Of a stretch of 64,000 nucleotides of DNA, positions 1 through 64,000 are shown in pieces. Positions within the stretch are counted from its first letter, which is position 1; each line of letters opens with the position of its first letter. Source of the DNA: a virus; IMG/VR virus record IMGVR_UViG_3300036939_000074. One strand, given 5' to 3'. The notes below the pieces were generated by a model. The model made no database searches and was not told the origin of the DNA. It saw only the letters and a program-made list of their open reading frames with translations. Both the position numbers and the translations under genes were made by a program.

Positions 1-180
1 GATGACTCCACCCGGAACCCCTGACCCGTCCGGCAACTCAATCACACCCATGTTTACGTCTAAATTGGCGCGGGTGATGAAAGTACAACGCATAGACTCT
101 GGAAATCCTTCGATTTGCATGTCTATATTAGATTTTTTTAGGATGTTCTTTTCTGAAACACCCTTCTGTTTTACTGGCAT
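1..180 (-). CDS. Probable tail tube protein, N-terminal part (runs off window)
   Basis: My translation from ATG at 180: MPVKQKGVSEKNILKKSNIDMQIEGFPESMRCTFITRANLDVNMGVIELPDGSGVPGGVI, open to the edge; immediately downstream of the sheath gene. Confidence 0.55.
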   Translation of the reverse strand, partial: MPVKQKGVSEKNILKKSNIDMQIEGFPESMRCTFITRANLDVNMGVIELPDGSGVPGGVI

Positions 181-214
181 CTTTTTTCTTGGTTGCTGTT
201 AGTTGAAAACTGAA

Positions 215-3200
215 TTAGATGGAAGCCTGGTTAACAGAAGCTCCAAAGTTAGCCGTTAACAAATTGGGGCCGCAATAAACTTTCAGGACTTGCAGGGGAC
301 CCGTGGGGATAAACTCTAGGGTTGCTATTCGTTGCCCGTTAACAATGTCCACCAACACATCTCGCACTCGGTCAAATTCGATTTGACCAGCTGAGGTGCC
401 ACGACCTTCTAGAATCGTGATTTTTACGGCGTCTTCGTAACTAACTTCATTGGTAAAAACGCCTTTGTTGTACTCTTTTCGGGCGTAACCATCGATCACC
501 AATCGCAGCATCTGGGCTAAGGCTGGCGAGTTGGGCTGGAATAAGAGTTCCTGAATACTGGGTGCTTCGAGGAAGACATGGATGATATTTCGTTGTATCC
601 TGGCTGTAGTGAGGAGACGAAACACATCCGAAACCGCTAGGGAATTGGCACCATAAGGAACGATATTTCCTTGTACGGTTTTGATGGGGACAATCCCAGC
701 GGAGTTGAGAATAGCCTCATCTTTGGGAGAGATATTAACCGGTAATCGGTTAATCCGACGCATCGCGGCATTGTTGCCGGCGAATATCATATGATACCCC
801 TCGCTGTCAACTGCATAGCGGCTCTGTCCGCCGTGCCAATCTCCAGTTAGAGGAACCAGGCGGTCACCGGCACCATAAGGGCTGGAAACGAAGGCGTAGG
901 AAGGGAAACAAGCGCTAGCAAAATCCGAGCGGCCTACCTCTTGGTTGATATAGGCTTCTGCCGCAACAGCAGTGCCAAAATTGGCCGGAATTTCAATAAT
1001 GGCTTCATGGGCATAAGCTTCAGCCCATGCACACATGCCTTTTTTCACTGAAACCGCATCCACACCAGGAATGGCCAGACGAATTAAGCCCTGCTGCCGT
1101 CCGAACGTTTCTCGAATCAAGCTGGAATCTTCGGTATCCAGGTGTTTTAGGTACGTCCAAGGATTTATGCTTGTCGTGTCGCCATCGTAACCTTGGCTCA
1201 ACCCTTCCTCGTAGCTCACCAAAAAGAAGCCACCAGAACTAATGGATTGAGATAAGTTGTAGCCACGTCCAACTTCTAGGTAGCCAGCGCGGGTGAGTGA
1301 GGTTAGGGGGGGTAAGTCTCGGGTGAAGCGGGATTCCAAAATCACACTCACATCCGATTCAACCAGTCGAACCTTCCTAGCCTCGCCATTGGCAACCACA
1401 TAATCACCTGGAGCCAGAGTGGAACGAAAATTCGTTGCCGTGCCAATTACTCGCACTCCCGTGGTAGACACATGGCCTTCAAGGATTAAGGGAGCTTTAG
1501 CTCTCTCAATCCGGAAGTACGCTCTGGGCAAGCCGTAGGGGTCGGGGTAAAAGTTTCTGCCCACAGCGGCGGCATAGTCGAAAGCCGCATCGGTGTAGGC
1601 GCGGTTGGTGGTGACTTCCAGCACTTGGCCTGCACCGTTACAGGGACGAACATCGTCACCGGGTGCTGTTGTATAGGCACCTGTCCACAGGTTCTCAACA
1701 GTGATCCAGCGCTGATAGTTTTTGGCACCAGAACGGTAGGCCACATTGTTGACACCGTCGTTGATGACAGGCTCGATGTACAGCGAGTCTTCTGGATCGA
1801 GTGAAACATCCGGCTCGTAAAGAACACGCGAACCGTTGAAGATAATTGAGATGCTGAAATGAGTTAGGGGGAATTTCGTTCCCTGACCAATTTCAACAAA
1901 AATCCCCTCCCCAGCTCCTGGCTCCAAAACAATGGAAGCTTTTTGGTTTTGGGTGGTTAGCTGAGCACCTGTAAAATTAGCGCTGAATTGGCGCTCAACT
2001 TCTAATTGAGTTGCACTAATAACGCGCATGACTTTCACCGAGCCTGCACGGTTGGGGTCTAGGATGAATTGCCCCGGCCTCACGTCTGCCGTGAAAGACG
2101 TGCCGACGCCTGTAACAATCAGGTTGGGGTATTCAACGACTGAATTGGTAAAGCCTTGAGTGAAACCAGACTCTAGGGTGAGACTTGTGTTGCTCTCGAT
2201 AGAGCGAACCGTTCGCACTTGTCTGAGGGTACGTTCCGGCGTTTCAATGTTCACGTACAGGCGCATTCCGGGAGTGACTTCGGCGTTGAATGAAGTGCCT
2301 GACCCCACCAAGGTGAGGTTGTTTCTGGATAGGGTGACATCCGTCGCCGTCGTTGTGGTGAACGCCTCTTCAATCGTTAGGGTTGTGTCACTACTGATGG
2401 ATTCAACGCTGCGCGCCTCCCCTTCAAAGTAGATGTTGTCGCCAACCCGCAGCTCCCTCATGAACATTGTCCCGGTGCCGGTCACAACCTGCCCATTGAT
2501 CTGAGCGGTGCCAGCCATGTTTACTTGGGCTGCATAACTCGCGGTTCCGGTTATGGGGCGGAAAGAGCGATAATCAGCTCTTCCAGCGATCGCAGTGGGT
2601 CCCGATATTCCATCCTGGAGTAGTGAATATTGGGGGGAGACTGTGAAAATCACAAACCCAGCCTCGTTGGCTTCTGTGTTACCGATGATCCGGTAACGCC
2701 TGCCGTTTACAGAACTAAAGAGGGCATCTCCCCCCATGAATTCATTTTTCTTGACCCCAGGAGCGTGTAGGGTGAAGGTTCTCTTGGTTGCCACCAGCAC
2801 CGGGGTTTCTGCGATCCAGTTTTTCTGCCCTGCCCATCGGCCAGCATTGGCACCTGAAATGCGTAGAGCATCGCCACCGAGACGGTTTTTAATGGTGACA
2901 GAAGCTCTACGCCCTCCCAGTCCTGGGCGCATAACCCAAAGCATTCCTCTTCCCGCTGAGGTGTAGTGCCAACCCGCAACCCAGTCAGCGGTGAGGTGGG
3001 TGCCTGTGCGATCGAGTACCCAGCGAGAGTCTTTCGGGTCGCCAAAATTGAGGTGAAACGAGGCCGAGTCGGGAACCGGAACGAACACATCTTCCGGCCC
3101 TCGGGGTAAAATCCCCACACAGCCACAGGTGCCCATTTTGTTGTCCCGGATAACGCCAGCGCCGGAAGTCTCCAAGACTTCCACGCGAGCAGCGCCGACA

Positions 3201-3247
3201 GGGCCGGTGCTATAAGTGCGAATAGATTGAACAGCAGATTGTGGCAT
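215..3247 (-). CDS. Contractile tail sheath protein with inserted beta-repeat domains
   Basis: N-term VGILPRGP...FG-P; C-term LAIPG...VPLTG...LNSAGIVPI...YGANSL...RI pattern of phage sheath proteins; likely start MPQSAV at 3247. Confidence 0.85.
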   Translation of the reverse strand: MPQSAVQSIRTYSTGPVGAARVEVLETSGAGVIRDNKMGTCGCVGILPRGPEDVFVPVPDSASFHLNFGDPKDSRWVLDRTGTHLTADWVAGWHYTSAGRGMLWVMRPGLGGRRASVTIKNRLGGDALRISGANAGRWAGQKNWIAETPVLVATKRTFTLHAPGVKKNEFMGGDALFSSVNGRRYRIIGNTEANEAGFVIFTVSPQYSLLQDGISGPTAIAGRADYRSFRPITGTASYAAQVNMAGTAQINGQVVTGTGTMFMRELRVGDNIYFEGEARSVESISSDTTLTIEEAFTTTTATDVTLSRNNLTLVGSGTSFNAEVTPGMRLYVNIETPERTLRQVRTVRSIESNTSLTLESGFTQGFTNSVVEYPNLIVTGVGTSFTADVRPGQFILDPNRAGSVKVMRVISATQLEVERQFSANFTGAQLTTQNQKASIVLEPGAGEGIFVEIGQGTKFPLTHFSISIIFNGSRVLYEPDVSLDPEDSLYIEPVINDGVNNVAYRSGAKNYQRWITVENLWTGAYTTAPGDDVRPCNGAGQVLEVTTNRAYTDAAFDYAAAVGRNFYPDPYGLPRAYFRIERAKAPLILEGHVSTTGVRVIGTATNFRSTLAPGDYVVANGEARKVRLVESDVSVILESRFTRDLPPLTSLTRAGYLEVGRGYNLSQSISSGGFFLVSYEEGLSQGYDGDTTSINPWTYLKHLDTEDSSLIRETFGRQQGLIRLAIPGVDAVSVKKGMCAWAEAYAHEAIIEIPANFGTAVAAEAYINQEVGRSDFASACFPSYAFVSSPYGAGDRLVPLTGDWHGGQSRYAVDSEGYHMIFAGNNAAMRRINRLPVNISPKDEAILNSAGIVPIKTVQGNIVPYGANSLAVSDVFRLLTTARIQRNIIHVFLEAPSIQELLFQPNSPALAQMLRLVIDGYARKEYNKGVFTNEVSYEDAVKITILEGRGTSAGQIEFDRVRDVLVDIVNGQRIATLEFIPTGPLQVLKVYCGPNLLTANFGASVNQASI

Positions 3248-3362
3248 ATTACAACACAAAAACTAAAAAGGGCGACCGCTATGTAAGCAGCCGCCCTTTG
3301 GGTAGGTTGATAAGTATTTAATTGTTTGAACTATTGCCGTTAATTCTAAAGCAAAAGTGAAA

Positions 3363-3860
3363 TTAGGTCGCTCCAGGAGCGGGGGTCTTTTGCTCTTCCG
3401 GTGGTGTTGCCTCTTCCGGTGGCTTTGGCTCCTCTGACTCTGACTTGCTCTCAGCAGGAGTAAGGAAGGCGCGCACCGTTTCGTACAAGTCGTTGCCGCT
3501 GTAAGATTCACGCAGAATCAGCACTCTTTCAAGAGTTGTACGCTCTCCACCTGCATTGGAAGTGCGGGTATTGGATAGATTCAGGTTTTCTTCGAGCCGA
3601 TCTAACTGCTCATGGTCAAGCTTAGCGATCGGATCTTCCGCGTCAAGAAACAACGCTTCGGTTTCTTCCAATTCGTTGGCGATACCCTGCCGTTCGAGAT
3701 ATTGCCGCACGTAGACAATTTCATCCTTGGACATGGGTCGAGGAGCTTGGTCAAGAAAGACTTCTAGCTCGTCATCTGTGCGCTGTCCCGGAAAATCTTC
3801 GGGGTATTGAACCCAGACTCCTTTTCCCGGTTTTTTAAGTTTAACTTGGTAGGTAATCAT
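3363..3860 (-). CDS. Hypothetical protein upstream of sheath
   Basis: ORF, likely start MITYQ; flanked by GC-rich hairpins at about 3268-3299 and 3883-3910. Confidence 0.6.
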   Translation of the reverse strand: MITYQVKLKKPGKGVWVQYPEDFPGQRTDDELEVFLDQAPRPMSKDEIVYVRQYLERQGIANELEETEALFLDAEDPIAKLDHEQLDRLEENLNLSNTRTSNAGGERTTLERVLILRESYSGNDLYETVRAFLTPAESKSESEEPKPPEEATPPEEQKTPAPGAT

Positions 3861-4056
3861 ACTGATTCCGGTAAAAAACAGCAAGGGCGACCCCACCTGG
3901 AGTCGCCCTTACGGATAGACCTAAACACCTATAAACTCTGCATTCTGTGAAGAAGGCATCTTGTCCTTCTATTGTAAGCAACGGTTGCTCAAAGGTGTAA
4001 TTTGATATTTACAACTAAATAAGTCAAAATGAACCGGGTTGTCAGTTTTTGTAAAA

Positions 4057-4692
4057 TTAGGCTGGCAGTAATTCCATGACTTCACGCCGGAGTCTTTCTA
4101 ACTCCCGAATGCCTGCTTCATCATGTTGAGTGGCTTCCAGGAGTAATGGATAACCAGAGTCTATTGATTCCAAACATTCAGCACGGGTGGCCGGTCTACC
4201 TTCTCGCAGCCAATGCACTTCGAGCGGGTCGCCGAGTTTAAAAAGGAGTCCATTCGAGACGTTGAAGACTTTGTAAGATTTCGTTATCCATAAGGCAACA
4301 ACTCCAGGTTGCCGCTTGATGGCGATGCCAGGTGGAAGCTCAACATTTTCAGGGACATTGGTTTCTCGTCGTTCTAATGAGCGCTGCGTTAGGAAGGGGC
4401 AAGCTCTCATCGCCCATTCCATACACTCGCGGTGCGAAGGGGGTTCTGAAATTGTCTTGTTGATCGCACACATTGGTCCGATTCCAAACGCTAGATAAGC
4501 TCCTAGTTTTTGTCCGCAAATCCAGCAGAGTTTTTTATGGATGGCTGGCTGCATCTTACTCCCATCAATGCAACGAAAATCATAAACGCCATTCACTTGG
4601 GCGACAAACCAAGGAACGGGATAACCGCGTTCAATGGGCAGGGACAATAAGCGTTTAGGGATGGGTGGCAAATCTTGGCGGTGTTCGTTCAT
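4057..4692 (-). CDS. Conserved Cys-rich hypothetical protein (putative Zn-binding)
   Basis: GYPVPWFV, CWICG, GPMC, EPPSH-EC, ACPFL motifs. Confidence 0.7.
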   Translation of the reverse strand: MNEHRQDLPPIPKRLLSLPIERGYPVPWFVAQVNGVYDFRCIDGSKMQPAIHKKLCWICGQKLGAYLAFGIGPMCAINKTISEPPSHRECMEWAMRACPFLTQRSLERRETNVPENVELPPGIAIKRQPGVVALWITKSYKVFNVSNGLLFKLGDPLEVHWLREGRPATRAECLESIDSGYPLLLEATQHDEAGIRELERLRREVMELLPA

Positions 4693-4754
4693 TTTTCCTC
4701 CTAGAGACTTGCACTAAGCTTAATATATTTCGCCCCTGCCTAATATTTGTTCTC

Positions 4755-5000
4755 TTAAACATGCCTGATTGACGTTAATAGCTGTCTAGCTATTTCTCTG
4801 GCTTGCTTTTGAGTACATTTGGGGCGCAATCGAATCTCGTCTGTTTCGTACCCCTTGCGGTCGTTGCCTTCGCGATTGAGTGAGCCAAAGTACAATTCAC
4901 AGTAGTAGAGATACGAACTAGGATTTGGGACAAAATCCCGCATATCAAAAATTCTTATTGAAACAACTGTGCTTTTCCGTATTTGCTGACCTTTGAGCAA
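4755..5000 (-). CDS. Small hypothetical protein
   Basis: 81-aa ORF co-oriented with neighbours; start uncertain. Confidence 0.35.
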   Translation of the reverse strand: MLKGQQIRKSTVVSIRIFDMRDFVPNPSSYLYYCELYFGSLNREGNDRKGYETDEIRLRPKCTQKQAREIARQLLTSIRHV

Positions 5001-5074
5001 ATGTTATAGCTAGTTAGACCCAGTGAGATTAGAACATAGTCCTGTTCGTTTAGTTTAATTTTCATGACTGATTC

Positions 5075-5761
5075 TTAGCGGAAATATTGAGGGGTCTTAA
5101 AGCCGATGAATGAATGCTTCAAGAACGCTGCAAAAGCACCAAAGGCACAGAGGAAATAGATTGACAATCCACCGAAGGTCATCCAGCTGGGGGCAGCAAT
5201 TGTCGCGAGGAATCCGATTAACAACCACCAGCGGAAGATACCTTGGAGGTCATTCATTAAGGCAGATTGGATGCGCTGTGCTTGAATTTCTGCTGTAGGT
5301 TGAGGGGTGGGAGCTTCCTTAGCGGGTTGTGTTGTAGGTTGAGGGGTGGGAGCTTCCTTAGCGGGTTGTGTTGTAGGTTGAGGGGTGGGAGCTTCCTTAG
5401 CGGGTTGTGTTGTAGGTTGAGGGGTGGGAGCTTCTTTAGTGGGTTGTGTTGTGGGTTGGGGGTTGGGAGCTGCCTCAATGCGCTTCGCCTTAGATTCTTC
5501 TGCGGATGGAGTGCTAGCAGGAGGCAATAGGCGCTGATTGTTTAATGGATTGCCGTGTTGGTTGAGGAGTTCTTTTTCCTCAGTTTTGGGCTGGGTAGGA
5601 AATTGGATGATATTGCCCATAGTTGCCGCCTCGGCAGCGGGGGGAGAGTTGTCGTCCCATTCGTTAGTGTCCGCATCAGCGGGATAAGAGCTGGTTTCCC
5701 AGTTACCTCTAGAAGTTGAAGCCTTTTTGTTTTTATACTTATTCTTGTTCTTCTTAGCCAT
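5075..5761 (-). CDS. Pro/Thr-rich repeat protein with C-terminal membrane anchor
   Basis: PTTQPAKEAPTPQ repeats; two hydrophobic C-terminal helices; likely start MAKK at 5761. Confidence 0.7.
   Translation of the reverse strand: MAKKNKNKYKNKKASTSRGNWETSSYPADADTNEWDDNSPPAAEAATMGNIIQFPTQPKTEEKELLNQHGNPLNNQRLLPPASTPSAEESKAKRIEAAPNPQPTTQPTKEAPTPQPTTQPAKEAPTPQPTTQPAKEAPTPQPTTQPAKEAPTPQPTAEIQAQRIQSALMNDLQGIFRWWLLIGFLATIAAPSWMTFGGLSIYFLCAFGAFAAFLKHSFIGFKTPQYFR
5294..5472. repeat. 39-bp tandem repeat, about 4.5 copies (coding)
   Basis: Unit tgtaggttgaggggtgggagcttccttagcgggttgtgt at 5294, 5333, 5372, 5411, plus a partial copy. Confidence 0.9.
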
Positions 5762-5984
5762 TGTCCCGTTGTTGGCGGGATGACGACTTCCGGAAGCGAT
5801 AACAGTCAATTAGGTACAGGAGGTACGAACCGAAGATGATGCTAGCAGCATAGATAGCGCCGATACAAAAAGCAATGGCAGCGGATAAGGGAAGGCTTTC
5901 GATGTTGTTAGTTAGATGAATTGTGAGGATAGCGATTAGGATGTAGGAGAATTTACGACCGGGGAAATATTTGAAGATAGACAT
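5754..5984 (-). CDS. Small membrane protein, family A copy 1
   Basis: KYFPGR-FSY...FCIGA...RKSSSR shared with 6143 and 6371. Confidence 0.75.
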   Translation of the reverse strand: MSIFKYFPGRKFSYILIAILTIHLTNNIESLPLSAAIAFCIGAIYAASIIFGSYLLYLIDCYRFRKSSSRQQRDNG

Positions 5985-6011
5985 GTTTAAAACCTTTTCA
6001 TTTATATAAAT

Positions 6012-6040
6012 ATTATAACAAAAACTTATATATTAAGCAA
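6012..6040 (-). promoter_or_regulatory. sigma70-like promoter
   Basis: TTGCTT-17-TATAAT; spacer identical to that at 6610-6638. Confidence 0.65.
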
Positions 6041-6041
6041 T

Positions 6042-6073
6042 AAAAAAGGAGTAGAAATGTTGTTCTACTCCTT
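6042..6073 (-). terminator. Intrinsic terminator
   Basis: aaggagtagaa/ttctactcctt stem with U-tract on the minus strand; duplicated at 6644-6671. Confidence 0.7.
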
Positions 6074-6142
6074 GTTATTTATCGGATGATTAAAGTTTTT
6101 TCATGCAAGAGAAGATGTATTCTCTTAGTCATTGTCCCGTTG

Positions 6143-6346
6143 TTAGCGGGATGACGACTTACGGGAATAATAACAGTCAATTAGGTAAGCACCTAAAGCG
6201 CAGGACATGGCATAGAGCGCACCGATGCAAAAAGCAATCGCAGTGGATAGGGCTAAGCTTTCTATGTTGTAGGTTAAGCTGGTTGTGAGGATAGCGAGTA
6301 GGAGGTAGGAGAATATACGACCGGAGAAAAATTTGGAGATAGACAT
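6143..6346 (-). CDS. Small membrane protein, family A copy 2
   Basis: Paralog of 5754 and 6371. Confidence 0.75.
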   Translation of the reverse strand: MSISKFFSGRIFSYLLLAILTTSLTYNIESLALSTAIAFCIGALYAMSCALGAYLIDCYYSRKSSSR

Positions 6347-6370
6347 TTTTTAAATCTTTTTGGTGTGTTC

Positions 6371-6583
6371 TTAGCGGGATGACGACTTGTTTGAGCGACT
6401 CGATTCAATTAGGCAGATTAAGTATCCACTTAGGATACAACCCGCTGTATAGATGGCACCGATACAAAAGCCAGTTGTAGCGGATAAGTCGATATTTTCG
6501 ATGCGGCTGGCTAACTGAAATGTTATTAAAGCCGTTAAGAGATACGAGAAATTGCGATAGGGAAAATACTTAATGTAAAACAT
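6371..6583 (-). CDS. Small membrane protein, family A copy 3
   Basis: Paralog of 5754 and 6143. Confidence 0.75.
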   Translation of the reverse strand: MFYIKYFPYRNFSYLLTALITFQLASRIENIDLSATTGFCIGAIYTAGCILSGYLICLIESSRSNKSSSR

Positions 6584-6609
6584 AGTTAAATCTTTTTATT
6601 TATACATCG

Positions 6610-6638
6610 ATTATAACAAAAACTTATATATTAATCAA
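6610..6638 (-). promoter_or_regulatory. sigma70-like promoter
   Basis: TTGATT-17-TATAAT, 27 bp upstream of the 6583 start. Confidence 0.65.
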
Positions 6639-6641
6639 TAG

Positions 6642-6671
6642 AAAAGGAGTAGAAACATTGTTCTACTCCTT
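6642..6671 (-). terminator. Intrinsic terminator
   Basis: Same 11-bp stem as 6046-6073. Confidence 0.65.
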
Positions 6672-6809
6672 GCTATTTATCGAGTGATTAATCCGGGTTC
6701 TCCCCAAGATTTAATCTCTTTTAATGTCAGGCCAATCATATATTCAGCGGGGAATATAATGAATGCCGTAAAGAAACAAAGGTAGATTAAAAAGTCTAGA
6801 ATCATCGTC

Positions 6810-7118
6810 TTAGCCTTCGTTAGAAGTTAGTTTTTTAGCGATTTCTTTGGCTAACTCATCTGTGGCTGCGGCATCAGCGGTAATCGTGATGGTTTCTTCC
6901 TGGTAGGCTGAGGTGAAGAGAAAAGAAATCAAGCAGCTGCTAATCGCTCCCGTCCACCAGATGTGTTCGCAGGTTTCGGCAGGAAATCCCTTTGAACTGC
7001 AATCCATGCTAGCGATCGCAGTTCCTGCCAATAGACAAATGCTGATTAGGTTGGCAAAAATAGCTTGAGTCTTTTTGGCTGAACTGGGCTTTGTGATTGT
7101 GAAAATTTTCTGGTTCAT
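6810..7118 (-). CDS. Small two-helix membrane protein
   Basis: Two hydrophobic segments; own promoter. Confidence 0.6.
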   Translation of the reverse strand: MNQKIFTITKPSSAKKTQAIFANLISICLLAGTAIASMDCSSKGFPAETCEHIWWTGAISSCLISFLFTSAYQEETITITADAAATDELAKEIAKKLTSNEG

Positions 7119-7220
7119 TTTATTAAACTTTAAAGTGTTATTTGTGGTGAAAAATTCTGAGTCTCAGAGACGGCAATACTTATTGAATGTGTTGAGAAAT
7201 AAGTATTGCTCACTTCCTTT

Positions 7221-7250
7221 ATTGTATTCGATAAGATTAACTTATGTCAA
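7221..7250 (-). promoter_or_regulatory. sigma70-like promoter
   Basis: TTGACA-18-TACAAT with ataag/cttat inverted repeat in the spacer. Confidence 0.6.
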
Positions 7251-7314
7251 TATTCATGATGTATTTACTTCCTATACAAATGATGGGAAGTAAATTTTAG
7301 GTTTTATCGGAGTG

Positions 7315-7329
7315 GCGCACTAAGTGCGC
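7315..7329. repeat. Dispersed palindrome GCGCACTAAGTGCGC, copy 1
   Basis: Exact match, intergenic; extends to tggcgcactaagtgcgcca. Confidence 0.9.
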
Positions 7330-7347
7330 CAACTTAAGCGCTGATAT

Positions 7348-7557
7348 TTAAGGCTCTACATCAACAGTGATCGCTTTATGGGAGTGTTGTGCATAAGTTA
7401 GATTGCCGGTGGTATCGATTTCGGTGATGGTGTTTAATTCTCCACACCACGGACAGTTCAGCTGCTGTCCCAATTCAAATTTGACACTACCCATTGACCA
7501 CCAGCGCTTACAGTGTTCACAGCCAAAATGATTGAGAATTTCCTGACTAAGTTTCAC
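7348..7557 (-). CDS. Small zinc-ribbon protein (paralog of 7554)
   Basis: CEHC...CPWC. Confidence 0.7.
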   Translation of the reverse strand: MKLSQEILNHFGCEHCKRWWSMGSVKFELGQQLNCPWCGELNTITEIDTTGNLTYAQHSHKAITVDVEP

Positions 7558-7766
7558 GGGCGCTTGATATGAATGACTCTCGCTTTACGTTTGCGTTGGA
7601 CGTAATTCACATTGCCCGTGGCATCAATTGCGGTGATAGTGTTTTCTCGCTTACAGGCTGGACAACAAATCACCTGTTGCGGCCTAAATTTGAGTTTGAC
7701 CATCGACCAGCGAAATTGGCAGTGATCGCAAGTAAAGCGACTCAGAAGTTGTTCCTCAAGTTTCAT
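7554..7766 (-). CDS. Small zinc-ribbon protein (paralog of 7348)
   Basis: CDHC...CPAC; shares WSM and IT-ID-TGN. Confidence 0.7.
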   Translation of the reverse strand: MKLEEQLLSRFTCDHCQFRWSMVKLKFRPQQVICCPACKRENTITAIDATGNVNYVQRKRKARVIHIKRP

Positions 7767-7873
7767 GGAAGTGCGCTAGTATAGCTGTATTAATTCTGAA
7801 TTTAGTAAACACTTTATATCAATTCCCATCGATAATTCGTTATTGCCAGTCCAATCTAGTATTGGGCTGGCTT

Positions 7874-8269
7874 TTACTTTTTAGGCCATAATATTTTTGC
7901 AGACCAATAAAGGGGCGAAAACTTGTCTTCTAGCGCCCGTTTGCCTCGGCTGGATTTTGTATTGGCAAATCGTTTGTAGAAGTTATCACGCCGATCTTTG
8001 TCTTCGTGAGTCGTAAAGTCGTCCATAGAGTCATCTCCGAAATGAATCAGTGCCACTTCGCCGTCATCAACGGCTAGAACCATCATCTTTTTTCCAGATT
8101 TATTACTTTTGACGGGTTCATCCGGAGTCCACCACTTCCCTAAATATTCAACTTTGCCATCTTTTTTGGGTAGGTCGGCTAGCTTGCGTTTGGCTTGGAT
8201 GAGTCCGGAGGCGGTTAATGCCAGATTAAAAGCGGCTAGTTCAATTTCAATTAGATTTGGGCTGGACAT
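7874..8269 (-). CDS. Leader-bearing small virus-type protein (DUF5754-like by recollection)
   Basis: KKMMV...HFGD..MDDFTTHEDKDRRDNF..RF...SPLYWS..ILW pattern; N-terminal LIEIELAAFNLAL...LIQA leader. Confidence 0.6.
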   Translation of the reverse strand: MSSPNLIEIELAAFNLALTASGLIQAKRKLADLPKKDGKVEYLGKWWTPDEPVKSNKSGKKMMVLAVDDGEVALIHFGDDSMDDFTTHEDKDRRDNFYKRFANTKSSRGKRALEDKFSPLYWSAKILWPKK

Positions 8270-8301
8270 GGGAAACGATTAGATGTTTCTTCTCGATCTT
8301 G

Positions 8302-8316
8302 GCGCACTAAGTGCGC
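8302..8316. repeat. Dispersed palindrome GCGCACTAAGTGCGC, copy 2
   Basis: Exact match, about 33 bp upstream of the 8269 start. Confidence 0.9.
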
Positions 8317-8365
8317 CATATGCAAAATCCCCTGATCGCCGCAAAGCAACCAGGGGGTTTTCGCA

Positions 8366-8686
8366 TTAATCGCCGTTCTGACGGCGATTCTGCCAGAGGT
8401 CTTCCTCTGAGGAGGGATCGTCTTCTACTAAACCGGAGTCAAAGATTTCACGATGCGCCTCTTCAAGCGCCTCTTTGTAGCTGACTAGCCAGTGGCTGGT
8501 CAGCTTGTCCAGCTCTATTAAAAGCTGGTAGATCTTCCTTAAGATTTGCCAGGGGGTGTTACGGACAAATCGGGAAGAGGTTGTGATTCGTTTAAGTTGC
8601 CTTACTGCTGAGCTGATGGCTTTCAGCTCTTCAATAACATGAGGCTCCTTTTTTACTTCTTTGATCCAGTTGTAAAGTTGTTGCAT
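8366..8686 (-). CDS. Hypothetical protein
   Basis: 106-aa helical ORF followed by a hairpin at about 8328-8363. Confidence 0.55.
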   Translation of the reverse strand: MQQLYNWIKEVKKEPHVIEELKAISSAVRQLKRITTSSRFVRNTPWQILRKIYQLLIELDKLTSHWLVSYKEALEEAHREIFDSGLVEDDPSSEEDLWQNRRQNGD

Positions 8687-8783
8687 ACAATCCCTCTGAT
8701 GTAAGTGGCGGGGGTTCCCGCAAACAAAGGGTAGTTGAGGGGTTTTACCCTATGTTTTCTGTCGCTCCCCCATCGCAACGTCA

Positions 8784-9191
8784 TCAGGCAGGTGGGTTAT
8801 AGATTGGGTCGATTAGCATTAAGGGGTGGCCGTATGGAACAAATTCACCATCGTCAACCATAATTTCTATGATGCGCCCTGAAACATCGGCTTCAATTTC
8901 GTACATCAAATCAATTTCGCCAATGGTTTGGCCTTTACGGACGCTATCGCCAAGTCTTACATATGGCTCATTTGGATCGGGATAGCGGTAGAACTTCCCA
9001 GCCATGGGAGCCTTAATTTCTACGCAATTAGAGTTTGGGGTCGGAGTTGCTATCTTGTCTTTAGGGCTACTTTTCGTCTCAGATTTTCGCACCGTTAGTT
9101 CAATATCAGCCGTTTTTAAGGTGAACTCCTTAACATCGGCTTGTACGAGCAGAGTGAGTAATTCGCTTATTTGCCTAAAATCTAATGTCAC
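8784..9191 (-). CDS. AccB/BCCP (biotin carboxyl carrier) homolog lacking the biotinylation lysine
   Basis: Cyanobacterial AccB-type N-term (LDFRQISELL...ELTVRK) and biotinyl domain (APMAGKFYR-P...GQTI...EIEADVSG...YGHPL), but GEID-LMYEIEA where EAMKLMNEIEA is canonical. Confidence 0.85.
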   Translation of the reverse strand: MTLDFRQISELLTLLVQADVKEFTLKTADIELTVRKSETKSSPKDKIATPTPNSNCVEIKAPMAGKFYRYPDPNEPYVRLGDSVRKGQTIGEIDLMYEIEADVSGRIIEIMVDDGEFVPYGHPLMLIDPIYNPPA

Positions 9192-9204
9192 AACTAAATC
9201 CTTC

Positions 9205-9801
9205 TTAAGCAGGGGTGTAGTAGGTGAGGAGCATTGGGGGAGTGTGGCCTAGAGTGTTTAAAGTCCGGAAGAAAGCGATCGCTTTCTTGAGTTCGTCTGT
9301 GGATAAAGTCCAGGGGTGGGGGAATGTGGGATCTTCTCCTAAGAGCGAACGATAGTAGTAACTAGCCCGTCTAGCTGCAAGCATATATCGCTGTAGACGA
9401 GTGCCATTTTCAGAAGTGGTGGCGCTATCAGTAGAGCGAAGCATTGTTTTTTGAGCTAATTCGGCTTTGAGATTGAAGCTATCTCTGAGCGCTTCAAATC
9501 GCTTAATCTTTTTTAATAAAGAACACTCAGCTTTCAACAAGGGAGCGATTTCTTCCATTTTTTGCTTAGTCCTCTCTAGCGGAGGAAGCGGATCTTCTAG
9601 CTGAGATAAGATGTCTCCTAACTTGGCTTGGGCTTCGTCGTAGTCGGTTGTTCCGTAAATTATTTGGTTTGAGGATGCAAATTCATCATCTTCCCACTCG
9701 GAGCGGCTATCGTGTAAATTGTCTGCCGCCATCCCGATCCAATCCGAGATGAGAGAAATTTGGTAGGTATCCAGTTCGAGCGTAATTTTGTATTTTTTCA
9801 T
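9205..9801 (-). CDS. Hypothetical protein
   Basis: ORF, likely start MKKY at 9801. Confidence 0.55.
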   Translation of the reverse strand: MKKYKITLELDTYQISLISDWIGMAADNLHDSRSEWEDDEFASSNQIIYGTTDYDEAQAKLGDILSQLEDPLPPLERTKQKMEEIAPLLKAECSLLKKIKRFEALRDSFNLKAELAQKTMLRSTDSATTSENGTRLQRYMLAARRASYYYRSLLGEDPTFPHPWTLSTDELKKAIAFFRTLNTLGHTPPMLLTYYTPA

Positions 9802-9877
9802 ATATCTGCGTCGGTCTATGTGGCGGTTACCGAGATGCCACCAGTTGCTCGTTAAAGCCCTTGGTGGCAACGGCATC

Positions 9878-10231
9878 CTATTTAGTTACGGCTCTGTGAT
9901 GTAAGAGCACCGAAGGGGTTTCCCCTTCTAACTGCATGTAACAGTTGTTCTTGTCCCTCATCAAGGAGATGAGGGCGTTGAGACTAGCAGTGCCAGAGGC
10001 AAGGCGAGGGAAGTTCTCGCTAGCCACAGCTCGACTCGCATCAGTTAAAATTGCATTAATGCGAGTTCGGTTCCCGTAACTCAAGCAGATTTCAGTTTTG
10101 CGATCGCCGTCTCCCTGAGTCTCTTGACGGGGAATCACAGAAAGACGCGATCGCAAAAACTGGAACATCTCTGCTGGAACCTCGATGTTTGCCGAGGTTC
10201 CGTTGTTTTTAACCATCGTGATTGTTGGCAT
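9878..10231 (-). CDS. Hypothetical protein
   Basis: 117-aa ORF with AGGAG upstream. Confidence 0.6.
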   Translation of the reverse strand: MPTITMVKNNGTSANIEVPAEMFQFLRSRLSVIPRQETQGDGDRKTEICLSYGNRTRINAILTDASRAVASENFPRLASGTASLNALISLMRDKNNCYMQLEGETPSVLLHHRAVTK

Positions 10232-10332
10232 CTAGTCTCCTTTTGTACCCCGGTCTCTTTTTTACCGGGACGCCTGGGGGAGAAGCCCAGGACGGCACCT
10301 TTTGTTTAAGTTCCGTGGTGTCAGGACTTAGA

Positions 10333-10653
10333 TTAGAGAATGGATGTGCAGAATTGTGTTGAGTGGTTGAATAACTCGTAGCAGTAGGAAGCTTCAGCTG
10401 AATTGAATGTGCCATGGATTAGGCCAGCCGCTTCTAAAAGACGCAGGATATCCCAGGTGAGGAAAGCCCATCCGGTGAAGGCAAGAGCTAGAGCTCCCGT
10501 GATGAGTGCAATAGCTAGAGCGAGGATAAGAAACAGGATGGGGGTGGATGCTGCAATCAGTGTGAGGCTGAGTAGAGCTAGCATCGCAGTCCGTGCAAAT
10601 TCTAGAAGACCTGCTCTTGCCGCGATAAATTCTTTGTTTGTTAAGAAGTTCAT
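10333..10653 (-). CDS. Small membrane protein
   Basis: Long hydrophobic stretch; likely start MNFL. Confidence 0.55.
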   Translation of the reverse strand: MNFLTNKEFIAARAGLLEFARTAMLALLSLTLIAASTPILFLILALAIALITGALALAFTGWAFLTWDILRLLEAAGLIHGTFNSAEASYCYELFNHSTQFCTSIL

Positions 10654-10724
10654 GGTAAGAAATTGTGGGGTGATGGTTGATGAGGAGTTTGAGCAGAAAG
10701 CTTTCTGCCTTCTGCTCAAGAGAA

Positions 10725-11312
10725 TTAGCTTTTCTTTTCAGCGTTGGCTTTGTCATAAGCGCTACCACGCTTTTGGCCATCGGTTTCAAATTCCTGCTCG
10801 GTGATGCCAAATTTAGCTAAGAGCTTTTTGGCTTCGTCCAAGTTGTTGGAGGTGAATTTAGCTGCGAAAGCTGCTAATTTGGTGGTCTGAGCAGACTTGT
10901 CACCACTGTTGTCAGATGACTTACTATCGGACGACTTGGCTTGTTGCTTGCCGCCAAATCCACCTTTAGCTGTGGCGAGTCCTGTCCCCTCAAACGCTTG
11001 AGCTAGGTTCTCATCCTTGGTTTTACGCAAGAAGGCGCTGTTACGTTCTAGAGAAGTGATGGCATTTTCGATGGCTCGCAACTCTGAGTTGCTCGCTTCC
11101 CGCAGTAGGTCGCATAGGGACTTCGGGCTAGCGGCTAATCCGTTGAGTAGGTTAGCAGCGATTTGAGCTTGGGCAGCGGCGTCGATTAGCTGACCCAATG
11201 CCTGACGGCGTTTGTAATCTTTGTAGAGGCTGATGCCTGAGAAGTAAGCGTTGGCCATTAAGGCGGTAGCAAGGCCAAACGCAATAAAGTGGATGAAAAA
11301 TTCGGTAGTCAT
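10725..11312 (-). CDS. N-terminally anchored hypothetical protein
   Basis: Hydrophobic N-term helix, helical/low-complexity body. Confidence 0.6.
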   Translation of the reverse strand: MTTEFFIHFIAFGLATALMANAYFSGISLYKDYKRRQALGQLIDAAAQAQIAANLLNGLAASPKSLCDLLREASNSELRAIENAITSLERNSAFLRKTKDENLAQAFEGTGLATAKGGFGGKQQAKSSDSKSSDNSGDKSAQTTKLAAFAAKFTSNNLDEAKKLLAKFGITEQEFETDGQKRGSAYDKANAEKKS

Positions 11313-11450
11313 TTTTTTTAAAAGGTTGTTAGAAGTGTGTTGACTTACTCAATTTCAGTTTCGATAAAGTCAGCGCTTCGCTTGATATGGGTATTGTTCA
11401 TGGGTGCTTTGTTGTCCCATCATTTATGTGAAGAATAAGCGGGGCACTGA

Positions 11451-11726
11451 TTACTCAAATTCAGCCTGGATAGGCTCAAGATAAGGAGAGATAAGATTGT
11501 AGGTAAAAGCTAATAAAAAGCTGGTGAGAGCGCCGCCGAAAAGACCTGTAAAAAGGAAGGTCATCAGATATTTCAGTAAAAATGCGGCGAAGATTTCGAG
11601 GGTAAAACCGAGATTTGCGATGGTGGTTATCGCGGCGATGGGGAGGGCTAGCCAGAATAAGAAAGTATTTAAAGCAATACCGTACCTAGCTGCCGAAAGA
11701 CAGTTAAAGGATTTGATATTTTTCAT
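11451..11726 (-). CDS. Two-helix membrane protein, family B copy 1
   Basis: MKNIKSF-C...YG-A-NTF...YN-LS-YLEPIQAE shared by three genes. Confidence 0.8.
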   Translation of the reverse strand: MKNIKSFNCLSAARYGIALNTFLFWLALPIAAITTIANLGFTLEIFAAFLLKYLMTFLFTGLFGGALTSFLLAFTYNLISPYLEPIQAEFE

Positions 11727-11881
11727 CGTTGCAATGTTTAGAACTGGAGCGCGAAGAAAGAGCTGTGTTACTATAAAATCAAGCTTCTCTTACAGAGAGT
11801 AAGTTGTTGATACACCCTGATGACTGGAGGTGGAGGCGTAGCCGCTCCACCTCTTTTGTTTAGTCAGGGAAAGAGAGAAGA

Positions 11882-12181
11882 TTAGGAAAGAAGTGTTTCT
11901 TCGGTCTCTTCAAGTTCAGCCTGAATCGGCTCAAGATAAGGAGAAAGAAAGTTGTAGGTCAGGCCAAACAGGAAGCCTTCAAGAGCGCCACCGAAGATAC
12001 CCGAAAACATGAAGGTCAGCGAGTATTGCAGTAAGAATGCATTGAAGCTTGCCGCATCATGGTTAAGGCTATTGAAAGCGATGATAGCAGCAAAGGGAAA
12101 GGCCAAAATCAGGAAGAAGGTATTTAAAGCAATACCGTACTTGGCTGTTGAAATACAGTCGAACGATTTGATATTTTTCAT
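11882..12181 (-). CDS. Two-helix membrane protein, family B copy 2
   Basis: Paralog of 11451 and 13528. Confidence 0.8.
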   Translation of the reverse strand: MKNIKSFDCISTAKYGIALNTFFLILAFPFAAIIAFNSLNHDAASFNAFLLQYSLTFMFSGIFGGALEGFLFGLTYNFLSPYLEPIQAELEETEETLLS

Positions 12182-12244
12182 GGTTGCAATATTTAAAAGT
12201 TGTTAAAAAGCTGTATGAAGTGGAGCTTTTTTGTTTATACCTTA

Positions 12245-12273
12245 ATTATACATTAGTTCTACTAATGTGACAA
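12245..12273 (-). promoter_or_regulatory. sigma70-like promoter with palindromic spacer
   Basis: TTGTCA-cattagtagaactaatg-TATAAT. Confidence 0.7.
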
Positions 12274-12299
12274 TACAATTGTCATGTTATTTCTAATAT

Positions 12300-13346
12300 T
12301 TACTCCAGAAACTTAGAAATTTGAGTGTCTATAACCTTATTGATATCCCCAGTGTTTAATTTACTTAATCTATCTTTGATGCGGTTGATTTTTTCAAGGG
12401 TCAGCTCAAGCCCTGACTTGACTTTTTTTTCAGCTTTGGCTTGAGTTTTCTTGGCTTTTGGTTTTTTCTTATCTGAATAAACTAATTTTTGACTTTGGGG
12501 TGCCTTTAAAACTTTGGGGATTTTCCCCGTATTCTCTGTAATGGTCTCCGGCTTTTTCGGTGGTTTTTTATCCGAACCGGGGGCGGTTAAGGTTGCCGGG
12601 ACTTTGGTACCAGTGGCATAGTCGATGTCTTCTTGGGTTTGCTTCAGGAGCCGGGAGATTTCATCACTAGAGTCTTCATTAGCCTCTAGTCGTGCGACTT
12701 GATAATCAGCAACAGCGGTAGCAATTCTTTCGGCTACTTTTTTCAGTCCCTCGTACTGGCCTTTGAGAAAACTTTTCTCTTCGGTAACAGCTGTTCGGGC
12801 TGTCTCTTTACCTTTATCAACAATGTCGCTGACATCCTTGATATCCTCCCCGGTGTCTTTCTCAGCCAGAAACTCTAAGGTGGAGAGCATCGCTCCGCTA
12901 ACCAGGGCAGCGCTATCTTCGAGAAGTTCTTTGCCGTTTTGGACGATTTGAGAAATTCTCTGACTCGGAGGGGTCTTGTCGTCCAATTTCCCAACTAGAT
13001 CGGAATTTTTGAAGGCTTTATCTAACTTACTGAGGACTTCCGATTCACTCTTGGTGACAGCTGCCGTTAGCTCTTCTTCTATGCGTGATTTTAGGGCTTT
13101 TCCTTCCGGAGTATCAGCCTTGACAGCCTTGACGGCTTCTAAAACCTTGCTGTAATCAGAGGATGAAGTAGCTGCCGGGGTGGTTCCGCCACCTCCAGGC
13201 GATGCAAATTGTCCACCGGGTCCACGATTAACCGTGACTGTGCGCCCGTCCACTTCGTGCGTAGTTTCAAAGCTGCCAGCCGCTTGGACTTTAATAGCTA
13301 GAGCCAGGGCGTCGGCTTCGACTTGAATAATGTGAACGTTGGGCAT
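12300..13346 (-). CDS. Leader-family protein 1 (charged coiled-coil C-terminus)
   Basis: N-term ADALALAIKVQAAGSFETTHEVDGRTVTVNRGPGGQFASP shared with 36812 and 43751. Confidence 0.75.
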   Translation of the reverse strand: MPNVHIIQVEADALALAIKVQAAGSFETTHEVDGRTVTVNRGPGGQFASPGGGGTTPAATSSSDYSKVLEAVKAVKADTPEGKALKSRIEEELTAAVTKSESEVLSKLDKAFKNSDLVGKLDDKTPPSQRISQIVQNGKELLEDSAALVSGAMLSTLEFLAEKDTGEDIKDVSDIVDKGKETARTAVTEEKSFLKGQYEGLKKVAERIATAVADYQVARLEANEDSSDEISRLLKQTQEDIDYATGTKVPATLTAPGSDKKPPKKPETITENTGKIPKVLKAPQSQKLVYSDKKKPKAKKTQAKAEKKVKSGLELTLEKINRIKDRLSKLNTGDINKVIDTQISKFLE

Positions 13347-13376
13347 ATTTCTACCTGCGTGAGAGTCTCACAGATG

Positions 13377-13391
13377 GCGCACTAAGTGCGC
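13377..13391. repeat. Dispersed palindrome GCGCACTAAGTGCGC, copy 3
   Basis: Exact match, about 31 bp upstream of the 13346 start. Confidence 0.9.
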
Positions 13392-13527
13392 GCTTCAAAA
13401 ATAATACCCTAAATAAAAGCGGGTCAGAGTCAGTGCCTTAACTTGATAGGGGTAGGTTTTATGGGTTGTAGGTATTATCCCATCGTTGTGTTAAGCATAA
13501 GTCGAGGCACTGATTGATGAATCTTTG

Positions 13528-13803
13528 TTACTCAAATTCAGCCTGAATCGGCTCAAGGTAAGTAGAAAGAAAGTTGTAAGTAAAACCGAACAAATAGCCC
13601 TGAAGAGCGCCACCGATAATACCGGCGAAAAGATAGGTTTCCAAATAGTTCAGCAAAAATGCAAGGATGGTGTCGGATGTAAAACCGAGATTGCTAATCG
13701 TGATAATGGCTCCAATAGGGAAGGCCAAAGCCAGGAGGAAGGTATTGAAAGCCATACCGTACTTTGCTGCTAAACGGCAGTCAAAGGATTTAATATTTTT
13801 CAT
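13528..13803 (-). CDS. Two-helix membrane protein, family B copy 3
   Basis: Paralog; start MKNIK at 13803. Confidence 0.8.
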   Translation of the reverse strand: MKNIKSFDCRLAAKYGMAFNTFLLALAFPIGAIITISNLGFTSDTILAFLLNYLETYLFAGIIGGALQGYLFGFTYNFLSTYLEPIQAEFE

Positions 13804-13872
13804 GGTTGCAATGCTTGAAAATGAGGGGGTTGTTAAAAGCGGGTGAAGCAAGTTTTTTTGTTCAATACCTTG

Positions 13873-13901
13873 ATTGTACATTAGTTTTTCTAATGTGACA
13901 A
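13873..13901 (-). promoter_or_regulatory. sigma70-like promoter with palindromic spacer
   Basis: TTGTCA-cattagaaaaactaatg-TACAAT. Confidence 0.7.
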
Positions 13902-14045
13902 GTTGTTTTTATTTCATTGGAGAAACAACGCTAAGATGAAATCAAGTTCTCCTGTCCGGGAACTTCGCTTATATGCACCCTGGTAATGAGAGGTGAGGCC
14001 ACGCATCCTTCCTCACCTCTTTTATTTTTTTGCTTATTGATCATG

Positions 14046-14071
14046 AAAATGGGAACCATGGTTCCCATTTT
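14046..14071. repeat. Perfect 26-bp palindrome
   Basis: aaaatgggaaccatggttcccatttt; related gggaaccattggttccc at 51402-51418. Confidence 0.85.
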
Positions 14072-14191
14072 TTTGAATTTTTATGCACACAGCGCACAGA
14101 AAGAGAGTGTAGCGTCAATCTTATGACCAATTCGTCAGACAGTATCTGACGAATTGGATGACAACAATTCCGTTAAATGTGGCTTCAACTG

Positions 14192-17100
14192 TCAAGAGAA
14201 AACATCTTCCAAACTGTTCACCACTTCAAGTAGTTGCAATTGAGATTGATGCCAAAGGATGAACCATTCAAAAGTTTTGCTGTGGCTGCACTCCAGGCAT
14301 TGCATTCTCAGAAGTCGCACGGCTTGAGCGAGGAAGATATCCGTAATCCAGGGAGGGGGGGGGAGGGTTTTAATCCACTCAATCACGGTTTCATCAACAC
14401 CTGTGTAGATGGCGGGGGTTGGCGCTTCAACAATGCCCCCTGGTTCCCACGCCTCTTGTTCATCCTCCTTGGAGTCTAACTGGCTTCGCAGCTCTAACTC
14501 TTTGGCGGTTAGGGCGCTGACTTCATCCCCTAGTTTGCTGACTTCGCTGGTGAGGTAGGTAATGCGTTCTGGTAGTAACCGTTGATGTTCTCGTTCAGCA
14601 TCGATCTTCTTGCTTAATCGGTCAACTTCGTACCCGTGACGAACCTCCCGGAGAGTGGTGCGGATGGCGTTGATGAACTTCTCACTAAATACCCAACTCA
14701 GCGAGACGGGATAAAAGATGCGGTAGGTTTGCTCGTTGTGGGTGTACGGAACTCCGGCGAGGTCAAGGCTCTCAATACTCTTACCACTGAAAAAGCTCAC
14801 CACAATGTCTAAGCCCGCAATTTGACCAATTTTTTTATGTTGGCAACGCTTACCGGCTTTGATGATGGCGTTGATTTTCCCCTGGAGGACAATATCCGCC
14901 TCTTGCACTTTGGTGGTGAGGGTTTTGCCGATTTGGATTGAGAAGGTGTCTCCGGTGAGGGAGCCGTGTTCTTTTACGGTTTCTTGGTCTACTTGGCTAG
15001 CTTTGTATTTGGCTTCTAGAACACCCAATACAGAGCCGCAACTCTCTGAGTAGTAGCGGTATTGGGAGAGGCGGGTTTGCTGTTCTTTGAAGGTGTGGTT
15101 TTTTTGCCGCAGCTGGTCTTTAACTTGGGCATATTCCAGCGCTGCTGTATTGCCGCTCATGATGGCGGCGGCCACGAGATAATACGAAGCGTCATCGCCG
15201 ATATCTTGGGTGCGACGGGATTCAAGCTTGCCGCTGGCATACTGGTGAGCCATGGCAGCGCGGTGCCGCACAAGATTGGCTTTCCAAGCGTCGAACCCAG
15301 GCTGATTGCCAGCCCCTAAAGTCCCGTAGTCAAAAGCCCAAACATCGTCGTGGGGGTTCCCCTGTCGGACAACTCGCCCTAATCTCTGCAATGGGGGTGA
15401 CCAATCTAAATCGAGGAGATGAGCGGCGATCGCTCCGCCATACCAAGTGTTTCGGACGCCTTGTGCATTCACACCCGTACCTCCGCGACGTGTCGAAGCG
15501 AGCAGCATCGCGGTTTCACCATTATTCATCTTATCAAACAATTTCTGTTTTGTCTTGGCATCGTACTCGTGGATAAAGGCGACTTCTGTTTCCGGAACTC
15601 CCAATGCAACCATGCAATCTCGGATGTACCGATAAACCGTGAATCGGTTATGAGGTTTGGGTACCCCACTGTTACAAAATATGAATTGAGTCGCCTTAGT
15701 TTCTCGCGTGGCCTGCCATACCCACCACGCATTGTGGATCAAGCGATGTAGCTTCGTATCGCACTCAACAGTTTCCACCTCTTTAACGAGCCGGGGGTCA
15801 ATGGACGCGGCTGAACCCATGCTGGTTAGGGTGAGAGGGTTATGGTTTGTCCAGTTGCCAGTTTTTGGGTGGACGTATTTCGGGGGCCTGCGCTTCTGCC
15901 ATGCTTTCAGCCAGTTTTTGATGTCTTCGTTGATGGCCGCTTGCTCGTCGGATAAGGGGGAGGTGATGGTGTAGCGGTGCAGTTGGGGGCGCTTGATTCC
16001 AACTTTTTCCGGGTCAGGGGCGAAGTCGGTAAAAGTGGCCGCTAAATCTAACATCTCGTCTTGGTTTTTGAAGCCACTGATTCGAGTTTTCTTCTTAATC
16101 CCACCCATACTCGTAAATTCTGGCTGGGTGGAAATTTCCCCAAAGTTACCAATGAAGCTATCGAAGTGGGCGTTACCCGTTTCTTCTATCTCATCAGGGG
16201 CAAAGAGCCTCAATAAGTTGAACATCTCACTAAAACTGACTTCTGGAAATAAGCCCGTTCCACCCCCAATTCTGCCACCGTTTCTCAACGTCCAATTGAA
16301 TTTCAATAGGGAGTTGAGAGAGCGTTGAGTGTCTGTATTGGTAATACCTGAAATGGTTCCGGCAATCTTACTGGGGTAGCGGATGTTCTTCAACATTTGA
16401 AGTTCATCAAAGCAGATGAGGGGCCTTTTTGCAATGTCTTCCCAGTTTAAAGCGATGGAATTGCGGCAATAATGACTAACGGCTTTTTCCAAAGAGCGTT
16501 TTAGGACTTTGATGGTTTTATCGCGCTCTTTTTCTCCCATTAGTTTAACGTATTCGTCGCGAGTTAGTCGTTGCTGTTTAGGCACAAATTTAACTTGCCC
16601 ACTATTACTCACTCGAATTGCCCCTTTATCCAACAAGTCATCCATGACTGGCATCATGGATTGGGGGTCATTCCCCGCGTCTTCAATCGCGCCAATGACT
16701 TCTAGGCGCTCAATTTCTTGGCGCAAGGAGTGGGCGTGAGCAAGCAGGTCTCCGTGGAGTAAAGACTCTTTTGTTGCATCAACTTCTTGCAAGTAACCTT
16801 CAATGACCGACAGTTCTTCAGAGATGTATTGAACCTTCGTCCGCCACCCAATGGGGATGCCATAGAAGGCAGTGTGAGCCAAGATGATGCAGTCATAATT
16901 TCCGGTTTGGCAGCGCCGTAATGTGGCGTTGCGAGTTTGTGCCCCCCCATCTTCGGCAATTAATAGTTTAGCCTTGGGATAAAGGGTTTTAAATTGCCCG
17001 ACAAACTGGGAGACGGTATCGTTGAGGACAGAGATAAATGCCTTGTCAACTAACCCTAATCGCTTGCATTCCATTGCAACGGCACAGTAAACAAAGGTTT

Positions 17101-19591
17101 TGCCGTAGCCTACGGGATGCAATAGGAAAAGCCGACGTTCTTGGATGCCACGAGCGATCGCATTTTTCTGATGCGGCTTGAGTTGGATGGCTGAGTTGCT
17201 TCCGGGTAGCTTCAAGTAACTTCCGTCATACTGAGGGCGTAAAGGGCGGGGATAGATGCTGTTGTAAATCAGCGTCAAACGTAGGGCGCGTTCTGCATCT
17301 AGCCACAGCCACTTTTTAAACTCTTCCTTGAGTCGTTCGAGGGCAGAGTTGGCCGTAACCGTTGCCGCTTCAGATGCCTCTACGTCAATTGCATCATCAT
17401 CGTAAATTTTGATACGGAATGGCGTCATGTTCAGCGCCGCTTCCAATACCTGCAAGGCATTTTTCCCGCCTCGCTTGCCCTCAGCTCCTGTACTGGAGAA
17501 TTCCGATTTTTGGGCATATTCTTTAGGGCCATCAACACCCCACCGGGCCAGTTCCGGAATGTGCTCAACCTTATATTGACTCGCTCTGCCTCCAAATTTG
17601 TCACTACAGAACTGTTGGATATCGGAGGTTGGAATCCAAGAGGCACCAGCACCCGCGTCAATGAAGATTTCAGCATCTAGCTCACTATCAATATCCAACT
17701 TTTGTTTGAGGCCAGAAGCAATTGAAGCGCGGATTTCGGCTGTGGCTGGCGGTAAGATGAAAGAAGATATGTAAACATAGTGCCCGTCCTCATTCTTTGT
17801 AGTGAGGACTTTTTCGTTGTCGAACAACCACTTTTCGAGATACAGTTCTCCGTCTGTTTCTGCCAGTTGACGCACGGTGCGAAGTTTGGCACGAGTGTCG
17901 CCGGATAGGTATTGATATCGAGAAACCCATTCCCCTAAATCGGGGTCAAAAAAGATTTCAGAATTTTTACCCTTGAGTAGACCAATGGCGTCTTTTTCAG
18001 AGCATTCCAACAGGACAGCGATGAAGGGTAAATCAATGCGGCCACGACGGCTCAATGATTCGTGAACCGCGTCTGTTGGGACACTAATTTTTAGTGTTCC
18101 TTCTTGGCGCATGGGCGCATTAACCCGGGACGTGAGTATTTCAGCGGGTTTATACTCCCAGGTTTTTGAACCCGTCTCCGACTCGAAGCAAATTTCTTCT
18201 TCTAGCGCGCAGCAGGTTGCAACCAACTCGGAGTCGTCGGCAAATACCTTTAAGGTGCTGGGACGCTTGCGGCGGTTGAGTAAGTTGCCATACTTTTTCA
18301 CAAACAGATTGTACTGCGTCACCAGTTGGGCACGCCGCTCTTCCATATCTTCTCGGTCGTTGAGTTCGGCATCCACAAGGCTATCGAGAGCGTTTTTGAG
18401 TTCAATACCTGCGGTGATGCGCTCGGCATGTTCTGTGATATGAATGAGGCCGACGCCTCGCTGATACTGGTAGAGTTTCCCTTCTTTCAGTAGAAAGCTA
18501 CCCGGATTAAGACCAATGCAACTTTCGGGTAGGAGAACTTCTTTGAGGGCAGGGCGCTGGAAGTTGGGCAGTTCGTAAATCAGGTTGAGTTTGGCAAAGG
18601 CATTAATAATGGCAGCTTTGATATCAACCTGTTTATCCCCCGCGACGGCGATGCGGGAGTTTCCATACAGCTGGGAGTGGGACCAGGTGCCCAAAACCTT
18701 ATCGGGATTTTCGATAAAGTAACGGTTGACGCACAAGGGTTCATCATTTTCGTCGAGTATGGGAGTGGCAACCACATCTAACCAGTTGGGGTTGGGTTCT
18801 GGGGAATGGGGGCATTTCTGTAAAATGATTAAATCTGCCGTGACTTGTGTGCCAGCTTCTGCAAGCGCGGTATTGGGCAGTCTCACCGCTCCCACCAGAC
18901 GAGCGCCCTGGGCGTGGAGGTATTTGGGGAACTCAGAATCCAAGGTACCAATACTCGTAATCAGAGCCATCAGTCCACCCGATCGCAGTTTATCAAGCGA
19001 CTTAGCGAAGAAATAATTATGAAGTGTGCTGCTGGGGATGTCTTCATAATCCGGGTCGAAGGGAGGCACGAGACCAAACGGGACGTTGCCAATTACCAGA
19101 TCAAAGGTACTATTCGGGATGTCTGTAGATTCAAATCCACAGCCATAAATTGCGATCGCATCGTCAATGAGGATTTTTGCGATCGCAGAGGCGGATGAAT
19201 CGATTTCGACCAAGCACCATTCTGAGCGCGCACGGTTCCAAGTTGTCTGCAAGCCGGGGAAGAGGCCGATATTGCTTGAAGGTTCCAGGATGCGACCGTA
19301 GGAGAAGCCCAGCTGTTCTAAGACATGCCACATCGCTTCTACGATGGGGGCGGGGGTAAGGAAAGCGTTATCGCTATTGAGGTCAAGATCGGGAACCAGC
19401 TCTAAAACTTCTTTATTAATGGCAGACGCTACCGTTCCCCAACCGACCCATTTAGCTAGCAAGTCCTGATCAGCTGCGGTGATGGGGTGGGGATTTTTTT
19501 TGTAGCGACGCAGCCATTTTAAGCAAGCGATGTTGTTGTTTAGCTTAGTTTTGACCCCGCCTTTAACAGGGAGATTACGGAATTGGTACAT
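14192..19591 (-). CDS. DarB-like N6-adenine methyltransferase / SNF2-type helicase fusion
   Basis: LAKWVGWG, ILEPSSNIGLF (motif I), DLVIGNVPFG (motif IV), HPVGYGKT (Walker A), CFDELQ (DExx), QRLGRVVRQGN (motif VI). Confidence 0.85.
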   Translation of the reverse strand: MYQFRNLPVKGGVKTKLNNNIACLKWLRRYKKNPHPITAADQDLLAKWVGWGTVASAINKEVLELVPDLDLNSDNAFLTPAPIVEAMWHVLEQLGFSYGRILEPSSNIGLFPGLQTTWNRARSEWCLVEIDSSASAIAKILIDDAIAIYGCGFESTDIPNSTFDLVIGNVPFGLVPPFDPDYEDIPSSTLHNYFFAKSLDKLRSGGLMALITSIGTLDSEFPKYLHAQGARLVGAVRLPNTALAEAGTQVTADLIILQKCPHSPEPNPNWLDVVATPILDENDEPLCVNRYFIENPDKVLGTWSHSQLYGNSRIAVAGDKQVDIKAAIINAFAKLNLIYELPNFQRPALKEVLLPESCIGLNPGSFLLKEGKLYQYQRGVGLIHITEHAERITAGIELKNALDSLVDAELNDREDMEERRAQLVTQYNLFVKKYGNLLNRRKRPSTLKVFADDSELVATCCALEEEICFESETGSKTWEYKPAEILTSRVNAPMRQEGTLKISVPTDAVHESLSRRGRIDLPFIAVLLECSEKDAIGLLKGKNSEIFFDPDLGEWVSRYQYLSGDTRAKLRTVRQLAETDGELYLEKWLFDNEKVLTTKNEDGHYVYISSFILPPATAEIRASIASGLKQKLDIDSELDAEIFIDAGAGASWIPTSDIQQFCSDKFGGRASQYKVEHIPELARWGVDGPKEYAQKSEFSSTGAEGKRGGKNALQVLEAALNMTPFRIKIYDDDAIDVEASEAATVTANSALERLKEEFKKWLWLDAERALRLTLIYNSIYPRPLRPQYDGSYLKLPGSNSAIQLKPHQKNAIARGIQERRLFLLHPVGYGKTFVYCAVAMECKRLGLVDKAFISVLNDTVSQFVGQFKTLYPKAKLLIAEDGGAQTRNATLRRCQTGNYDCIILAHTAFYGIPIGWRTKVQYISEELSVIEGYLQEVDATKESLLHGDLLAHAHSLRQEIERLEVIGAIEDAGNDPQSMMPVMDDLLDKGAIRVSNSGQVKFVPKQQRLTRDEYVKLMGEKERDKTIKVLKRSLEKAVSHYCRNSIALNWEDIAKRPLICFDELQMLKNIRYPSKIAGTISGITNTDTQRSLNSLLKFNWTLRNGGRIGGGTGLFPEVSFSEMFNLLRLFAPDEIEETGNAHFDSFIGNFGEISTQPEFTSMGGIKKKTRISGFKNQDEMLDLAATFTDFAPDPEKVGIKRPQLHRYTITSPLSDEQAAINEDIKNWLKAWQKRRPPKYVHPKTGNWTNHNPLTLTSMGSAASIDPRLVKEVETVECDTKLHRLIHNAWWVWQATRETKATQFIFCNSGVPKPHNRFTVYRYIRDCMVALGVPETEVAFIHEYDAKTKQKLFDKMNNGETAMLLASTRRGGTGVNAQGVRNTWYGGAIAAHLLDLDWSPPLQRLGRVVRQGNPHDDVWAFDYGTLGAGNQPGFDAWKANLVRHRAAMAHQYASGKLESRRTQDIGDDASYYLVAAAIMSGNTAALEYAQVKDQLRQKNHTFKEQQTRLSQYRYYSESCGSVLGVLEAKYKASQVDQETVKEHGSLTGDTFSIQIGKTLTTKVQEADIVLQGKINAIIKAGKRCQHKKIGQIAGLDIVVSFFSGKSIESLDLAGVPYTHNEQTYRIFYPVSLSWVFSEKFINAIRTTLREVRHGYEVDRLSKKIDAEREHQRLLPERITYLTSEVSKLGDEVSALTAKELELRSQLDSKEDEQEAWEPGGIVEAPTPAIYTGVDETVIEWIKTLPPPPWITDIFLAQAVRLLRMQCLECSHSKTFEWFILWHQSQLQLLEVVNSLEDVFS

Positions 19592-19630
19592 GGCTCTAAA
19601 ATTATGAACGAAAGGTAGTAACAGGGTGGG

Positions 19631-20197
19631 ATGATGAAAGGTTTCGGCAAGACTCAGGGCAAGAAGAAAAGACGTTTAACGCTTGAAGAGGCAAGGCGGT
19701 TATCGCCCACAGAACGCAAGGAAATTGGGCGCTTTACTCAGCACAAAACCCACGAACTGGTTGTTCAGTCGCGGGTTAGTTCTAGAGACAAGCGTCCGAT
19801 GGTGGATTTCCAGTGGGGGCGCGAAAAGATGGATCTCACCCCACCAGAAGCACTCACTCACGCTTTGGGCATTATCGAAGCAGCAATTGCAGCTGAAACA
19901 GATGCCTTACTAGTTGAATTTGTCACCCGAATCCTCGGAGCTGAGATAGATATTGCTGGGTTACTGTTGTTGGAGTTTCGCAAGTTTCGGGAAGAAAATC
20001 CTAAGCGATTGCTGGCATGGCGGGGACAAGCGATGACAATTTTGAGGGCAGCAGAAACCTCGGAGACGGATAATTTCTTACGAGATTTCCTGGGACGTAT
20101 TGCTCAGTCAGAAAGCTCAGAACCGCTGGATATTGAAGAAATTATTTCAGAATTTCAGGAACTTCGAGAGTCGTCACAGACTGTTTTTCGTGACTAG
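19631..20197 (+). CDS. Hypothetical protein, divergent from the DarB-like gene
   Basis: 188-aa ORF; internal repeat IIEAAIAAETDALL / ILRAAETSETDNFL. Confidence 0.6.
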   Translation: MMKGFGKTQGKKKRRLTLEEARRLSPTERKEIGRFTQHKTHELVVQSRVSSRDKRPMVDFQWGREKMDLTPPEALTHALGIIEAAIAAETDALLVEFVTRILGAEIDIAGLLLLEFRKFREENPKRLLAWRGQAMTILRAAETSETDNFLRDFLGRIAQSESSEPLDIEEIISEFQELRESSQTVFRD

Positions 20198-21633
20198 AAG
20201 GGACAATCCCAGGTGTGATATTCTTCGGGAGTAATACATCCTTCTTCGCACAGCATGTCGGTAAAAATACTCCAAGCTTCCGCAAGGGCAATTTCATCAT
20301 CTTCGCCGTAACGCAGAACCACTGCTGGGTAGTCGAACTCCATGAAAATATCAAGAGCGTCTTGATAGCTCATTCTCCGCCGAATCGGCTCTTGCTCCTC
20401 TTCAAAAAAATCGACATTACCCAGCACATCCATCAACGTCTGTCCCACAAAGCCCATAACTTGCAGTTGGGGAACATCTTCGATGTAGCGCCGTTTAATC
20501 AGGGGAAGCGCATCGAGCCAATTATCTGAGTCAAACTCTGTAAAACTCAAACAGTAGTAATCTCCCTCACAGTGAGTAGCGCCCATCATGTGTTCAGAAA
20601 TGTTGGAGAAATAGCGATGGCTACGCATCCAATCCACCACGGTACTATTCATCGCAGGGTAGTTGTCCAGGGGTTTGCCTCGATACTTATGGGTTAAAGA
20701 TTGACCCCAAAAGGTTAAATCCAGTATCGAGTCTTCGTAGAAATTGAACAGGGGACGGGCAGCCCAAGGCGCATACAGCTCAAAGTTAATCAAAGTTACC
20801 TTGGCAAGCAGCGTGTCTACCACTTGGCTGTAGATTCGCAGGCTGTAGTTAGAAAGTTCTAGGGAGTAGCGTCCCGTCAGGCACAGGCTGTCTATCTGTG
20901 CGTTGAGTTCGGGGACCTCATTATCTCCACATTCAGTGACCCAAGCTGCCGCTAAATCGGGTTCGAGAAATTCATCGAGAGCGTAGTGGATGCGCTCAAA
21001 GTAGCCAATCTCGTTGAGGACTTCACCGAGGTAATCGAAAGGCCACCAGAGGAACGGGTGAATTTGGAAGGTGAGATAGAGTCGGCGAGAAGCACCCTCG
21101 CACCCCGCTGGTTCTTCCGGTGGCTGGGGGACGGAGTGATGTTGCAATCCGAACAAGATCCAGTCACAGAAGTAATTGAAATATTCAATCTCCCGCCCAT
21201 CTCGCCAATTGCCATGAGCCGGGATTTGGTTGAGGCAGGCATGAATTAGCTCTAAAACACGGGGGTAGGGTTCAAGCTCAAATTCAATTTTGGGGATGGA
21301 GGTGGTGGGAATTTTGATGACTTCAACAAGGTGATCAGGCGCATAGGTCTGATACAAAAATTCCAACCCCCGCATCTGAGCATTAGCACTCATCAGAGCT
21401 TCCCAATACTCCCACCGACCCCAGCTACTACTATCCGCTGAGATTACATGGGGATACAACCAGCCATGTTCTAGGAAAAAATCTAACTCAAGGTAATTTG
21501 CCCCTTTTGAATCTGTCTGGATGGGGAAGTTGGCCGCTTCCCGCCTGAAGTACTCTCGGTTAACCCGCCGATACTCGTTTACATCAATGTGTTGTCGAGC
21601 GTGTACGTTGTAGAAGGCATCATAGTTGGTCAT
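20194..21633 (-). CDS. Hypothetical protein, probably a degenerate SAM-methyltransferase-like fold
   Basis: WGRW-YW...IPKIEF...FCDWILFGL-H...LSNYSLRIY...LYAPW pattern; motif I region reads DSLCLTG. Confidence 0.5.
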   Translation of the reverse strand: MTNYDAFYNVHARQHIDVNEYRRVNREYFRREAANFPIQTDSKGANYLELDFFLEHGWLYPHVISADSSSWGRWEYWEALMSANAQMRGLEFLYQTYAPDHLVEVIKIPTTSIPKIEFELEPYPRVLELIHACLNQIPAHGNWRDGREIEYFNYFCDWILFGLQHHSVPQPPEEPAGCEGASRRLYLTFQIHPFLWWPFDYLGEVLNEIGYFERIHYALDEFLEPDLAAAWVTECGDNEVPELNAQIDSLCLTGRYSLELSNYSLRIYSQVVDTLLAKVTLINFELYAPWAARPLFNFYEDSILDLTFWGQSLTHKYRGKPLDNYPAMNSTVVDWMRSHRYFSNISEHMMGATHCEGDYYCLSFTEFDSDNWLDALPLIKRRYIEDVPQLQVMGFVGQTLMDVLGNVDFFEEEQEPIRRRMSYQDALDIFMEFDYPAVVLRYGEDDEIALAEAWSIFTDMLCEEGCITPEEYHTWDCPF

Positions 21634-22258
21634 GGCCTTGGGGGAGGCGAAAGGGCATGGGGAGTTGGAGAGGGGAACTGGAACTGTCTAACGGTTTGGC
21701 CTCAATTGGGTTGATGACTTTTTTCTCCTCGCTCGGTTTAACCGTGATTTTGGGAGTCGGTTTATTGAGTGTAATTTTAGGAGTGGGTTTGTTGACCGTG
21801 ATTTTGGGGGACGGGTTAACCGTAATTTTGGGGGCAGGCTTGTTGACCGTGATTTTGGGGGCAAAACCCTGTGGCTTTTTCTTCTTAACTTCTGCCGTTT
21901 CATTCAGTTCAATGAATTCTTCTGGGATGACGGCACCGCCCATACTCCGTAAGAAGGGTGCAAGGCCAAATCGGTCAACTCCAACCCAAGTGCGACCAAA
22001 TATGCGGAAGCCACCAGGGGCACAACTCAGAATGAAGGTTGCACGCGCAATTGCACGGGTGATTTCAAATAGACGAGCGTTCGTTAAGATGTTATCGGTA
22101 TTGCCGTACAGTAAATCTTTGCCGTACATCTTCAGCAACGAGCCGATATGGTAGCTGTCGATCACTTCTTTCTCTGTCGGGCCACTACGGGCAACAATCC
22201 GTTGTGCCTCTTCCAAAAGAAGGCGATCGACGATTTCGAGGAATAATTTGGTATTCAT
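21620..22258 (-). CDS. Hypothetical protein with KIT(V/L)NKP-P repeats
   Basis: About six short Pro/Lys repeats in the C-terminal half. Confidence 0.6.
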   Translation of the reverse strand: MNTKLFLEIVDRLLLEEAQRIVARSGPTEKEVIDSYHIGSLLKMYGKDLLYGNTDNILTNARLFEITRAIARATFILSCAPGGFRIFGRTWVGVDRFGLAPFLRSMGGAVIPEEFIELNETAEVKKKKPQGFAPKITVNKPAPKITVNPSPKITVNKPTPKITLNKPTPKITVKPSEEKKVINPIEAKPLDSSSSPLQLPMPFRLPQGHDQL

Positions 22259-22260
22259 TT

Positions 22261-23067
22261 TTAGCGAGATTTCTTGCGTTTTTTCTTCCGGTCTCTCTTG
22301 GGTGAAAGTTCCGAACTTTCCACGATTTTGCGACGGACTAGAGCCGCAAGCTCCTCGTATTCGTAACGGATACTTTCATAACGTGGCGGGTAGCTCATCA
22401 GCAGTCCGCCCATCAAGTGGGGTGCATAAGTGGGCATGACTTGATACATGCACCACTTGTAAATCTCTGTGTAGACAGGGTCGCAATTCATCAGGTAAGC
22501 CGGGGGGTGCAAGGCGGCAAGAACATCAGCAGGACAAGCGAGTGTGCCGATGGTGTTGTTCTTGTTCTCTTCAAATGCCAGTTTTACTCGTTCTGCACTC
22601 ACGGCTGTCAGGAGCCATTCGGGTGGCCTACTATCATATTTGGGATTGCCACCCATGTAGAAACCGCCTGCCAGATAGTCTAGGATGGGTTTGGGAAAGT
22701 CCTCAAACTCGTTGAGGAGTACCGCAACTATCTCGCGCATTCCGCCGCCATCCCCACTCAAAACACTGATCATGGCTACGATCATGTCTTTCAGGCGCTC
22801 CATTCTGGTCGCCTCATCGGGTTCGTCCGTGAGAACCAATGGTTCCCGGATCGTCACTTTTGGCTTGAGAGGCGATGGGGTGACTTTGATCTTGGGCTGG
22901 GGTGGGGGCAGCTTAACCTCAATTTTTTTTGAACTCTTAATAACCGGGGAAAATCTTTTGTCGAGAGGGGTGATGGGCTGTAGCTTGATGATTTCCCCAA
23001 GGTTGTTGAGTTCAACATGCTTCGCAAGAGGCAATTTCGGCTCTTGGTAAGGGATTAGTTCATCCAT
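22261..23067 (-). CDS. Hypothetical protein
   Basis: Pro/Lys-rich N-term, globular C-term, basic tail. Confidence 0.6.
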   Translation of the reverse strand: MDELIPYQEPKLPLAKHVELNNLGEIIKLQPITPLDKRFSPVIKSSKKIEVKLPPPQPKIKVTPSPLKPKVTIREPLVLTDEPDEATRMERLKDMIVAMISVLSGDGGGMREIVAVLLNEFEDFPKPILDYLAGGFYMGGNPKYDSRPPEWLLTAVSAERVKLAFEENKNNTIGTLACPADVLAALHPPAYLMNCDPVYTEIYKWCMYQVMPTYAPHLMGGLLMSYPPRYESIRYEYEELAALVRRKIVESSELSPKRDRKKKRKKSR

Positions 23068-23091
23068 GATATTCAGTTGTTAAAAGTGTTG

Positions 23092-23138
23092 AAACAAACC
23101 ATAAAGCCAGCTTCCTGGGCTGGCTTTATGGTTTGTTT
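23092..23138. terminator. Long hairpin / probable bidirectional terminator
   Basis: 20-bp perfect arms aaacaaaccataaagccagc / gctggctttatggtttgttt. Confidence 0.7.
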
Positions 23139-23232
23139 GGTTTTTTTTCTTTGAATGGTGGGCAAGGAACTGTAGCGCATCAGAAGAGTTCTCTTGCCTT
23201 GCTTGAAGGGCACTTGTTTGTTGAGTATAGCA

Positions 23233-23664
23233 CTAGCTTTCTTGATAAGGCAAGAAATTTCTGCCTCTTACCCATTGGGGTGGCTTGATCGCTAGGTTGA
23301 CCACGCTTTCAATACCTCGAATGCTTGGGTCGCCAGCCAAGTAGCCTATGCCACGATTAAGGTGCGCCAAAAACTGCTCGGCTAAAACCTCGTCGTTGAC
23401 GGGCAAGCCATCTTCTTTCACCCGCTGTCTAAGTGCCAGGATGAAAAGGTCACTAAAGTTGCCACCGAACGTTTTCCAGGCAATTTCTAAATTGCTGTCA
23501 GCTGGGTACCTCGTCGGGCTGGGTTTCGTCGCTTCTGCGAGTGAGAGACAAAATGCCCATCGACAAGTGATGTTGTAACTGGGGATTTTGGTGCGTCGCT
23601 TGATGGTGATTAGGTTGTAGCGCGCCTTCTCACTCAATCGGATGCGTTCAACGGGGGCTTGCAT
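23233..23664 (-). CDS. dndE: DNA phosphorothioation protein DndE (orphan)
   Basis: ERIRLSEKA..L..IKRRTKI..YNI-CRWAFCLSLAE...PADSNLEIAWKTFGG...FLAHLNRGIGYLAG, closely matching cyanobacterial DndE; start MQAP at 23664. Confidence 0.9.
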   Translation of the reverse strand: MQAPVERIRLSEKARYNLITIKRRTKIPSYNITCRWAFCLSLAEATKPSPTRYPADSNLEIAWKTFGGNFSDLFILALRQRVKEDGLPVNDEVLAEQFLAHLNRGIGYLAGDPSIRGIESVVNLAIKPPQWVRGRNFLPYQES

Positions 23665-25363
23665 GGGATTCGTCCTCTCCCGGTGGCAGCATCTCAACTC
23701 GCTTCATCGGCTGTTCTGGAGTTAATTCGATGGGTTGAGAGGTCTTTTTCTCAAGGGTAATTTTAGGAGCACTCGCCGGCTTGAGGGTTGGGACAATTTT
23801 CTTGGGCTTTTCTGGCTCTAAGGCTGGAATGCTATCTAACCCTTGAGACGGGAGTACCTTGATTTCCAGTTTGGGTTTTTCTGGCTCTAAGGCTGGGATG
23901 CTATCTAACCCTTGAGATTTGAGTACCTTGATTTCCAGTTTGGGCTTTTCTGGCTCTAGGGCTGGAATGCTATCTAATCCCTGAGAGGGGAGTACCTTAA
24001 ATTCCGGCTTGGACGGCGGGAGCGCTGGACTGTCTTTGTAGCTTGCAGGGCCAAACACTTTACTTTCTGCTGCACCAAGTTCCATTAACTCAGTTTCAAT
24101 CTCAATCGACTCTCTGATTTGGATGGGGCAATAGACCCATGAATCATCTACTACCACCCGGGTTGTGTCGAAGTAATTGAGATATTCTCCTTTGAGCTGC
24201 AACAGTTGATAAAAGGAGATGATGAGCGGTCCCCAAAAGTCTTGGTCATTCTCACTTAAAAACACCTCTGGGTCAACCGTTTCTGGATTGGGGTAAACGA
24301 ATTCGGGCATGACAAAGTAGCCCGTGAGAATAGCCGCTTTGGCGATTAGGGGGTCTCTTTGGCTCCCTGTGAGGTTGCGAGTGTAGTTAGAAGCCGCCAG
24401 CACATCGGCTGGGGTAATTTCTGGTACAAACAAAAATTGCTCGGTGTCTCTCCCTAACCCTAGGTCGGAGAACAAGACACTATGATAGCCAACCGGATTT
24501 TCAAATTCAGGTCTGTGGCAATAGCCAACTCGATTTAGGAGCCAGCCAAACCAATCGCAACTATCCCACAACAAGAAAAAAGCTGGGTTCCAGACGGCAA
24601 CCAGTCGGTTGTGGGCTTGTCCATCCCAGGAAATCTTCTTGTGTAAATGGGCTTCTAGAGTAGCAAAATCATCAACTTCACCCGGGTCATAATCTTTCTC
24701 GTCGGGGAAGTCGGTCATGCAAGGATGACCCAATGACCAGCAGCACCAATCGATCAAATATTCCGCTGCGGCAATCCCGTGCCGTTTACTCAAAGACCAG
24801 TGTTCGGTGATTTGAGAGAGCAAATACTCCAAGTATTGCTCGGTTCGTTTGTGGATTGAACCCAATGTGAGTTGGGGGATGGGTGCTTTGCAGCGCGATC
24901 GCTCGTAGTCTAGCCATCGCCCATTGCCGGATTCAATTTCAGCCTGAATTAATAATTTGAGTGCCCAGCCGGGAGTGTTGCCAATCACAACTCGGTTGGT
25001 CAGTTCTACTCCAGGTTGGTACTGAGTAAAACCATGGTCGTCAATGGATATAATGCCACGAGTCCACCCGGTGGGAGTGTAGCCGGGGCGGCGCTCAAAG
25101 CCATTTCTAGGGGCGGGGAAGGGTGTATTGTCCAGTCGATACCGGAGAGCATCTAGCGTGAGAGAATCTAGTTCCTGGATTTTCTCCTTGGTTGGGTTCG
25201 CATACAGCGGGGAATCTTTATAAATCCCAGCAACCGTCTCGCGCATCACCCACCAATTCATCGGTTCGGTAATGTTGGATGGGCGCGCATCATCCATCAT
25301 CTGGGCATACATCCAGCGGTCGTTCAATGCCGGAAGGAGTACGTCTTGTATGTTATTTTCCAT
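23648..25363 (-). CDS. Hypothetical protein, distant paralog of 20194 with C-terminal 23-aa repeats
   Basis: PIPQLTL...EYLIDWCCWSLGH...DWFGWLL...AASNYTRNLTG...GYFVMP. Confidence 0.55.
   Translation of the reverse strand: MENNIQDVLLPALNDRWMYAQMMDDARPSNITEPMNWWVMRETVAGIYKDSPLYANPTKEKIQELDSLTLDALRYRLDNTPFPAPRNGFERRPGYTPTGWTRGIISIDDHGFTQYQPGVELTNRVVIGNTPGWALKLLIQAEIESGNGRWLDYERSRCKAPIPQLTLGSIHKRTEQYLEYLLSQITEHWSLSKRHGIAAAEYLIDWCCWSLGHPCMTDFPDEKDYDPGEVDDFATLEAHLHKKISWDGQAHNRLVAVWNPAFFLLWDSCDWFGWLLNRVGYCHRPEFENPVGYHSVLFSDLGLGRDTEQFLFVPEITPADVLAASNYTRNLTGSQRDPLIAKAAILTGYFVMPEFVYPNPETVDPEVFLSENDQDFWGPLIISFYQLLQLKGEYLNYFDTTRVVVDDSWVYCPIQIRESIEIETELMELGAAESKVFGPASYKDSPALPPSKPEFKVLPSQGLDSIPALEPEKPKLEIKVLKSQGLDSIPALEPEKPKLEIKVLPSQGLDSIPALEPEKPKKIVPTLKPASAPKITLEKKTSQPIELTPEQPMKRVEMLPPGEDESHASPR
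23802..24008. repeat. 69-bp tandem repeat x3 (coding KVL-SQGLDSIPALEPEKPKLEI)
   Basis: Units at 23802, 23871, 23940. Confidence 0.9.
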
Positions 25364-25364
25364 G

Positions 25365-26672
25365 TTATGTAAATGGGACTAAATGGTGGGAGTCCTTGAA
25401 GAGTTCGCACATTGAAAGCGGCAGCTGAATACTCATATCAAACACAGCTCGTTCTTTCTGAATTTCTTCATCAAGGGCGAGTAAGGCATTGTAGGTTTCG
25501 CCTTTGGGTGACTCGGTTGCTTCGGCAATTAGGGTGAGTTCAGACTCGGTTGTCCAGTAGCTATAATCCAATCGTCCAATAGGCGCTGGCTCTACGAGGT
25601 AAATCCATCCTGTAATACCGTGTGTGTATTCGGCGTCATGAATGGCTTCCCACCTCACACCGTAATCTTCGCCATCTTGAAAGTAGAGTAGGCAACGGTA
25701 AGTTTCCAATCGCCCATCTAAGTACATAAAGTCGCGGATTATCACCTCTTCTTCTAATGCAGAGGAAATCTCTTCCGCGTCAAGAAATTCAACGTCATCT
25801 TCATTAGAATCTTCGGATGAATATTCAATTGGTTCGTCTTCCGGTTCAATGGGAGTAACAGCCCAATCATTAGCCGAGAATAAGGGAGCTAGTTCTTCTT
25901 TCTCAATGGACGGGTCAGAATGAGCGATTAAATTTTCAACACCTTGTGCAAAACTGTCCCAGTTTGTAAGGTTGTGCCCCCAGTAGCCCTCCCTTTGTGC
26001 CTCTAGGGACTCTTCGTAAATGGGAGATGCTTTGAGGATAGCCTCAGGCAACCAGGCGACATAGCTGCCGTCTATCTCATGAACCCGGTAATAATATCCG
26101 GGGAAAAAATCAAGGGAGTAAAAGAGTTCTCTGACAGAGTTGGCATGAGTTTTTAGCTCTAGAAAGGTACTAAAACTCTCAATACCTTCAATCATTCCTC
26201 GGTCTCGAAATAAAACGTAGTTGCCAGGTGTAACCGGGGAATGAATTTCAAACTCTACCGAATCATTGATTTTAAATTCTGGTGCGTATCGCCCCAAGAT
26301 TAAACCAATGTTTTCTAGCCCTTGACGGGAATCTAAGTCACGACGAAAGCGCACTCCGTCTTCTTGAGGAACGAGCAAGCCTTCATCAACCCAAGCGAGG
26401 ACATACTCTTGGTGACCGACAGACTTAGGTAGGAGATGAATTTGGTAAATGTAGCGCCGAGTTCCAATGGCGCTGTTGACGAAAATTAAAGCGGTGCCCG
26501 ATGCCGCCTCACCCGATTCATTGAACTCTTCGGGTGTGGCATGAGCAACGGCAAGAACCTTGCCTCTGAACTCGCAGTTATCGCCCCAATAAACTTCACT
26601 TCTAATCGAGTAGGACGGGCGTAGTGCGGGTTCGAGGTGTGAAAATTGAAAATTAGCAGTATGCACTAACAT
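25365..26672 (-). CDS. Acidic hypothetical protein
   Basis: 435-aa ORF abutting its neighbours. Confidence 0.65.
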   Translation of the reverse strand: MLVHTANFQFSHLEPALRPSYSIRSEVYWGDNCEFRGKVLAVAHATPEEFNESGEAASGTALIFVNSAIGTRRYIYQIHLLPKSVGHQEYVLAWVDEGLLVPQEDGVRFRRDLDSRQGLENIGLILGRYAPEFKINDSVEFEIHSPVTPGNYVLFRDRGMIEGIESFSTFLELKTHANSVRELFYSLDFFPGYYYRVHEIDGSYVAWLPEAILKASPIYEESLEAQREGYWGHNLTNWDSFAQGVENLIAHSDPSIEKEELAPLFSANDWAVTPIEPEDEPIEYSSEDSNEDDVEFLDAEEISSALEEEVIIRDFMYLDGRLETYRCLLYFQDGEDYGVRWEAIHDAEYTHGITGWIYLVEPAPIGRLDYSYWTTESELTLIAEATESPKGETYNALLALDEEIQKERAVFDMSIQLPLSMCELFKDSHHLVPFT

Positions 26673-26675
26673 GGA

Positions 26676-27176
26676 TTACTCTCCTGATGGCAACTGCGGA
26701 CGCTTGGGTAACGTCAGTTCTGGGTCTTTAGCGATCGCGTTTTCATCTTGTTCGCGACGAGCTTGAGCTAGGCGTTCTTTGGCTTTTTCTTGCCAATACG
26801 CATTGGGCTGACGGGTTGGTGGTCTTCTTCTCGCCTCACCGATGGGTATCATCGGCCGAGTCGTCGTTTGTTCCGTTGGCTTGTCGTTGCTTTCGGTTCT
26901 GGGGCGGATGGGCACTGACTTAAATTCAAACGAAGTCGGTGCCGGGGGAGGGAATGAGGGGAAGGAAGGATATGTCGGGGGTGGGGGTGGAGTCGTCGTG
27001 GAGACACGAATTTTGTGACTCTCTTCTATTTCATTCGTCTTGGTCTCAAGGTGGCTTACTGCCTCTTCATGTCGAGATAGCAGTTGAGCCGACAGTTCAT
27101 TAAAGCGGATCAGCATTGCAAAGTGGACGAGTACAATGGATGCAACGGCTGTGAATTCAAAAAATCTAAATAGCAT
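26676..27176 (-). CDS. Membrane-anchored Pro-rich hypothetical protein
   Basis: Hydrophobic N-term, PPPP linker; likely start MLFR. Confidence 0.6.
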   Translation of the reverse strand: MLFRFFEFTAVASIVLVHFAMLIRFNELSAQLLSRHEEAVSHLETKTNEIEESHKIRVSTTTPPPPPTYPSFPSFPPPAPTSFEFKSVPIRPRTESNDKPTEQTTTRPMIPIGEARRRPPTRQPNAYWQEKAKERLAQARREQDENAIAKDPELTLPKRPQLPSGE

Positions 27177-27188
27177 AGTCGTGGTGTG

Positions 27189-27203
27189 GCGCACTAAGTG
27201 CGC
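27189..27203. repeat. Dispersed palindrome GCGCACTAAGTGCGC, copy 4
   Basis: Exact match between the 27176 start and the 27236 stop. Confidence 0.9.
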
Positions 27204-27235
27204 GGTGAGAAGTTTTGATAAGCCTGCACCGTGAC

Positions 27236-27805
27236 TTAAAAAGCGCGGCGAGTCAGGTAAGCAGCTAGCCAGAGGAAAAGGCTGTTAATTAGGGAGAATG
27301 AGGCGAGTAGGAGGTTGTTGGCTTGAAAACTGAACAGGAAAAAGAGCATAAACAGAAGCGAAAGGTTGGCAATGAACAGCCACTCATTCAACCCTTCTCT
27401 GTAGTTGCGCTCAATCCTCTCATCGATCTGGTTGATGAAGTCTCTGCCTGCTTCCTCTTCTTGTTGTTGTTGCTCAAGTAGCAGAAAAATGTTGTAAAGG
27501 GAACGGTCATCGGTGAAGAAGGTTTCGTAGAGCGACAAGGGATGAGGGCAGTAGGGAAGGCCACGGTCAGCTGTCCCATAGAACCAGGTACGAGCTTCAT
27601 GCTGATAGCGGAATTGATCAATGCCGCAAGTGAGACGGCAGTAGGGGGCATCATCTAGGGAGCAAGCGAAGGGTGTGGCTTCATGTCTTCCAGGATACCC
27701 AAAGCTTCGGTAAGCATCGGCTAGTGTAAGAGCCAAATTGTCTTTGTAGAGATACAAAAACCATTCCCAGGTATAGCCACTGGGACGCGCAGGATAGTTA
27801 TTCAT
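27236..27805 (-). CDS. Family C protein 1 (ACSLDDAPYCRL motif, C-terminal TM helices)
   Basis: Motif shared with 28385 and 28796. Confidence 0.7.
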   Translation of the reverse strand: MNNYPARPSGYTWEWFLYLYKDNLALTLADAYRSFGYPGRHEATPFACSLDDAPYCRLTCGIDQFRYQHEARTWFYGTADRGLPYCPHPLSLYETFFTDDRSLYNIFLLLEQQQQEEEAGRDFINQIDERIERNYREGLNEWLFIANLSLLFMLFFLFSFQANNLLLASFSLINSLFLWLAAYLTRRAF

Positions 27806-27855
27806 GTTGTTTAAAGATTTAGGGTGGGGTTAGAGATTGTGTTGCAAAGAAAGCG

Positions 27856-28341
27856 TTATGAGAGTGACTCTACTTCGATCATGTCGCCGACATCAAAACT
27901 GGGTTCATTCTCCGGATTGAGTAACCATTCAACTAAGGCTTGACGGGCTAATTTTCGCGATCGCTCACCGGCTATATGGTAGTCATCGTCCGATAATTCC
28001 CCTATTTTGGGTACGTCTACATATACTGCCACCTGACTCTCAAGGCCAACCATTACTTTGATTTGGGCGTTTTGTTCGGTTGCAGGATTGTTAGGTTGAG
28101 GTGGATGTGATGCTCTGGCTGAATTAATTAGGCTCCAAACTATTTCCGCCTCTGCGCCTGTGAACTCAAGTTTGCGGCCTGATGAGTAAAAAATCGTTAT
28201 CCCAGGCTTCCCCGCAATACTGGGGTAAAAGGCAACTTCCTCAACTTTATTGAGGTTGATATGGTGAACTGTTCCCTGTTGGTCTTTGAACTGAACCCAG
28301 TCCGGCGACTGAGTATTTTTCTCATTTGGGCTTGATTTCAT
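27856..28341 (-). CDS. Hypothetical protein
   Basis: 161-aa ORF with AAGGA upstream. Confidence 0.6.
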   Translation of the reverse strand: MKSSPNEKNTQSPDWVQFKDQQGTVHHINLNKVEEVAFYPSIAGKPGITIFYSSGRKLEFTGAEAEIVWSLINSARASHPPQPNNPATEQNAQIKVMVGLESQVAVYVDVPKIGELSDDDYHIAGERSRKLARQALVEWLLNPENEPSFDVGDMIEVESLS

Positions 28342-28384
28342 TTTTTCCTTAAATATTCAGTTGTCTTGCTGTTTTTCGCGTTGC

Positions 28385-28735
28385 TCAATCACTTGTCTCA
28401 TGCAGACTCTCACTGAGAAATGTTTCGTAAAGACAGTTTGGGTGAGGGAAGTGCAGGATGCAATTGGGAGCAACGCCATATCTTAGGGCACGGCTTTCAC
28501 TCTCAATCAGGTGCCGTTCTTCCAGGGTACAGGTGAGGCGGCAATAGGGAGCGTCACTCAGTGAGCAGGCTATATGGGTTGATTCAAATTTTTTGGGGCA
28601 GCCAAAGGCTCGGTGGGTAGAAACTAAGTTAAACCGCATGTTGCCTGGTTTTTGGACATAGAAAAAACGATCCCATTCCCATTGGATATCGAGAAACCAG
28701 TCCCATTCAACCATAAAATTGTAAATGTCGTTCAT
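28385..28735 (-). CDS. Family C protein 2
   Basis: ACSLSDAPYCRLTC...FPHP-CLYETF. Confidence 0.7.
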   Translation of the reverse strand: MNDIYNFMVEWDWFLDIQWEWDRFFYVQKPGNMRFNLVSTHRAFGCPKKFESTHIACSLSDAPYCRLTCTLEERHLIESESRALRYGVAPNCILHFPHPNCLYETFLSESLHETSD

Positions 28736-28795
28736 CTTACATCCGTAATAAAGGGTGAAGCCCCAGGGGTTTGAGTCCTAGGGCTTTTTTTTGGG

Positions 28796-29197
28796 TTACT
28801 GGATTTCTGAAAAATCGGACATGCCGGAGAATGCCAAGAGGTCACTTATACGTGACATTTCTAAAAGTGATATTTCACGGCACCGAGCAATAATGCGATC
28901 GCGTTCTGCTTGGAGGCGTGACTCGTACAGTTCAATCGCCGCAATGGTTTCCTCTTCATCCAACTGGCTGAAAAAGGCCGCGTTATACAGGCAAGTTGGG
29001 TGAGAGATAAACGTTGAGGCATCTCCAGGCATCGCACCATACAGTAAAGCCCAAGATTCGAGATTGATTAAATTGCGCTCATCAAGAGAGCAAGCAAGAC
29101 GGCTGTAGGGCGCGTCATCTAGAGAGCAGGCCAATGGGCTAGCCGGGTAGAGTCCGGGTTGTCCGTGCTGTTGGTAGAGGTAAGAAAAAATGTCCAT
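28796..29197 (-). CDS. Family C protein 3
   Basis: ACSLDDAPYSRLAC...SHP-CLYNA. Confidence 0.7.
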   Translation of the reverse strand: MDIFSYLYQQHGQPGLYPASPLACSLDDAPYSRLACSLDERNLINLESWALLYGAMPGDASTFISHPTCLYNAAFFSQLDEEETIAAIELYESRLQAERDRIIARCREISLLEMSRISDLLAFSGMSDFSEIQ

Positions 29198-29227
29198 GTT
29201 GTTTGTTAAAAATGGGTGGATGAATGC

Positions 29228-29824
29228 TTAAAGTCTCGACTCTAGGTTTGACAGAGCCGTTTCGATGCGCTCAATTTTGCGTAAGCCGCGTTCAGCTAGC
29301 GATCGCTCATAAGCACCGGCGAGGTCAGTGTTCATCAGGTAGCCGCATAGACCAAACATCAGAGCGCCACAGAAGAAGGCGGCAAAAATCCCCAATTCGA
29401 TATTGAGCGTATTGGCGAACTGGAAGTAGCGTCTTAGTGATTCGGCATCGTGCGGCTTGTCGAAGCCGAGGAACAGCTGTAGCGGAGTTGTGCCAAAATC
29501 AATAGTGAGATGCTCACTCCAGAATTTTGAAGCTGTCAGGTTGTGGGGGATGTGCAACAACCATAGTGGGCTGTGTAATGAAGTGTTGATCCAGAACCAG
29601 AGGTGATCTAAGAGGCCAGCGATTGCGTTAAACAACAGGATGGCTATACCCGCCAGGTTGAGCTTTAATGGCGTGGTCAGAAAGTTACTGGTTGTCAGGA
29701 TTTTTAAAAAATCTCCACGCTCAGTCATTTTTGCAATCAGGTCTATTGCATAGATGCCAGAGGCTGTGGTTCCCAGAAGCATAGCGCCTTTGAATAAGCG
29801 CTGGATTCGTTTAAGTAGTTTCAT
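29228..29824 (-). CDS. Membrane protein
   Basis: Several hydrophobic segments; likely start MKLL; 13-bp inverted repeat upstream (29841-29868). Confidence 0.6.
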   Translation of the reverse strand: MKLLKRIQRLFKGAMLLGTTASGIYAIDLIAKMTERGDFLKILTTSNFLTTPLKLNLAGIAILLFNAIAGLLDHLWFWINTSLHSPLWLLHIPHNLTASKFWSEHLTIDFGTTPLQLFLGFDKPHDAESLRRYFQFANTLNIELGIFAAFFCGALMFGLCGYLMNTDLAGAYERSLAERGLRKIERIETALSNLESRL

Positions 29825-29913
29825 GGCAAATTTGTAGCTAGTAGCTGCTAGCACCTGCTAGCAGCTACGTGGATGTGTGCAATTAAAGTGAGGAGAAATT
29901 GCACGAATGAGAA

Positions 29914-30732
29914 TTACTTGATCGGAATGATTTGAACAATGAAGTCACGACCGTAGCGCATCTTTTTCTCAGTTTGTAGATTCTCGATGAATGCTGCGTC
30001 GGCTTCGTACTCTACTTCTATCTTGGGGTCTTGAGGATTGCTAGTATTTGTGAAGAAGTAAACCAAGTACTTGCGACGTGGGTCCGGCTTAAAGTATTCG
30101 TTTTGCGGGTCAAACCCAGTGGTGTTGACCGTGGCTGCGCCAACTGTGGTGTAAGTTCCACTCGCGTCTTTCTTTTGAGGCTCAGTTTTCACGGTGCTGC
30201 TGGTTTTTGTGGCACCATCAGACAAGTTGTAAAAGAAGTTATCGACGTTCTTGTTCTCTGTGGCAATCGTACCAACTGCATATTGCGTCACTTCCAGAGA
30301 TAATCCCGCATTACGGCGAAATTCTTCAATTAATACCATCAAACGCTTCTTGTACTCTTTCGCTTCACGGTTGGTGATATCTTCAAAAGCGTTGTAAATG
30401 GCATCTGGGTTGCGATATTCAGCAGAGAAAGAAGCCATCGTTTTTGCTACGCCTTCCCAGCCTGAGAGGAATTTCTCAATCCGACGATGCCGAGCTTTTT
30501 CCCGGTCGAGTTGGTCGCCGATGCGTTGTGCCCATGCTTTGATGGGACGCAAGGATTTGACCTTGAGTAAGCGGCGGGTAGACCAGCGCCATGCCCAGAC
30601 GGACAGGCCGATAAATGCAATGATTCCGAAAATTGAGGCGACGGTGCCAAAGGGAAAGCGGTCAAGCGCCGTGATGAATGACGGGCTTTCCGATTGCACG
30701 ACATACGCCCCAGCTAATACTGGTAATGTCAT
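29914..30732 (-). CDS. Single-TM hypothetical protein
   Basis: TM at residues about 28-48, then a helical/beta domain. Confidence 0.65.
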   Translation of the reverse strand: MTLPVLAGAYVVQSESPSFITALDRFPFGTVASIFGIIAFIGLSVWAWRWSTRRLLKVKSLRPIKAWAQRIGDQLDREKARHRRIEKFLSGWEGVAKTMASFSAEYRNPDAIYNAFEDITNREAKEYKKRLMVLIEEFRRNAGLSLEVTQYAVGTIATENKNVDNFFYNLSDGATKTSSTVKTEPQKKDASGTYTTVGAATVNTTGFDPQNEYFKPDPRRKYLVYFFTNTSNPQDPKIEVEYEADAAFIENLQTEKKMRYGRDFIVQIIPIK

Positions 30733-30806
30733 TGGTTTTATGAAAAATTGTTAATTTTTGATGATTGCAGAGATGTAGGGGGTCTGCAAATACTAGATGA
30801 ATCACT

Positions 30807-30835
30807 ATTGTATATCAGACATTTTAGCTTGTCAA
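30807..30835 (-). promoter_or_regulatory. Near-consensus sigma70 promoter
   Basis: TTGACA-17-TACAAT. Confidence 0.75.
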
Positions 30836-30839
30836 CTAT

Positions 30840-30887
30840 TATTTGCAAACATATTGATGCATGTATTTGCAAACATATTGATGCATG
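30840..30887. repeat. 24-bp perfect direct repeat x2
   Basis: tatttgcaaacatattgatgcatg twice, in a divergent intergenic region. Confidence 0.9.
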
Positions 30888-30945
30888 GATGCAAAAAGGG
30901 TCAGGGACGGTTAGATTTTTCTAGAATGGCAAAAAGAGGATTGGT

Positions 30946-31398
30946 ATGAACAATATAATTCAGTTGCCCTTGATGACTGCCCAGCCTGTTGAAATCAACG
31001 GGGCGATGGTGATGGCGGCGGCGATCGTCCAGCAAACCAGATTCTACCAACAGTCACAACCTGAGAGTTCAATTTTGCTGGCAAAGGAGTGCCCAGGGGA
31101 TTCGACTAGGCCAGCGACCGTTCTGGGAGTATGCCAAGAGGTATTCGTTGATGCAATTACGATACAATCACTATTTCATTGGAAGCTCCCGGTGAAGAAA
31201 AAGTGGCAACTGGTAGGGCAGGAGGCGCTGATTGCAAACATCCGAGTTCGCAGTCCAATTTTATTTGGAGTTTTTTCTACAGGGATTTACAGCGGGGATG
31301 ATGCTTTCAAGTACAGCATCCGAAATATTATGCTCGCCATGGACGGTAGTAGTGAGTATTTCCCCGGCGCAGAGTTGCCGATCACGCTGGTACGATAA
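30946..31398 (+). CDS. Hypothetical protein
   Basis: 150-aa ORF with AGAGGA upstream. Confidence 0.6.
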   Translation: MNNIIQLPLMTAQPVEINGAMVMAAAIVQQTRFYQQSQPESSILLAKECPGDSTRPATVLGVCQEVFVDAITIQSLFHWKLPVKKKWQLVGQEALIANIRVRSPILFGVFSTGIYSGDDAFKYSIRNIMLAMDGSSEYFPGAELPITLVR

Positions 31399-31435
31399 AG
31401 TTTCTTGATATGGGTGCGTGATTCGGAGTTGAAGT

Positions 31436-31810
31436 ATGAAATTTCACAAAACAGCATCGGACATGAATTTTCTCTATGGTCGGTGGCTGTCGGAAAACGG
31501 CGTTTGGGAAATTGGGTTTTGTCCGTATGCTTTTGGTGTGCGGGTGCGGCTGGGGTTAGTGGACAGTGGTTTTGTTAACTTGGATTATTGTGCTGGGAAA
31601 GAGATCGTAGTTGCCAGCGCCGTATGGGTGACTGTCACCAAAATATTGGAAGCGCTGCCAGAATCGACAACTGGGGAACAAATTGAGTGTTTGTTCCCCG
31701 GCTACGAAATTAAGCCCATCATTCGCGACCCGTTCTGCTGGCCGAGACTCCAGGAGTTGGCAAGCCTATCCCCAGAAGAAATTAGGGCGCTGGTTGCGGC
31801 TAGGGTGTAG
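31436..31810 (+). CDS. Hypothetical protein
   Basis: 124-aa ORF with GGAG upstream. Confidence 0.6.
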   Translation: MKFHKTASDMNFLYGRWLSENGVWEIGFCPYAFGVRVRLGLVDSGFVNLDYCAGKEIVVASAVWVTVTKILEALPESTTGEQIECLFPGYEIKPIIRDPFCWPRLQELASLSPEEIRALVAARV

Positions 31811-31849
31811 TGATTTTGGTAAGAGATGGGAACATTACGGCAGCCGTCG

Positions 31850-31878
31850 GCGCACTAAGTGCGCGAGACTAAGTGCGC
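31850..31878. repeat. Dispersed palindrome copy 5 plus a partial tandem copy
   Basis: gcgcactaagtgcgc-gag-actaagtgcgc between convergent genes. Confidence 0.9.
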
Positions 31879-32832
31879 CTATTCGGCACTTGCACCTTGC
31901 CGCTTATCCTTAATCAAGCCCTCATAGAGCAAGCCCAGGCCGATTATGGCGCATTCCTTAATCTTGCCTTCCATGCCCAGCTGCTGAAGTTTGTCTTCGG
32001 GTTCTAATGACAATCTCAACTCTATAGAGCGATTAGGGGATTCCTCGGTTTTTTGGGAATACGCTTCAATTTTATGAAGAATGCTCTTGTCCTCTCTGTA
32101 GAAATAGATGTAGCTAATTGCTGATTCCAGCAGAGTTTTTATGGATATTCCCAGAGCTTCTGCCAGCTCGTTGATCATTTTTTGTTCAGAAGGCGTGAAT
32201 TCTAGGGTAGTCTTTGACTTTCGTGTGGCTTCTTCATCTTCTTCGGCTTGACGAATTGCCTCTTCAATAGATAGCTCGAGTTGAAAATCCTGGGATTGAG
32301 TATCTAATCCTTGAGGAGAGTTCTCCTCGTCCAAGGCGAAACGCTCATCGTTGTGGTAGAACCAGTCTGTGGAAAAAATGATGTCCTCATGCAGTAGACT
32401 ATTCTGCCAGCGGAAATGACCCAAACCACTAATCTCAAGATAAGAACCAGCGGTGCGACGGAGACGTTGCTCCATGATTTCTTCAGGAAGTGTTGCTCCA
32501 ATAATTTCAATATGCCCCAAATCTCCGTCTGCTTCAGCTTCGTCGAACTCAAGTAAGTCGATAAACTTCTCAAGCGTCTCTCGTTTAAAATAACTTAGGC
32601 GATCTGGGTCATGATAGGTGTGTCCCCGAAAAATAGGCTTGAACTTGGGTTTCCCAGCCTGATCATACTTATCAAGAGCTAATTTATGATCAGAGATGGA
32701 AGATGCGATCGCGTCTTTGAGGTCTTTCAGGAACTCAGGTGTTAATTCAAAAGTGGCAAATTCGTAAGTGTTGCCCTCTAACTCCCACTCATCGGGAGCA
32801 TAGCAGCGGTTGCGAATAATTGCAGTCTTCAT
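31879..32832 (-). CDS. Mosaic protein A (domain X plus RHH-like C-terminus)
   Basis: N-term shared with 32853; C-term FTPSEQKMINELAEALGISIKTLLESAI resembles ribbon-helix-helix. Confidence 0.6.
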   Translation of the reverse strand: MKTAIIRNRCYAPDEWELEGNTYEFATFELTPEFLKDLKDAIASSISDHKLALDKYDQAGKPKFKPIFRGHTYHDPDRLSYFKRETLEKFIDLLEFDEAEADGDLGHIEIIGATLPEEIMEQRLRRTAGSYLEISGLGHFRWQNSLLHEDIIFSTDWFYHNDERFALDEENSPQGLDTQSQDFQLELSIEEAIRQAEEDEEATRKSKTTLEFTPSEQKMINELAEALGISIKTLLESAISYIYFYREDKSILHKIEAYSQKTEESPNRSIELRLSLEPEDKLQQLGMEGKIKECAIIGLGLLYEGLIKDKRQGASAE

Positions 32833-32852
32833 GGATTGTATGTGTCGTAGGT

Positions 32853-33644
32853 TTAGTTTCTGAGCCAGTCAAGGGTGCTTTCTAGCTTCTTGCGGGTATC
32901 CTTGCGGATAGAAGATGAAGCAAGCTTGCTACAAATTGCGTCTTGGATGCTTGCATTGAGATAGCGTCGTTGTCCCGCTGACTTGGTGAAGGACAACCCG
33001 CGAGTCAATTCTTTGGCTAACTTATCTGAAAGCCTGCCGTTTTGGACTAAGTCTGTCAGGGTTAGGAAGTCTGATGCTGGACGTTCTGAAGCTTCCGGCG
33101 CTGCCGTCGGCTCCGAGATCTGAGTTAGGGAGTGTGTTGGGGAAGAGTTCTCTTCATCCAGGATTAAGCGTTTGTTGTCGCGATAAATCCAGTCTGTAAA
33201 AAGAGTAGCGTTTCCATAAGTTGGCCTGTTGTGCCAACGAAAATTATCAAAACAACCCGTCTCAAGGTAGGCACCCATCGTGTACAGACATTCCTCCCTA
33301 ATTTCTTCGGGTAATGTCCCTTCAAAAATTAGGATGTGGCCTGAATCTTCAGCTTCGTCGAACTCCCGTAAGTCGATAATTTTTTGAAGCGTCTTTCGGT
33401 TGAAATAAGTTAGGCGGCATGGGTCTTGATAGATGTGCCCCCGAAGGATAGGTTTAGTTCTGGGGCTTCCAATTCTATGATATTCAGCTAAAGCAAGGTT
33501 GCTCTCAGAAGCGGAAAGCGCAAGCGCCTCATCGATGTCTTGGAAGAATTCAGGTGTTAATTCAAAAGCGGCGAAGTCATAAGTATCGTCTAACTTCAAC
33601 CGATATGGATCATAGGAGTGATTACGAATAATTGCAGTCTTCAT
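32853..33644 (-). CDS. Mosaic protein B (domain X plus domain Z)
   Basis: MKTAIIRN N-term as in 31879; LAKELTRGLSFTKSAG C-term as in 33664. Confidence 0.7.
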   Translation of the reverse strand: MKTAIIRNHSYDPYRLKLDDTYDFAAFELTPEFFQDIDEALALSASESNLALAEYHRIGSPRTKPILRGHIYQDPCRLTYFNRKTLQKIIDLREFDEAEDSGHILIFEGTLPEEIREECLYTMGAYLETGCFDNFRWHNRPTYGNATLFTDWIYRDNKRLILDEENSSPTHSLTQISEPTAAPEASERPASDFLTLTDLVQNGRLSDKLAKELTRGLSFTKSAGQRRYLNASIQDAICSKLASSSIRKDTRKKLESTLDWLRN

Positions 33645-33663
33645 GGCTTGTATGTGTCGTAGT

Positions 33664-34821
33664 TTAGTCTCTGAGCCAATTCAGCGTTTCGTTTAGTTTT
33701 TCGCGGGTTTCTTTGCGGATGAATGCTGAGCAAAGCTTGTTGTGAATTGCGTTTTGGATGTCTGCTTTGAGATAACGTCGTCGTCCACCCGCTGACTTGG
33801 TGAAGGACAGTCCGCGAGTCAGTTCTTTGGCCAAGCTGTCTGAGAGCTTACCTTGATAAGTTAAGTCGCTTTGAGTTAGAGTTTTTTCAGCTTTAGCTTC
33901 TGAAGATTTCGTTTCTGTTTCTGTCAGTTTATCCATCCAGCCGAGGCGGTTCAGGAGCTGTTCGAGTGTGTAGGCGAGTCCGTTTAATTGCAGGCGGATA
34001 GTTGCGTCATAAGTGGGGCTTGACGCCAACGCTCTGGTCATTAGTCGCAGTTCCTTTAAGTCATAGAACAGTCTGCCCTCTTTTGACAAGGTAAGGCTAC
34101 CGCTAGCTTTAATGAAGTGCTTTAGAGCAATAATGGTCTGAGTGTCTAAATTGAACCAAAGCCTGAGACCAAATTCGGGGAAGGGATACTTTTTATCTAA
34201 TAGCGCTTTGTGTTCATCCGAGAGTAGGTCGAACCCTAACAGTTTTGCAATCGTGTCGATGCTTGGATTGTACTCCAGCTTCTGAGCAATGATGTAATCC
34301 TCTAACTGGGCAAGCAACTCTTCTTGGGTTAAAGATGCTGCGGTTGAAAATGTTTTCTCAAGCTCTGTAGTTTTAGTCTTGGCTTTTGATTTAGGCGCGG
34401 GATAGCGGTCGTTGAGATATTCAAATTCCTTATGAGCAAACAGAGCCAAGGCCCACTGTCTAGCTTCAGGAGAATCAGGCTCGCTCATGATTCGATAGCT
34501 TTCTTCGCCCTTGATTTTGATACAGAGAAACTTCTTGCAGGCTTGCTTGATTTCTAGGTCTTCAATCATCTCGTCAATCAGCTCATCGTTCTGCTCAAAG
34601 TCAAACTTAAAGTGATGAGCTGCAATTAGTTTGGCTAGGTGTTCGTTGAATAATTTTTCGGCTTCGTCATTGAGCCAGAGCCACTCGTAAGAGCCGCCAG
34701 TGCCGGCACTGGAAATAATGGCAGCGTGTTTTTTATTGATGTACAGGTTGAGTTGGAAGCGTAGAGTATCCTCTCTCCCTGCCATTTTGAGGTTCTTAAT
34801 TTCTAATTTTAAATCTTTCAT
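33664..34821 (-). CDS. Mosaic protein C (domain W plus domain Z)
   Basis: Last about 70 aa similar to the C-term of 32853. Confidence 0.7.
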   Translation of the reverse strand: MKDLKLEIKNLKMAGREDTLRFQLNLYINKKHAAIISSAGTGGSYEWLWLNDEAEKLFNEHLAKLIAAHHFKFDFEQNDELIDEMIEDLEIKQACKKFLCIKIKGEESYRIMSEPDSPEARQWALALFAHKEFEYLNDRYPAPKSKAKTKTTELEKTFSTAASLTQEELLAQLEDYIIAQKLEYNPSIDTIAKLLGFDLLSDEHKALLDKKYPFPEFGLRLWFNLDTQTIIALKHFIKASGSLTLSKEGRLFYDLKELRLMTRALASSPTYDATIRLQLNGLAYTLEQLLNRLGWMDKLTETETKSSEAKAEKTLTQSDLTYQGKLSDSLAKELTRGLSFTKSAGGRRRYLKADIQNAIHNKLCSAFIRKETREKLNETLNWLRD

Positions 34822-34875
34822 TTCTTAAAAAAATTCCCTTCGTCCGTGGGAATTTGTGTTCTTTTATATGTCTTT

Positions 34876-34905
34876 ATTTTAACATAAACAAAGCTTATCT
34901 ATCAA
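34876..34905 (-). promoter_or_regulatory. sigma70-like promoter
   Basis: TTGATA-18-TAAAAT; similar to 36669-36698. Confidence 0.5.
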
Positions 34906-34943
34906 TAGCTGATCGTGTGTTTTGGGATATATTTTTACAAACA

Positions 34944-34992
34944 AAATAGGCAACCTAGAGTTGATATAGAGTCAATTCTGGGTTGCCTATTT
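34944..34992. terminator. Hairpin / terminator
   Basis: aaataggcaacc...ggttgcctattt arms with a paired interior. Confidence 0.6.
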
Positions 34993-35036
34993 GTTATGAA
35001 GAAGGAGTTAGCTTAGTGCTTTGTTCGAGAGTTTAT

Positions 35037-35474
35037 CTAGAAGCGTTCGATGTAGTAGTAGGTTTCGTCTTCGAGGCAGTTGAGGATTTGCAGTAGTGTG
35101 CCGAGGTTAGAGGAAGCTTTTAAGCAGTCTTCAGCAGAAAAATACTCCTCAGCGGGACTTTTGCAGTATTCTAAATCGTCATCGTCTCTAGAATAATACT
35201 CACTAGAACAACCGTCGTTAAATCGCTTGAGCAGTAAAGCGCTTTCTGTGGCGATTGCCTCTAACAGGAAGGTTTTGAGCTTTTTGCGATTGATTTTTGT
35301 AAGTCGGGTGAAGAAGAGTTTTGTATCATCTCCTTCCATCGTTCTGATGGTCGCTCTAGATGTAGTGATAATCTTAGAAAACTCTGACTGCTTGAGTTGA
35401 TTGTAAAATTCGGCTGTTATATCTATGCAGGAAATATGCAGCCCGAATATTGAGTAGAAGTTAATTTTTGTCAT
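35037..35474 (-). CDS. Hypothetical protein (paralog of 36228)
   Basis: S-FSKI...EG...LTK-NRK...FLL-AIATESA shared. Confidence 0.7.
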   Translation of the reverse strand: MTKINFYSIFGLHISCIDITAEFYNQLKQSEFSKIITTSRATIRTMEGDDTKLFFTRLTKINRKKLKTFLLEAIATESALLLKRFNDGCSSEYYSRDDDDLEYCKSPAEEYFSAEDCLKASSNLGTLLQILNCLEDETYYYIERF

Positions 35475-35507
35475 GAGCTTATTAATTGTGGCGAAGGAGC
35501 TGGAGTC

Positions 35508-36212
35508 TTAAAATAACTCCCATGAGGGCTGACGGTGTTCAAAGATGTAGCTGATAGCAAAGTTTTGGAAGTACTCAGGTGTACCGAGCCATGTCTGCAT
35601 CTCATCCTTGAACTTCTCAAAGTTGGTGGTGGAGGGATTGCAGCCAGCGGCAATGAGTCGTTCTTCGATGTCGTCGTAATGCCAGTAGTGAAACAACAAT
35701 TCACCGCCGTATTCTTTTTCTAGGTGATGAATGATTTCAGCCGGACTTAAGTCAGAAAGCGCCGATTCACTTTTGTAGGTGTTGAAGAGCGGCAACTCAT
35801 CGTCATCAGAGTAGTCGTATGTTTTATCTGTGGCGGGCTGAAAATCAGGGATTGAACTCTCGCTGTCATAGCTCCAGTCGTTAAGGAAATTCGCACATTC
35901 AAACAGGGTGTCGGGGTGGTGTTGGATGCCGTCAAAGGTATCTTGGTCGCACAGTCCACACCCGCCGTATAACTCTCGTTGGGCGTTTTGGATTTCGTCT
36001 AAATATAATGAGCTGAACAGGAATGGTGCTTTTAATGCTTTAGCGGTGTTTCGTGCTGTTTGTTCTAGTTCTTCAGTCTTGTCATTGCCGCCTTCAGGTG
36101 ACAAGTCGATGGAGGTGAGAATGAGTTCGTCGTTAATAGCAAATGTGGAGATTGAAAAGGTGCCATTGTGGCTGCTACCCGCTCGCAGAATAGCGTATTT
36201 GATTTCGGTCAT
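35508..36212 (-). CDS. Acidic hypothetical protein
   Basis: 234-aa ORF containing CGLC. Confidence 0.6.
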   Translation of the reverse strand: MTEIKYAILRAGSSHNGTFSISTFAINDELILTSIDLSPEGGNDKTEELEQTARNTAKALKAPFLFSSLYLDEIQNAQRELYGGCGLCDQDTFDGIQHHPDTLFECANFLNDWSYDSESSIPDFQPATDKTYDYSDDDELPLFNTYKSESALSDLSPAEIIHHLEKEYGGELLFHYWHYDDIEERLIAAGCNPSTTNFEKFKDEMQTWLGTPEYFQNFAISYIFEHRQPSWELF

Positions 36213-36227
36213 TGCTTTTAGCCTCGA

Positions 36228-36638
36228 TTAGATGCGCTCGATGTAGTAGAAAGTTTCGTTTTCGATGCAGCTGAGAAGCTCTAGCAGTGTGGCGAGGTTG
36301 AAGGAAGCTTCTGTGTAATCCATTATTTCTATGCCTTGCATCGCGTTGTAAGTGTCACCGCCCAGTTGTTGCTCTTTGGAAGCTAACGTTTTGAGCATGG
36401 CAGCGCTCTCTGTTGCGATCGCATTTAACAGGAAGGTTCTGAACTGTTTACGATTGGCTTTGGTGAGCTTGATTAAAAGCAGTTCTGTTTTCTCTCCTTC
36501 GATTGTGAGCTTCGTCAATTTAGATGCGCCACCAATTTTGGAGAAGTCTGACCGCCCTAGTTGCTGATAGAGATTAGTTGTTAGGTCTAGGCAGGCATTT
36601 TTTTGCCCGTCTTTGGAGTGGAATTGAATATTTAACAT
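36228..36638 (-). CDS. Hypothetical protein (paralog of 35037)
   Basis: Shared motifs; both end E-ET-YYIER. Confidence 0.7.
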   Translation of the reverse strand: MLNIQFHSKDGQKNACLDLTTNLYQQLGRSDFSKIGGASKLTKLTIEGEKTELLLIKLTKANRKQFRTFLLNAIATESAAMLKTLASKEQQLGGDTYNAMQGIEIMDYTEASFNLATLLELLSCIENETFYYIERI

Positions 36639-36668
36639 GGGTTTAAACTTTTTGTTTTATATACTTAT

Positions 36669-36698
36669 ATTGTAACATAAGCTCTACTTATACATCAA
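36669..36698 (-). promoter_or_regulatory. sigma70-like promoter
   Basis: TTGATG-18-TACAAT. Confidence 0.5.
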
Positions 36699-36811
36699 TA
36701 GATATCTGTGTGTTTTTGAATATATCGCCCTATCAAATGACACGTTTTCATTTCTAGCCATGACTCGGCAAGCTTTGCCAGCTTAAAATTGTGTTAAACC
36801 TCGGTGCCTCT

Positions 36812-37900
36812 ATGTGCGATTCAGAGATCATTCAAATCCATGCTGACGCCCTGGCGCTGGCGATTAAAATCCAGGCAGCTGGCAGCAACTTTGAAACGAC
36901 ACATGAGGTGGATGGCCGCAAAATTACCGTTACCCGTGGCCCTGGGGGACAGTTTGCCTCGTCTCCCGATAACTCGGGTGGTAGCAGTGATGCTGTTAAG
37001 ACTCAATCACAAAACTTCGGCGCTAGCGTGGCAAAAACGCTTGGATTGGATAAGGCCGCAGCGGCGATCGCTAAACTACCCAAAGATGCGAAAGCGGGGT
37101 TTGACAGAATTCTGACTGATAATCCTATCGTCCAAGACGTTTCCAATAAACTCGTTGGGGAAACTAAGGACGGGTTTGACGCCGGTAATAAGCTAGCCAA
37201 AGACCTTAAAGGCACTGACTGGAAACAAATCCCCAAAAAATTTACCGATGGGGTGGCAGCCTTAGCCGAAGATATCAAGAAGAACAAGCAGGATTACCTT
37301 GTAGGGCTAGCCCTAGCTGGGGCGATGACTTTTGGCGTTGCTAGTGCGCTGAGTGCTGGTACTTTAGCTCAAGCTCTCCCTGGCGTTATTGGCGCTGCCG
37401 TAGAAACGGGAGATCTTACCGCTGTCGGATTACACCTACTTCAGTTGTTCGGTAAAGGCATGTGGGCGGCAATAGTAGGGCTTATCGTTGTTCCCCTGAT
37501 GGGGCAGGTTGTTATTGCAAAGGCATTCGGTGTCGCGCCACCGGAGAAGACGCCTGAAGAGCAAAAAGTTGAGGAGGAGAAGGCCAAGAAGAAAGCTGAG
37601 AGGGCTGCCCGACTTGCTGAGGCGACCGCTAGAGCAGTGGCTAGAGAGCAGCAAGACCCCACGGAGAGAAAGCTTGGTTACATGGGGATTGACATCGACT
37701 CACTGAAAAAAGCCCAAGAAAAAGCCAGTGAACAAGTCGTACAACAGCTTAAGGAAGAGATAAAAAACGCGGAAGCGGCTTGGACGAGCTACATGGATTC
37801 GGTGGGAGAAGCTGTCCCTCCAGAAAAGGCAGAACAAATGCGGAAGGAATTAAAATTGCACGTCAATCAAATTAGAGAATTAATTAGACAGAAAGATTGA
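36812..37900 (+). CDS. Leader-family protein 2 (hydrophobic central segment, coiled-coil tail)
   Basis: ADALALAIKIQAAGSNFETTHEVDGRKITVTRGPGGQFASSP; Ala/Gly-rich hydrophobic helices. Confidence 0.75.
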   Translation: MCDSEIIQIHADALALAIKIQAAGSNFETTHEVDGRKITVTRGPGGQFASSPDNSGGSSDAVKTQSQNFGASVAKTLGLDKAAAAIAKLPKDAKAGFDRILTDNPIVQDVSNKLVGETKDGFDAGNKLAKDLKGTDWKQIPKKFTDGVAALAEDIKKNKQDYLVGLALAGAMTFGVASALSAGTLAQALPGVIGAAVETGDLTAVGLHLLQLFGKGMWAAIVGLIVVPLMGQVVIAKAFGVAPPEKTPEEQKVEEEKAKKKAERAARLAEATARAVAREQQDPTERKLGYMGIDIDSLKKAQEKASEQVVQQLKEEIKNAEAAWTSYMDSVGEAVPPEKAEQMRKELKLHVNQIRELIRQKD

Positions 37901-37915
37901 AAGATATAGTTATTT

Positions 37916-39352
37916 ATGCTAATTACTTCCACTACCTTTTCTCGACAACGCATTAAGAGGCTCTCCGCTTTGCTCATATGTGCCCTAGCTAGTTCCCTTG
38001 TTAAAGGTGGGATATTTGACCAGCGCGTTACCTTGCTCCGTAATCAAATTAATTCTGTACACCAAGAAATCGTTAGCTTGGAGAAGCTTTCAAAAGCTGT
38101 TCGGTTAGCTGAATTTAATGAGATGGCCGCTGTTTTAGCAAGAGGTCGTTATGTTGATGAATATTTTGTGGATTATTACAAAGCGAAGGAGTCAGCCAAC
38201 TTAGAGATTGAATTCCTTTCTCGTACACTTGATACCCGTAAACTCAAGGCAGAACTTAATTCAAGGTTTACTGAGTTAGACAAAACAATTCAGCTCTTAA
38301 AACTAAAAAGAGATAAGGCAACACTCGATAACCTGACGACAAATAATCGCCTTTTATCAATGAAGCGGATAGTCGGTCATATAAACCAAATCGAAGCCCG
38401 ATCTTATTACAAACAGAACATTTTAACTCAAAAACTCAATCGCAATTTATGGTTGAGATACATCCTGTGGGTATTAACTTTAGTTTTTGCTGCCTCATCT
38501 TTTAGTTATGCGGCTTTTCTTCTATTAGCAACAAGGCGAGAACGATTAAAAACTCTAAAAACCCTACAGCTTAAAACGAGTGAGCAGGAAGAAAAGCTAC
38601 ATCAATTACAAGAAGAATCCCAAAAAACACATGCTGAGACCATGGCTCGGTTGCAAAGCAGCGAGGATAAGGAAGCTTTAAAAAATGTCATCCTTTCTAC
38701 TTTTTTGCACGACTCTCGTACCTATCTGGCTATTGTTAGAAGTTCAGCCGAGATTATGGAGGAATACGAAGGGAAGTTGAATTTACAGCAAAAAGAGAGG
38801 CATTACGGCAAAATTCATCGAGCTGTCGATTCATTATTGAGCTTAACAGATAATTCTCTACTGTTACTAAAAGACACAGATGCCAAGGTCAACACGTACT
38901 CCTTGGATTTAAGGCTTTTTTGTGAAGAGGAAATCGATAAATGGTGCCTTTTATGTAAAGGGACAGGACGAACTTTTAAATTTGAACAAAGTGGCATGGA
39001 ACGCCCTGTCATAACGAGTAAAATGCTTCTGACTCGTATGTTCGACAATTTGGTCGGAAATGCGATCAAGTATTCGGACCAAGAAATTGTGATTCGCCTA
39101 GATTTCACGAATCCCTCTCAAGTTGTACTTTCTGTAATTGATGCAGGTCCCGGAATTAAAGAGACCGAATTGCAGGGAATCTTCGATACTTGTATTCGCG
39201 GCAGCAACTCTGGGAGTGCGTCTGGCTTTGGGATTGGCCTTGCCAGTGTAAAAAGAGCAGCCCAAGTCTTGGAGCTTGGGCTGGATGTGTGGAGTGAAGA
39301 GGGGGTGGGAAGTGAATTTAGGATTATTTTTCGGGAGCCTCTAACTCCTTGA
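37916..39352 (+). CDS. Membrane sensor histidine kinase (orphan)
   Basis: Two TM segments; H-box FLHDSRTYL; NLVGNAIKYS, VIDAGPGI, GFGIGL. Confidence 0.9.
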   Translation: MLITSTTFSRQRIKRLSALLICALASSLVKGGIFDQRVTLLRNQINSVHQEIVSLEKLSKAVRLAEFNEMAAVLARGRYVDEYFVDYYKAKESANLEIEFLSRTLDTRKLKAELNSRFTELDKTIQLLKLKRDKATLDNLTTNNRLLSMKRIVGHINQIEARSYYKQNILTQKLNRNLWLRYILWVLTLVFAASSFSYAAFLLLATRRERLKTLKTLQLKTSEQEEKLHQLQEESQKTHAETMARLQSSEDKEALKNVILSTFLHDSRTYLAIVRSSAEIMEEYEGKLNLQQKERHYGKIHRAVDSLLSLTDNSLLLLKDTDAKVNTYSLDLRLFCEEEIDKWCLLCKGTGRTFKFEQSGMERPVITSKMLLTRMFDNLVGNAIKYSDQEIVIRLDFTNPSQVVLSVIDAGPGIKETELQGIFDTCIRGSNSGSASGFGIGLASVKRAAQVLELGLDVWSEEGVGSEFRIIFREPLTP

Positions 39353-40427
39353 TTTTCTCTTGCAACACTTCCAGTAATGCTTGCCGCTCCACTTCACTCA
39401 ATCCCTCGGCATTAATTTTGCGGGCATTGGCAATTACGATGGGTTCCTCTTTCTGCTTTTTGGGTAAGAGGCGACTGACCAGTGTTTTTGCCTGGGTTAC
39501 AGACAAATGACGAGTCATTATCTCCGTTACGCATTGGCTTCGCATAGCGATCGCTTCTGCTTCCGTTTCCAGCGCTGGCACCTTAAGCCGTGCTACTTCT
39601 CTGGCGTGGGTGGTTGGCAAACCCTCGCGGATAGCTTGTTTCAAATCCTCTGGAAATTCCAGAATTTTGAAAGTCATCATGTTTATGCTTGCAGGGTTTA
39701 ACCGCAAACTCAGCAATGTGGCAATGATTTGCCTTTCTTCGGTTGAGTTCAGATCTAACTCTTCAAGTTTTGCCCGCTGCACAGCCAACGGCTGGGTAAT
39801 AAGTCCCACAAGAAGATCGTACTGCCCATTCCGCTTCAACCTTGTTAGCCCTGTATTCAGGGTTGTAGTGATTTGTTTGGTCTCTAAGCTGGTGACACTT
39901 TTAAGTTCCTTAATTAAGGCTTCGGCTACATCCAGTCCGTTCAAATTTTCCCGGTGCAAATTGGCGACAAGGACTTGCCGATGTAATTCCTTATCTGGTC
40001 GAGCAATGGTCACGGCAGCCAACGTACTTTTTTGGATCAATTGACAGGCACGCCAACGGCGCTCACCATCAAAAATTAGATAGCTTCCGTCTTCATTATC
40101 GATCACAATAATGGGCTGTTGCTGTCCATCCTCTTGCAAGGATAAAGCCAGTGCAAGTAGAGAGTCGTGAGAGAATGTTTGTCGAGGCTGGCTGGGGTTG
40201 GGGCGAATCTTCTCAATTTCAATTTCGGAGACACTACCCCTTGTTGCAGCAGCAAGAGCTTGGAGTTCCTCTAATTTTGACTTCATTTCAACGGAGTCAC
40301 CGCTTGAAGAGCGTAATTCCTCAATTTCTTGGGTAAGTTGAGTAATCTGAGACTCAAGTTGCATCACTTGAGTCGTTTCCCCAAAAACTTCCTCCACGTT
40401 AAACGAACTTTTCCTAGACTTAGGCAT
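39324..40427 (-). CDS. parB: ParB family partition protein
   Basis: IRPNPSQPRQTF, GQQQPIIV, IFDGERRWRA, ANLHRENL; likely start MPKS at 40427. Confidence 0.9.
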   Translation of the reverse strand: MPKSRKSSFNVEEVFGETTQVMQLESQITQLTQEIEELRSSSGDSVEMKSKLEELQALAAATRGSVSEIEIEKIRPNPSQPRQTFSHDSLLALALSLQEDGQQQPIIVIDNEDGSYLIFDGERRWRACQLIQKSTLAAVTIARPDKELHRQVLVANLHRENLNGLDVAEALIKELKSVTSLETKQITTTLNTGLTRLKRNGQYDLLVGLITQPLAVQRAKLEELDLNSTEERQIIATLLSLRLNPASINMMTFKILEFPEDLKQAIREGLPTTHAREVARLKVPALETEAEAIAMRSQCVTEIMTRHLSVTQAKTLVSRLLPKKQKEEPIVIANARKINAEGLSEVERQALLEVLQEKIKELEAPEK

Positions 40428-40965
40428 GGGTTTCAGCCGGAATGGATAAACGAATCTGCCCAAAAACATTGCCACCGCCCGGTTCAGGGGAATCTCGATA
40501 CAAATAGTCTCGGATGTCTCGTTCGTCGCTGTGACGACACCAGCGCCAGGTGCCACTACCGTAATAAAAGTGCTTTGACCAGGCTTCCATCAATTGATGA
40601 ATGGTTTGGAGTCGATAGTTTCTCAAGTACTGCTTGATTACGGGTTGCTCTGAAGTCCAGGAATAATGCGCGAGTGTTGGCGTGTGAATGAGTGGGTTAG
40701 ACACCAGGGCCTTCATTTCGTCCAAACTCGCTGACCAGCGCACGAGCCAATCTTCGGCCATCGCTGTTGGTTGTTTATTGGCGAGTATGAGTTGCTGCGA
40801 TTTATGGAGTTCCTCAAACTCCCTTTCGCACTGGTTAACCCGAGCGATCGCTTTTTCAAGCTTGGCCTTTACGGGTGGATAGATGGCGGCTCGGCAATAA
40901 TCGGGTTCATTCTCCTGCTGGGTAACCAGGAGGTTTTCGGGTGTGATGGAAAACTTTCTTCTCAT
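40420..40965 (-). CDS. Hypothetical coiled-coil protein between parA and parB
   Basis: Overlaps the parA stop (ATGA) and the parB start (ATGCCTAA). Confidence 0.6.
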   Translation of the reverse strand: MRRKFSITPENLLVTQQENEPDYCRAAIYPPVKAKLEKAIARVNQCEREFEELHKSQQLILANKQPTAMAEDWLVRWSASLDEMKALVSNPLIHTPTLAHYSWTSEQPVIKQYLRNYRLQTIHQLMEAWSKHFYYGSGTWRWCRHSDERDIRDYLYRDSPEPGGGNVFGQIRLSIPAETHA

Positions 40966-41753
40966 GATTCTAAAGCCTCAACAACTGAAACAATTTGCTC
41001 AAAATCAGCGATCGCCGGGTGCCCAGCTCGGTGGAGATGCAGGGGCAACCCCTTTGCGGAGGCATTCTTCAATTCCGATGTATAGCGAATCGGCGCAAAA
41101 CACTTGAGACCCATTCCCTCAATCACCGGAACCAGGTCTTGATTGGAATGGCGATGAATCGCAATTCGCGCATCGTAGCGGGATGGCACAACTCCAATGA
41201 TTTGAGGCGCAGGCTTGAGCCGTAAGCGACGATTGATGTCCATAATCCAGGTGATCAAGGCTGCGATCGCACTTAGCGACTTTGGCTCTAATTCACAAGG
41301 AATTAGTACATGAGTACTCGCTGCTAGTGCAGCCAGGGGCAAGGGTCCCAAGGTGGCGGGACAGTCAAAGATAATAAATGAGTGCGGGAGGGGATAATCA
41401 TTCAGGCGATCTTGTAGGAAATAAGCGCCACGTTCATGCAGTACGAGTTCGTGAGCCGCTCGCACGAGAGACGTGTTGCTCTGGAGTAGTTCTATCTTGC
41501 CGTGGAGCTGTTCTTCCCATACTGGCCGTAGAGGCCAATCTCCGGCGAAACTATCTTTGAAGACCTCTGCCATTGTGCCTTCTTCCCCTTTGGGGCAAGG
41601 CAATCCCGTGAACAGGGAGAGGGAGCCTTGAGGGTCTAAATCCAACAATCCAACCGAATGCCCTTTAATTCCCAAGCTGTACCCTAGATGGGTGGCGAGG
41701 GTTGTTTTTGCCGCTCCTCCCGCGTTGGAGAGGATAGATATGCGAGTGGCCAT
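40962..41753 (-). CDS. parA: ParA family partition ATPase
   Basis: SNAGGAAKTT deviant Walker A, DLDPQGSL, IIFDCPATLG; start MATR at 41753. Confidence 0.92.
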   Translation of the reverse strand: MATRISILSNAGGAAKTTLATHLGYSLGIKGHSVGLLDLDPQGSLSLFTGLPCPKGEEGTMAEVFKDSFAGDWPLRPVWEEQLHGKIELLQSNTSLVRAAHELVLHERGAYFLQDRLNDYPLPHSFIIFDCPATLGPLPLAALAASTHVLIPCELEPKSLSAIAALITWIMDINRRLRLKPAPQIIGVVPSRYDARIAIHRHSNQDLVPVIEGMGLKCFAPIRYTSELKNASAKGLPLHLHRAGHPAIADFEQIVSVVEALES

Positions 41754-41759
41754 AAAAAA

Positions 41760-41795
41760 ATGATGTTGTATAAAATCGATTTTATACAACATCAT
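41760..41795. promoter_or_regulatory. Perfect 36-bp palindrome just upstream of parA
   Basis: atgatgttgtataaaatcgattttatacaacatcat. Confidence 0.8.
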
Positions 41796-41813
41796 CACAA
41801 ATGCGCGAACATT

Positions 41814-42611
41814 TTAAACTTGGCTTGTTACTGGAATTTGCTCGCTGCCAACGATGAGGTCACTGCGCTTGAGCCAGAGAACGAAAACTTTGCCGAATCC
41901 TTGTTCGGCTACATTCCACCCGTCAATATCGTTGGTATTGACTTCTTGAAGTTCATAATCTGCTATGATTTCCGCTTCCACCAAGCTACGACAACGTTGG
42001 GCTGTGTCTTGGCGAATTAATTCCCAAAACATTTCGACGGGGCCGGCGAGATTTTTATAGTGATAGTAAATAGCGAGTTTAATGGAAGTGCTTAAAATTG
42101 ATTGAGCCAAAGACCGGAGTGAGTCAGCATCTAACGGTTTACAGGTTGGCTCCCCAACCCCAGGACGGCGATAGCCAGACAAACTCGCAGGCGCATCAAT
42201 TTCTAAGTAGCTAGGGATTTCATCTACATCGCCGTTGTAGTTCTGATACAGCCATTTCAAGAACGGCTCATATAACGGGCCTACCCAAATCCGATGTTTC
42301 TCCAGTTCGTACTCGCAACCATCCCGATTGAGGACAGGGAAAATAGCACCTTCTCCAGTTTGGAGGTCGAAAACCCAAAGCCATTTTTTCACGTCATCCC
42401 AATATCCAATTTTTGCCAACAATGGAGAATTGCTTACCATTGAGATGTACGAAGTTTCGTCTTCGTCGAACTGAGCGACAATAAATTTTCCCCAATTAAC
42501 GAGTTGTGGTTGGCAAACTTCAACGATTTTTGATCTCATGATGCGCTCGAATGTGACTCTTGATGGCAATAATACTGGACAAGAGAAAATAAGTGACGCA
42601 TCAATAGACAA
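41814..42611 (-). CDS. Hypothetical protein (tandem paralog of 42666)
   Basis: NWGKF...WVFDLQTGEGAIFP...IWV-PLYEPFL-WLY; true start may be 42539. Confidence 0.75.
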   Translation of the reverse strand: MSIDASLIFSCPVLLPSRVTFERIMRSKIVEVCQPQLVNWGKFIVAQFDEDETSYISMVSNSPLLAKIGYWDDVKKWLWVFDLQTGEGAIFPVLNRDGCEYELEKHRIWVGPLYEPFLKWLYQNYNGDVDEIPSYLEIDAPASLSGYRRPGVGEPTCKPLDADSLRSLAQSILSTSIKLAIYYHYKNLAGPVEMFWELIRQDTAQRCRSLVEAEIIADYELQEVNTNDIDGWNVAEQGFGKVFVLWLKRSDLIVGSEQIPVTSQV

Positions 42612-42665
42612 AACACCCGATTATTATAAATGCGCGAACATTTTAAATATTGTTTCGTTCAGGCT

Positions 42666-43430
42666 TCACCCCGTTACAGAACTCGGCTCACTGTCAGCAG
42701 TGAAGCCGTTAGCTGTGAGCCGGAGGATAAAAATCTTACCAAATCTTTGAGTATTGTAGGCTTGCTCTTCAAGAAGAGTGTAGTTTGCGATCACTCTCTC
42801 TTCCACCAGCTGGCGGCAACGAACGGCAACCTCTTGGCGAATCAACTCCCAAAACACTTCCAAGGAGACAGCAACATCCTTTTTATAGCGTTTTTCAAGA
42901 ACAAATTTGATGGAGATATTTAGAATTGCCTGAGCCAATGCGCGGAGTGACTCCATATCCAACGGTTTACTGGTGAGTTCCCCAATTCCAGGACGACGAT
43001 AGCCATGCAGACTTGCAGGCACATCAATTTCTAAGTAATTAGGGATGTCATCTACATCGCCGTTGTAGTTTCGGTACAACCATTCTAGGAACGGCTCATA
43101 TAAGGGGCAAACCCAAATCTGATGTTTCTCTAGGTCGTACTGGCAACCACCTCGATTGAGGACAGGGAAAATTGCACCTTCTCCGGTTTGGAGGTCAAAA
43201 ACCCAAAGCCATGTTCTTAGATCCCCCCAATATCCAATTTCTGCCAGTAAGGGAAAATTACTGACAGCTGAGATGTGTGAGGCTTCCTGTTCGTCAAATT
43301 GAGCAATGATAAACTTGCCCCAGTTCACGGGCTGCGGTTGGCAAACTTCAACAATTTTTGACTTCATAATGCGTTGGATGTAGCTATACGGCAATGGTAC
43401 TGGACAAGGGAGATTCATAGACAAAAACAC
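42666..43430 (-). CDS. Hypothetical protein (tandem paralog of 41814)
   Basis: Highly similar over the first about 150 aa; true start may be 43367. Confidence 0.75.
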   Translation of the reverse strand: MFLSMNLPCPVPLPYSYIQRIMKSKIVEVCQPQPVNWGKFIIAQFDEQEASHISAVSNFPLLAEIGYWGDLRTWLWVFDLQTGEGAIFPVLNRGGCQYDLEKHQIWVCPLYEPFLEWLYRNYNGDVDDIPNYLEIDVPASLHGYRRPGIGELTSKPLDMESLRALAQAILNISIKFVLEKRYKKDVAVSLEVFWELIRQEVAVRCRQLVEERVIANYTLLEEQAYNTQRFGKIFILRLTANGFTADSEPSSVTG

Positions 43431-43455
43431 CCGTTCTCAAGAGAGCGGGTGTTTT
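43424..43455 (-). terminator. Intrinsic terminator
   Basis: aaaacacccg...cgggtgtttt. Confidence 0.6.
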
Positions 43456-43750
43456 CATTACTTATTGTCTTAAAATGATTCTTTCAAAAAGAGATATTCT
43501 TTGGTTTCTGTAGCCAGGTGAGGCAGCGCTGGCTCTAGGGCGTCGGTTAAATTCTTTAACACCAGTTCTAGGGCTGTTTGACCAGAGCGGCGCTCGTAAC
43601 TATCGGGCGTTCCTCCCATGTCTTCGTAAAATTGATAGAGACGGGCTTTTAATCCAGTCTTTTCCGTTCCAAACCAGTGCGCGGAGGTATTGGATAAATA
43701 TTCACGTAGCTATAGCATTTTTAATGCCTTTGTGACAACAAAAAACTTAA

Positions 43751-45514
43751 TTATTGGTCAAGAGCATATAAGCCAAACAACAGATGGTCACGGTCTTGCT
43801 TGGCTTGCAGACTCAAAGATTGCCAACTGGTTAATGTCTCAGTTGCCGTCGAAATGATTTCAGAATTTCCCTCGTATAATTTAGCGCTATAGGGGCTTCT
43901 AAAATCTGATGGCCGAGCTTTTTCATAATCTCTATAAGCTGGATTGTTGGTCAGATATTTTAGTTGTACCTCTTCATTCGAGATTGCTCTATCTTTTGCG
44001 TAATTATGAGTTATTGCTGAATTATTTAGCTTAACTTCTAATACATGACCTAATTCGTGAAACATTACTGTCTTGGGGTCATGAGCAAAGCCCGTATGAA
44101 TAAAAGATTCTCCAGCTCCAGGTATATTAAAAAAATTGTCTTGATAACCTCTGTTTTGACCAATATCCTTCGTGGGGTCATCTGGTGCGACAAAACCCAC
44201 CCGCACATCTAATTCTTGCTTGGTCAATCTACCAAATAGTTGAGCAGCTTCCGTACAGTCTTGAACTCGCTGAACTACTTTTGGGTCTTCTGTTTCTAGA
44301 TGCTTCCCTGCTTTTTTAAGTAATAGAAACTCAATATATCTACTTTCAAACGGACTAAGTTGACGAATCTCAGATTCTGATTTTCCTTTATCGATCAACG
44401 AAATCACCGCTTGATACTCACGTTCTACTTTTTGTGAGTTTTTAAAATCCACTGATTCTAGTAATTGATCGATAGCAGCCCCGTAACGGAGTTCACTCTT
44501 AATAACCCCCTCGTGCCACCCAATCGAATCCTTGTCATCTTTAGATTTTTTGGGGTTTTGACGTAATGCCGTGAGTTCTAGAACCCGCTCCCTTAAAGCG
44601 TGTTTATTAAATGCTTCCCGGTTAGCCATTTGTCGATTAAGCGCTTGCCGCACAGCATCCGGGTCTATTTTTGATGTTTTAAGGGCTTCAGCCACTTTTT
44701 CGGCTAACTTAGAGCTAACTCCAAGACTCAAACTGATGGCTTTTTGAGTTGGAGTTTCCTCAGCGGCGGGAGTTTCCATCTCGTTAATTTGTTGCTCTAA
44801 CTCTTGGCTGATTTTTTTGAATCGATCGTCTTGTGTTCCCGTTTCGGCGAGCTTATCGAATAGAGCTTTTATCCGATTGGCTCCGTGGTACGCTCCGATG
44901 ACTCCTAAAGCCGCACTTCCGGCTACAAGTACCCTTAATCCTGCAAGCTCAGCTGGAGCTGAACTCAGAACTATTGCCCCTAAAACAGCGATCGCAGATT
45001 CTTCGGCAAGTGCTCCAGCAAATTTCGCTGCCGATAATGGGTCAATCGCCGCGCCCTTGGCTACATCTGGAAATTTTTTAACGGTTTGGGCGATGTCATT
45101 AGTAGCCCATTTCAATTTCATTTCCGATTGGGTTACGACATCAGGCAGGGAAGATGCAGCAGAACGATAAGCATCCCCAGCACCCTTGCCCAATAATTTT
45201 TCTAACTGCGACGCGAGATTGTTATTAAAGTCTGTAACGGGTTTGGATTGCAATGCACTCTTAAGTTTTGAGGCATTTTCGCTGATGACCTTATTAACTG
45301 AGTTCTGTAAATCCTCAACCTGACTGACGAAGTTATTCTTGGGTGATTCGGTTGTACCAGGGGATGCAAACTGCCCTCCAGGCCCCCGGGTCACCGTAAT
45401 ATCTTTGCCATCTCCAGTTTTGTGCTGCGTCTCAAAACTGCCGTTGTGTTTCTGGGCTTGCACCAGGAGCGCCAGCTTTAGAGCTTCTGCACATACTCGA
45501 ACCTGGTCACTCAT
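43751..45514 (-). CDS. Leader-family protein 3 with C-terminal HExxH zinc-metallopeptidase-like domain
   Basis: AEALKLALLVQAQ...FETQH...ITVTRGPGGQFASPG; VMFHELGHVLE; SPYSAKLYEG-SEIIS. Confidence 0.75.
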   Translation of the reverse strand: MSDQVRVCAEALKLALLVQAQKHNGSFETQHKTGDGKDITVTRGPGGQFASPGTTESPKNNFVSQVEDLQNSVNKVISENASKLKSALQSKPVTDFNNNLASQLEKLLGKGAGDAYRSAASSLPDVVTQSEMKLKWATNDIAQTVKKFPDVAKGAAIDPLSAAKFAGALAEESAIAVLGAIVLSSAPAELAGLRVLVAGSAALGVIGAYHGANRIKALFDKLAETGTQDDRFKKISQELEQQINEMETPAAEETPTQKAISLSLGVSSKLAEKVAEALKTSKIDPDAVRQALNRQMANREAFNKHALRERVLELTALRQNPKKSKDDKDSIGWHEGVIKSELRYGAAIDQLLESVDFKNSQKVEREYQAVISLIDKGKSESEIRQLSPFESRYIEFLLLKKAGKHLETEDPKVVQRVQDCTEAAQLFGRLTKQELDVRVGFVAPDDPTKDIGQNRGYQDNFFNIPGAGESFIHTGFAHDPKTVMFHELGHVLEVKLNNSAITHNYAKDRAISNEEVQLKYLTNNPAYRDYEKARPSDFRSPYSAKLYEGNSEIISTATETLTSWQSLSLQAKQDRDHLLFGLYALDQ

Positions 45515-45555
45515 AAAAATTAAAATAATCTTTTACTGATCATAATGAGTGTCTC

Positions 45556-45570
45556 GCGCACTAAGTGCGC
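45556..45570. repeat. Dispersed palindrome copy 6
   Basis: Extends to gtctcgcgcactaagtgcgcgagac (45551-45575); about 42 bp upstream of the 45514 start. Confidence 0.9.
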
Positions 45571-45582
45571 GAGACCGAAAGG

Positions 45583-45939
45583 TTAACGAATTGCCCCTTC
45601 CGGTGGTGGCGGGTCTGGGAGCCGAAGCTTTGGCTCATCGTTTACTTTAATATTCCACGGTGAGGGAAATTGCTGTAGGACATATTCCACGTTGTTGAAA
45701 TCTGAGTAGCCCCACTTCCCCGACTTCAGGCCATCCATCAGTCTGCCATTGCTGCCAATTGCAGGTAGTCCGACATAGTAATAAATGAATTCGGTGACTT
45801 CCTTACTATCTTTATCCAAAAACAGCTCTATCTGAATTTGCGCTATCTGAGCCGTGGTTTCTAATTTGTCCCCTTGCATCGGGGTCAACGTAATTTCGCA
45901 AATTTTTTTTGAACCCAGTTTCACCGTGAAACCGCTCAT
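45583..45939 (-). CDS. Hypothetical protein
   Basis: 118-aa ORF with GAGGA upstream. Confidence 0.6.
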   Translation of the reverse strand: MSGFTVKLGSKKICEITLTPMQGDKLETTAQIAQIQIELFLDKDSKEVTEFIYYYVGLPAIGSNGRLMDGLKSGKWGYSDFNNVEYVLQQFPSPWNIKVNDEPKLRLPDPPPPEGAIR

Positions 45940-46018
45940 TCAGTAAGTCCTCTCATGATTCACTAATCCTGGCTAAGCTAAATATGATGTCAGTGTTCAT
46001 CCATCAATCTTATCAACC

Positions 46019-46522
46019 ATGAATCAACGAATTGAGCAGATCGTTGCGGGAGAAGTCCAAGTAGACATGGCCTATATCCCTACAGGAATCGAGACCCAAA
46101 CTGGTCGGTATGTACAAGAAAAAACCGAAGAGCTGATGTCTGACTCACACAAGGCGCTTTCAGCTGCCTTGGATAAACTTTACGAAATGACACCGACAGA
46201 TTGGGATATTGTGTTTGCTCTGGCGGGGAAAGTTCAATCGAATTTATTTCGATTATGGAAGTCTGCAACCTCATCTGTAAATTTAGACCCCGAAACCATG
46301 CTGCCACGAATTTATTTTATGGTTACGGAGGATGGACACCGCTCTAGGTACGTTCATTTATTTACTCCTGAGGAATGGCAGTTAGCGAAAAATTCGACTT
46401 ATGACAGCGATCGCTTAATCGAGCAAGTTGTAGAAAGTATAAGAGAGCAAGTTGTGGATAATTTAACGGCTCTTATTGACGGGGGTAAGTTCTATGACTG
46501 CAACCAGGAGGAAATCGATTAA
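46019..46522 (+). CDS. Hypothetical protein
   Basis: 167-aa ORF. Confidence 0.6.
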   Translation: MNQRIEQIVAGEVQVDMAYIPTGIETQTGRYVQEKTEELMSDSHKALSAALDKLYEMTPTDWDIVFALAGKVQSNLFRLWKSATSSVNLDPETMLPRIYFMVTEDGHRSRYVHLFTPEEWQLAKNSTYDSDRLIEQVVESIREQVVDNLTALIDGGKFYDCNQEEID

Positions 46523-46547
46523 TCCGATCCATTACGCTTGCACTCAA

Positions 46548-46573
46548 TAAAAAAGCCGTCCATTAGGACGGCT
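46548..46573. terminator. Terminator between convergent genes
   Basis: A-run followed by agccgtcc-atta-ggacggct. Confidence 0.6.
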
Positions 46574-46613
46574 GAGCAACGGCTGTGTAAGTTTTATTTA
46601 TGCGGGATGGGTT

Positions 46614-46823
46614 CTAGTCGTCAACGATTGCATAGTCTTCGTGACGAACAAACAAAACCTTGCCGTCAGGAGTTTTAACTTGCAAGGCGTTATCGCTAGC
46701 TGGTGTAATCTCTTCGCCAATTACGCTTCCTGATGGATAATCGCAATTGGGCTGATAACCCCTACCTGCATAGCGTAAAAACGCACCTTCTTGAGATAGA
46801 TTTACCGCAGCTTTGATGGCCAT
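46614..46823 (-). CDS. Small hypothetical protein
   Basis: 69-aa ORF with AAGGA upstream. Confidence 0.5.
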   Translation of the reverse strand: MAIKAAVNLSQEGAFLRYAGRGYQPNCDYPSGSVIGEEITPASDNALQVKTPDGKVLFVRHEDYAIVDD

Positions 46824-46850
46824 AATTTGTGAATCCTTTTCTAGGTTACT

Positions 46851-46930
46851 GGCTGTGCGCCAGCCCTGATAGGGATTACTTGGTGTCTTCGGGAGCGTAT
46901 GTATGAGTCGCCACTAACCTAATAGGAATT
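46851..46930 (-). CRISPR. Degenerate CRISPR-repeat-like unit(s), not a canonical array
   Basis: Minus strand ACACCAAGTAATCCCTATCAGGG (46864-46886) and AATTCCTATTAGG (46918-46930) resemble the AATCCCTAT(T/C)AGGGATTGAAAC core I recall from cyanobacterial type I-D repeats. Confidence 0.4.
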
Positions 46931-46967
46931 TCCCTCAACCAATAGGCATTATACACTTGATGGGCAA

Positions 46968-48137
46968 TTAAAGAAACCCCAATGTTTGCAGCGCTTTTTG
47001 GAGGTACTGCACATTAGAGGTGCTCTCCTTGGGTAGCACTTCGCAGACATACAAGGGATTGCCCATCGCCTTTAATCCGTGCCGCATCACAGAAGACTCT
47101 ATGGAGCCAAGCGGCTTAACATTGTGCATCCGAATCAGGACATTTAAAACACTCAGAATCCGCTCCGCATCTTCCTCTGTCCCTGACCCCTTGCATCCAA
47201 AATGCATCAGCCAGTCGGGGAATAGTTCAATTTCGTAAGCGTGAGTTATGGCATGAGGAACGACGGAGGGAGAGACTAATGCTTTCTTGCCCACAACGGC
47301 AATCTCACAAGCTTTTTTGATAGCCCAGAACATCGGCATTAACTGCATGGGCAGCTGTGACTCAATTGGAACATTTGAATAGACCCAAACTTTCTCATGT
47401 TTGTAATCGCTGCCAAACATAACAGCGCGAAGGGTCAACTCTTTTTGCCATTGAGGCAACACACAGGCTTTAAGCGCTGATGAACCCAATGACCGACGAT
47501 TGCTGTAACATTGCACCCTGTAGGGTGAACCCGAAGCAGAAGCAACAGACGCCGGCTTACCCGTGATTGCACAGACGGAACGTATCCCCTCGCCTCTTTT
47601 TGAGCGCTGTTTGGCATGAGTGTAGTTATTGAGTTCCTCCGTAAACGAGATATCTGCTGATATCTCTTTAGGTTTGGAGTTGAGATGGGGTTGAAGGTAA
47701 TCGGCCAGCTCAACCAATTTGGCTTTATCCAGCCCTTCGGCTTCCTCCACCTTGGCAAACAGCAGCCAGTAGCCCAATTTTAATCCGCCTGATTGAATTT
47801 CAAGTTCATCTGGGGATATCAGCGGGTACTTTTGGAGCAGCGCCTCTTCAAATACCTCTGCATTTGGGGCGAGGCTCCGCAGGAATATGGCAAAATCTGC
47901 GAAGCGATCGCACCAAATAGATGCGGGGATGCTTTGCCCTATCTTAGCTAAACGGGCTGGGGCGTAAGAGTTTTTGTAGGCCATCACTTTGGCAATGACC
48001 GACTCAATGACAGTTGTTAGGGGAAGTTCACAGAACGACTCAGGAGCTGTTAAGCCTTTCCCATGACGCTCAATCGCGTCTGAAATAACAATCGCTTGCT
48101 GTTGTTCGCTTAAAAATTCAGTTAGTAGGGCAAACAT
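46968..48137 (-). CDS. cas10d: Truncated Cas10d/Csc3 (type I-D large subunit) homolog lacking the HD domain
   Basis: Collinear motifs ERHGKGL, CDRFADF, EIQSGG...GYW, FTEELNNY..AK...CAIT, QCYSNR..LG...W..ELTLR, GKKALVSPSVVP match the middle of cyanobacterial Cas10d as I recall it. Confidence 0.78.
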   Translation of the reverse strand: MFALLTEFLSEQQQAIVISDAIERHGKGLTAPESFCELPLTTVIESVIAKVMAYKNSYAPARLAKIGQSIPASIWCDRFADFAIFLRSLAPNAEVFEEALLQKYPLISPDELEIQSGGLKLGYWLLFAKVEEAEGLDKAKLVELADYLQPHLNSKPKEISADISFTEELNNYTHAKQRSKRGEGIRSVCAITGKPASVASASGSPYRVQCYSNRRSLGSSALKACVLPQWQKELTLRAVMFGSDYKHEKVWVYSNVPIESQLPMQLMPMFWAIKKACEIAVVGKKALVSPSVVPHAITHAYEIELFPDWLMHFGCKGSGTEEDAERILSVLNVLIRMHNVKPLGSIESSVMRHGLKAMGNPLYVCEVLPKESTSNVQYLQKALQTLGFL

Positions 48138-48727
48138 AGACCCTCCAGCTGATGGTAGGCGAGTTTGTAGCGATCGCTTAGGTGGGTCTCGACTTCTTGC
48201 AGTAGTTCTTTTTCAAACTCACCGACAACAGCTTCTAGCTCCTGGCGGTGAGTTTCATACAGCTGACCGACCAAGACTTGGTCGGGGATTTCCAAAAACA
48301 ACTCTAAAGTGTAAACCCGCAAGTCTTGGGTTTGAGCCTTCATGCCCTTGGCATTGTAGACAAGTTGCCTCATATTGTCCTCGCCCGGATCAACGTCACC
48401 TGGGGCAATGATGGCAAAACCAATGCCGTGCTGGACAAACAAACTGGCGAGCTGGGGGCAAAACAGCTCAATTTTTTGCGTGAGATGGTTAAAGGATTTA
48501 TCGGGATACTCCGACCATGCAATCGCCGTCAACAACCGAGACTTAAACCCTAATAGGTCAAAGATTTCGCCATAATAGGACTCGGATAATTCAATTAATT
48601 CAACCATGCCCGCCATGTTGGATTTTTCTACAATACTGCGGAGTAAACGAACATCTTTTTGCAAGTCTCGGTTTTTTTGCCGAGCCGCAAGGAGGGCTAG
48701 TTTCAAACCATTAGTTTTATCTGACAT
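48122..48727 (-). CDS. Hypothetical protein, overlapping both neighbours
   Basis: 201-aa ORF with short overlaps on each side. Confidence 0.65.
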   Translation of the reverse strand: MSDKTNGLKLALLAARQKNRDLQKDVRLLRSIVEKSNMAGMVELIELSESYYGEIFDLLGFKSRLLTAIAWSEYPDKSFNHLTQKIELFCPQLASLFVQHGIGFAIIAPGDVDPGEDNMRQLVYNAKGMKAQTQDLRVYTLELFLEIPDQVLVGQLYETHRQELEAVVGEFEKELLQEVETHLSDRYKLAYHQLEGLCLPY

Positions 48728-49052
48728 ACAAAAATTCCTGTTCTACTCGCTGCCAAAATCCAGGGTTCTCATTGCAGGCGGGTTGATAGGTAGCGCTCTC
48801 TTCACAAAGCGCCAAGCCGATACCCTGCCCTTGATACTCACTCTTGACTTCAATCGCCACGCACAAAAAGTCTCTGTCGCGGGTCAAGAAGCCGACGATG
48901 GGCATATCCTCTCGGCTCTCATCTACGGCTAGCCAACAGCGAGCAATGTTGGTCTCATCCCAGTCGTCCCACCAAAGGTCAAAACCATTCAGCTCACTCA
49001 GCCACGGCTGAAGCTCTGCGTATTCGTACTCAACAATACTGATATTTTTCAT
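48717..49052 (-). CDS. Minimal GNAT-family acetyltransferase
   Basis: IEVKSEYQGQGIGLAL (acetyl-CoA motif A), NENPGFW. Confidence 0.7.
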   Translation of the reverse strand: MKNISIVEYEYAELQPWLSELNGFDLWWDDWDETNIARCWLAVDESREDMPIVGFLTRDRDFLCVAIEVKSEYQGQGIGLALCEESATYQPACNENPGFWQRVEQEFLYVR

Positions 49053-49346
49053 CTTCCAGAACGCCCGTTATAGTCGGCGGCACTCGTTGAGAATTGGAAT
49101 CGCCCGTTAGGAGTCGGCGGCACTGCACAAAAATCAGAATAACATATTGCAATGCATTTTTTCTGTGCGCCTGTAAAGTCCTTACTGTGTAATGCTTGTG
49201 CTTGATTGAACCGGATTTTTGTGCGGTTGTTAATTCGTTTGAATAAAGCGCATAGCAAAAACCCTTGGGAGCAAAGTACCATCAAAATAGCAAAAACCCT
49301 TTGTAAGAAAGCTTTTGACCCTTGGGGGAGACAAAGAGGGCTTGAT

Positions 49347-50198
49347 TTAATAACCCCATTCGTCTTCTGGGTAACCTGTCGGTGGTTCCACATCGGTGAC
49401 GCCATTGCATATATCCGGATCTTCTTCCAATCCCCCACAAACTAAGTAAAGAGCTTTCATGAGTGGTATAGCTGCTCTTTCTTCCTGAGTTAGCGGCTGG
49501 GCTTTCCCCATCGCATTAGGGTCATAGTTAAGTTGGCCCTGAACAACAGCGATGTGAGAATGAAACCTCGCGACTTCACCTTCAATATCAAATTCATAGG
49601 CATAGACTTGATGAGTGGAAGATACTTCATAGTACTCAGGATTTTGCCACTCTCCTGTCATATCCCGCTCGAAGTGCAACGCATCCCAATCAATCCACGT
49701 CCTAGTTTTTTGATGGGCTAGCACGGCTGACGTGATTAGGGTTCTATTCTTTTTAATCCATTGGTCTTTTAAACTGTAAATGAGTGAAACGGTTTTCTGG
49801 TTGCCGTGTGAGGCAAATTTGTATTTAGGAAAGGATTTAGCGTATCGATTCAAGTATCGAATTAAGTGTAATAGTGCTTTGGCTTCAGAGGAAAACTCTT
49901 GGCTGTATTCTTTAAATTGGGTAACAGCGAGTTGAATCCTATTCCTCCTTTCCAGTTCTTGCTGTTCTATTGCCTGTTTCTTCCTTAATCGCTTTATTGC
50001 GTTGTAGCCCGGTATATCTTTCAGCCGCTTCACCCTGATAGCGTGATGCTCTTTTCGTAAACTCTCTATAAGAGGAATTGCCAGCTCTCTAGTCCCTGTC
50101 TTGATTTGAAGCAAAATGTTTAAATCTGTGGCGGTTTCATTGACTTCCATCAGTCTGACATAGCCATCGAAAAAACCAATGTATTTGGAGCGTTCCAT
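49347..50198 (-). CDS. Hypothetical protein
   Basis: 283-aa ORF. Confidence 0.65.
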   Translation of the reverse strand: MERSKYIGFFDGYVRLMEVNETATDLNILLQIKTGTRELAIPLIESLRKEHHAIRVKRLKDIPGYNAIKRLRKKQAIEQQELERRNRIQLAVTQFKEYSQEFSSEAKALLHLIRYLNRYAKSFPKYKFASHGNQKTVSLIYSLKDQWIKKNRTLITSAVLAHQKTRTWIDWDALHFERDMTGEWQNPEYYEVSSTHQVYAYEFDIEGEVARFHSHIAVVQGQLNYDPNAMGKAQPLTQEERAAIPLMKALYLVCGGLEEDPDICNGVTDVEPPTGYPEDEWGY

Positions 50199-50200
50199 TT

Positions 50201-50938
50201 TTAGTTACCGACCAACACTTCTTCTTTGTTGAGGGGGCAAGGCGCTTCTAGGTATGTTTTTAACCGGGTGTAAGCTGCATTAACTTCTGTAAACTTTGCA
50301 GCATTACCGCCTCGGTCGGGATGATGTTTGAGGGACATTCTTCGGTAAGCTGTTTTTAGCTCTGCGAGGGTGTACTGCTGCCGAGACAAGCCTAGAGTTT
50401 GGTAGTCGGCGTGCGCGCCCAGCCTTGGTGCTTGGTTCTTTTGATGATTGTGGTTGCTACTTCCTGATTTTTGGCTGTAATGATCGCCTTGGTGATTACT
50501 ACTTCCTGATTTTTGGTTATTTTTGCGCTTACTTCCGGGGGTTGCTGGCGGCTTTTTCCCCCAGTATGTGCGACTCTCCATAATTACCTTTTCCGTGGCG
50601 TCCGAGGGTGTTTTGCACCAACGAGTCCAAAGCCGCTTATCATCCAATGTCGGGTGCAGATTCCAGTGACTGATTTCCCCAACACGGATAATACATGTCC
50701 AATCACGACCAACACAAAAGATGAATCCGCGTCTCATCTTTTCTGGTTTGGTCGTGTCAAACACTTCATACAGATACTCAGGGGTTTTGGAGTAATTTGC
50801 CCAAAAGCGGGTTTTGATGTCGTTAACAGTTTCCTCATGGCAAGGATGCACAGGTTCACCATGAATTGCAATCAGCCGTATCTCAGCTCTGTAGCCTTGA
50901 CGGGCATAGTACATCGTTTCCTTCAAATTTTTTCTCAT
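50201..50938 (-). CDS. Protein with C-terminal DnaJ (J) domain
   Basis: YQTLGL...LKTAYRRMSLKHHPDRGG...F-EVNAAY--L. Confidence 0.85.
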   Translation of the reverse strand: MRKNLKETMYYARQGYRAEIRLIAIHGEPVHPCHEETVNDIKTRFWANYSKTPEYLYEVFDTTKPEKMRRGFIFCVGRDWTCIIRVGEISHWNLHPTLDDKRLWTRWCKTPSDATEKVIMESRTYWGKKPPATPGSKRKNNQKSGSSNHQGDHYSQKSGSSNHNHQKNQAPRLGAHADYQTLGLSRQQYTLAELKTAYRRMSLKHHPDRGGNAAKFTEVNAAYTRLKTYLEAPCPLNKEEVLVGN

Positions 50939-50940
50939 CT

Positions 50941-51312
50941 CTATCCCCGGCTTAACACAGACATGATGTACTGATTCAAGCTCACATTTTCCGCCCTGGC
51001 TTTTTCGGTCAGACGACGATGCAAACTTTTAGGTATCCGTACAAGCAACCTACCACTGTAGGTATCGTCGGTACTGGGTAAGGGAATGTCATCTCCATTT
51101 TCGTAGGCAGTCTCAACCCACAGCTGCCTTGCCTCATTGATGTTTGCGATCGCTTCATCTAACGTTTCAGCTTGGGTGAGGCATCCCTGTAGCTCCTTGA
51201 TTTCGACCACATACCCTGATTCCGGGTCGGGATAAAGCGTAATTGGGTATTTCACCTCCAAGTAATATGCCAATGGCTTTCTGCTGTCTTGGTTCATCTT
51301 TTTACGACTCAA
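50941..51312 (-). CDS. hicB: HicB family antitoxin (orphan)
   Basis: GYVVEIKELQGCLTQAETLDEAI...IPLP; YSGRLLVRIPKSLHRRL...ENVSLNQY RHH domain. Confidence 0.9.
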   Translation of the reverse strand: MSRKKMNQDSRKPLAYYLEVKYPITLYPDPESGYVVEIKELQGCLTQAETLDEAIANINEARQLWVETAYENGDDIPLPSTDDTYSGRLLVRIPKSLHRRLTEKARAENVSLNQYIMSVLSRG

Positions 51313-51331
51313 TGTTTTTCTCGTTGGTCAA

Positions 51332-51351
51332 TAGTATCGCATATGATACTA
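51332..51351. promoter_or_regulatory. Inverted repeat upstream of hicB (candidate operator)
   Basis: tagtatc-gcatat-gatacta. Confidence 0.5.
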
Positions 51352-51432
51352 CTTCCGGAATTATTTGCCGGAAAAATTGATGAACCAATAAGGTCAATTT
51401 TGGGAACCATTGGTTCCCGGTTAGGTCTGTTG

Positions 51433-51447
51433 GCGCACTAAGTGCGC
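51433..51447. repeat. Dispersed palindrome copy 7
   Basis: Extends to ttggcgcactaagtgcgccaa (51430-51450). Confidence 0.9.
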
Positions 51448-51521
51448 CAATTTGCTTACAAGGGTCAAGACCTTTCTCCTCAACGGTTTCAAGAATTTTA
51501 AGGGTGCTGTACTTACAAGGG

Positions 51522-54500
51522 TCAACGAGTGCTTTGCCGCAACTGCTCCAAAATTGTGCGCTCTTCCGGCGTGAGTTGAGCGATCGCTTGAGAGTAAAGC
51601 TCAACGCCCACTCGCTTTTTGAGGTCAATTAGACGACGAATCATTTCCGAGTGAGTGAGTTCGGTGTGTTTCCACAAAATGCCTGCCGTGAGTTCGCATT
51701 GCACCTGTATCAATTGCCGCTGAGAGTCGGATAGGGGGGTTGTAACCGAAACCGGTGCCGTTGTAACCGACTTCTCGGCACAACTGGTTACAGGTTCCAA
51801 TGGTTGCTGGGTAAGGGGTTGAGCATCTCGTGTAACCGCTGACACCGTGTAACCGGAATTTGGGGTGCTCCCCTCTATAGGAGAAGAATGAACTGAATTA
51901 AAAGAAGGGTTACTTTTCTCTTCTATTACCTCTTTATTTTCAGTTACATGGTTACAACTACTACTTAAGGAGGCTGTATCCATTGAGAATAGGTCGTTTT
52001 CAGGTGTAACTAACTCATGGTTACACTCAGTTACATCAGTTACACCAAATAATTGAGCGGGAATGAGCCACGCCTTGCGCGGGATGGTTTCGGGTGGATT
52101 GGGTAGAACCTCCACACCGTCCACCATGCGCGGCACGATGAGGGCGCGTTCATAGGCTAAGACCTGGTCCTGGGATCTCGCAAAGCGAACGGTGGTATCG
52201 ACAACGCCCCCCAACTTGATCACCAGTGGCTTCAGTGCCTTTAAGTTGTAGGTCGCCGGTTTAAAGCGACGATCCACCAGATTCCAGGCGTCGGCTGTGT
52301 AGATAGCGACGTAGTGGCAGCCACCGCGTTCAACATGGCGCTTGAGATTCCAGTCGCCTACCTTTGATTCCGATTCCAGGGCTAAAAGTTTCTCGACGAA
52401 ATCTTGTAAGGAGTCGCCGGAGGAATCAGCATCGTTCTCGGAAGAGCATAGGTTGTCAATCACCCAACTCTTCATGTCCTCCAGGCCGCCTGTCAGGTCG
52501 ATCACCTTCTGGGCATACCAGGTGACGATAGCTAAGCTCTGAGCGATTCTGGCATGGGCTAAGGGGAGACGCGGGAGTAACTCAGCCTCAAGAGACGCGA
52601 TCGCCTCTTTAGGGCAGCCCAGTTTCAACAGCTGGGGGAATGCACCAGAGGCTTTGGCTTGGGCTACCTTAAGTTCCTGGAATGATGCCTTGCTGCCTTC
52701 GGAGGCGCGTTCAAAGGGCAGACGGATGAAGCGGGTATAGGTTGCCGCTTGGTCACCCCCAAATACGTGATTGGACGTGATGCCCATGGGTGCGTGAGGC
52801 ACCTGTTCGTTGCCCCGAACCTTACGCGGCTTCCAGTTATACCAATTCTTGGCAAGTTCTTCCGTCTCCGGATTGCGCTCTGGGTCGTCCCAGAAGAAGG
52901 GCAAGCTGCCCGTTCGGCAACCGTGTTCGTAGAGGGCGGAAGTACTCACTCGTGCCAGCATTCCCACCTGGGGCCAGTTGGTGCCTACTAAGGAGAGAGC
53001 GGTTTCAGCGGCGAGTGTTTTGCAGCTGCCCGGTTCTCCATGGGAGTTAAGAAGGGGGAAAGAGCTATCACTATTGAAAATTTCCTGAGAGTGTAATCCC
53101 GCCGCCACCCACCCGATCGCCAGTAAGACTTGATAGATGTTCTTACTACCAAAGAATTTACGGGAGCCTGCAATGAGTCGGGAGAGCGCCTCTGGATCTT
53201 CAGGGGCAAGCTCTGGGCAGGGGATAAAGTCGTCTTTCCCTAGGGAGGGGTTAAAGACCCAACCTGACTCATTCTCGTCGGTTAGGTTACCTTCCTTGGT
53301 ATACTGGCGATCGCGGAAGACCCACACGCCATCCACTTGTTGCCCATAGCGGTCGATTCGTTTGAATACCTTACCTTGTCGGGTGGTACGATATTCATGC
53401 AGGCGCACATTGAATAGCGCTTGCAGTTGATTGCGGGATAAGTTACAGACAATTCCCACCCCCAACGCCTTCTTCATGGCATCAATGAAAGTATCAACCT
53501 TTGTGTAATCGGTGGAGTTGAGGATTACTCTTTGCTGGTGACTCTCGAAAGATCGTTTGACTTGGAGCACCAAAGCACCGCCAAAATCATCCTGAATTTC
53601 CCGCTCTACGACAAAATCAAAGTTACACAAGGGTTGCCAAACTTTACGGACTTCTTCCCCCTTGCCGACCATAATCCATTCGCCAATTTCCCCCATGTAT
53701 GACATTGGAGCCTTCCAGGCACTGCGTTGCCAGCGATATTGATTTTCCTCTTCTTCTTCGTCAATCGCTTGCTCGATCGCATTTTCGAGCTGACGGTACA
53801 TTTGTTCGTCGGGGACACCTGCACCCTGGATGTAATCAATCCAATCTTTGGCATCTCCCTTCTCCGGCATTTCGGGCCATAAAATCAGCGGGTTAATCGC
53901 GACCGCTGTCACTTTTTGCTGATGACAGGCTTTGAGTAAAGCCGCTGCACTATCTCTCCCAGTCTTGTCATTATCGGCCCAAATTACCAGCAGCGGCTTA
54001 AGCCCAGAGTCGTCGTTAGACAAGCCGGGTTCTTCGTCGAGCTGCTCATAATTGAAGCTAAAGGCGTCTTTTAAGCCTTTGGCAATCCAAGGGAACCCCC
54101 CTTCACCGCCTTGGTTGCAAGTGGCAACGAGGCCAATGCTACGGATGGATTCAACTGCCGATTCTCCCCCTACGGCAAACACAATCCCACGATTTTTTAG
54201 GGTTTCAACCGCTTCATCCTGACGGTATAACGGCCAAGGGTCTCCCCCTTTCCCGATCTTCCAATCCCCTCCCTCGGTCTGCCAGTACGGGCGTACCAAT
54301 TTGGTTTGCTTGCCATAGGCTGGACGGCGATCGCTCCACTGAGTGCGGACGACTTTTTGATTAGGTGAGTACTGATACTCGATAAATTGCTCTTTGGCCC
54401 CTGTTTTGGGGTCGTGGGTGACAATTTCGGCAATCTCCGTCATGGGCACCTCTAAGATGCCTACCCCTAAAGAGTCTTTGAGTTTGAGCTTGACGGCTAA

Positions 54501-54935
54501 ATAATGTTGGCCTTGTTTCTGTTTGCTAAAAATTTGATGCACAACATACAAGCTATCGGCACCGCCGGGATTACCACTTTGTAGGCGAACGACATGGTCT
54601 TTGCCTAATTCCTTCAAGCTAATCTTTAAATCGCTGTACGTGGGAGCTGCGATTTCTGTTCGGGGGTGGAACTGGATTTGCTTGGGGTATTTTTTACTTT
54701 TACGCGGCTTGTGATGAATGCCATCGGTGCTGGCAAAGATGCTGCGCCCATCCTTGGCAAGTCCTGCATACTTCCAACCTTCCGGGACAAGAAGGGCGTC
54801 CGTCCATTGACAGACAACCTTGTAGGTTTTCCCAGCTTCATCCTTAATTAGGCCGCAATAGCGATCTTTGGAGCACAAGGGGCAGCAGTCTTGCGACGAA
54901 GCTTCTATAATGGGATTTTTAGTTGCGATCGCCAC
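51522..54935 (-). CDS. Replication primase-helicase (Zn-finger, TOPRIM, P-loop ATPase)
   Basis: CPLC...C...C; GGESAV...WADNDKTG (TOPRIM); HGEPGSCKT and FFWDD (Walker A/B); GTG start after AGGGAGG. Confidence 0.8.
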   Translation of the reverse strand: MAIATKNPIIEASSQDCCPLCSKDRYCGLIKDEAGKTYKVVCQWTDALLVPEGWKYAGLAKDGRSIFASTDGIHHKPRKSKKYPKQIQFHPRTEIAAPTYSDLKISLKELGKDHVVRLQSGNPGGADSLYVVHQIFSKQKQGQHYLAVKLKLKDSLGVGILEVPMTEIAEIVTHDPKTGAKEQFIEYQYSPNQKVVRTQWSDRRPAYGKQTKLVRPYWQTEGGDWKIGKGGDPWPLYRQDEAVETLKNRGIVFAVGGESAVESIRSIGLVATCNQGGEGGFPWIAKGLKDAFSFNYEQLDEEPGLSNDDSGLKPLLVIWADNDKTGRDSAAALLKACHQQKVTAVAINPLILWPEMPEKGDAKDWIDYIQGAGVPDEQMYRQLENAIEQAIDEEEEENQYRWQRSAWKAPMSYMGEIGEWIMVGKGEEVRKVWQPLCNFDFVVEREIQDDFGGALVLQVKRSFESHQQRVILNSTDYTKVDTFIDAMKKALGVGIVCNLSRNQLQALFNVRLHEYRTTRQGKVFKRIDRYGQQVDGVWVFRDRQYTKEGNLTDENESGWVFNPSLGKDDFIPCPELAPEDPEALSRLIAGSRKFFGSKNIYQVLLAIGWVAAGLHSQEIFNSDSSFPLLNSHGEPGSCKTLAAETALSLVGTNWPQVGMLARVSTSALYEHGCRTGSLPFFWDDPERNPETEELAKNWYNWKPRKVRGNEQVPHAPMGITSNHVFGGDQAATYTRFIRLPFERASEGSKASFQELKVAQAKASGAFPQLLKLGCPKEAIASLEAELLPRLPLAHARIAQSLAIVTWYAQKVIDLTGGLEDMKSWVIDNLCSSENDADSSGDSLQDFVEKLLALESESKVGDWNLKRHVERGGCHYVAIYTADAWNLVDRRFKPATYNLKALKPLVIKLGGVVDTTVRFARSQDQVLAYERALIVPRMVDGVEVLPNPPETIPRKAWLIPAQLFGVTDVTECNHELVTPENDLFSMDTASLSSSCNHVTENKEVIEEKSNPSFNSVHSSPIEGSTPNSGYTVSAVTRDAQPLTQQPLEPVTSCAEKSVTTAPVSVTTPLSDSQRQLIQVQCELTAGILWKHTELTHSEMIRRLIDLKKRVGVELYSQAIAQLTPEERTILEQLRQSTR

Positions 54936-55436
54936 ACTTTACCTCCCTGAGTTGAATAATTCGATCAAAGTTCTTCACCAATGTGACTTGGTGAAGCGTT
55001 AATTTTTGGGAATGGATTGATGAAAAAACGTTTCTTATGGTACAATTGCCACAAAGCATGTGTTGATACATGAGGTTTCCTATGGCTGGATAAAGAAGCC
55101 TGTGATACTTTGAGTTCTTACTCATTCCAGCAAGCAACAACAGACTGTGTTTGTAAGCTAAATCTAAGAAAACGAACTACGAGTACGACAATTTGCCCCG
55201 GACTCTTAACCTGCTGCTGGTACGGCACGTCAAGATGAAGGGGCGATTTTTTTGGCGCTCCAGGTGTAAAAATTGACAAGAAAATTCTATCTCAAAATCG
55301 GCGCATTTTTCAGCGCATTCAGCGCATTTTTAGGACAAGCCGAAGGGGTGCCTTCCTGAAGGTGGGTTATGATAACGCATTTTGACGGGTTTGACAAATT
55401 TGATAAAATATGAGGAAAACCCCATATAAGTAAGCC

Positions 55437-56447
55437 GTGAAGCATTTAGTCAAGCAATTGAAGGTAATAGACGAGCAGCAACAATACGAGATCAACAAAA
55501 AGATAGTGCTGATTTTGTCAAGGAGCTGCAAGCACCACGCTCAATTAAGTGGCTTGACAAAATATGGCTACACCCGGATAGCCACGTATTTGAGAGCGCG
55601 CCTGGGTCCAGTCGTGTGCCAAAGAATCATTCACCTAGAAAATCGCATTGATAAAATGCTGAGGCTTGGAACTACAGGCAGACAGCGCCCCGACGAAGAA
55701 CTTCTCAAACTAATGGCTGAGGCAGGGTTCCTCTGGAACAGCCGGGACAAACGCTATTATCTCCCAGAGGAGATAACAGCGATTATAAATGGGGAGAGTT
55801 TACCCGCCATAACCGTGGAAGTGATTCAACTTCACTTGAGAGCGATGCGGCTACCCAACCCACAAAAATTGTTACTAGCGTATCGGATATTGTCAGATGT
55901 AACCTCGCGGGAGCTAGAGCAGACCATAAGCCAAACCGTAGAAAAAGAAGACGAAATAGCAGAAGAACTAGGTTTCCTAGAGTCTGAGTCAGAGGACTCA
56001 GACACCCTTCCAGAAATAAATTCGATTCATCATAAAATTGCATCATCCTTAACGGGCGAAGACTCGCCTACATTTATAGCGAAGGAAGGAATGATGGCAG
56101 GTACGGGACTGACACAAAGTGCGACAGAAAGATTAGTGCGCTTGTACTATAAAAGTACAGAAAAACTTGGTTACCAATACAATCCGGTTGAGGCAGCTTT
56201 GGGATTGGGTTGTCCAGAAACAGGGAGTTTGGGCTTCACACGGGATACACTAATCTCGGTGCATCAAGGAGAGATTGGCCCTAGCTGGGGACCTGTTCTA
56301 AGTGATGGAGATTGGTATGCAATAGCCCAGTCGTGCTATATTCCCGAATGCTGGGAAGGTAATGAACCCATCTTGTCGGACTCTCGTTTCTTTGGAGATA
56401 CCCAAGCTCTCAAGCGTGCTGTTGAGACCAGCACTCATCTATGCTAA
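55437..56447 (+). CDS. Hypothetical protein, possible N-terminal HTH
   Basis: 336-aa ORF divergent from the primase; YGYTRIATYL is helix-turn-helix-like. Confidence 0.55.
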   Translation: MKHLVKQLKVIDEQQQYEINKKIVLILSRSCKHHAQLSGLTKYGYTRIATYLRARLGPVVCQRIIHLENRIDKMLRLGTTGRQRPDEELLKLMAEAGFLWNSRDKRYYLPEEITAIINGESLPAITVEVIQLHLRAMRLPNPQKLLLAYRILSDVTSRELEQTISQTVEKEDEIAEELGFLESESEDSDTLPEINSIHHKIASSLTGEDSPTFIAKEGMMAGTGLTQSATERLVRLYYKSTEKLGYQYNPVEAALGLGCPETGSLGFTRDTLISVHQGEIGPSWGPVLSDGDWYAIAQSCYIPECWEGNEPILSDSRFFGDTQALKRAVETSTHLC

Positions 56448-57021
56448 GAAAACTTTCAACCAGAATCTTCACATCACGGCTTAAGCAGTAAAGCTTCAGA
56501 GCAGCAACGCTTTCTTCATGTTTCGATCCATCTAAATTGATGGGACGAAAGCTAACTGTTGTCTTGAAACAATAAGAAGCCTCATTTACCAAACTTCTAC
56601 ACTCAACAAGCTGCTCATACTCTTCAATTAACTGGCTAATAGCTTGCTCTCGCATAGCCGGATTTTCATAGAAATCCTGGCTCAAGACGGGCTTAGGTTG
56701 GGTGCCTGTACCGAAACAACGACGATGGGGATGAGACTGTTCCAGCAGGTGCCCCGTCGCTAAATCCGTCAAAATTTCCATTTTTTGACTGCGTCGGATG
56801 GACATTCGTAATACGCGCAGTTTCGCTTCAATGACAGCTTGCTCGTAAGACTTTAAGGGGCAGGAAAAAAAAGTGCTGCTCAGAGCATCCGGATTTGGGC
56901 GATAAAACACGCGGTAATAGTAATGACCCCCCTCGGAATTGATTTCAATCAACCCTGAATTAAAGAGCAGCCAACCCGGATTGAAGGACGAGCAAAACTG
57001 GCTTGGGTAGATGCTATTCAT
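56410..57021 (-). CDS. Hypothetical protein
   Basis: 203-aa ORF. Confidence 0.55.
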   Translation of the reverse strand: MNSIYPSQFCSSFNPGWLLFNSGLIEINSEGGHYYYRVFYRPNPDALSSTFFSCPLKSYEQAVIEAKLRVLRMSIRRSQKMEILTDLATGHLLEQSHPHRRCFGTGTQPKPVLSQDFYENPAMREQAISQLIEEYEQLVECRSLVNEASYCFKTTVSFRPINLDGSKHEESVAALKLYCLSRDVKILVESFLSIDECWSQQHA

Positions 57022-57392
57022 AGTTCCTAATTTCTACGGTACCTTTGGGCACTTGCGTCATACGCTTTTCTAGAATGCCAAGGTTTTCACCTTTTAAAAT
57101 TGGTATATTTACGGATTTGTAGATGTATTATTTGTGTCTTTCCCTATCGAGGACACCTACCAAAAATGAGTTGCAATGCAGCGACTTCTATGCATGTAAG
57201 ACAAAATGTAGTCATTGCTACGGTTTCTCGATTTTACGAGCGTCTTCTAGATAGTCAAGTATAGCTTATCAATTAAAATCAAAATAATCAAGTCTATTTA
57301 TGCGTAACAAGGTAAGCCAAATTTACCAAAATCAGTATGTCGATTTTGGAATAGGCGGCGAGCAACGCTCTCCTCGCCGATATCAACGCAAA

Positions 57393-58607
57393 TTAGGACT
57401 GAGCATTAGGCGGAATCGGGGAGCCGCCACTGACTTGAGCTGGCGTTGGTGAATCAGGATACAAGCGCCTGAGACTCATCGCGACCGTACCTTGTGGGAA
57501 AAACACACGCAACTGCCAGATCCCCTGCCCCCGATTGAGACATTTGAGCGTCCCATAAAATAAGACCATTCGTTCCCTAACTAAGGGATTGACTTCTTTG
57601 TAGTCGGCAATCTCAAAAAACTGGGGGTCAAAGCGACTATGAATTTTATGGCCGTTGACATAGGTATCGGCGTTCGTTCCGCCTATTGGTGGTACGCCTT
57701 TCCATTTCATCAAGCTCATATCGATGAGCCAAAAATCCACATAATCTGGAGTCGGTTGCCCGTCGGCTCCATTGCCTTGACCAATTCCATCTCGGATAAA
57801 CTTGGAAGGAACAATGGGGACTGGGGCTGAAGAACCTGGAATCAAAACAGCCGCTGCTCGCTTGTCAGCCGGAACCTCACTAAAATTAATAACGGAGAGT
57901 TTACTCCCACCCTTCATCGACGCCTCTTCTTCTAAGAAGAATTGGGTTCCGAGTACTGAAGAAAAGATATGGGTGATTTTCCGGTTGACCACCTCATCGC
58001 CAACCGCTCGGCCTGCAACCCCCCGTAACATGGGTGCAATCTTATCCCCAGCGCGAGTGTCGCACCAGAAGGCATGGTCACGCGGCATCTGCTTGGCCCA
58101 ACCGTTAAATTCCATGGGGCGCAACGAAGCATCGCCATGAATTAGCGATCGCTCCAGTAATTTGCACGCACTGGAATAAAGGTTGAACGTTTTAGTGTTC
58201 AACGTGTTGCCGTAAGGCCGATTATTGGCAAAATCCAAAGATTGGGCGTAATGACTCAATTTAAAAGAGCCACCCCCAGCTTTGTTGCGTTCTCCAGGGT
58301 CAGATAAATCGGCTGCGGGATAACTACTAGGAGTACGGATTAAGCCAGCCGTCGTATATTTATCAATAAACCCCGTCGGCATCTCAACAACATCCAATAT
58401 TTCTTGGTTGTTGTCAGCGGTTGAGAGTTCTTTGGTAATTAACGGCCAAATTGTAATTTCATCAGAAGTGACCAAGTAGCGGCCAATTTCTTCGTTAAAA
58501 TCCTGATTTACGATGAAACCATCCAACAATTGAGCCGAAGCTTTTAAATCAAAAAAGCCATCCCGCTCATCAGTAAACAGTGGTGGAGAAGACTCGGTAA
58601 CAAACAT
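57393..58607 (-). CDS. Major capsid protein (HK97-type fold, inferred)
   Basis: 404 aa directly after the protease/scaffold; LERSLIHGDASLRPMEFNGW resembles E--LI-GD----P-EFDGL of capsids; followed by a hairpin. Confidence 0.7.
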   Translation of the reverse strand: MFVTESSPPLFTDERDGFFDLKASAQLLDGFIVNQDFNEEIGRYLVTSDEITIWPLITKELSTADNNQEILDVVEMPTGFIDKYTTAGLIRTPSSYPAADLSDPGERNKAGGGSFKLSHYAQSLDFANNRPYGNTLNTKTFNLYSSACKLLERSLIHGDASLRPMEFNGWAKQMPRDHAFWCDTRAGDKIAPMLRGVAGRAVGDEVVNRKITHIFSSVLGTQFFLEEEASMKGGSKLSVINFSEVPADKRAAAVLIPGSSAPVPIVPSKFIRDGIGQGNGADGQPTPDYVDFWLIDMSLMKWKGVPPIGGTNADTYVNGHKIHSRFDPQFFEIADYKEVNPLVRERMVLFYGTLKCLNRGQGIWQLRVFFPQGTVAMSLRRLYPDSPTPAQVSGGSPIPPNAQS

Positions 58608-58640
58608 GAAGAAATATCCGTAAAAAGACCAACGAATGAC

Positions 58641-60503
58641 TTAAACAAATTCTTGCAATTGAGATTCAATGCTGCGTTTTTGAGTCAACATACCAGCTCG
58701 CTGCGTTGGGTCGCGCTCTTGCTCAATTTGTCTGCCGAGCTGGAATAATTGAAACTCCAATTGCTGCTTGGGGTCGTTGAAATTAGAGAAGGAAGCTCCA
58801 GCCGCTAAGGGCACCGGTGTTGTGCCGGGGGAAGTGGTAATGCGTTCCGGTTGGTTGCCGCCTCCCCTGCGTTTAACACTGGCTTGAATCGTATCCACCC
58901 GTGCATTGATTTCCTGGAATTTCGGCTCTAAAGCTGAAAGCACCCCTTGAATAAACTGAGTTTGCTCTGATGCCTTCTGCTCAGCGGAGGCTGCCGCAAT
59001 TTTTTCCTCCTGTGCGCGTCTGCGCTCTTCGGCGAACTCCTTGACGATGCCACCCAGCTCTGAAAGTTGGTCTCTGAGTTGCCGAATTTCAGTATCATGC
59101 CTATCTTGAGACGCCCTCACCGAGTCCGTGAGCCGAGACAGTTGCACCATCAAACCATCATCCTCACCAGTGCCACTCGCACTAATATGTAAGGGCTTAA
59201 GTTGGACGATATTATCCAGCAAAGATTGAGCGGCGGTGAGTCCAGTGGTTTGGTAGGTTGCCAGTTTTTTAAACAGAATATTGGCACCCAGCAATTTCAA
59301 GTCATCAATGCGATAAACCTGTTTGCCATTGATGCTAACCACCTCTCCCTTGTAAGCCCGAGCGTTAATGGAAGCACCCAAATCTTTTTGGGCTGCAATA
59401 ATCGCCTGAGTTTTTTCCGGTTGATTATGGGCAAACAAATAAGCATTGGCAAAACACTCGTTGCCTTCAATGCCAACAGACTCAATCACACCACAAACTC
59501 GGTCATCGGCATGTTTGCAAAGAGATGGGTCGGCATCCAGAGGTAGCATTCTTGTACCATAGCCAATGGCTTTAAGAACAGCGTCTTTGGTGATCAAAAG
59601 AGGCAAAGGCGAACCCATGCTCGGAGCCGTATCCGAAACTTCATCCACCTTAAACAAACACAAGCGTATGGGATGCAGGTTTTCATGCACCTGAGGATTG
59701 CCCTTAGCCATGATCAACGGACTCTCAAAATTCAAGTCCATGGTGTGAGAAGGCGTAATATCCAGCAAGGATTCAGGGGCAATCTCAGTTGGGTTTTGAT
59801 TGGGTAGGGTGGGTGCGGGTTCAGATGTGGCAGGTTGAGTGGGAGCCGTTTCAGGACTACCCGGAGTAGGTGCAGTGCTAGGTAGAGGGGTGGGAGATGG
59901 GGGTATCTCGGTCGGTGGATCAGCGGTTGCCGCTGACATGCCCATATAAGAGTCATACACAGCGGCGTCTCGTGCCATGTATTGATTCATCGGGTCTTTA
60001 GCAGGGCCGGGATGCTCTTTAGAAACAGCCAGCAGCAACGTCCCCATATCTGCAATTAATCCAGAAATAATGGAGGCGCGATCGCTATTCCCTTCATGGT
60101 GCTCTTTAAGTTCTTCCTCACTGGCTTCATGGATAAAGCGATAACGAGAGGAGAAGTTATTCCAAAGAATTTTCAGGTTGGAGTAAAATTTCGAGCGCTG
60201 ATAACCCTCAATCAACCCTTCGCGAGCCGCTTGAATTAAATCTGGATTAGCCGATGCTGAAACAACACCTTGATCTTCACTCCACGACCCGGCGGCAATC
60301 AGCACGTCTTTGATTTGGTTTAATCCTTGTGAGGCTAAACCATGAGCCGTTGTGAGTTTGTCTATGTTGGCATTGCTTAAAACCTTACCAACGGCTTGAA
60401 TGAACATGCCAGATTCAGGATTACTGGAGCTAGCTTGAATAAAAAGAGGGGCGTCGCTGTTAATAAGCGAACGCCCCTCAGGGTGGTTCCTTGTCATATT
60501 CAT
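58641..60503 (-). CDS. Prohead protease / scaffold fusion
   Basis: Central CKHADDRVCGVIE...LGASIN (His/Ser, assemblin-like); Pro-rich linker; coiled-coil C-terminus. Confidence 0.65.
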   Translation of the reverse strand: MNMTRNHPEGRSLINSDAPLFIQASSSNPESGMFIQAVGKVLSNANIDKLTTAHGLASQGLNQIKDVLIAAGSWSEDQGVVSASANPDLIQAAREGLIEGYQRSKFYSNLKILWNNFSSRYRFIHEASEEELKEHHEGNSDRASIISGLIADMGTLLLAVSKEHPGPAKDPMNQYMARDAAVYDSYMGMSAATADPPTEIPPSPTPLPSTAPTPGSPETAPTQPATSEPAPTLPNQNPTEIAPESLLDITPSHTMDLNFESPLIMAKGNPQVHENLHPIRLCLFKVDEVSDTAPSMGSPLPLLITKDAVLKAIGYGTRMLPLDADPSLCKHADDRVCGVIESVGIEGNECFANAYLFAHNQPEKTQAIIAAQKDLGASINARAYKGEVVSINGKQVYRIDDLKLLGANILFKKLATYQTTGLTAAQSLLDNIVQLKPLHISASGTGEDDGLMVQLSRLTDSVRASQDRHDTEIRQLRDQLSELGGIVKEFAEERRRAQEEKIAAASAEQKASEQTQFIQGVLSALEPKFQEINARVDTIQASVKRRGGGNQPERITTSPGTTPVPLAAGASFSNFNDPKQQLEFQLFQLGRQIEQERDPTQRAGMLTQKRSIESQLQEFV

Positions 60504-60518
60504 AATTGTGGGTAGGGA

Positions 60519-60854
60519 TTAACCTTCCGGATGAGCACTAAAACCCCCGCTTTTTCGAGAGGGTATTGACACTAGAGTACCACAGCTCATGGAGCGTGGT
60601 GGGATTTGGTTCAACCTAAAAAACAAACGGTAATCGTTTGGGTCACCTCCATTGTCAAGCAAAAATCGAGGAAGTTCAACCAATCGTTCGCGGTCCCATA
60701 CAACATGTTTTACGATTTGAGGGGTTACCGAATATCCCCATTCCGTCACCGGCGTGGGAATGCGCTCTTCCAATAGAGCAAGGTTATTTGATGAGTTATT
60801 TTGATAACCAATATCGGGAATCAAATGAGCGGAGGTATCAGAAAAGCCAGCCAT
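60519..60854 (-). CDS. Possible LysM-like / tail X protein
   Basis: C-term YRLFFRLNQIPPRSMSCGTLVSIP resembles LysM I---N-I-P--L--G--L-IP. Confidence 0.45.
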   Translation of the reverse strand: MAGFSDTSAHLIPDIGYQNNSSNNLALLEERIPTPVTEWGYSVTPQIVKHVVWDRERLVELPRFLLDNGGDPNDYRLFFRLNQIPPRSMSCGTLVSIPSRKSGGFSAHPEG

Positions 60855-61347
60855 GAGTGAGCCTCAAATTAAAGTCACAGGTTCCTACTCCAGTTTGATC
60901 CAAAATCTACGGCAGTTGCCCGCCAAACTAGATGCCCTAGGAGCCAGCTGGACAGCCGAAACCGCAGAGGAGGCTAAAACTCGGTATGTTGAGAACTTAA
61001 AAGAAGGTCACAAAAAACCACTATTCCCCTCCTCACGAGGTCGGTTACGCGATCAGATCTTCATCAGCTACCGTAAAGACAAGCAAGGCTGGATCGCCAC
61101 CATGGGTTTCCCGGATGATTGGTCAACCGCAGCGGCCATCACCCAGGATGCAGGTGCCACCATTCAAGTCACGGATGAGATGCGGAATAAGTTTGCCTCT
61201 CACGGCATCCCGTTGCGGGAGGAAACCAAGTTTATCGATATTCCCGGTACCGGCGATTGGTCAAACGCCATGGAAGATATTGAGCTTCACGGGCAAAGTC
61301 GTGCAGAACAGTTGTTTTTAAAAATGATGAAGGAGTTGTTTGGGTAA
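60853..61347 (+). CDS. Virion morphogenesis / tail-completion protein (HK97 gp10-like)
   Basis: GRLRDQI...AGATIQVTDEMR...IDIP pattern. Confidence 0.55.
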   Translation: MSEPQIKVTGSYSSLIQNLRQLPAKLDALGASWTAETAEEAKTRYVENLKEGHKKPLFPSSRGRLRDQIFISYRKDKQGWIATMGFPDDWSTAAAITQDAGATIQVTDEMRNKFASHGIPLREETKFIDIPGTGDWSNAMEDIELHGQSRAEQLFLKMMKELFG

Positions 61348-62400
61348 GTGGGATTTATCATTGGTTCGTTGGATATTATCGACTATCCCCTAAGTCCCCC
61401 CATCCATCCCACATCGGTTTACCTGTGGGAAGGGTTCCAAGTTTTCCCCACGGAGGAAGGGGTCAAGGTGGCGGTGCGCTCAATGAAGCGTCATTGTTAT
61501 CAGCGCCTAGATGAACAGGGACACTGGCAGGACAGCGAAGAAATCACCTACCACACCCCTGAACAAGTTCGCGAAGGGTTACCCCGTTGGATTGGTGGTG
61601 GGATGCAATTTTCTTTCACCCATACCCGTTGGCAGCCAACAGAAGTAAAAATTGGCTTTTGGGCGAGCAAAATGCCCATGCGTTACCTGGTGGAAGATGC
61701 TCTGCTCTCCATGCTGCGTGAACCCATTCGCTTGGTATCAGAACTACATGGGCAGAGTGACTTGAAAATGCTCTACCTACCACCGGGTCTTGAGCCGGAA
61801 CGGATTCGTTCATGTCTGGTGGCTCCTTACGATCAGATGGCACAGCCGGGTGTGATTAATGCCGACGGGCGCTCTATTTCCGTCGAACGGCATAATGATG
61901 AACCCATGTACGGGGGGGTAGTACGACTGATCTTAGACGTTGATTTACGGGTAGATTTGGCTCGCGGAGACTATCAAATTGAAGAATATCCCAGCTGCAT
62001 TGTGCGTGTACCCGACCGCAGCAAAGCCATGCGCTACATGGAAGCATTTGGAGATAATATCTTAATTGCAGGCGCTTCACGTTATTGGAAAGCCTACGCC
62101 GAAGCCGATCGCCCCGTTGATGTTAAAGTCTTAGCCCAAAACAAAGATGAGGCCGAAGCCATTGCATCTCAGCTTATTGGGAGAATTGTCTCCAAAGGAT
62201 TCATCTATGCTCCCCCGTTTGATATGGAATTTGGGGTTATGGTAAATGCAGACATTTCACGCAGCGACGATGAGCAAACGTTTGGCGAACTAGCGGCGGC
62301 TTCATTTGAGGTGATTATCCTCGGAGTGCCGCAAGGAGAAATTACTGCCGAAGCTCCGCGCACCGAAGTGCGCTTAGATGCCAAGCCGAGAGTTTTTTAA
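61348..62400 (+). CDS. Putative virion (neck/tail terminator) protein
   Basis: 350-aa ORF; context only. Confidence 0.45.
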   Translation: MGFIIGSLDIIDYPLSPPIHPTSVYLWEGFQVFPTEEGVKVAVRSMKRHCYQRLDEQGHWQDSEEITYHTPEQVREGLPRWIGGGMQFSFTHTRWQPTEVKIGFWASKMPMRYLVEDALLSMLREPIRLVSELHGQSDLKMLYLPPGLEPERIRSCLVAPYDQMAQPGVINADGRSISVERHNDEPMYGGVVRLILDVDLRVDLARGDYQIEEYPSCIVRVPDRSKAMRYMEAFGDNILIAGASRYWKAYAEADRPVDVKVLAQNKDEAEAIASQLIGRIVSKGFIYAPPFDMEFGVMVNADISRSDDEQTFGELAAASFEVIILGVPQGEITAEAPRTEVRLDAKPRVF

Positions 62401-62402
62401 GC

Positions 62403-62720
62403 ATGAGCCTCCCGTCCTACTTTTACCGCTGTCCACCCGAACTCAACATCAATGCTCTTGAAGTGAAATTTCGGGTCATCAACTATGTGCAGACGGAAAA
62501 CTACCGCTTGATTGGATGGACCAGTGCGGCGGCAGCTGGAGAAATTCTTTATCGAGACAAAGTTTGCCTTACGGCAATTGTTGGCTCTATCGAGCTGATG
62601 CCAGCCGAAGTTGATGCGTCTGACCCTTGGAGTGATGCCTTTTCCTCCCCCCTAGGACTCTCCATGTCCACCATAAAATCGTTAAAATCACAGACACCGC
62701 AGGTGATCTACTCCCAATAA
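62403..62720 (+). CDS. Hypothetical protein
   Basis: 105-aa ORF in a tight operon. Confidence 0.55.
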   Translation: MSLPSYFYRCPPELNINALEVKFRVINYVQTENYRLIGWTSAAAAGEILYRDKVCLTAIVGSIELMPAEVDASDPWSDAFSSPLGLSMSTIKSLKSQTPQVIYSQ

Positions 62721-62722
62721 TC

Positions 62723-63196
62723 ATGCCAACTAATCATCAATCGCCCATCCCCTACACCTATCGAGCAAAAGTTAAGAAAATAAAAGACGGAGACACAATT
62801 GATGTAGACGTTGACCTCCCATCTCGGTTTGGAGATATGCAAGCGCCTACGGATGAGAGAGGATTATGCGATTATGGGTTTGGGGTTTGGTCAATTCCCA
62901 ATTTGCCCTTTTTGTGGTTCGTGAATATCACCATTCGGCTAGATAAAATCAACACGTCTGAATTAGATGGAGCAGACCAAGAAGCCGCCATAAAAGCCAA
63001 AAACCGACTCGAAGCTTTAATTGGGGGAGAAGAAATCTTCTTAGAAACCATAAGAGCCAAGAGAGCCACAACCAAACGTCAAACCATTCAAGATAAGAAT
63101 GGGCGATATCTGGGAATCATTTATTACAAAGGTGTAAACATAAATCAGCAAATGCTAGAGGAGGGCTATGCCAAACCCTATAACAGGCGTTCTTGA
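62723..63196 (+). CDS. Thermonuclease (SNase-like) family protein
   Basis: VKKIKDGDTIDV, IRLDKINTSEL, DKNGRYLG, INQQMLEEGYA. Confidence 0.9.
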   Translation: MPTNHQSPIPYTYRAKVKKIKDGDTIDVDVDLPSRFGDMQAPTDERGLCDYGFGVWSIPNLPFLWFVNITIRLDKINTSELDGADQEAAIKAKNRLEALIGGEEIFLETIRAKRATTKRQTIQDKNGRYLGIIYYKGVNINQQMLEEGYAKPYNRRS

Positions 63197-63641
63197 GCAA
63201 GAAACAATTAAACTTTTTACCATTGGGTTTGTCCAGAAAACAGCGCGAGAGTTCTTTGAAATCCTAACCGAGGCGAATATCAAACGAGTTATTGATATTC
63301 GCCTGAATAACCAGTCACAATTGGCTGGTTTTACCAAGCGCAATGATTTGGAATTTTTCTTAGAAAAAATAGCTGGGATCAGTTATACCCACAACCTAAA
63401 CTTGGCACCCACCAAGCAGATACTGGAGACATACAAAAAGAACGGTCACAACTGGGCACTTTACGAGCGAGAATTCTTGCAGCTCATTAACAATCGCAAA
63501 ATTGAAACTCTCATTACACCTGACGAGTTAAAAGACAGCTGCTTGCTTTGTAGTGAAGTGGCTCCCACAAACTGCCATCGGCGATTGGTAGCTGAGTATT
63601 TGTACAAGAAAATGCCCAATCTCAACATTCAACATCTCTAA
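63168..63641 (+). CDS. DUF488 family protein
   Basis: LFTIGF...VIDIRL..SQLAGF...LAPT...CLLCSE..PT-CHRRLVAEYL. Confidence 0.85.
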   Translation: MPNPITGVLEQETIKLFTIGFVQKTAREFFEILTEANIKRVIDIRLNNQSQLAGFTKRNDLEFFLEKIAGISYTHNLNLAPTKQILETYKKNGHNWALYEREFLQLINNRKIETLITPDELKDSCLLCSEVAPTNCHRRLVAEYLYKKMPNLNIQHL

Positions 63642-63646
63642 AGACC

Positions 63647-64000
63647 ATGCCAGCAGAGGCTAACCGAAAAATTATCGTCCGAACAAAGGTCGGCAGCCTA
63701 GAACTATCCAGCTTGGAAGGGAAGATTCTGGGTAACCCGTGGGTGCTTTTAAGTACCGAGCAACAGAGTCAAGCTGGCATTGTATTTTTGGATGAATTTG
63801 ATTTATTGCGTCCCCAAATACCGGAAGGCTCAGAGCTGGAGGTTGAAGTGATCATTACAGGAGCCAGTCCAACCCAGGAATACAAACGCAATATCTTCAA
63901 AGGGGTGATTGACCACGTATCCCGGGTGCTTCCCAACGGCTGTGAAGTGCTTGCTATTGACATGAGCCAAAAGCTAGCCGGGGATGTATCGCCTCAAGTC
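63647..64000 (+). CDS. Possible baseplate hub / late-control-D-like protein, N-terminal part
   Basis: My translation: MPAEANRKIIVRTKVG...NIFKGVIDHVSRVLPNGCEVLAIDMSQKLAG, open to the edge. Confidence 0.45.
   Translation, partial: MPAEANRKIIVRTKVGSLELSSLEGKILGNPWVLLSTEQQSQAGIVFLDEFDLLRPQIPEGSELEVEVIITGASPTQEYKRNIFKGVIDHVSRVLPNGCEVLAIDMSQKLAGDVSPQV

Follow-up and report, generated by a model that had tools for sequence, protein, structure and literature searches.

A palindromic 15-mer, GCGCACTAAGTGCGC, was found in seven exact copies between the genes of a cyanobacterial phage-plasmid-like genome, and these copies are most likely docking sites for one regulatory protein. The best explanation, which we hold with slightly less than even confidence, is that they are putative DNA sites of a dimeric regulator and would serve as operators where an internal promoter is present and as roadblocks at the remaining places.

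An exact palindromic repeat between genes

The window, that is, the whole 64-kb stretch of DNA analysed, comes from a previously unseen cyanobacterial phage-plasmid-like genome. Its phage nature was indicated by a capsid protein match, and its replication protein (Rep gene 51522..54935) is CyRepA-like. As shown in Table 1, seven exact copies of the 15-mer were located on the plus strand, in agreement with the initial annotation. A search allowing up to two mismatches returned 14 matches, which are the same seven sites counted on both strands, and no copies with one to three mismatches were found in the window. In 100 dinucleotide shuffles of the window there were 0.06 matches on average and two at most, so that the earlier judgement that the repeat is not due to chance was borne out.

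Table 1. Copies of the 15-mer and neighbouring features in the window
Feature	Position	Strand	Description
Copy 1	7315..7329	-	Reads GCGCACTTAGTGCGC on the minus strand; palindrome of 19 bases (7313-7331); 18 nt past the stop of 7348..7557; 196 nt before the ATG at 7118
-10-like hexamer TAAAAT	7294..7299	-	15 nt downstream of copy 1
Near-consensus sigma-70-like promoter	7250-7221		Between copy 1 and the ATG at 7118
Copy 2	8302..8316	-	Palindrome of 19 bases (8300-8318); 12 nt downstream of the terminator stem 8356-8329; 7 nt past the AUUUU run; 32 nt before the ATG at 8269
Canonical intrinsic terminator	8329..8356	-	12-pair stem and U-run, directly upstream of copy 2
Copy 3	13377..13391	-	15 bases only; 136 nt past the stop of 13528..13881; 30 nt before the ATG of leader-family gene 12300..13346
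Copy 4	27189..27203	-	15 bases only; 32 nt past the stop of 27236..27805
Hexamer TATGCT	27172-27177		Begins 11 nt downstream of copy 4
Copy 5	31850..31864	-	In the gap between convergent 31436..31810 (+) and 31879..32832 (-)
Hexamer TAATGT	31832-31837		Begins 12 nt downstream of copy 5
Partial tandem copy	31865..31879	-	Last 11 bases of the motif at 31868-31878; overlaps the stop codon of 31879..32832
Copy 6	45556..45570	-	Palindrome of 25 bases (45551-45575), with TCTC/GAGA instead of TGG/CCA; 12 nt past the stop of 45583..45939; 41 nt before the ATG of leader-family gene 43751..45514
Hexamer TATGAT	45539-45544		Begins 11 nt downstream of copy 6
Copy 7	51433..51447	-	Palindrome of 21 bases (51430-51450); 74 nt past the stop of Rep gene 51522..54935; 120 nt before the HicB-like gene 50941..51312

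With its 7+1+7 bases the 15-mer is perfectly palindromic: GCGCACT and AGTGCGC enclose one central base. This base is A on the plus strand in 7/7 copies, giving a TAA loop on that strand. The copies had been described as all having the same orientation, with TAA on the plus strand, which is correct for all seven; because the palindrome is perfect, however, orientation here means the central base alone, and with free orientation such agreement would have a chance of 2 x (1/2)^7 = 1/64. The flanks had also been said often to extend the palindrome. This was true of four of the seven copies, in which the arms reach 9, 9, 12 and 10 bases, but not of the other three, whose arms are 7 bases long. Positions +/-1 and +/-2 outside the core showed symmetric partial conservation, and the extension comes as two distinct complementary sets, TGG/CCA and TCTC/GAGA. 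The partial tandem copy noted earlier beside copy 5 was also present, and in the RNA fold it forms one structure with copy 5. The plus-strand gene by copy 5 (31436..31810) is conserved in relatives. A possible variant, GCGCAC-CGAA-GTGCGC, was found at 62358..62373 on the plus strand, within the 3' end of 61348..62400 and 29 nt before the ATG at 62403. Its 6-base arms are those of the motif and its loop has 4 bases; the chance of one match of this type is about 0.02 by our estimate from hexamer counts, and its membership is uncertain.

On our gene map all seven copies lie in intergenic DNA, as the initial annotation had stated, although intergenic DNA makes up only 8.7% of the window (0.087^7 = about 4e-8). 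Two open reading frames bear on this count: 26676..27194 overlaps copy 4 through a GTG start inside the motif, the ATG at 27176 being the likelier start, and 51302..51628, which overlaps copy 7, was treated as not a gene on account of its coding score of -0.009. Copies were present in 6 of the 34 co-directional gaps and in one of the two convergent gaps. All five divergent intergenic regions were without the motif, which is not significant given the intergenic share (estimate 0.25). The copies all stand among minus-strand genes, and the plus-strand genes have no copy for contrast. A minus-strand gene ends 12-136 nt upstream of each copy, and this includes the copy in the convergent gap, after which no gene follows. 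A start codon lies 30, 32 or 41 nt past the motif in three copies and 12-41 nt past it in four. One gene family shares an N-terminal leader, with mutually unrelated C-terminal parts, and both clear minus-strand members, 12300..13346 and 43751..45514, are preceded by the motif, at 30 and 41 nt (hypergeometric estimate about 0.003). The structural operon 60854..57393 has no copies.

Among 401 other cyanobacterial genomes the motif was found in three, with at most two copies in each. Viral contigs gave only single matches (23 loci), and so did metagenome contigs (35 loci for the 17-mer). The motif is thus not a common cyanobacterial repeat and, within the set of genomes examined, is specific to this element.

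A candidate operator and roadblock site

Seven perfect copies, with none at one to three mismatches, fit sequence-specific recognition better than selection for structure only, and the 7-1-7 palindrome with its symmetric flank conservation has the form of a dimer site. In the mechanism proposed here, the 15-mer would be the invariant core of a palindromic DNA site of about 19 bp (T-S-GCGCACTWAGTGCGC-S-A), which a sequence-specific dimeric DNA-binding regulator of the phage-plasmid would bind. The sites stand at gene boundaries inside leftward (minus-strand) transcription units. Four of them are positioned as a -35 element would be, with a -10-like hexamer 11-15 bp downstream. Protein bound there would control an internal promoter, as a repressor on its operator or as an activator whose site replaces the -35 element. 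The remaining three sites would be barriers, with the bound dimer blocking the elongating RNA polymerase in the manner of the stoperators of mycobacteriophage L5, and a polymerase arriving from upstream would be blocked in this way at any of the seven. The exact copies, their intergenic placement and their geometry are observations, from which we infer protein binding, action at the DNA level and the effect on transcription.

A TAnnnT hexamer begins 11-15 nt downstream of four of the seven copies (binomial P 0.0025, with an offset window picked after looking), compared with a background of 0.097 per 5-position window in the intergenic DNA of this window. For the remaining copies (8302, 13377 and 51433) no -10-like hexamer is suitably spaced, which counts against this reading. 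Also at odds with it, the main promoters would be expected in divergent regions, and all five of these are without the motif. Family searches of the 54 unannotated proteins for HTH and RHH families, even at E 0.05, found none apart from HicB and ParB, and no candidate regulator emerged. Further observations sit poorly with a dimer site. The central base is constant although a symmetric site should be indifferent to it, the two different complementary flank sets look like selection for pairing, and the possible eighth hairpin has a 4-base loop that a rigid dimer site would not tolerate.

The initial annotation had listed late-activator or repressor sites among its candidates, with P1 late promoters as the model. 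A regulator site is still the best reading, but the P1 geometry does not fit. P1 late promoters (Lpa) have a -10 hexamer and an inverted repeat centred near -22, whereas here, in the copies with a -10-like hexamer, the centre of the motif falls at about -31 to -35. The C1 repressor sites of P1 are likewise regulator sites spread between the lytic genes of a plasmid-borne prophage; they are asymmetric 17-mers, in contrast to the seven palindromic copies here.

The L5 (Cluster A) stoperators are similar in being many copies of a short site across a phage genome, located in short intergenic spaces. They differ in that the site is an asymmetric 13-mer recognised by a monomer and is present more than twenty times, whereas here a perfect 7-1-7 palindrome occurs seven times in 64 kb and has its polarity in one base. 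PMC9283540 offers a precedent: the L5 repressor acts at sites found both within promoters and in short intergenic gaps, oriented in correlation with transcription, and silencing comes from a block to initiation as well as to elongation. A further precedent is given in PMC12642595, according to which Mfd contributes to the formation of RNA ends in Rho-less cyanobacteria, possibly where polymerases have stalled.

A hairpin in RNA as the main rival

The initial annotation had also proposed RNA-processing hairpins, and this candidate is still alive: the pairing flanks and the constant strand speak for it and the full 15/15 identity against it. A hairpin in RNA, read by a protein at cistron boundaries, is the main rival to a DNA site, although we consider it rather unlikely. 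The hairpin GCGCAC-UUA-GUGCGC, with a stem of 6-11 bp, would lie in leftward polycistronic transcripts and mark the boundaries of cistrons. It may act as an exonuclease barrier after processing, stabilising the upstream or downstream cistron, or its sequence may be recognised by an RNA-binding protein, for example a translational activator of the Mu Com type, a Cas6-like endonuclease or an antitermination/termination factor.

The position of every copy downstream of a minus-strand gene, with the convergent-gap copy included, is consistent with a hairpin in the transcript, as is the short distance to the start codon in three copies and at the 62358 variant. The constant central base gives the element a strand, and the flank extensions are complementary while differing in sequence. 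Furthermore, the minimum-energy fold has the motif self-paired in 5/7 contexts (z-scores between -1.0 and -5.5). In two other cyanobacterial genomes the 15-mer forms the stem-loop of three bidirectional intrinsic terminators flanked by A- and T-runs, and across bacteria 33 of 143 occurrences (about a quarter) look like terminators. Copy 1 is preceded, at 18 nt, by the end of two tandem zinc-ribbon genes (69-70 aa) whose Com-like match is weak (E 0.005, below the curated cut-off).

Structure alone, however, needs no 15/15 identity that includes the loop. Compensatory variants would be expected, and none were found apart from the doubtful 62358 site. Copy 2 stands just past a canonical terminator, so a role in stabilising the 3' end of the message before it is unlikely, and transcription from upstream should reach it poorly. 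Copy 1 is upstream of a near-consensus promoter and not in the leader of the gene that follows. RNase III requires about two helical turns, and the stem is too short for it. In the one cyanobacterium for which they have been mapped (PMC12642595), non-canonical 3' ends are broadly without strong structure, which also counts against a hairpin.

With their GC-rich hairpin and stem of 6-11 bp, the copies resemble intrinsic terminators, but none of the seven has a T-run. A canonical intrinsic terminator was ruled out, since a U-tract or T-run follows 0/7 copies and terminator scans called none of them. Canonical terminators are present elsewhere on the element, at 46573-46554 and 23092-23138 in addition to that upstream of copy 2.

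Partition sites, mobile palindromes and weaker readings

A set of dispersed centromeres or loading sites, at which the element's ParB would act in partition and perhaps in long-range silencing, is an improbable reading of the copies. The initial annotation had taken the open reading frame at 31879 for ParB, but no ParB-family match was found there, and the real ParB is 39324..40556 (PF02195, E 3.2e-20; TIGR00180, 95.8 bits against a cut-off of 58.45). In favour, the element encodes ParA as well as ParB with no repeat array alongside, and the motif, found in identical form at several separate places, is short and perfectly palindromic around an odd central base. Short perfect palindromes in identical dispersed copies, on a plasmid encoding a ParB-family protein, are also known from N15 (scattered centromeres) and from RK2 (OB sites of KorB), and the OB site has an odd central base. 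Against this reading, the score places the protein with the chromosomal-type ParB/Spo0J/Noc proteins, and the motif is unlike parS: no parS match was obtained at up to three mismatches, and only CAC/GTG is common to both. Two other palindromes on the element are preferable to the motif as centromere or operator candidates, namely GTTTCAC-C-GTGAAAC at 45918-45932, whose arms are identical to parS half-sites, and a 36-bp perfect palindrome at the start of parA (41760-41795). ParB homologues on sequenced cyanobacterial plasmids were at most 42% identical among the 15 matches listed, all under 60%. The dispersed parS centromeres suggested earlier were therefore not upheld, as the motif is unlike parS and the other palindromes fit better.

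Hardly more credible, and if anything slightly less so, is a REP-like or miniature mobile palindrome that came from the host genome and landed in intergenic DNA, any function being incidental. The copies are strictly intergenic, hairpin-forming and identical, and the 1.5-copy arrangement at 31850 resembles a nested or slipped insertion. Small palindromic repeats are also carried by a Nostoc plasmid that is otherwise unrelated and shares only the Rep gene with the element. Against mobility, no target-site duplications were seen at the copies, degenerate copies with one to three mismatches were lacking, no transposase or RAYT family was detected among the 75 proteins of the window, and the motif is rare in the 401 cyanobacterial genomes. 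In addition, small dispersed repeats of cyanobacteria have 21-27 bases, and the motif, with 15-19 bases, is shorter. REP/BIME elements and intercistronic stabiliser hairpins are comparable as GC-rich extragenic hairpins shortly past stop codons inside operons. REP elements, however, are imperfect, occur in hundreds per chromosome, are found in either orientation and have RAYT transposases associated with them, whereas here seven perfect copies stand on one element, with no spectrum of diverged copies (REPINs included in this comparison).

A hairpin in single-stranded DNA is very improbable, whether as a promoter of the N4 early type for a phage polymerase or as a priming signal for the primase-type Rep; either would account for the single orientation. 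N4 hairpin promoters have a stem of 5-7 bp and a 3-base loop with a purine at its centre on the template strand. The motif has a 6-bp stem and the 3-base loop TAA, whose middle base on the template (plus) strand is a purine. Start codons follow four copies at 12-41 nt, and the primase/helicase-type Rep gene adjoins copy 7. These features are opposed by the failure to detect a single-subunit RNA polymerase in the 64-kb window (about 4.5 kb of the 68,509-base contig lies outside it), by one copy that faces into convergent genes and by the structural operon being without a copy.

Recombination sites at cassette boundaries, which the initial annotation had listed last, did not hold up, as family searches found no recombinase (integrase or resolvase family) among the proteins of the window. 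Site-specific recombination sites (attC, res and similar) were discarded for this reason and because the arms are 1 base apart rather than separated by a 6-8 bp spacer. Short identical boundary sequences for recombinational shuffling of gene cassettes between related phages are barely credible, since 15-19 bp is very short for homologous exchange and the breakpoints visible against related contigs (loose ends 7390 and 7534) are not at the motif, although the copies do stand at gene borders by lineage-specific, paralogue-rich genes, three of them at the 5' ends of leader-family genes with unrelated C-terminal parts, and the PeSL cassettes of T4-type phages provide an analogue.

A seven-copy palindrome in intergenic DNA

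As the table shows, an exact search of the window found seven plus-strand copies of the 15-mer GCGCACTAAGTGCGC, at the places reported in the initial annotation. The search of 100 dinucleotide shuffles gave a mean of 0.06 matches, which bears out the claim that the repeat is beyond chance. Allowing up to two mismatches added only the same seven sites on the opposite strand, and a scan with up to four mismatches found no copy in the window with one to three. The sole near relative was the partial tandem copy beside 31850, where the last 11 bases of the motif occur again at 31868-31878. The motif is a perfect palindrome, GCGCACT/AGTGCGC, with a single central base between the arms, so the common orientation noted initially comes down to one base. 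That base was A on the plus strand in all seven copies, with a chance of 1 in 64 if orientation were free; the polarity stands to this extent, and the arms carry none. The flanks often lengthen the palindrome, as had been said: it was extended to 19-25 bases in four of the seven copies, and the remaining three consisted of 15 bases only.

Features of the window: motif copies (by plus-strand start) and recognisable genes
Feature	Coordinates	Past upstream stop (nt)	To next start (nt)	Palindrome (bases); flank pairing	Context or description
Motif copy	7315	18	196	19; TGG/CCA	Near-consensus promoter 7250-7221 between motif and gene
Motif copy	8302	49	32	19; TGG/CCA	Directly after canonical terminator 8356-8329
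Motif copy	13377	136	30	15	Ahead of leader-family gene 12300..13346
Motif copy	27189	32	12	15	Second ATG at 72 nt
Motif copy	31850	14	no next start	15	Two plus-strand genes faced
Motif copy	45556	12	41	25; TCTC/GAGA	Ahead of leader-family gene 43751..45514
Motif copy	51433	74	120	21; TGG/CCA	After Rep gene
DarB-like methylase-helicase	14192..19591				
ParA	40962..41798				Pair with ParB 39324..40556
Rep (replication protein)	51522..54935				1137-aa Toprim/helicase, 58% identical to a Nostoc plasmid protein
Capsid protein	57393..58607				404 aa; phage major capsid proteins in the closest ESM Atlas clusters, feature score 0.98
Other recognisable genes					HicB-like antitoxin, lone DndE-like protein, histidine kinase

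With 74 likely genes mapped, 8.7% of the window was intergenic, and all seven copies fell within this part, confirming that the motif is intergenic. It was found in 6 of 34 co-directional gaps, 1 of 2 convergent gaps and 0 of 5 divergent gaps. Nearly all genes of the window are minus-strand genes, and one of these lay upstream of every copy; read on that strand, the motif is GCGCACTTAGTGCGC. The nearer of the plus-strand genes faced at copy 31850 is taken as real because its homologues are conserved. The leftward operon next after this copy has its own near-consensus promoter at 30835-30807.

The motif was located 30-41 nt ahead of the ATG of both clear minus-strand members of the leader family, and the same was true of a doubtful member (7874..8269). 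The fourth member (plus strand, 36812..37900) had no motif ahead of it. Proteins of this family share a leader of about 50 N-terminal residues, including RGPGGQFASPG, fused to unrelated C-terminal parts, and one member, of 587 aa, has an HExxH motif. Metagenomes were the only source of homologues of the family. The family was absent from the 401 cyanobacterial genomes searched, and a metagenome scan with the leader alignment returned no relative.

A GGGAACC-AT(T)-GGTTCCC palindrome occurs twice: the copy at 14046-14071 follows the DarB-like gene and, with its A- and T-runs, resembles a bidirectional terminator, and the copy at 51402-51418 is 14 nt from motif copy 51433. Two tandem paralogous zinc-ribbon ORFs of 69-70 aa (7348..7766) end 18 nt ahead of copy 7315. 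They matched the Mu Com zinc ribbon and TIGR04104 weakly, with scores under the curated thresholds, and the second ORF had a coding score near zero.

Promoter and terminator signals

No T-run followed any of the seven copies, and terminator scans of the window called none of them; canonical terminators are present elsewhere on the element, the virus genome to which the window belongs. With a U-tract at 0 of 7 copies, a canonical terminator was rejected for the motif. A TAnnnT hexamer (TATGAT, TATGCT, TAATGT, TAAAAT) started 11-15 nt downstream in four of the seven copies, which places the centre of the motif at about -31 to -35, the position of a -35 element. The rate of TAnnnT per five-position window was 0.097 in the window's intergenic DNA, giving P = 0.0025 for four of seven at an offset that was picked after inspection of the data.

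The best single reading of the motif, put forward tentatively and somewhat short of probable, is a DNA site for a dimeric regulator. Four copies at the -35 place of candidate promoters, one copy after a canonical terminator and the lack of a U-tract together make this reading the best. The seven perfect copies with no near-variants suggest that a protein recognizes the sequence itself and not the fold alone, and the 7-1-7 arms, flanked on each side by two bases that are partly and symmetrically conserved, have the form of a dimer site. At the candidate internal promoters the motif would act as an operator, and it would also be a roadblock to transcription from upstream. The closest documented precedent is the set of repressor sites of mycobacteriophage L5, which lie in promoters and short intergenic spaces and at which elongation is stopped (PMC9283540). 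The motif would not be a strict L5 stoperator, since it is palindromic and the L5 sites are asymmetric. Termination by a roadblock is plausible in a Rho-less host; in Rho-less cyanobacteria, Mfd contributes to RNA end formation (PMC12642595). No candidate binding protein was found among the proteins of the window.

Among known systems, the regulator sites that temperate phages and phage-plasmids carry in dispersed copies come closest to the motif. It does not pass as an intrinsic terminator, a parS site or a recombination core, and with its centre at about -31 to -35 it misses the geometry of P1 late promoters, an analogue given in the initial annotation, in which the inverted repeat is centred near -22.

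A second kind of palindrome, ACATTAGT-N3-ACTAATGT, was found at 12250-12268 and 13878-13896, where it overlaps the near-consensus promoters (12273-12245 and 13901-13873) of small genes that are paralogues. It looks like a classical local operator pair, placed unlike the 15-mer.

Alternative readings of the motif

The main rival, which we regard as rather doubtful, is an RNA hairpin at cistron boundaries that would either block exonucleases or be recognised by an RNA-binding protein. Several facts favour it: every copy follows a gene, the convergent-gap copy 31850 included, the strand of the central base is constant, and the two kinds of flank extension are each complementary and unlike in sequence. 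In five of the seven contexts, the minimum-energy fold also had the motif paired with itself. Furthermore, a possible eighth hairpin at 62358-62373 (plus strand, GCGCAC-CGAA-GTGCGC) has arms identical to those of the motif around a 4-base loop, with a chance of about 0.02; it lies inside the 3' end of the plus-strand gene 61348..62400, 29 nt ahead of the next ATG. However, a role in structure alone needs no total identity, loop included, and copy 8302 sits behind a terminator. Geometry and the all-or-none conservation are the basis for choosing between action on DNA and action on RNA.

It is unlikely that the hairpin, having no U-tract, is a signal at which a phage factor would end, process or restart transcripts where gene modules meet, or that the copies are N4-like hairpin promoters. 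Such a factor would provide punctuation of long operons in a Rho-less host. Either version would account for the one-strand copies, the co-variation of the flanks and the copy in the convergent gap.

A ParB centromere or KorB-like site is quite improbable. The ParB of the element is of the chromosomal type and the motif is unlike parS, which weakens the dispersed parS centromere proposed earlier. Moreover, the element carries other palindromes that could serve. The one at 45918-45932, GTTTCAC-C-GTGAAAC, has canonical parS half-sites as arms with one extra central base, and falls within the opening codons of ORF 45583..45939, next to a divergent gap; it is a candidate centromere for this ParB. 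The other, at 41760-41795, is a 36-bp perfect palindrome with 18-base arms that overlaps the annotated parA start. It probably serves as the par operator; parA itself may begin further downstream.

A host mobile mini-palindrome has little probability, a single-stranded hairpin promoter or priming site still less, and a recombination boundary least, each being without an expected companion feature. A recombination site was rejected, as the motif fails as a recombination core. Iterons were rejected because the copies are not clustered, and a restriction or methylation target because the placement of the motif is too selective.

The invariant seven-copy motif is the clearest handle on gene control in this element, which is almost without recognisable regulators, and it could be used as bait for its putative regulator. 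If the motif acts at the level of RNA or termination, it bears on the question of how cyanobacterial transcripts end: cyanobacteria lack Rho, and among their operon ends only a minority are accounted for by canonical terminators (PMC12642595). Should the copies be no more than a set of ordinary operators, they would add one more case to a familiar theme, in hosts where it is new.

The motif elsewhere and the nature of the element

Outside the window, the 15-mer gave 23 single matches in viral contigs and at least 120 loci in genome contigs, among them several copies in an unrelated Ruminococcaceae genome as a repeat of its own. About a quarter of the occurrences examined (33 of 143) were terminator-like. 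The 17-mer gave 35 single matches in metagenome contigs. None of the 15-mer and 17-mer matches examined resembled the window. In two cyanobacterial genomes other than the element, the 15-mer formed the stem-loop of three bidirectional terminators with flanking A- and T-runs. When 401 cyanobacterial genomes were sampled, three carried the 15-mer and none had more than two copies. The motif is thus strongly enriched on the element and, on the evidence of these genomes, is no general repeat of cyanobacteria. No paper containing the 15-mer, read in either direction, was found in the literature.

The window contains 33 copies of the cyanobacterial HIP1 octamer. Public runs matching the window were four DNA runs, all biocrust or soil metagenomes, one of which may be the source sample, and no RNA run; contigs of these four yielded relatives in short fragments only. 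When 24 kb of the window was compared by megablast with collections of phages and plasmids, nothing matched. Searches of viral contigs with the leader protein, Rep and the 620-aa and 587-aa proteins found no related loci, and a search with the 124-aa family found one locus with only that gene in common. The majority of the 75 ORFs had no family match.

The element is best read as a phage-plasmid, a novel phage of cyanobacteria whose replication and partition genes are of plasmid type, because it encodes a capsid protein, a possible prohead protease, a CyRepA-like Rep and ParA/ParB. We infer a life as a plasmid prophage. To our knowledge, phage-plasmids of filamentous soil-crust cyanobacteria are essentially undescribed. 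The best structural match of the capsid protein had a TM-score of 0.71, with the SU10 capsid family in 26% of the members of the cluster, and the adjoining 620-aa protein pointed, less strongly, to prohead proteases. Neither a terminase nor a portal was recognised in the window. Rep is more distantly akin to proteins annotated as CyRepA1-family plasmid replication proteins.

The Nostoc sp. C052 plasmid pC052_F (223 kb) carries a distant version of the capsid gene beside genes annotated as portal and tape measure. Its phage-like module (39118-80137) has capsid, scaffold/protease-like and 1014-aa proteins in common with the window and adjoins a tape-measure gene annotated as about 24.5 kb; no dispersed palindrome was found within the 41 kb examined. 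The Nostoc sp. UHCC 0870 plasmid NZ_CP091920.1 has only the Rep gene in common with the window, and has small palindromic repeats of its own, GTCCCGCCGACGGGAC in four copies and TTCCGAAACTTCGGAA in three.

A 389-aa ORF at 46968..48137 matched part of Cas10d/Csc3 weakly (E 3.6e-7, 28.6 bits against a cut-off of 60), and no other cas genes were recognised in the window. Many tandem coding repeats, of 39 and 69 nt, and tandem families of paralogues, with three members, were present at 5288-5482, 23802-24012, 11451-13823 and 32532-33911.

What the first reader, a model, noticed from the sequence alone, without database searches (positions are those of the whole stretch)
7874..45514. Four scattered genes share an N-terminal leader fused to unrelated C-termini: candidate capsid-targeted polymorphic payloads
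Seen: 12300-13346, 36812-37900 and 43751-45514 begin with A(D/E)AL-LA---QA(A/Q)...FET-H...(V/I)TV-RGPGGQFAS. 7874-8269 has a shorter, related IEIELAAFNLAL...LIQA leader. Downstream parts differ completely: charged coiled coil, hydrophobic helices, HExxH peptidase-like, small virus-type domain. The three minus-strand members each lie 31-42 bp downstream of the GCGCACTAAGTGCGC palindrome. Established: T4 internal proteins use a cleaved capsid-targeting propeptide, and P1 packages Dar proteins. Inference: a modular system for loading diverse effectors into the head and injecting them on infection.
Basis: partly seen in the sequence, partly recalled or inferred. Interest (0 to 1): 0.8.

Follow-up and report, generated by a model that had tools for sequence, protein, structure and literature searches.

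The report
Shared N-terminal module on phage proteins
Three proteins of an uncultured cyanobacterial phage-plasmid begin with the same ~50-residue module; it is most likely a common handle that loads them into the phage head, but this is untested and the set is a small, conserved family, not a shuffling effector system.

Summary
Three ORFs (12300-13346-, 36812-37900+, 43751-45514-) share a ~50-aa N-terminal module: helix, beta-hairpin, R-G-P-G-G-Q-F-A-S, then a Gly/Ser/Pro linker. My HMM scores them at E about 1e-27. The fourth ORF (7874-8269) is not a member (E 1.4).

The family is very rare: about 10 clusters among 1.84 billion proteins, none in isolated phages or plasmids. The element is a phage-plasmid (HK97-type capsid protein, protease-scaffold, tail fibre, DarB-like giant protein, ParA/ParB).

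In four distant relatives, two-member sets or a single diverged homologue lie within a few genes of the capsid/protease genes or next to the terminase. The 587-aa member ends in an intact HExxH peptidase domain like that of the P1 head protein DdrB. Two members also share a hydrophobic Gly/Ala hairpin at the same offset.

Best reading (about 0.5): head-internal or ejected proteins that share one incorporation module, comparable to the T4 capsid-targeting sequence or the P1 Dar system. "Polymorphic payloads" is not supported, because each body type has conserved orthologues. The palindrome is general intergenic punctuation, not leader-specific. Packaging and cleavage remain untested.

This scan has noted shared N-terminal tags on other (mostly jumbo) phages before; those are short tags, whereas this is a longer folded module.

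The parts
13200..13346 (-). Leader module of protein A (aa 1-49): helix, beta-hairpin, RGPGGQFAS
12300..13199 (-). Body of protein A (348 aa in all). Gly/Ser/Thr linker, then a highly charged helical region with no hydrophobic segment. The last ~100 aa are lysine-rich (net +14).
36812..36961 (+). Leader module of protein B (aa 1-50). The ATG at 36812 is the start used by the orthologues.
36962..37900 (+). Body of protein B (362 aa in all). Linker, helical region, Gly/Ala-rich hydrophobic hairpin (aa 162-243 = nt 37295-37540), then a charged coiled-coil-like tail.
45362..45514 (-). Leader module of protein C (aa 1-51)
44888..45022 (-). Hydrophobic Gly/Ala-rich segment of protein C (aa 165-209), at the same offset from the leader as in B
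43754..44287 (-). C-terminal zincin-like metallopeptidase domain of protein C (aa ~410-587). HELGH is at aa 486-490 (nt 44045-44059). The candidate third zinc ligand lies in S-E-I-I-S, aa 551-555 (nt 43850-43864).
45583..45939 (-). 118-aa gene next to protein C. Homologues sit beside the C-type gene in L002, L008 and L017, so it is a candidate partner (chaperone or inhibitor).
14192..19591 (-). DarB-like methyltransferase-helicase (1799 aa), upstream of protein A on the same strand. It has no leader module.
7874..8269 (-). 131-aa DUF5754 protein. It is not a leader-family member, but it is homologous to a segment of large phage 'minor head protein and DNA pilot' proteins.
13377..13391 (.). Palindrome copy 30 bp upstream of the protein A start; one of 7 copies in the window
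45556..45570 (.). Palindrome copy 41 bp upstream of the protein C start and 12 bp after the stop of the 118-aa gene
57393..58607 (-). Major capsid protein (HK97 fold, SU10-like). It defines the element as a tailed phage.
58641..60503 (-). Prohead protease-scaffold fusion (620 aa). It is the candidate docking and processing partner of the leader module.

Best explanation
Proteins A, B and C are internal virion proteins of a novel cyanobacterial phage-plasmid lineage. They are built into the head during assembly and probably leave with the DNA at infection.

Proposed roles of the parts:
- The shared N-terminal module (amphipathic helix, beta-hairpin, R-x-P-x-G-x-F-A-S) is their common incorporation determinant. 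It docks each protein onto a procapsid component such as the scaffold/protease core or the portal.
- The flexible Gly/Ser/Pro linker after the module separates it from the body and is the most likely place for proteolytic removal.
- B and C would insert their hydrophobic hairpins into the host envelope, in the manner of ejection proteins.
- C carries an active DdrB-type zinc peptidase that processes itself, its paralogues or a host target.
- A would bind DNA through its lysine-rich tail.

Shown:
- The module, its strict N-terminal position and its linker.
- Purifying selection on the module.
- The phage context.
- Head-module synteny in relatives.
- The DdrB-like peptidase with intact motifs.
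- The shared hydrophobic segment in B and C.

Inferred:
- Presence in virions.
- The docking partner.
- Cleavage.
- Ejection.
- The roles of the three bodies.
For: 1. The module is real and always at the extreme N-terminus, in 16 sequences. It is followed in all of them by a Gly/Ser/Thr/Pro-rich stretch.
2. Synonymous divergence is near saturation while the peptide is conserved.
3. The element is a tailed phage:
   - The capsid protein scores 0.98 in the Atlas and TM 0.71 against SU10_MCP clusters.
   - There is a tail-fibre PHROG match.
   - There is a protease-scaffold family with invariant His and Ser.
4. Leader-family genes lie beside head or packaging genes in four distant relatives:
   - L010 (Richelia MAG): a B-type gene lies immediately upstream of protease-scaffold and MCP, a C-type gene lies three genes after MCP, and Phage_portal is nearby.
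   - L018: two leader genes lie three genes after MCP.
   - L017: a C-type orthologue lies inside the head module.
   - L008: two leader genes lie next to the terminase.
5. The C-terminal domain of C matches the P1 DdrB metallopeptidase. hhalign gives probability 87.7%, E 3.4e-6, with HExxH and the downstream Glu aligned. Six other P1 head proteins give only noise.
   - The Atlas model matches DdrB-like and 'minor capsid protein' clusters at TM 0.63-0.71.
   - AFDB rows include 'large polyvalent protein-associated domain' and 'phage head morphogenesis'.
   - DdrB is a P1 head protein that is processed before packaging (PMC5512222; PMC9024508).
6. A DarB-like protein is encoded two genes upstream of A (phrog_10089 E 1.9e-215; BLASTP to P1 DarB E 1e-20).
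7. B and C have hydrophobic hairpins at the same offset from the leader, as ejection proteins often do.
8. [quoted passage not shown]
Against: - There is no direct evidence that any of the three is in virions, and no proteome or isolate exists for this lineage.
- In the window itself the three genes are scattered and none is in the head module.
- B is co-oriented with a histidine-kinase-like gene next to parAB, which could mean expression in the plasmid state.
- No cleavage motif shared with the capsid or scaffold proteins was identified.
- The xQA motif is absent from distant members.
- The most conserved part (hairpin plus RxPxGxFAS) is more elaborate than known clipped-off tags, so it may be a permanent structural domain.
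- The module has no detectable relative of known function by sequence or fold.
- The DarB-like protein, the most obvious cargo, lacks the module.
Confidence: 0.5

Rival explanations
1. The module is a permanent assembly domain and not a targeting leader. Through it A, B and C bind each other, or a tail or portal component, to form one hetero-oligomeric machine such as an internal core or ejectosome like T7 gp14/15/16. It is not cleaved.
For: The module is about 50 aa with predicted secondary structure: helix 2-22 and hairpin 27-43, pLDDT 70. Its strongest conservation is in the hairpin and the RxPxGxFAS motif, not at a putative cut site. Each genome carries a fixed small set of 2-3 members. 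B and C share architecture beyond the module.
Against: A flexible Gly/Ser/Pro linker directly after the module is typical of a separable tag. The module alone is predicted with only moderate confidence, and within the full-length protein poorly (pLDDT 31-53). No oligomer test was possible.
Confidence: 0.2
2. This is ordinary divergent paralogy. One ancestral virion or membrane protein duplicated, and the N-terminus is simply the slowest-evolving part. It has no special sorting role.
For: B and C share a hydrophobic segment at the same offset. BLASTP through intermediate sequences extends B-C similarity to about 230-290 residues. The family is small, and each body type has orthologues.
Against: A has no detectable similarity to B or C beyond the module. 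The contrast between about 50 near-invariant residues and unalignable bodies, with a sharp boundary at a linker, suggests a distinct functional unit. The module keeps E-values of 1e-13 to 1e-24 in relatives whose bodies are 24-30% identical.
Confidence: 0.12
3. A, B and C act in the host cell, not in the virion. They would be membrane-associated proteins of the plasmid-prophage (superinfection exclusion, lysis control or signalling), with the module as a common cytoplasmic interaction domain.
For: B and C have transmembrane-like hairpins. B lies 16 bp upstream of a co-oriented HATPase_c histidine-kinase-like gene beside parAB. A is flanked by three small paralogous membrane-protein genes.
Against: Leader genes lie in the head modules of L010, L017 and L018. 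C has a DdrB-type peptidase of the kind found in packaged proteins. A has no hydrophobic segment.
Confidence: 0.1
4. The module is a secretion or export signal of a polymorphic-toxin-like system that uses a host secretion pathway.
For: The layout of a conserved N-terminus with variable C-termini resembles polymorphic toxins. A small gene adjacent to C could be an immunity gene.
Against: The helix contains acidic residues and has no positively charged n-region, so it is not a Sec or Tat signal (sequence). There are no toxin domains in Pfam, and no secretion-system genes are nearby. The bodies are conserved orthologues and not swapped cassettes. All contexts are phage.
Confidence: 0.03

Closest known systems
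Capsid-targeting sequence (CTS) of phage T4 internal proteins IPI, IPII, IPIII and Alt (PMC3012670)
   Same: Otherwise dissimilar proteins of one phage share an N-terminal element. In T4 that element directs them into the scaffolding core of the prohead.
   Different: The T4 CTS is about 10 residues long and ends at the gp21 protease motif. Here the element is about 50 residues with predicted helix and hairpin plus a linker. No protease motif was identified, there are only three bearers, and the capsid and protease types are different (HK97/SU10-like, protease-scaffold fusion). Function is untested.
Phage P1 Dar (defence against restriction) head proteins: DarB, DdrB, DarA, Hdf, DdrA, Ulx (PMC9024508; PMC5512222)
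   Same: A DarB-like methyltransferase-helicase is present. Protein C has a DdrB-like C-terminal HExxH peptidase. P1 is also a phage-plasmid. P1 DarB is loaded through its N-terminal 30 residues.
   Different: No DarA, Hdf, DdrA or Ulx homologue was detected among A, B and C. P1 Dar proteins have no common N-terminal consensus (PMC9024508), whereas these three do. The DarB-like protein here lacks the module. No similarity to the DdrB-ParB domain was detected: only the C-terminal peptidase region of DdrB aligned.
MuF polymorphic toxins and polyvalent proteins of phages (PMC5576092; PMC5512222)
   Same: A conserved N-terminal virion-association part is joined to differing C-terminal parts. The zincin-like peptidase is the commonest hub domain of such injected proteins.
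   Different: There is no MuF domain: Pfam gives no hit and hhalign against Mu F gives probability 0.07%. There are no toxin or immunity cassettes. The bodies are conserved and not polymorphic. The functions are split over separate genes and not fused in one giant protein.
Ejection (pilot) proteins of short-tailed phages: P22 gp7/gp16/gp20 (PMC8402733) and T7 gp14/gp15/gp16 (own knowledge)
   Same: A fixed set of about three head-internal proteins encoded with the late genes. Some have hydrophobic membrane-inserting segments and one has an enzymatic domain.
   Different: There is no sequence similarity, those proteins do not share an N-terminal module, and the morphology of this phage is unknown.
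Encapsulin cargo-loading peptides (own knowledge)
   Same: A short shared terminal element docks diverse cargo to the inside of an HK97-fold shell.
   Different: Encapsulin signals are usually C-terminal and about 10 residues long with a different consensus, and they are not cleaved. There is no sequence relation.

Membership tests
T4-type capsid-targeting sequence | N-terminal element shared by otherwise dissimilar proteins of one phage | tested here: met
   Three ORFs match at HMM E about 1e-27 and their bodies are unalignable by BLASTP. The element is about 50 aa, not about 10.
T4-type capsid-targeting sequence | Ends at the prohead-protease cleavage motif that also occurs in the capsid or scaffold proteins | tested here: inconclusive
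   No motif common to the leaders, MCP and protease-scaffold was found. [ILV]-Q-A occurs in the close relatives' leaders and several times in the 620-aa protein, but it is not conserved in distant leaders.
T4-type capsid-targeting sequence | Sufficient to load a foreign protein into proheads; bearers are present in virions | not testable with these tools
   Requires virion proteomics or a leader-reporter packaging assay.
P1 Dar system | DarB-type N6-adenine methyltransferase plus helicase giant protein | tested here: met
   phrog_10089 'DarB-like antirestriction' E 1.9e-215. BLASTP to P1 DarB gives E 1e-20 in the methyltransferase part and collinear weaker pieces.
P1 Dar system | DdrB-type C-terminal zincin-like peptidase | tested here: met
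   hhalign of the C family against P1 DdrB residues 859-964: probability 87.7%, E 3.4e-6. Repeated at 85.8%, with six other P1 proteins as negative controls. Atlas DdrB-like clusters match at TM 0.66 and feature score 0.95.
P1 Dar system | DarA/Hdf head-size and loading proteins, DdrA, Ulx | tested here: not met
   hhalign of the A, B and C families and of the leader against DarA, Hdf, DdrA and Ulx gives probabilities below 1% in every case. Other window ORFs were not tested.
Zincin-like metallopeptidase | HExxH helix plus a downstream Glu as third zinc ligand | tested here: met
   HELGH lies at aa 486-490 and S-E-I-I-S at 551-555. The equivalent motifs are HELTH, HETGH and HEVGH in P0010, P0017 and L017, and they align with the same motifs of DdrB. 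The fold was only partly checked, against M48/M78/M10 clusters at TM 0.34-0.38.
MuF / SPP1 gp7 head morphogenesis family | PF04233 Phage_Mu_F domain | tested here: not met
   No Pfam hit at E<=1. hhalign against Mu F gives probability 0.07%. Structural rows naming MuF proteins probably reflect a peptidase domain fused to MuF in those entries.
Polymorphic toxin system | Hypervariable C-terminal toxin domains with cognate immunity genes behind one conserved N-terminus | tested here: not met
   There are only three body types, each with orthologues at 24-97% identity, and no toxin domains.
Phage ejection proteins (functional class) | Encoded with head/late genes; hydrophobic membrane-inserting segments; present in the virion and released with the DNA | tested here: inconclusive
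   Head-module synteny holds in L010, L017 and L018. Hydrophobic hairpins are present in B and C but not in A. Presence in the virion is not testable here.

The most novel reading that the evidence does not exclude
The ~50-residue module is a portable head-loading domain, a new type of capsid-targeting signal for HK97/SU10-like capsids with a protease-scaffold fusion. It is shared by all members of a Dar-like injected set and is removed at the Gly/Ser/Pro linker by the DdrB-type peptidase carried by member C itself, not by the prohead protease. This would give the first case in which Dar-type head proteins have a recognisable common address and their own dedicated processing enzyme. It would also give a tag for loading foreign proteins into cyanophage heads.
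Probability: 0.2. Interest if true: 0.65.

Novelty: new variant of a known kind. Interest (0 to 1): 0.45.

Why it matters
Head-internal and ejected proteins are the least understood parts of tailed phages. They usually cannot be recognised from sequence. In P1 a common loading signal was looked for and not found (PMC9024508).

Here a clear, selectable sequence module marks a small set of candidate internal proteins in an uncultured lineage of cyanobacterial phage-plasmids. One of them is tied to the P1 DdrB peptidase, and a DarB-like protein is encoded nearby.

If the module is a loading signal, it would allow such proteins to be predicted in this lineage. It would also make the rules of protein packaging testable in a second, unrelated capsid system, and it would offer a tag for protein delivery into cyanobacteria.

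The claim is modest. The family is tiny, the idea of a shared N-terminal address is established, and nothing has been shown experimentally.

Tried and rejected
- Pfam and PHROGs on A, B, C and ten relatives gave no family for the module or for the A and B bodies.
- Leader or A-protein searches found nothing in INPHARED phages, PLSDB plasmids, IMG/VR, GTDB genomes or JGI metagenome contigs. The only exception was a 13-residue chance match in a gammaproteobacterial MAG.
- MCP and protein C have no relatives among isolated phages.
- Weak multi-repeat hits of the leader profile (P0012, P0014, P0015) are AP2-like or other repeat proteins. I rejected them as chance matches to the hairpin.
- The AF2 model of full-length C had low confidence (pLDDT 56), and Foldseek against the PDB found nothing.
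- The leader-only model (pLDDT 70) has no significant neighbour in BFVD or the PDB.
- The Atlas gave nothing for B (best score 0.79).
- Complex prediction of the leader with the 620-aa protease-scaffold returned no verdict (score 0.00). This counts neither for nor against binding.
- I compared the leader and the A, B and C bodies with P1 DarA, Hdf, DdrA, Ulx, portal and Pro. All comparisons gave noise.
- Mu F against C gave noise.
- P1 DarB and the window's DarB-like protein show no obvious similarity in their N-terminal 90 residues (by eye only).
- I considered a Sec-signal reading of the helix and rejected it, because the helix contains acidic residues and is followed by a conserved hairpin.
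- I considered a resemblance of 'GQFAS' to the Prp-cleaved 'LQFFAS' of Firmicute L27 and phage 80alpha (own knowledge). I left it as an untested idea, and whether the host encodes a Prp protease was not checked.
- Portal and terminase of the window could not be identified. The best lead is 25365-26672 against the L010 portal, phmmer E 0.068.

Full report
OBSERVATION

The window encodes three proteins whose first 49-51 residues are clearly homologous:
- A: 12300-13346, minus strand, 348 aa.
- B: 36812-37900, plus strand, 362 aa.
- C: 43751-45514, minus strand, 587 aa.

The module has three parts: an amphipathic helix, a beta-hairpin carrying F-E-T-x-H...D-G...T-V-x-R, and the motif G-P-G-G-Q-F-A-S. 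In every member a Gly/Ser/Thr/Pro-rich stretch follows.

A profile built from 14 family members finds exactly these three among 679 six-frame ORFs of the window, at E 1e-27 to 1e-28. The next hit has E 0.93.

It carries DUF5754 and matches phrog_220, 'minor head protein and DNA pilot'.

Between leaders A and B, 20 of 49 codons are identical, 19 differ only synonymously and 10 change the residue. The similarity is therefore old and is kept by selection on the peptide.

BODIES

By BLASTP the three bodies do not match each other. They are not a random assortment, however.
- B and C, and relatives P0011, P0016 and P0020, all carry a Gly/Ala-rich hydrophobic hairpin about 100-150 residues after the module.
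- Profile comparison aligns this segment at the same offset in B and C, but weakly: E 3.5e-4, probability 37%.
- A has no hydrophobic segment, is 32% charged, and ends in a lysine-rich tail.
- Each body type has orthologues. A-type relatives are P0001 and P0004. B-type relatives are P0002, P0003, P0006, P0020 and loosely P0016. C-type relatives are P0008, P0010, P0013, P0017, P0018 and P0019.

HOW COMMON

- A word-indexed search of 5.8 billion proteins found 6 hits.
- An exhaustive profile search of 1.84 billion cluster representatives found 13 hits at E<=1e-3, of which about 10 are real.
- Isolated phages, PLSDB plasmids, IMG/VR, GTDB species genomes and the JGI contig collection gave nothing.
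- The capsid protein and C also have no relatives among isolated phages.

This is a rare, lineage-specific family.

WHAT THE ELEMENT IS

Evidence that the element is a phage-plasmid:
- ORF 57393-58607 is an HK97-fold major capsid protein. Atlas features score 0.98 and structure TM is 0.71 against SU10_MCP clusters.
- ORF 58641-60503 belongs to a family with a conserved central domain bearing invariant His and Ser, followed by a coiled-coil tail. This is a prohead protease-scaffold fusion.
- ORF 215-3259 has tail-fibre PHROG matches.
- ORF 14192-19591 is DarB-like (phrog_10089 E 1.9e-215) and collinear with P1 DarB.
- ParA and ParB are present.

Most other ORFs have no Pfam or PHROG family.

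CONTEXT IN RELATIVES

This is the strongest indirect evidence.
- L010, from a Richelia MAG, has this gene order: B-type leader protein, protease-scaffold, capsid protein, two small genes, C-type leader protein, a 112-aa gene. A Phage_portal gene is nearby.
- L018 has two leader genes three genes after the capsid gene.
- L017 has a 709-aa C-type orthologue (28% identity over 580 aa to P0010). Its small partner gene sits inside the head module, which is syntenic with window 60519-64000. Its N-terminus has diverged beyond the reach of the profile.
- L008, a 120-kb contig, has two leader genes beside the large terminase.

Each genome thus carries 2-3 members. In the distant relatives they lie beside head or packaging genes. 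Only in the window and its close relative are they dispersed.

THE C-TERMINAL DOMAIN OF C

- It has HELGH at aa 486-490 and a downstream conserved Glu. Both are conserved in distant orthologues.
- Profile comparison with P1 DdrB aligns these motifs to DdrB residues 859-964: probability 87.7%, E 3.4e-6.
- Six other P1 head proteins serve as negative controls and give only noise.
- The Atlas model of residues 320-587 matches 'DdrB-like' and 'minor capsid protein' clusters at TM 0.63-0.71, and smaller zinc-peptidase clusters more weakly.
- AlphaFold DB rows include 'large polyvalent protein-associated domain' and 'phage head morphogenesis'.
- Mu F itself does not match.
- According to Iyer et al. 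(PMC5512222), DdrB carries a C-terminal zincin-like peptidase and is processed before being packed into the P1 head, and such peptidases are the main hub of injected polyvalent proteins. DdrB is listed as a head protein in the P1 virion proteome (PMC9024508).

THE MODULE ITSELF

- AlphaFold2 on a 16-sequence alignment predicts a helix at residues 2-22 and a hairpin at 27-32/38-43, with pLDDT 70.
- Within full-length C the module has low confidence.
- It has no significant structural neighbour in BFVD or the PDB.

THE PALINDROME

- GCGCACTAAGTGCGC occurs seven times in one orientation, against 0.06 expected.
- Copies precede A and C by 30 and 41 bp and the non-member 7874-8269 by 32 bp. B has none, and four copies are elsewhere.
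- All seven lie 12-136 bp after a minus-strand stop codon. One lies between convergent genes. None is followed by a T-run.
- The same 15-mer also occurs in the distant phage contig L008, again after the last gene of an operon.

It is general intergenic punctuation: an RNA hairpin or a protein-binding site. It is not a mark of the leader genes.

INTERPRETATION

Best reading (about 0.5). A, B and C are head-internal, probably ejected, proteins. The module is their common incorporation determinant and the linker is a likely processing site. Under this reading:
- B and C would insert into the envelope.
- C contributes a DdrB-type peptidase.
- A may bind DNA.

The set is small, and two of the three body types (B and C) are conserved across relatives at 24-30% identity.

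Rivals:
- A permanent oligomerisation or attachment domain (0.2).
- Plain paralogy with a slowly evolving N-terminus (0.12).
- Host-cell membrane proteins of the plasmid state (0.1). In its favour, B sits beside a kinase-like gene next to parAB.
- A secretion signal (0.03).

A complex prediction of the leader with the protease-scaffold gave no verdict and is not used.

NOVELTY AND SCORE

The concept is known, and this scan has noted shared N-terminal tags in other, mostly jumbo, phages. The differences here are:
- A longer, structured module with a linker.
- A different capsid and protease system.
- A link to Dar-type proteins in a cyanobacterial phage-plasmid.

I class it as a new variant of a known kind, with interest 0.45.

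Noticed in passing
window 45583-45939 (-); L008:12040-12393; L017:6738-7067; L010:11948-12286: A ~110-118-aa protein is encoded directly beside the C-type gene in the window and in three distant relatives (BLASTP E 5e-8 to 3e-5; the L010 match is weak). It is a candidate chaperone or inhibitor of the DdrB-like peptidase.
   Followed up: partly
window 11451-11726, 11882-12181, 13528-13881 (all -): Three paralogous small membrane proteins flank gene A. They share the motif MKNIKSF(D/N)C, which is N-terminal in two copies and internal (aa 27) in the listed 13528-13881 ORF. All end in YLEPIQAE(F/L)E, one of them with a short extension. Their function is unknown.
   Followed up: no
window 7315, 8302, 13377, 27189, 31850, 45556, 51433; L008:8527-8541 and 12875-12889: The 15-bp palindrome always lies shortly after a minus-strand stop codon and has no T-run. 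The identical 15-mer also occurs in a distant phage contig from the same metagenome. It may be a shared RNA-end or processing hairpin, or a host-factor site.
   Followed up: partly
window 58641-60503 (-): The protease-scaffold family has a conserved N-terminal motif, h-x-A-x-G-K-x-L-S-x-x-N. The central domain has invariant His331 and Ser378. In this phage and close relatives the N-terminus carries extra F/L-I-Q-A repeats.
   Followed up: partly
window 25365-26672 (-): This 435-aa ORF is the top, but weak, phmmer hit of the L010 portal protein (E 0.068) and is similar in size. It is a possible portal. The adjacent 571-aa ORF 23648-25363 is unassigned.
   Followed up: partly
window 37916-39352 (+): A histidine-kinase-like protein lies 16 bp downstream of B. 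Its orthologue has HATPase_c, and it matches phrog_857 over its full length (E 3.8e-30). The pair is conserved in the related 57.8-kb contig and is convergent with parB.
   Followed up: no
window 41814-42611 and 42666-43430 (-): Tandem paralogues (265 and 254 aa) of unknown function lie between parA and gene C.
   Followed up: no
window 7348-7557 and 7554-7766 (-): Two adjacent paralogous ~70-aa proteins carry paired Cys motifs and look like zinc ribbons.
   Followed up: no
L008:1-5903 (-): The 120-kb relative encodes a 6096-aa ORF with no Pfam hit, a few kb from its leader genes. It may be a giant polyvalent or virion protein.
   Followed up: no
L004/L006/L007: In related contigs an IS605-family OrfB/TnpB (Cas12f-like) gene lies immediately upstream of the A-type gene. 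The element is therefore being rearranged by insertion sequences, which may explain why the leader genes are scattered.
   Followed up: no

What the first reader, a model, noticed from the sequence alone, without database searches (positions are those of the whole stretch)
8784..9191. Phage AccB/BCCP mimic with the biotin-acceptor motif cleanly deleted
Seen: DNA 8880-8940 (minus) reads GQTIGEID-LMYEIEADVSG. Canonical cyanobacterial AccB reads GQTVCIIEAMKLMNEIEADVSG, so exactly A-M-K is missing in frame. The N-terminal assembly segment and the rest of the biotinyl fold are kept, and the linker is short. Established: plant plastid BADC proteins are non-biotinylated BCCP-like modulators of acetyl-CoA carboxylase. 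Inference: a viral BADC analogue that enters host ACCase, or sequesters BirA or PII, to redirect carbon away from fatty-acid synthesis.
Basis: partly seen in the sequence, partly recalled or inferred. Interest (0 to 1): 0.82.

Follow-up and report, generated by a model that had tools for sequence, protein, structure and literature searches.

The report
Phage BCCP copy without biotin lysine
A phage-like element from desert soil-crust cyanobacteria carries a remodelled copy of the host's biotin carrier subunit of acetyl-CoA carboxylase that has lost the biotin-holding lysine, so it cannot carry biotin and most likely acts as a non-catalytic decoy on host fatty-acid synthesis; this function is untested.

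Summary
ORF 8784-9191(-) encodes a 135-aa protein derived from cyanobacterial AccB/BCCP. It keeps the N-terminal segment, the "thumb" and the biotinyl-domain fold (AlphaFold pLDDT about 96; TM 0.83-0.87 to E. coli and Arabidopsis BCCP). The linker is about 30-45 residues shorter than in AccB. The hairpin that carries the biotinyl lysine is three residues shorter.

The gap is not an assembly error or a one-off. A 73%-identical sister gene shares it, on a syntenic metagenome contig (L001) and on contigs from two further studies.

- The sister reads GLI---KLMYEIEA. The deleted residues were therefore probably E-A-M, and the lysine was lost later in this lineage (K to D).
- The rest is not "cleanly" kept. 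18 of 45 positions that are invariant in cyanobacterial AccB changed on a long stem branch. dN/dS is 0.5. In the sister lineage a 2.4-kb Rep_1-bearing insert sits after codon 5.

No other relative was found among 1.8 billion representative proteins or 2.9 million viral contigs.

Best reading, at about 0.4: a BADC-like non-catalytic decoy acting on host acetyl-CoA carboxylase. Binding and inhibition are inference only. Rivals are PII or BirA titration, a decaying captured gene, and an unrelated new function. I rate interest as moderate.

The parts
8784..9191 (-). CDS of the 135-aa BCCP/AccB-like protein (GTG start, TGA stop)
   Evidence: the only BCCP-like gene in the window by tblastn
9199..9204 (-). 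GAAGGA Shine-Dalgarno-like hexamer 7 nt upstream of the GTG start; it overlaps the TAA stop (9205-9207) of the upstream ORF 9205-9876
   Evidence: read directly
9087..9191 (-). Residues 1-35: AccB-type N-terminal segment, predicted as helix 5-18 plus a beta-hairpin (22-26, 31-35). In E. coli BCCP this segment mediates biotin carboxylase binding and oligomerisation (my knowledge).
   Evidence: alignment A2; AF2 pLDDT 84-89
9024..9086 (-). Residues 36-56: short linker, disordered in the model, about 30-45 residues shorter than in cyanobacterial AccB
8808..9023 (-). Residues 57-128: biotinyl-type barrel-sandwich domain with the thumb (YPDPNEPY, residues 70-77)
   Evidence: Pfam PF00364; AF2 pLDDT about 96; Foldseek TMt 0.83-0.87 to 9a87, 4hr7 and 1bdo
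8892..8927 (-). Residues 89-100 (TIGEI-DLM-YEIE): the hairpin, three residues shorter than in BCCP. D94 (codon 8910-8912) takes the place of the biotinyl lysine.
8687..8783 (-). Intergenic stretch downstream of the gene, almost 100% identical to L001 although the CDS is only about 84% identical. Possible regulatory element or translation-initiation region of the next gene.
   Evidence: fold z -2.1; no Rfam match
8366..8686 (-). Downstream 106-aa ORF of unknown function, syntenic in L001 (91% aa identity, dN/dS 0.13) and probably co-transcribed with the BCCP-like gene
   Evidence: no Pfam, PHROG or Atlas match
8329..8356 (-). Terminator-like hairpin (12 pairs) followed by a T-rich tail, after the 106-aa gene

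Best explanation
The gene is a host-derived acetyl-CoA carboxylase biotin carrier (AccB/BCCP) that a phage or phage-plasmid of filamentous or soil-crust cyanobacteria captured and then remodelled into a non-catalytic subunit mimic. It keeps the parts that let BCCP dock into the enzyme: the N-terminal segment, the thumb and the biotinyl-domain fold. It has lost what catalysis needs: the hairpin lysine that carries biotin and most of the swinging-arm linker. The most likely mechanism is therefore a dominant-negative or decoy action. On this reading the protein occupies BCCP sites on host biotin carboxylase, or forms mixed oligomers with host BCCP, and so lowers malonyl-CoA and fatty-acid synthesis during infection or carriage, as plant BADC proteins do. 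Shown here: ancestry, fold, loss of the lysine, conservation of the gap in two lineages, and long-term maintenance of the reading frame. Inferred: every binding and every metabolic effect.
For: (1) AccB ancestry. TIGR00531 E 2.9e-25 with matches in both the N- and C-terminal parts. The best cellular relatives are cyanobacterial AccB from Trichodesmium, Nostocales, Leptolyngbyaceae, Waterburya, Microcoleus and Scytonema. The pair nests inside the cyanobacterial AccB clade, SH-aLRT 94.
(2) Docking parts kept. The N-terminal 35 residues align with AccB throughout. The C-domain model has pLDDT about 96, and its top fold matches are the BCCP biotinyl domains 9a87, 4hr7 and 1bdo.
(3) Catalytic parts lost. 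The hairpin has a 3-residue gap and D sits where the lysine should be. The linker is about 30-45 residues shorter.
(4) Not an artefact. The same gap is in L001 (73% identical, syntenic) and in contigs of runs X3 and X5 from other studies.
(5) The frame was maintained. dN/dS is 0.50, below 1. The indel inside the CDS is in frame. A frame this open after 150 or more random substitutions has a probability of about 0.01, and the stem branch is 1.16 changes per site.
(6) No accC or other ACCase gene in the window, so the protein cannot serve a phage-encoded enzyme (Pfam scans).
(7) Precedent. Plant BADCs are BCCP homologues without the biotinylation motif. They associate with biotin carboxylase and lowered ACCase activity in vitro (PMC12706156).
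Against: - No binding or activity evidence of any kind.
- dN/dS of 0.5 is much higher than in the neighbouring genes (0.13 and 0.0).
- 18 of 45 AccB-invariant sites are altered. This fits relaxed constraint or a new partner as well as it fits a decoy.
- The family is tiny: two lineages, none in 2.9 M viral contigs.
- In the sister lineage a 2.4-kb insert follows codon 5 and no ATG/GTG/TTG precedes the N-terminal segment. The N-terminal docking segment is therefore either dispensable there, or that copy is inactivated.
- The fitness benefit to a phage of throttling fatty-acid synthesis is assumed, not known.
Confidence: 0.4

Rival explanations
1. Captured host gene in slow decay: a former accB picked up by the phage, now without function and drifting.
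For: dN/dS is 0.50, against 0-0.13 for neighbouring genes. Nearly half of the AccB-invariant positions are changed. The sister copy is interrupted by a 2.4-kb Rep_1-bearing insert after codon 5. Only two lineages are known.
Against: Both copies keep a long open frame. The stem is 1.16 changes per site, and the probability of a stop-free frame is about 0.01 at 150 or more random substitutions. The internal indel is in frame. The fold-determining residues are kept (pLDDT about 96). dN/dS is still below 1. The window copy has an intact start with a Shine-Dalgarno-like site.
Confidence: 0.2
2. Titration of a BCCP-binding regulator rather than of the enzyme. The decoy binds PII (GlnB), which binds BCCP in Synechocystis and binds both BCCP and BADC in Arabidopsis, and so shifts carbon/nitrogen signalling. 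Alternatively it binds the biotin ligase BirA.
For: PII-BCCP interaction controls acetyl-CoA levels in Synechocystis (PMC5080355). PII also interacts with the non-biotinylated BADCs (PMC12706156). The C-terminal domain alone may be what is expressed in the sister lineage (GTG start at L001 3761). That would point to a partner of the biotinyl-type domain rather than of the N-terminal segment.
Against: The residues of BCCP that PII contacts are not known to me, so conservation could not be tested. BirA recognises the very hairpin that is shortened here, which makes stable BirA capture less likely (my knowledge of the BirA-BCCP complex, not tested). No binding data.
Confidence: 0.15
3. Neofunctionalised barrel-sandwich domain with a target unrelated to ACCase, for example another host or phage protein, possibly the co-transcribed 106-aa protein.
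For: The stem branch is long and many surface positions that are invariant in AccB have changed. The gene has conserved synteny, and probably shares an operon, with a strongly constrained 106-aa ORF. Barrel-sandwich hybrid domains occur in many unrelated proteins (weak RnfC_N, HlyD and M23 matches).
Against: The AccB-specific N-terminal segment and the thumb are still recognisable. These are hard to explain if ACCase is no longer the target. No candidate partner has any annotation.
Confidence: 0.15
4. Still a biotin carrier: a functional, unusually short BCCP that is biotinylated at another lysine or through the shortened hairpin.
For: The sister lineage keeps a lysine next to L-M at the tip of the shortened hairpin.
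Against: The window protein has D at that position and no other lysine in the hairpin. The score is below the TIGR00531 cut-off. The linker is too short for a swinging arm. No carboxylase partner is encoded nearby.
Confidence: 0.03

Closest known systems
Cyanobacterial AccB (BCCP subunit of heteromeric acetyl-CoA carboxylase; TIGR00531; E. coli BCCP structures 1bdo, 4hr7)
   Same: Same three-part layout: N-terminal segment, linker, and biotinyl domain with a thumb. 42-49% identity to cyanobacterial AccB. Nests in the cyanobacterial AccB clade. The C-domain fold superposes at TM 0.83-0.87.
   Different: No biotinyl lysine. The hairpin is 3 residues shorter and the linker about 30-45 residues shorter. 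18 of 45 invariant positions are changed. The score is below the family cut-off. The gene lies on a phage-like element without other acc genes.
[quoted passage not shown]
   Same: BCCP homologues that lack the biotinylation motif and so cannot be catalytic. BADCs associate with biotin carboxylase, modulate ACCase and bind PII (PMC12706156). This is the functional model proposed here.
   Different: The origin appears independent (a viral capture from a cyanobacterium, inferred; BADCs were not included in my tree). The lysine was lost through a hairpin deletion. The protein is much smaller and has a short linker. No binding or inhibition is shown.
Cyanophage host-derived metabolic regulators such as phage CP12 (my knowledge, not checked here)
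   Same: A phage-borne copy of a small host regulatory or structural protein, thought to redirect host carbon flow without itself being an enzyme.
   Different: A different pathway (the Calvin cycle rather than fatty-acid synthesis). CP12 is widespread in marine cyanophages, whereas this gene is known from two lineages only.
BCCP homologue without lysine upstream of accC in a bacterial order (earlier scan note e1-4202245, unchecked AI note)
   Same: A prokaryotic BCCP-like protein that has lost the biotinyl lysine, read as a BADC-like partner.
   Different: That one is chromosomal, sits in the accB position next to accC, and lost the lysine by substitution (ALGI). This one is on a mobile element, has no accC, and has a deletion.

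Membership tests
AccB/BCCP (TIGR00531 equivalog) | Whole-protein score at or above the curated cut-off (115.2 bits) | tested here: not met
   89.5 bits, E 2.9e-25
AccB/BCCP (TIGR00531 equivalog) | Biotinyl lysine in the (A/V)MK(M/L) hairpin | tested here: not met
   3-residue gap, with D94 at the lysine position. 144 of 151 related proteins carry the motif.
AccB/BCCP (TIGR00531 equivalog) | Biotinyl-domain barrel-sandwich fold with the ACC-type thumb | tested here: met
   AF2 pLDDT about 96. Foldseek matches to 9a87, 4hr7 and 1bdo, TMt 0.83-0.87, E as low as 5e-7. The thumb YPDPNEPY aligns with APDEAPF.
AccB/BCCP (TIGR00531 equivalog) | N-terminal segment that binds biotin carboxylase | tested here: met
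   Met at sequence level only. Residues 1-37 align without gaps with cyanobacterial AccB, about 57% identical to P0004. Binding itself was not tested.
AccB/BCCP (TIGR00531 equivalog) | Long flexible Pro/Ala-rich linker (swinging arm) | tested here: not met
   About 20 residues, against about 50-65 in cyanobacterial AccB. The PMxG motif is at residue 61, against about 87-107.
AccB/BCCP (TIGR00531 equivalog) | Acts with AccC, AccA and AccD encoded in the same genome | tested here: not met
   No biotin carboxylase-like sequence in the 64-kb window by tblastn. None appeared in the Pfam scans of about 40 ORFs. The host genome is not available.
BADC-like non-catalytic BCCP homologues | BCCP homologue lacking the biotinylation motif | tested here: met
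BADC-like non-catalytic BCCP homologues | Binds biotin carboxylase or BCCP and lowers ACCase activity | not testable with these tools
   Needs pull-down and an enzyme assay. The one complex prediction gave no verdict (see Tried and rejected).
BADC-like non-catalytic BCCP homologues | Belongs to the plant/algal BADC clade | not tested
   BADC sequences were not in my tree. The pair's position inside cyanobacterial AccB suggests an independent origin.

The most novel reading that the evidence does not exclude
A temperate phage or phage-plasmid of soil-crust cyanobacteria uses a dominant-negative copy of the host's biotin carrier subunit to throttle acetyl-CoA carboxylase. This would be a viral counterpart of plant BADC proteins that arose independently by capture of accB and deletion in the biotin hairpin. 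It would be the first viral factor known to act on the committed step of host fatty-acid synthesis. The same element is reported to carry other stripped-down host subunits, which would suggest a general 'faulty subunit' strategy.
Probability: 0.3. Interest if true: 0.75.

Novelty: new variant of a known kind. Interest (0 to 1): 0.55.

Why it matters
If the decoy reading is right, it adds fatty-acid synthesis, at its committed and most regulated step, to the host pathways that cyanophages rewire. It would also show that the BADC solution of plants, a biotin-less carrier that poisons or tunes the enzyme, has arisen independently in a virus. The protein is small and easy to express, so it could serve as a genetic tool to dial down ACCase in cyanobacteria. 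My full-text searches found no paper describing a phage-borne BCCP-like protein. The case is weakened by the tiny family, the relaxed selection and the interrupted sister copy. For now it is a well-defined, testable lead and not yet a discovery.

Tried and rejected
- Complex prediction of the protein with Nostoc PCC 7120 biotin carboxylase (ACCC_NOSS1): no verdict, score 0.00, controls not run. This is not evidence either way.
- RNA evidence: no RNA holder was listed for the gene or its surroundings.
- Word-based protein search: only the window's own protein and P0002.
- Single-protein scans of viral contigs and genome contigs: no relatives.
- Profile scans of metagenome contigs and genome contigs: only ordinary AMK-bearing BCCPs at 54% identity or less.
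- Profile scan of viral contigs: one hit, L162. It is a high-GC fragment in which a 537-aa ORF with a biotin-carboxylase-type N-terminal sequence follows the BCCP-like gene, so it looks cellular.
- INPHARED phages: no DNA match. The protein hits are ordinary accB genes on records that look like bacterial DNA or fragments.
- Plasmids: only ordinary accB and biotin/lipoyl proteins at 41% identity or less.
- No whole genome is held for the window. An exact look-up of P0001 found no contig.
- Self-splicing intron as an explanation of the L001 insert: no Rfam intron match, rejected.
- The conserved intergenic stretch 8687-8783: no Rfam family, no exact copy in viral contigs, only a mild fold signal.
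- Atlas searches of ORF 23648-25363 and of the 106-aa neighbour gave nothing usable.
- PHROG and Pfam scans left the immediate neighbours unannotated, apart from the DUF5754 protein at 7874-8269.
- Assembly error as the cause of the gap: rejected, because independent contigs share it.

Full report
**1. What is there**

Window 8784-9191 (minus strand) is a 135-codon ORF with a GTG start.
- A GAAGGA hexamer lies 7 nt upstream of the start, directly after the TAA stop of the preceding ORF (9205-9876).
- Pfam finds Biotin_lipoyl (E 1.1e-13).
- NCBIfam's best model is the BCCP equivalog TIGR00531 (E 2.9e-25, two matched stretches), but at 89.5 bits it is below the 115.2-bit cut-off.
- phmmer against solved structures aligns residues 59-128 with E. 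coli BCCP (4hr7, 1bdo) and opens a three-residue gap exactly where E. coli has A-M-K.

**2. Is the gap real and unusual?**

An exhaustive HMMER search of 1.84 billion representative proteins gave 9,501 hits. Only one is close: P0002, 73% identical. All the others are ordinary BCCPs at about 50% identity or less.

Of the 151 proteins retrieved, 144 carry [AVSG]MK[LMIV]. Only the window protein and P0002 have the three-residue gap.

P0002 lies on an ENA metagenome contig (L001). That contig is syntenic with the window on both sides of the gene.

Contigs from two further studies (runs X3, biocrust, and X5, soil) carry L001-type sequence over parts of the gene; the X3 contig (8799-9166) spans the hairpin and shows no insertion there. 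The window itself comes from a biocrust metagenome. Assembly error and one-off decay are therefore excluded.

**3. Which residues were lost**

P0002 reads GLI---KLMYEIEA and the window reads GEI---DLMYEIEA. MAFFT aligns K or D with the biotinyl lysine and deletes E-A-M.

I polarised the differences with 21 cyanobacterial AccB sequences. L001 keeps the ancestral state at most differing sites, including this K. The window lineage is the more derived one (tip branches 0.35 against 0.07).

The likely history is a three-residue deletion in the hairpin in the common ancestor, followed by K to D in the window lineage. The consequence for the window protein is the same either way: it has no lysine in the hairpin.

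**4. Anatomy**

- *N-terminal segment.* Residues 1-35 align without gaps with the AccB N-terminal segment (about 57% identity to P0004 by eye). They are modelled as a helix plus a beta-hairpin (pLDDT 84-89).
- *Linker.* Residues 36-56 form a short linker that is disordered in the model. The PMxG motif begins at residue 61, against about 87-107 in full-length cyanobacterial AccB.
- *C-terminal domain.* Residues 57-128 form the biotinyl-type domain with pLDDT about 96. The shortened hairpin has strands 89-93 and 97-100 with the turn D94-L95-M96.
- *Fold matches.* The top Foldseek hits are Arabidopsis BCCP1 (9a87) and E. coli BCCP (4hr7, 1bdo), with TM 0.83-0.87 normalised on the target.
- *Thumb.* The ACC-type thumb is present and is one residue shorter than in L001 and AccB.

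**5. Origin**

The best named relatives are cyanobacterial AccB. In a 72-sequence IQ-TREE quick tree the pair sits inside the cyanobacterial AccB clade (SH-aLRT 94), among Waterburya, Microcoleus and the Nostocales. It sits on a stem of 1.16 changes per site, many times longer than typical AccB branches.

Of 45 positions that are at least 90% conserved in cyanobacterial AccB:
- 23 are kept in both lineages;
- 18 are changed in both (three of them deleted);
- 3 are changed only in the window (including K to D);
- 1 is changed only in L001.

The remodelling therefore goes well beyond the hairpin.

**6. Selection**

Between the two lineages dN/dS is 0.50 (N-terminal part 0.62, C-domain 0.45). The downstream 106-aa gene has 0.13, and the DUF5754 gene has 0.0 at dS 0.23.

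The frame is open in both copies and the internal indel is in frame. Random substitution at the observed divergence keeps a stop-free frame in 10% of trials. At 150 or more substitutions, the order implied by the stem, the figure is about 1%.

My reading is that the gene was maintained by selection for most of its history, under weaker or shifting constraint than its neighbours.

**7. The sister copy is interrupted**

L001 1-1241 matches window 10395-9176, and L001 3679 onward matches window 9174 downward. About 2.4 kb of extra DNA therefore sits after codon 5 in L001. The sequence there reads GTG ACA TTA GAT TTT AAA TAC TAA.

The insert carries an ORF that matches the C-terminal half of Rep_1 (8.5e-26). 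It has no Rfam intron match. The same junctions occur in run X3.

The rest of the L001 gene stays in frame for 156 codons. It has no ATG, GTG or TTG before the GTG that gives the 103-aa call. Either only the linker and C-domain are made there, or a rare start codon is used, or that copy is inactive. This weakens the case that the N-terminal docking segment is essential.

**8. Context**

The window is a phage-like mobile element:
- an HK97-fold capsid lead for 57393-58607 (Atlas score 0.98, TM 0.71 to SU10_MCP-type clusters);
- tail-fibre-like repeats in 215-3259 and a DarB-like giant protein at 14192-19591;
- a DUF5754 protein that matches a "minor head protein and DNA pilot" PHROG;
- ParB and ParA;
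- a Toprim/primase-like protein.

This agrees with an earlier scan note that calls it a phage-plasmid. No tRNA genes were found. No whole genome is held.

There is no biotin carboxylase and no second BCCP-like gene in the window. The gene is probably co-transcribed with the 106-aa ORF, and a terminator-like hairpin follows at 8356-8329.

**9. Mechanism**

The protein cannot carry biotin, has lost the swinging arm, and has no enzyme of its own to serve. Yet it keeps the AccB-specific N-terminal segment, the thumb and the fold.

The simplest reading is a non-catalytic subunit mimic that enters or titrates the host ACCase biotin carboxylase sub-complex. Plant BADCs are the documented precedent. 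They are BCCP homologues without the biotinylation motif that associate with biotin carboxylase, lowered ACCase activity in vitro, and also bind PII (PMC12706156).

PII binds BCCP in Synechocystis (PMC5080355), so PII titration is a live rival. Decay and an unrelated new function cannot be excluded.

My confidences are:
- ACCase decoy: 0.40
- decay: 0.20
- PII or BirA titration: 0.15
- other new function: 0.15
- still a biotin carrier: 0.03

**10. Novelty**

Full-text searches found the BADC literature but no description of a phage-borne BCCP-like protein. Among 2.9 million viral contigs the only BCCP-like hit looks cellular.

The scan's own notes list a chromosomal lysine-less BCCP in a bacterial order and a phage biotin-acceptor domain with an intact lysine. 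Neither is related in sequence to this one.

I class this as a new variant of a known kind: a BADC-like non-catalytic BCCP, here viral and made by a hairpin deletion. Interest is moderate at 0.55, because the function is inferred and the family is very small.

Noticed in passing
window 8687-8783 (minus strand) and L001 4073-4160: The 97-nt intergenic stretch after the BCCP-like stop codon is almost 100% identical between the two lineages, although the flanking coding sequence is only about 84% identical. It contains the GCGGGAACCCCCGC and GGGG...CCCC hairpins. The RNA fold z-score is -2.1. It has no Rfam match and no exact copy in viral contigs.
   Followed up: partly
L001 1242-3678: A 2.4-kb insert sits after codon 5 of the sister BCCP-like gene. 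It carries an ORF (2016-2348) that matches the C-terminal half of the rolling-circle Rep_1 family (8.5e-26), and it has a hairpin (AAGGGATAACG...CGTTATCCCTT) at its left end. It may be an integrated small rolling-circle replicon or an HUH-type mobile element. The same junctions are seen in contigs of run X3.
   Followed up: partly
window 7874-8269 (minus strand): The DUF5754 protein (131 aa) has dN 0 at dS 0.23 against L001, which is extreme purifying selection. It matches phrog_220 'minor head protein and DNA pilot' (8.5e-23).
   Followed up: partly
window 7348-7557 and 7554-7766 (minus strand): Two tandem, overlapping 69- and 70-aa paralogues have paired CxxC motifs (zinc-ribbon-like): MKLSQEILNHFGCEHCKRWWSM... 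and MKLEEQLLSRFTCDHCQFRWSM...
   Followed up: no
protein P0009 (233 aa, JGI contig of 185 kb): This is another BCCP-like protein without the AMK motif. It reads GEVKALGVSTKI where BCCPs have IIEAMKLMNEIE, with no length change. It is unrelated to the phage pair and may belong to the lysine-less bacterial BCCP group noted earlier by the scan.
   Followed up: no
window 9154-9200: In runs X3 and X5 a 47-nt stretch covering the gene's start region occurs, with 7 mismatches, in contigs whose flanks on both sides differ from the window and from L001. This suggests a third arrangement or a further relative that I could not retrieve.
   Followed up: no
window 62723-63196 and 63168-63641 (plus strand): A staphylococcal-nuclease-like ORF (SNase, 3.5e-8) overlaps the start of a DUF488 ORF (6.5e-21) near the right end of the window.
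   Followed up: no
window 37916-39352 (plus strand): An orphan histidine-kinase-type ATPase domain protein (HATPase_c 2.3e-17; phrog_857 3.8e-30) lies next to the ParB/ParA partition genes.
   Followed up: no
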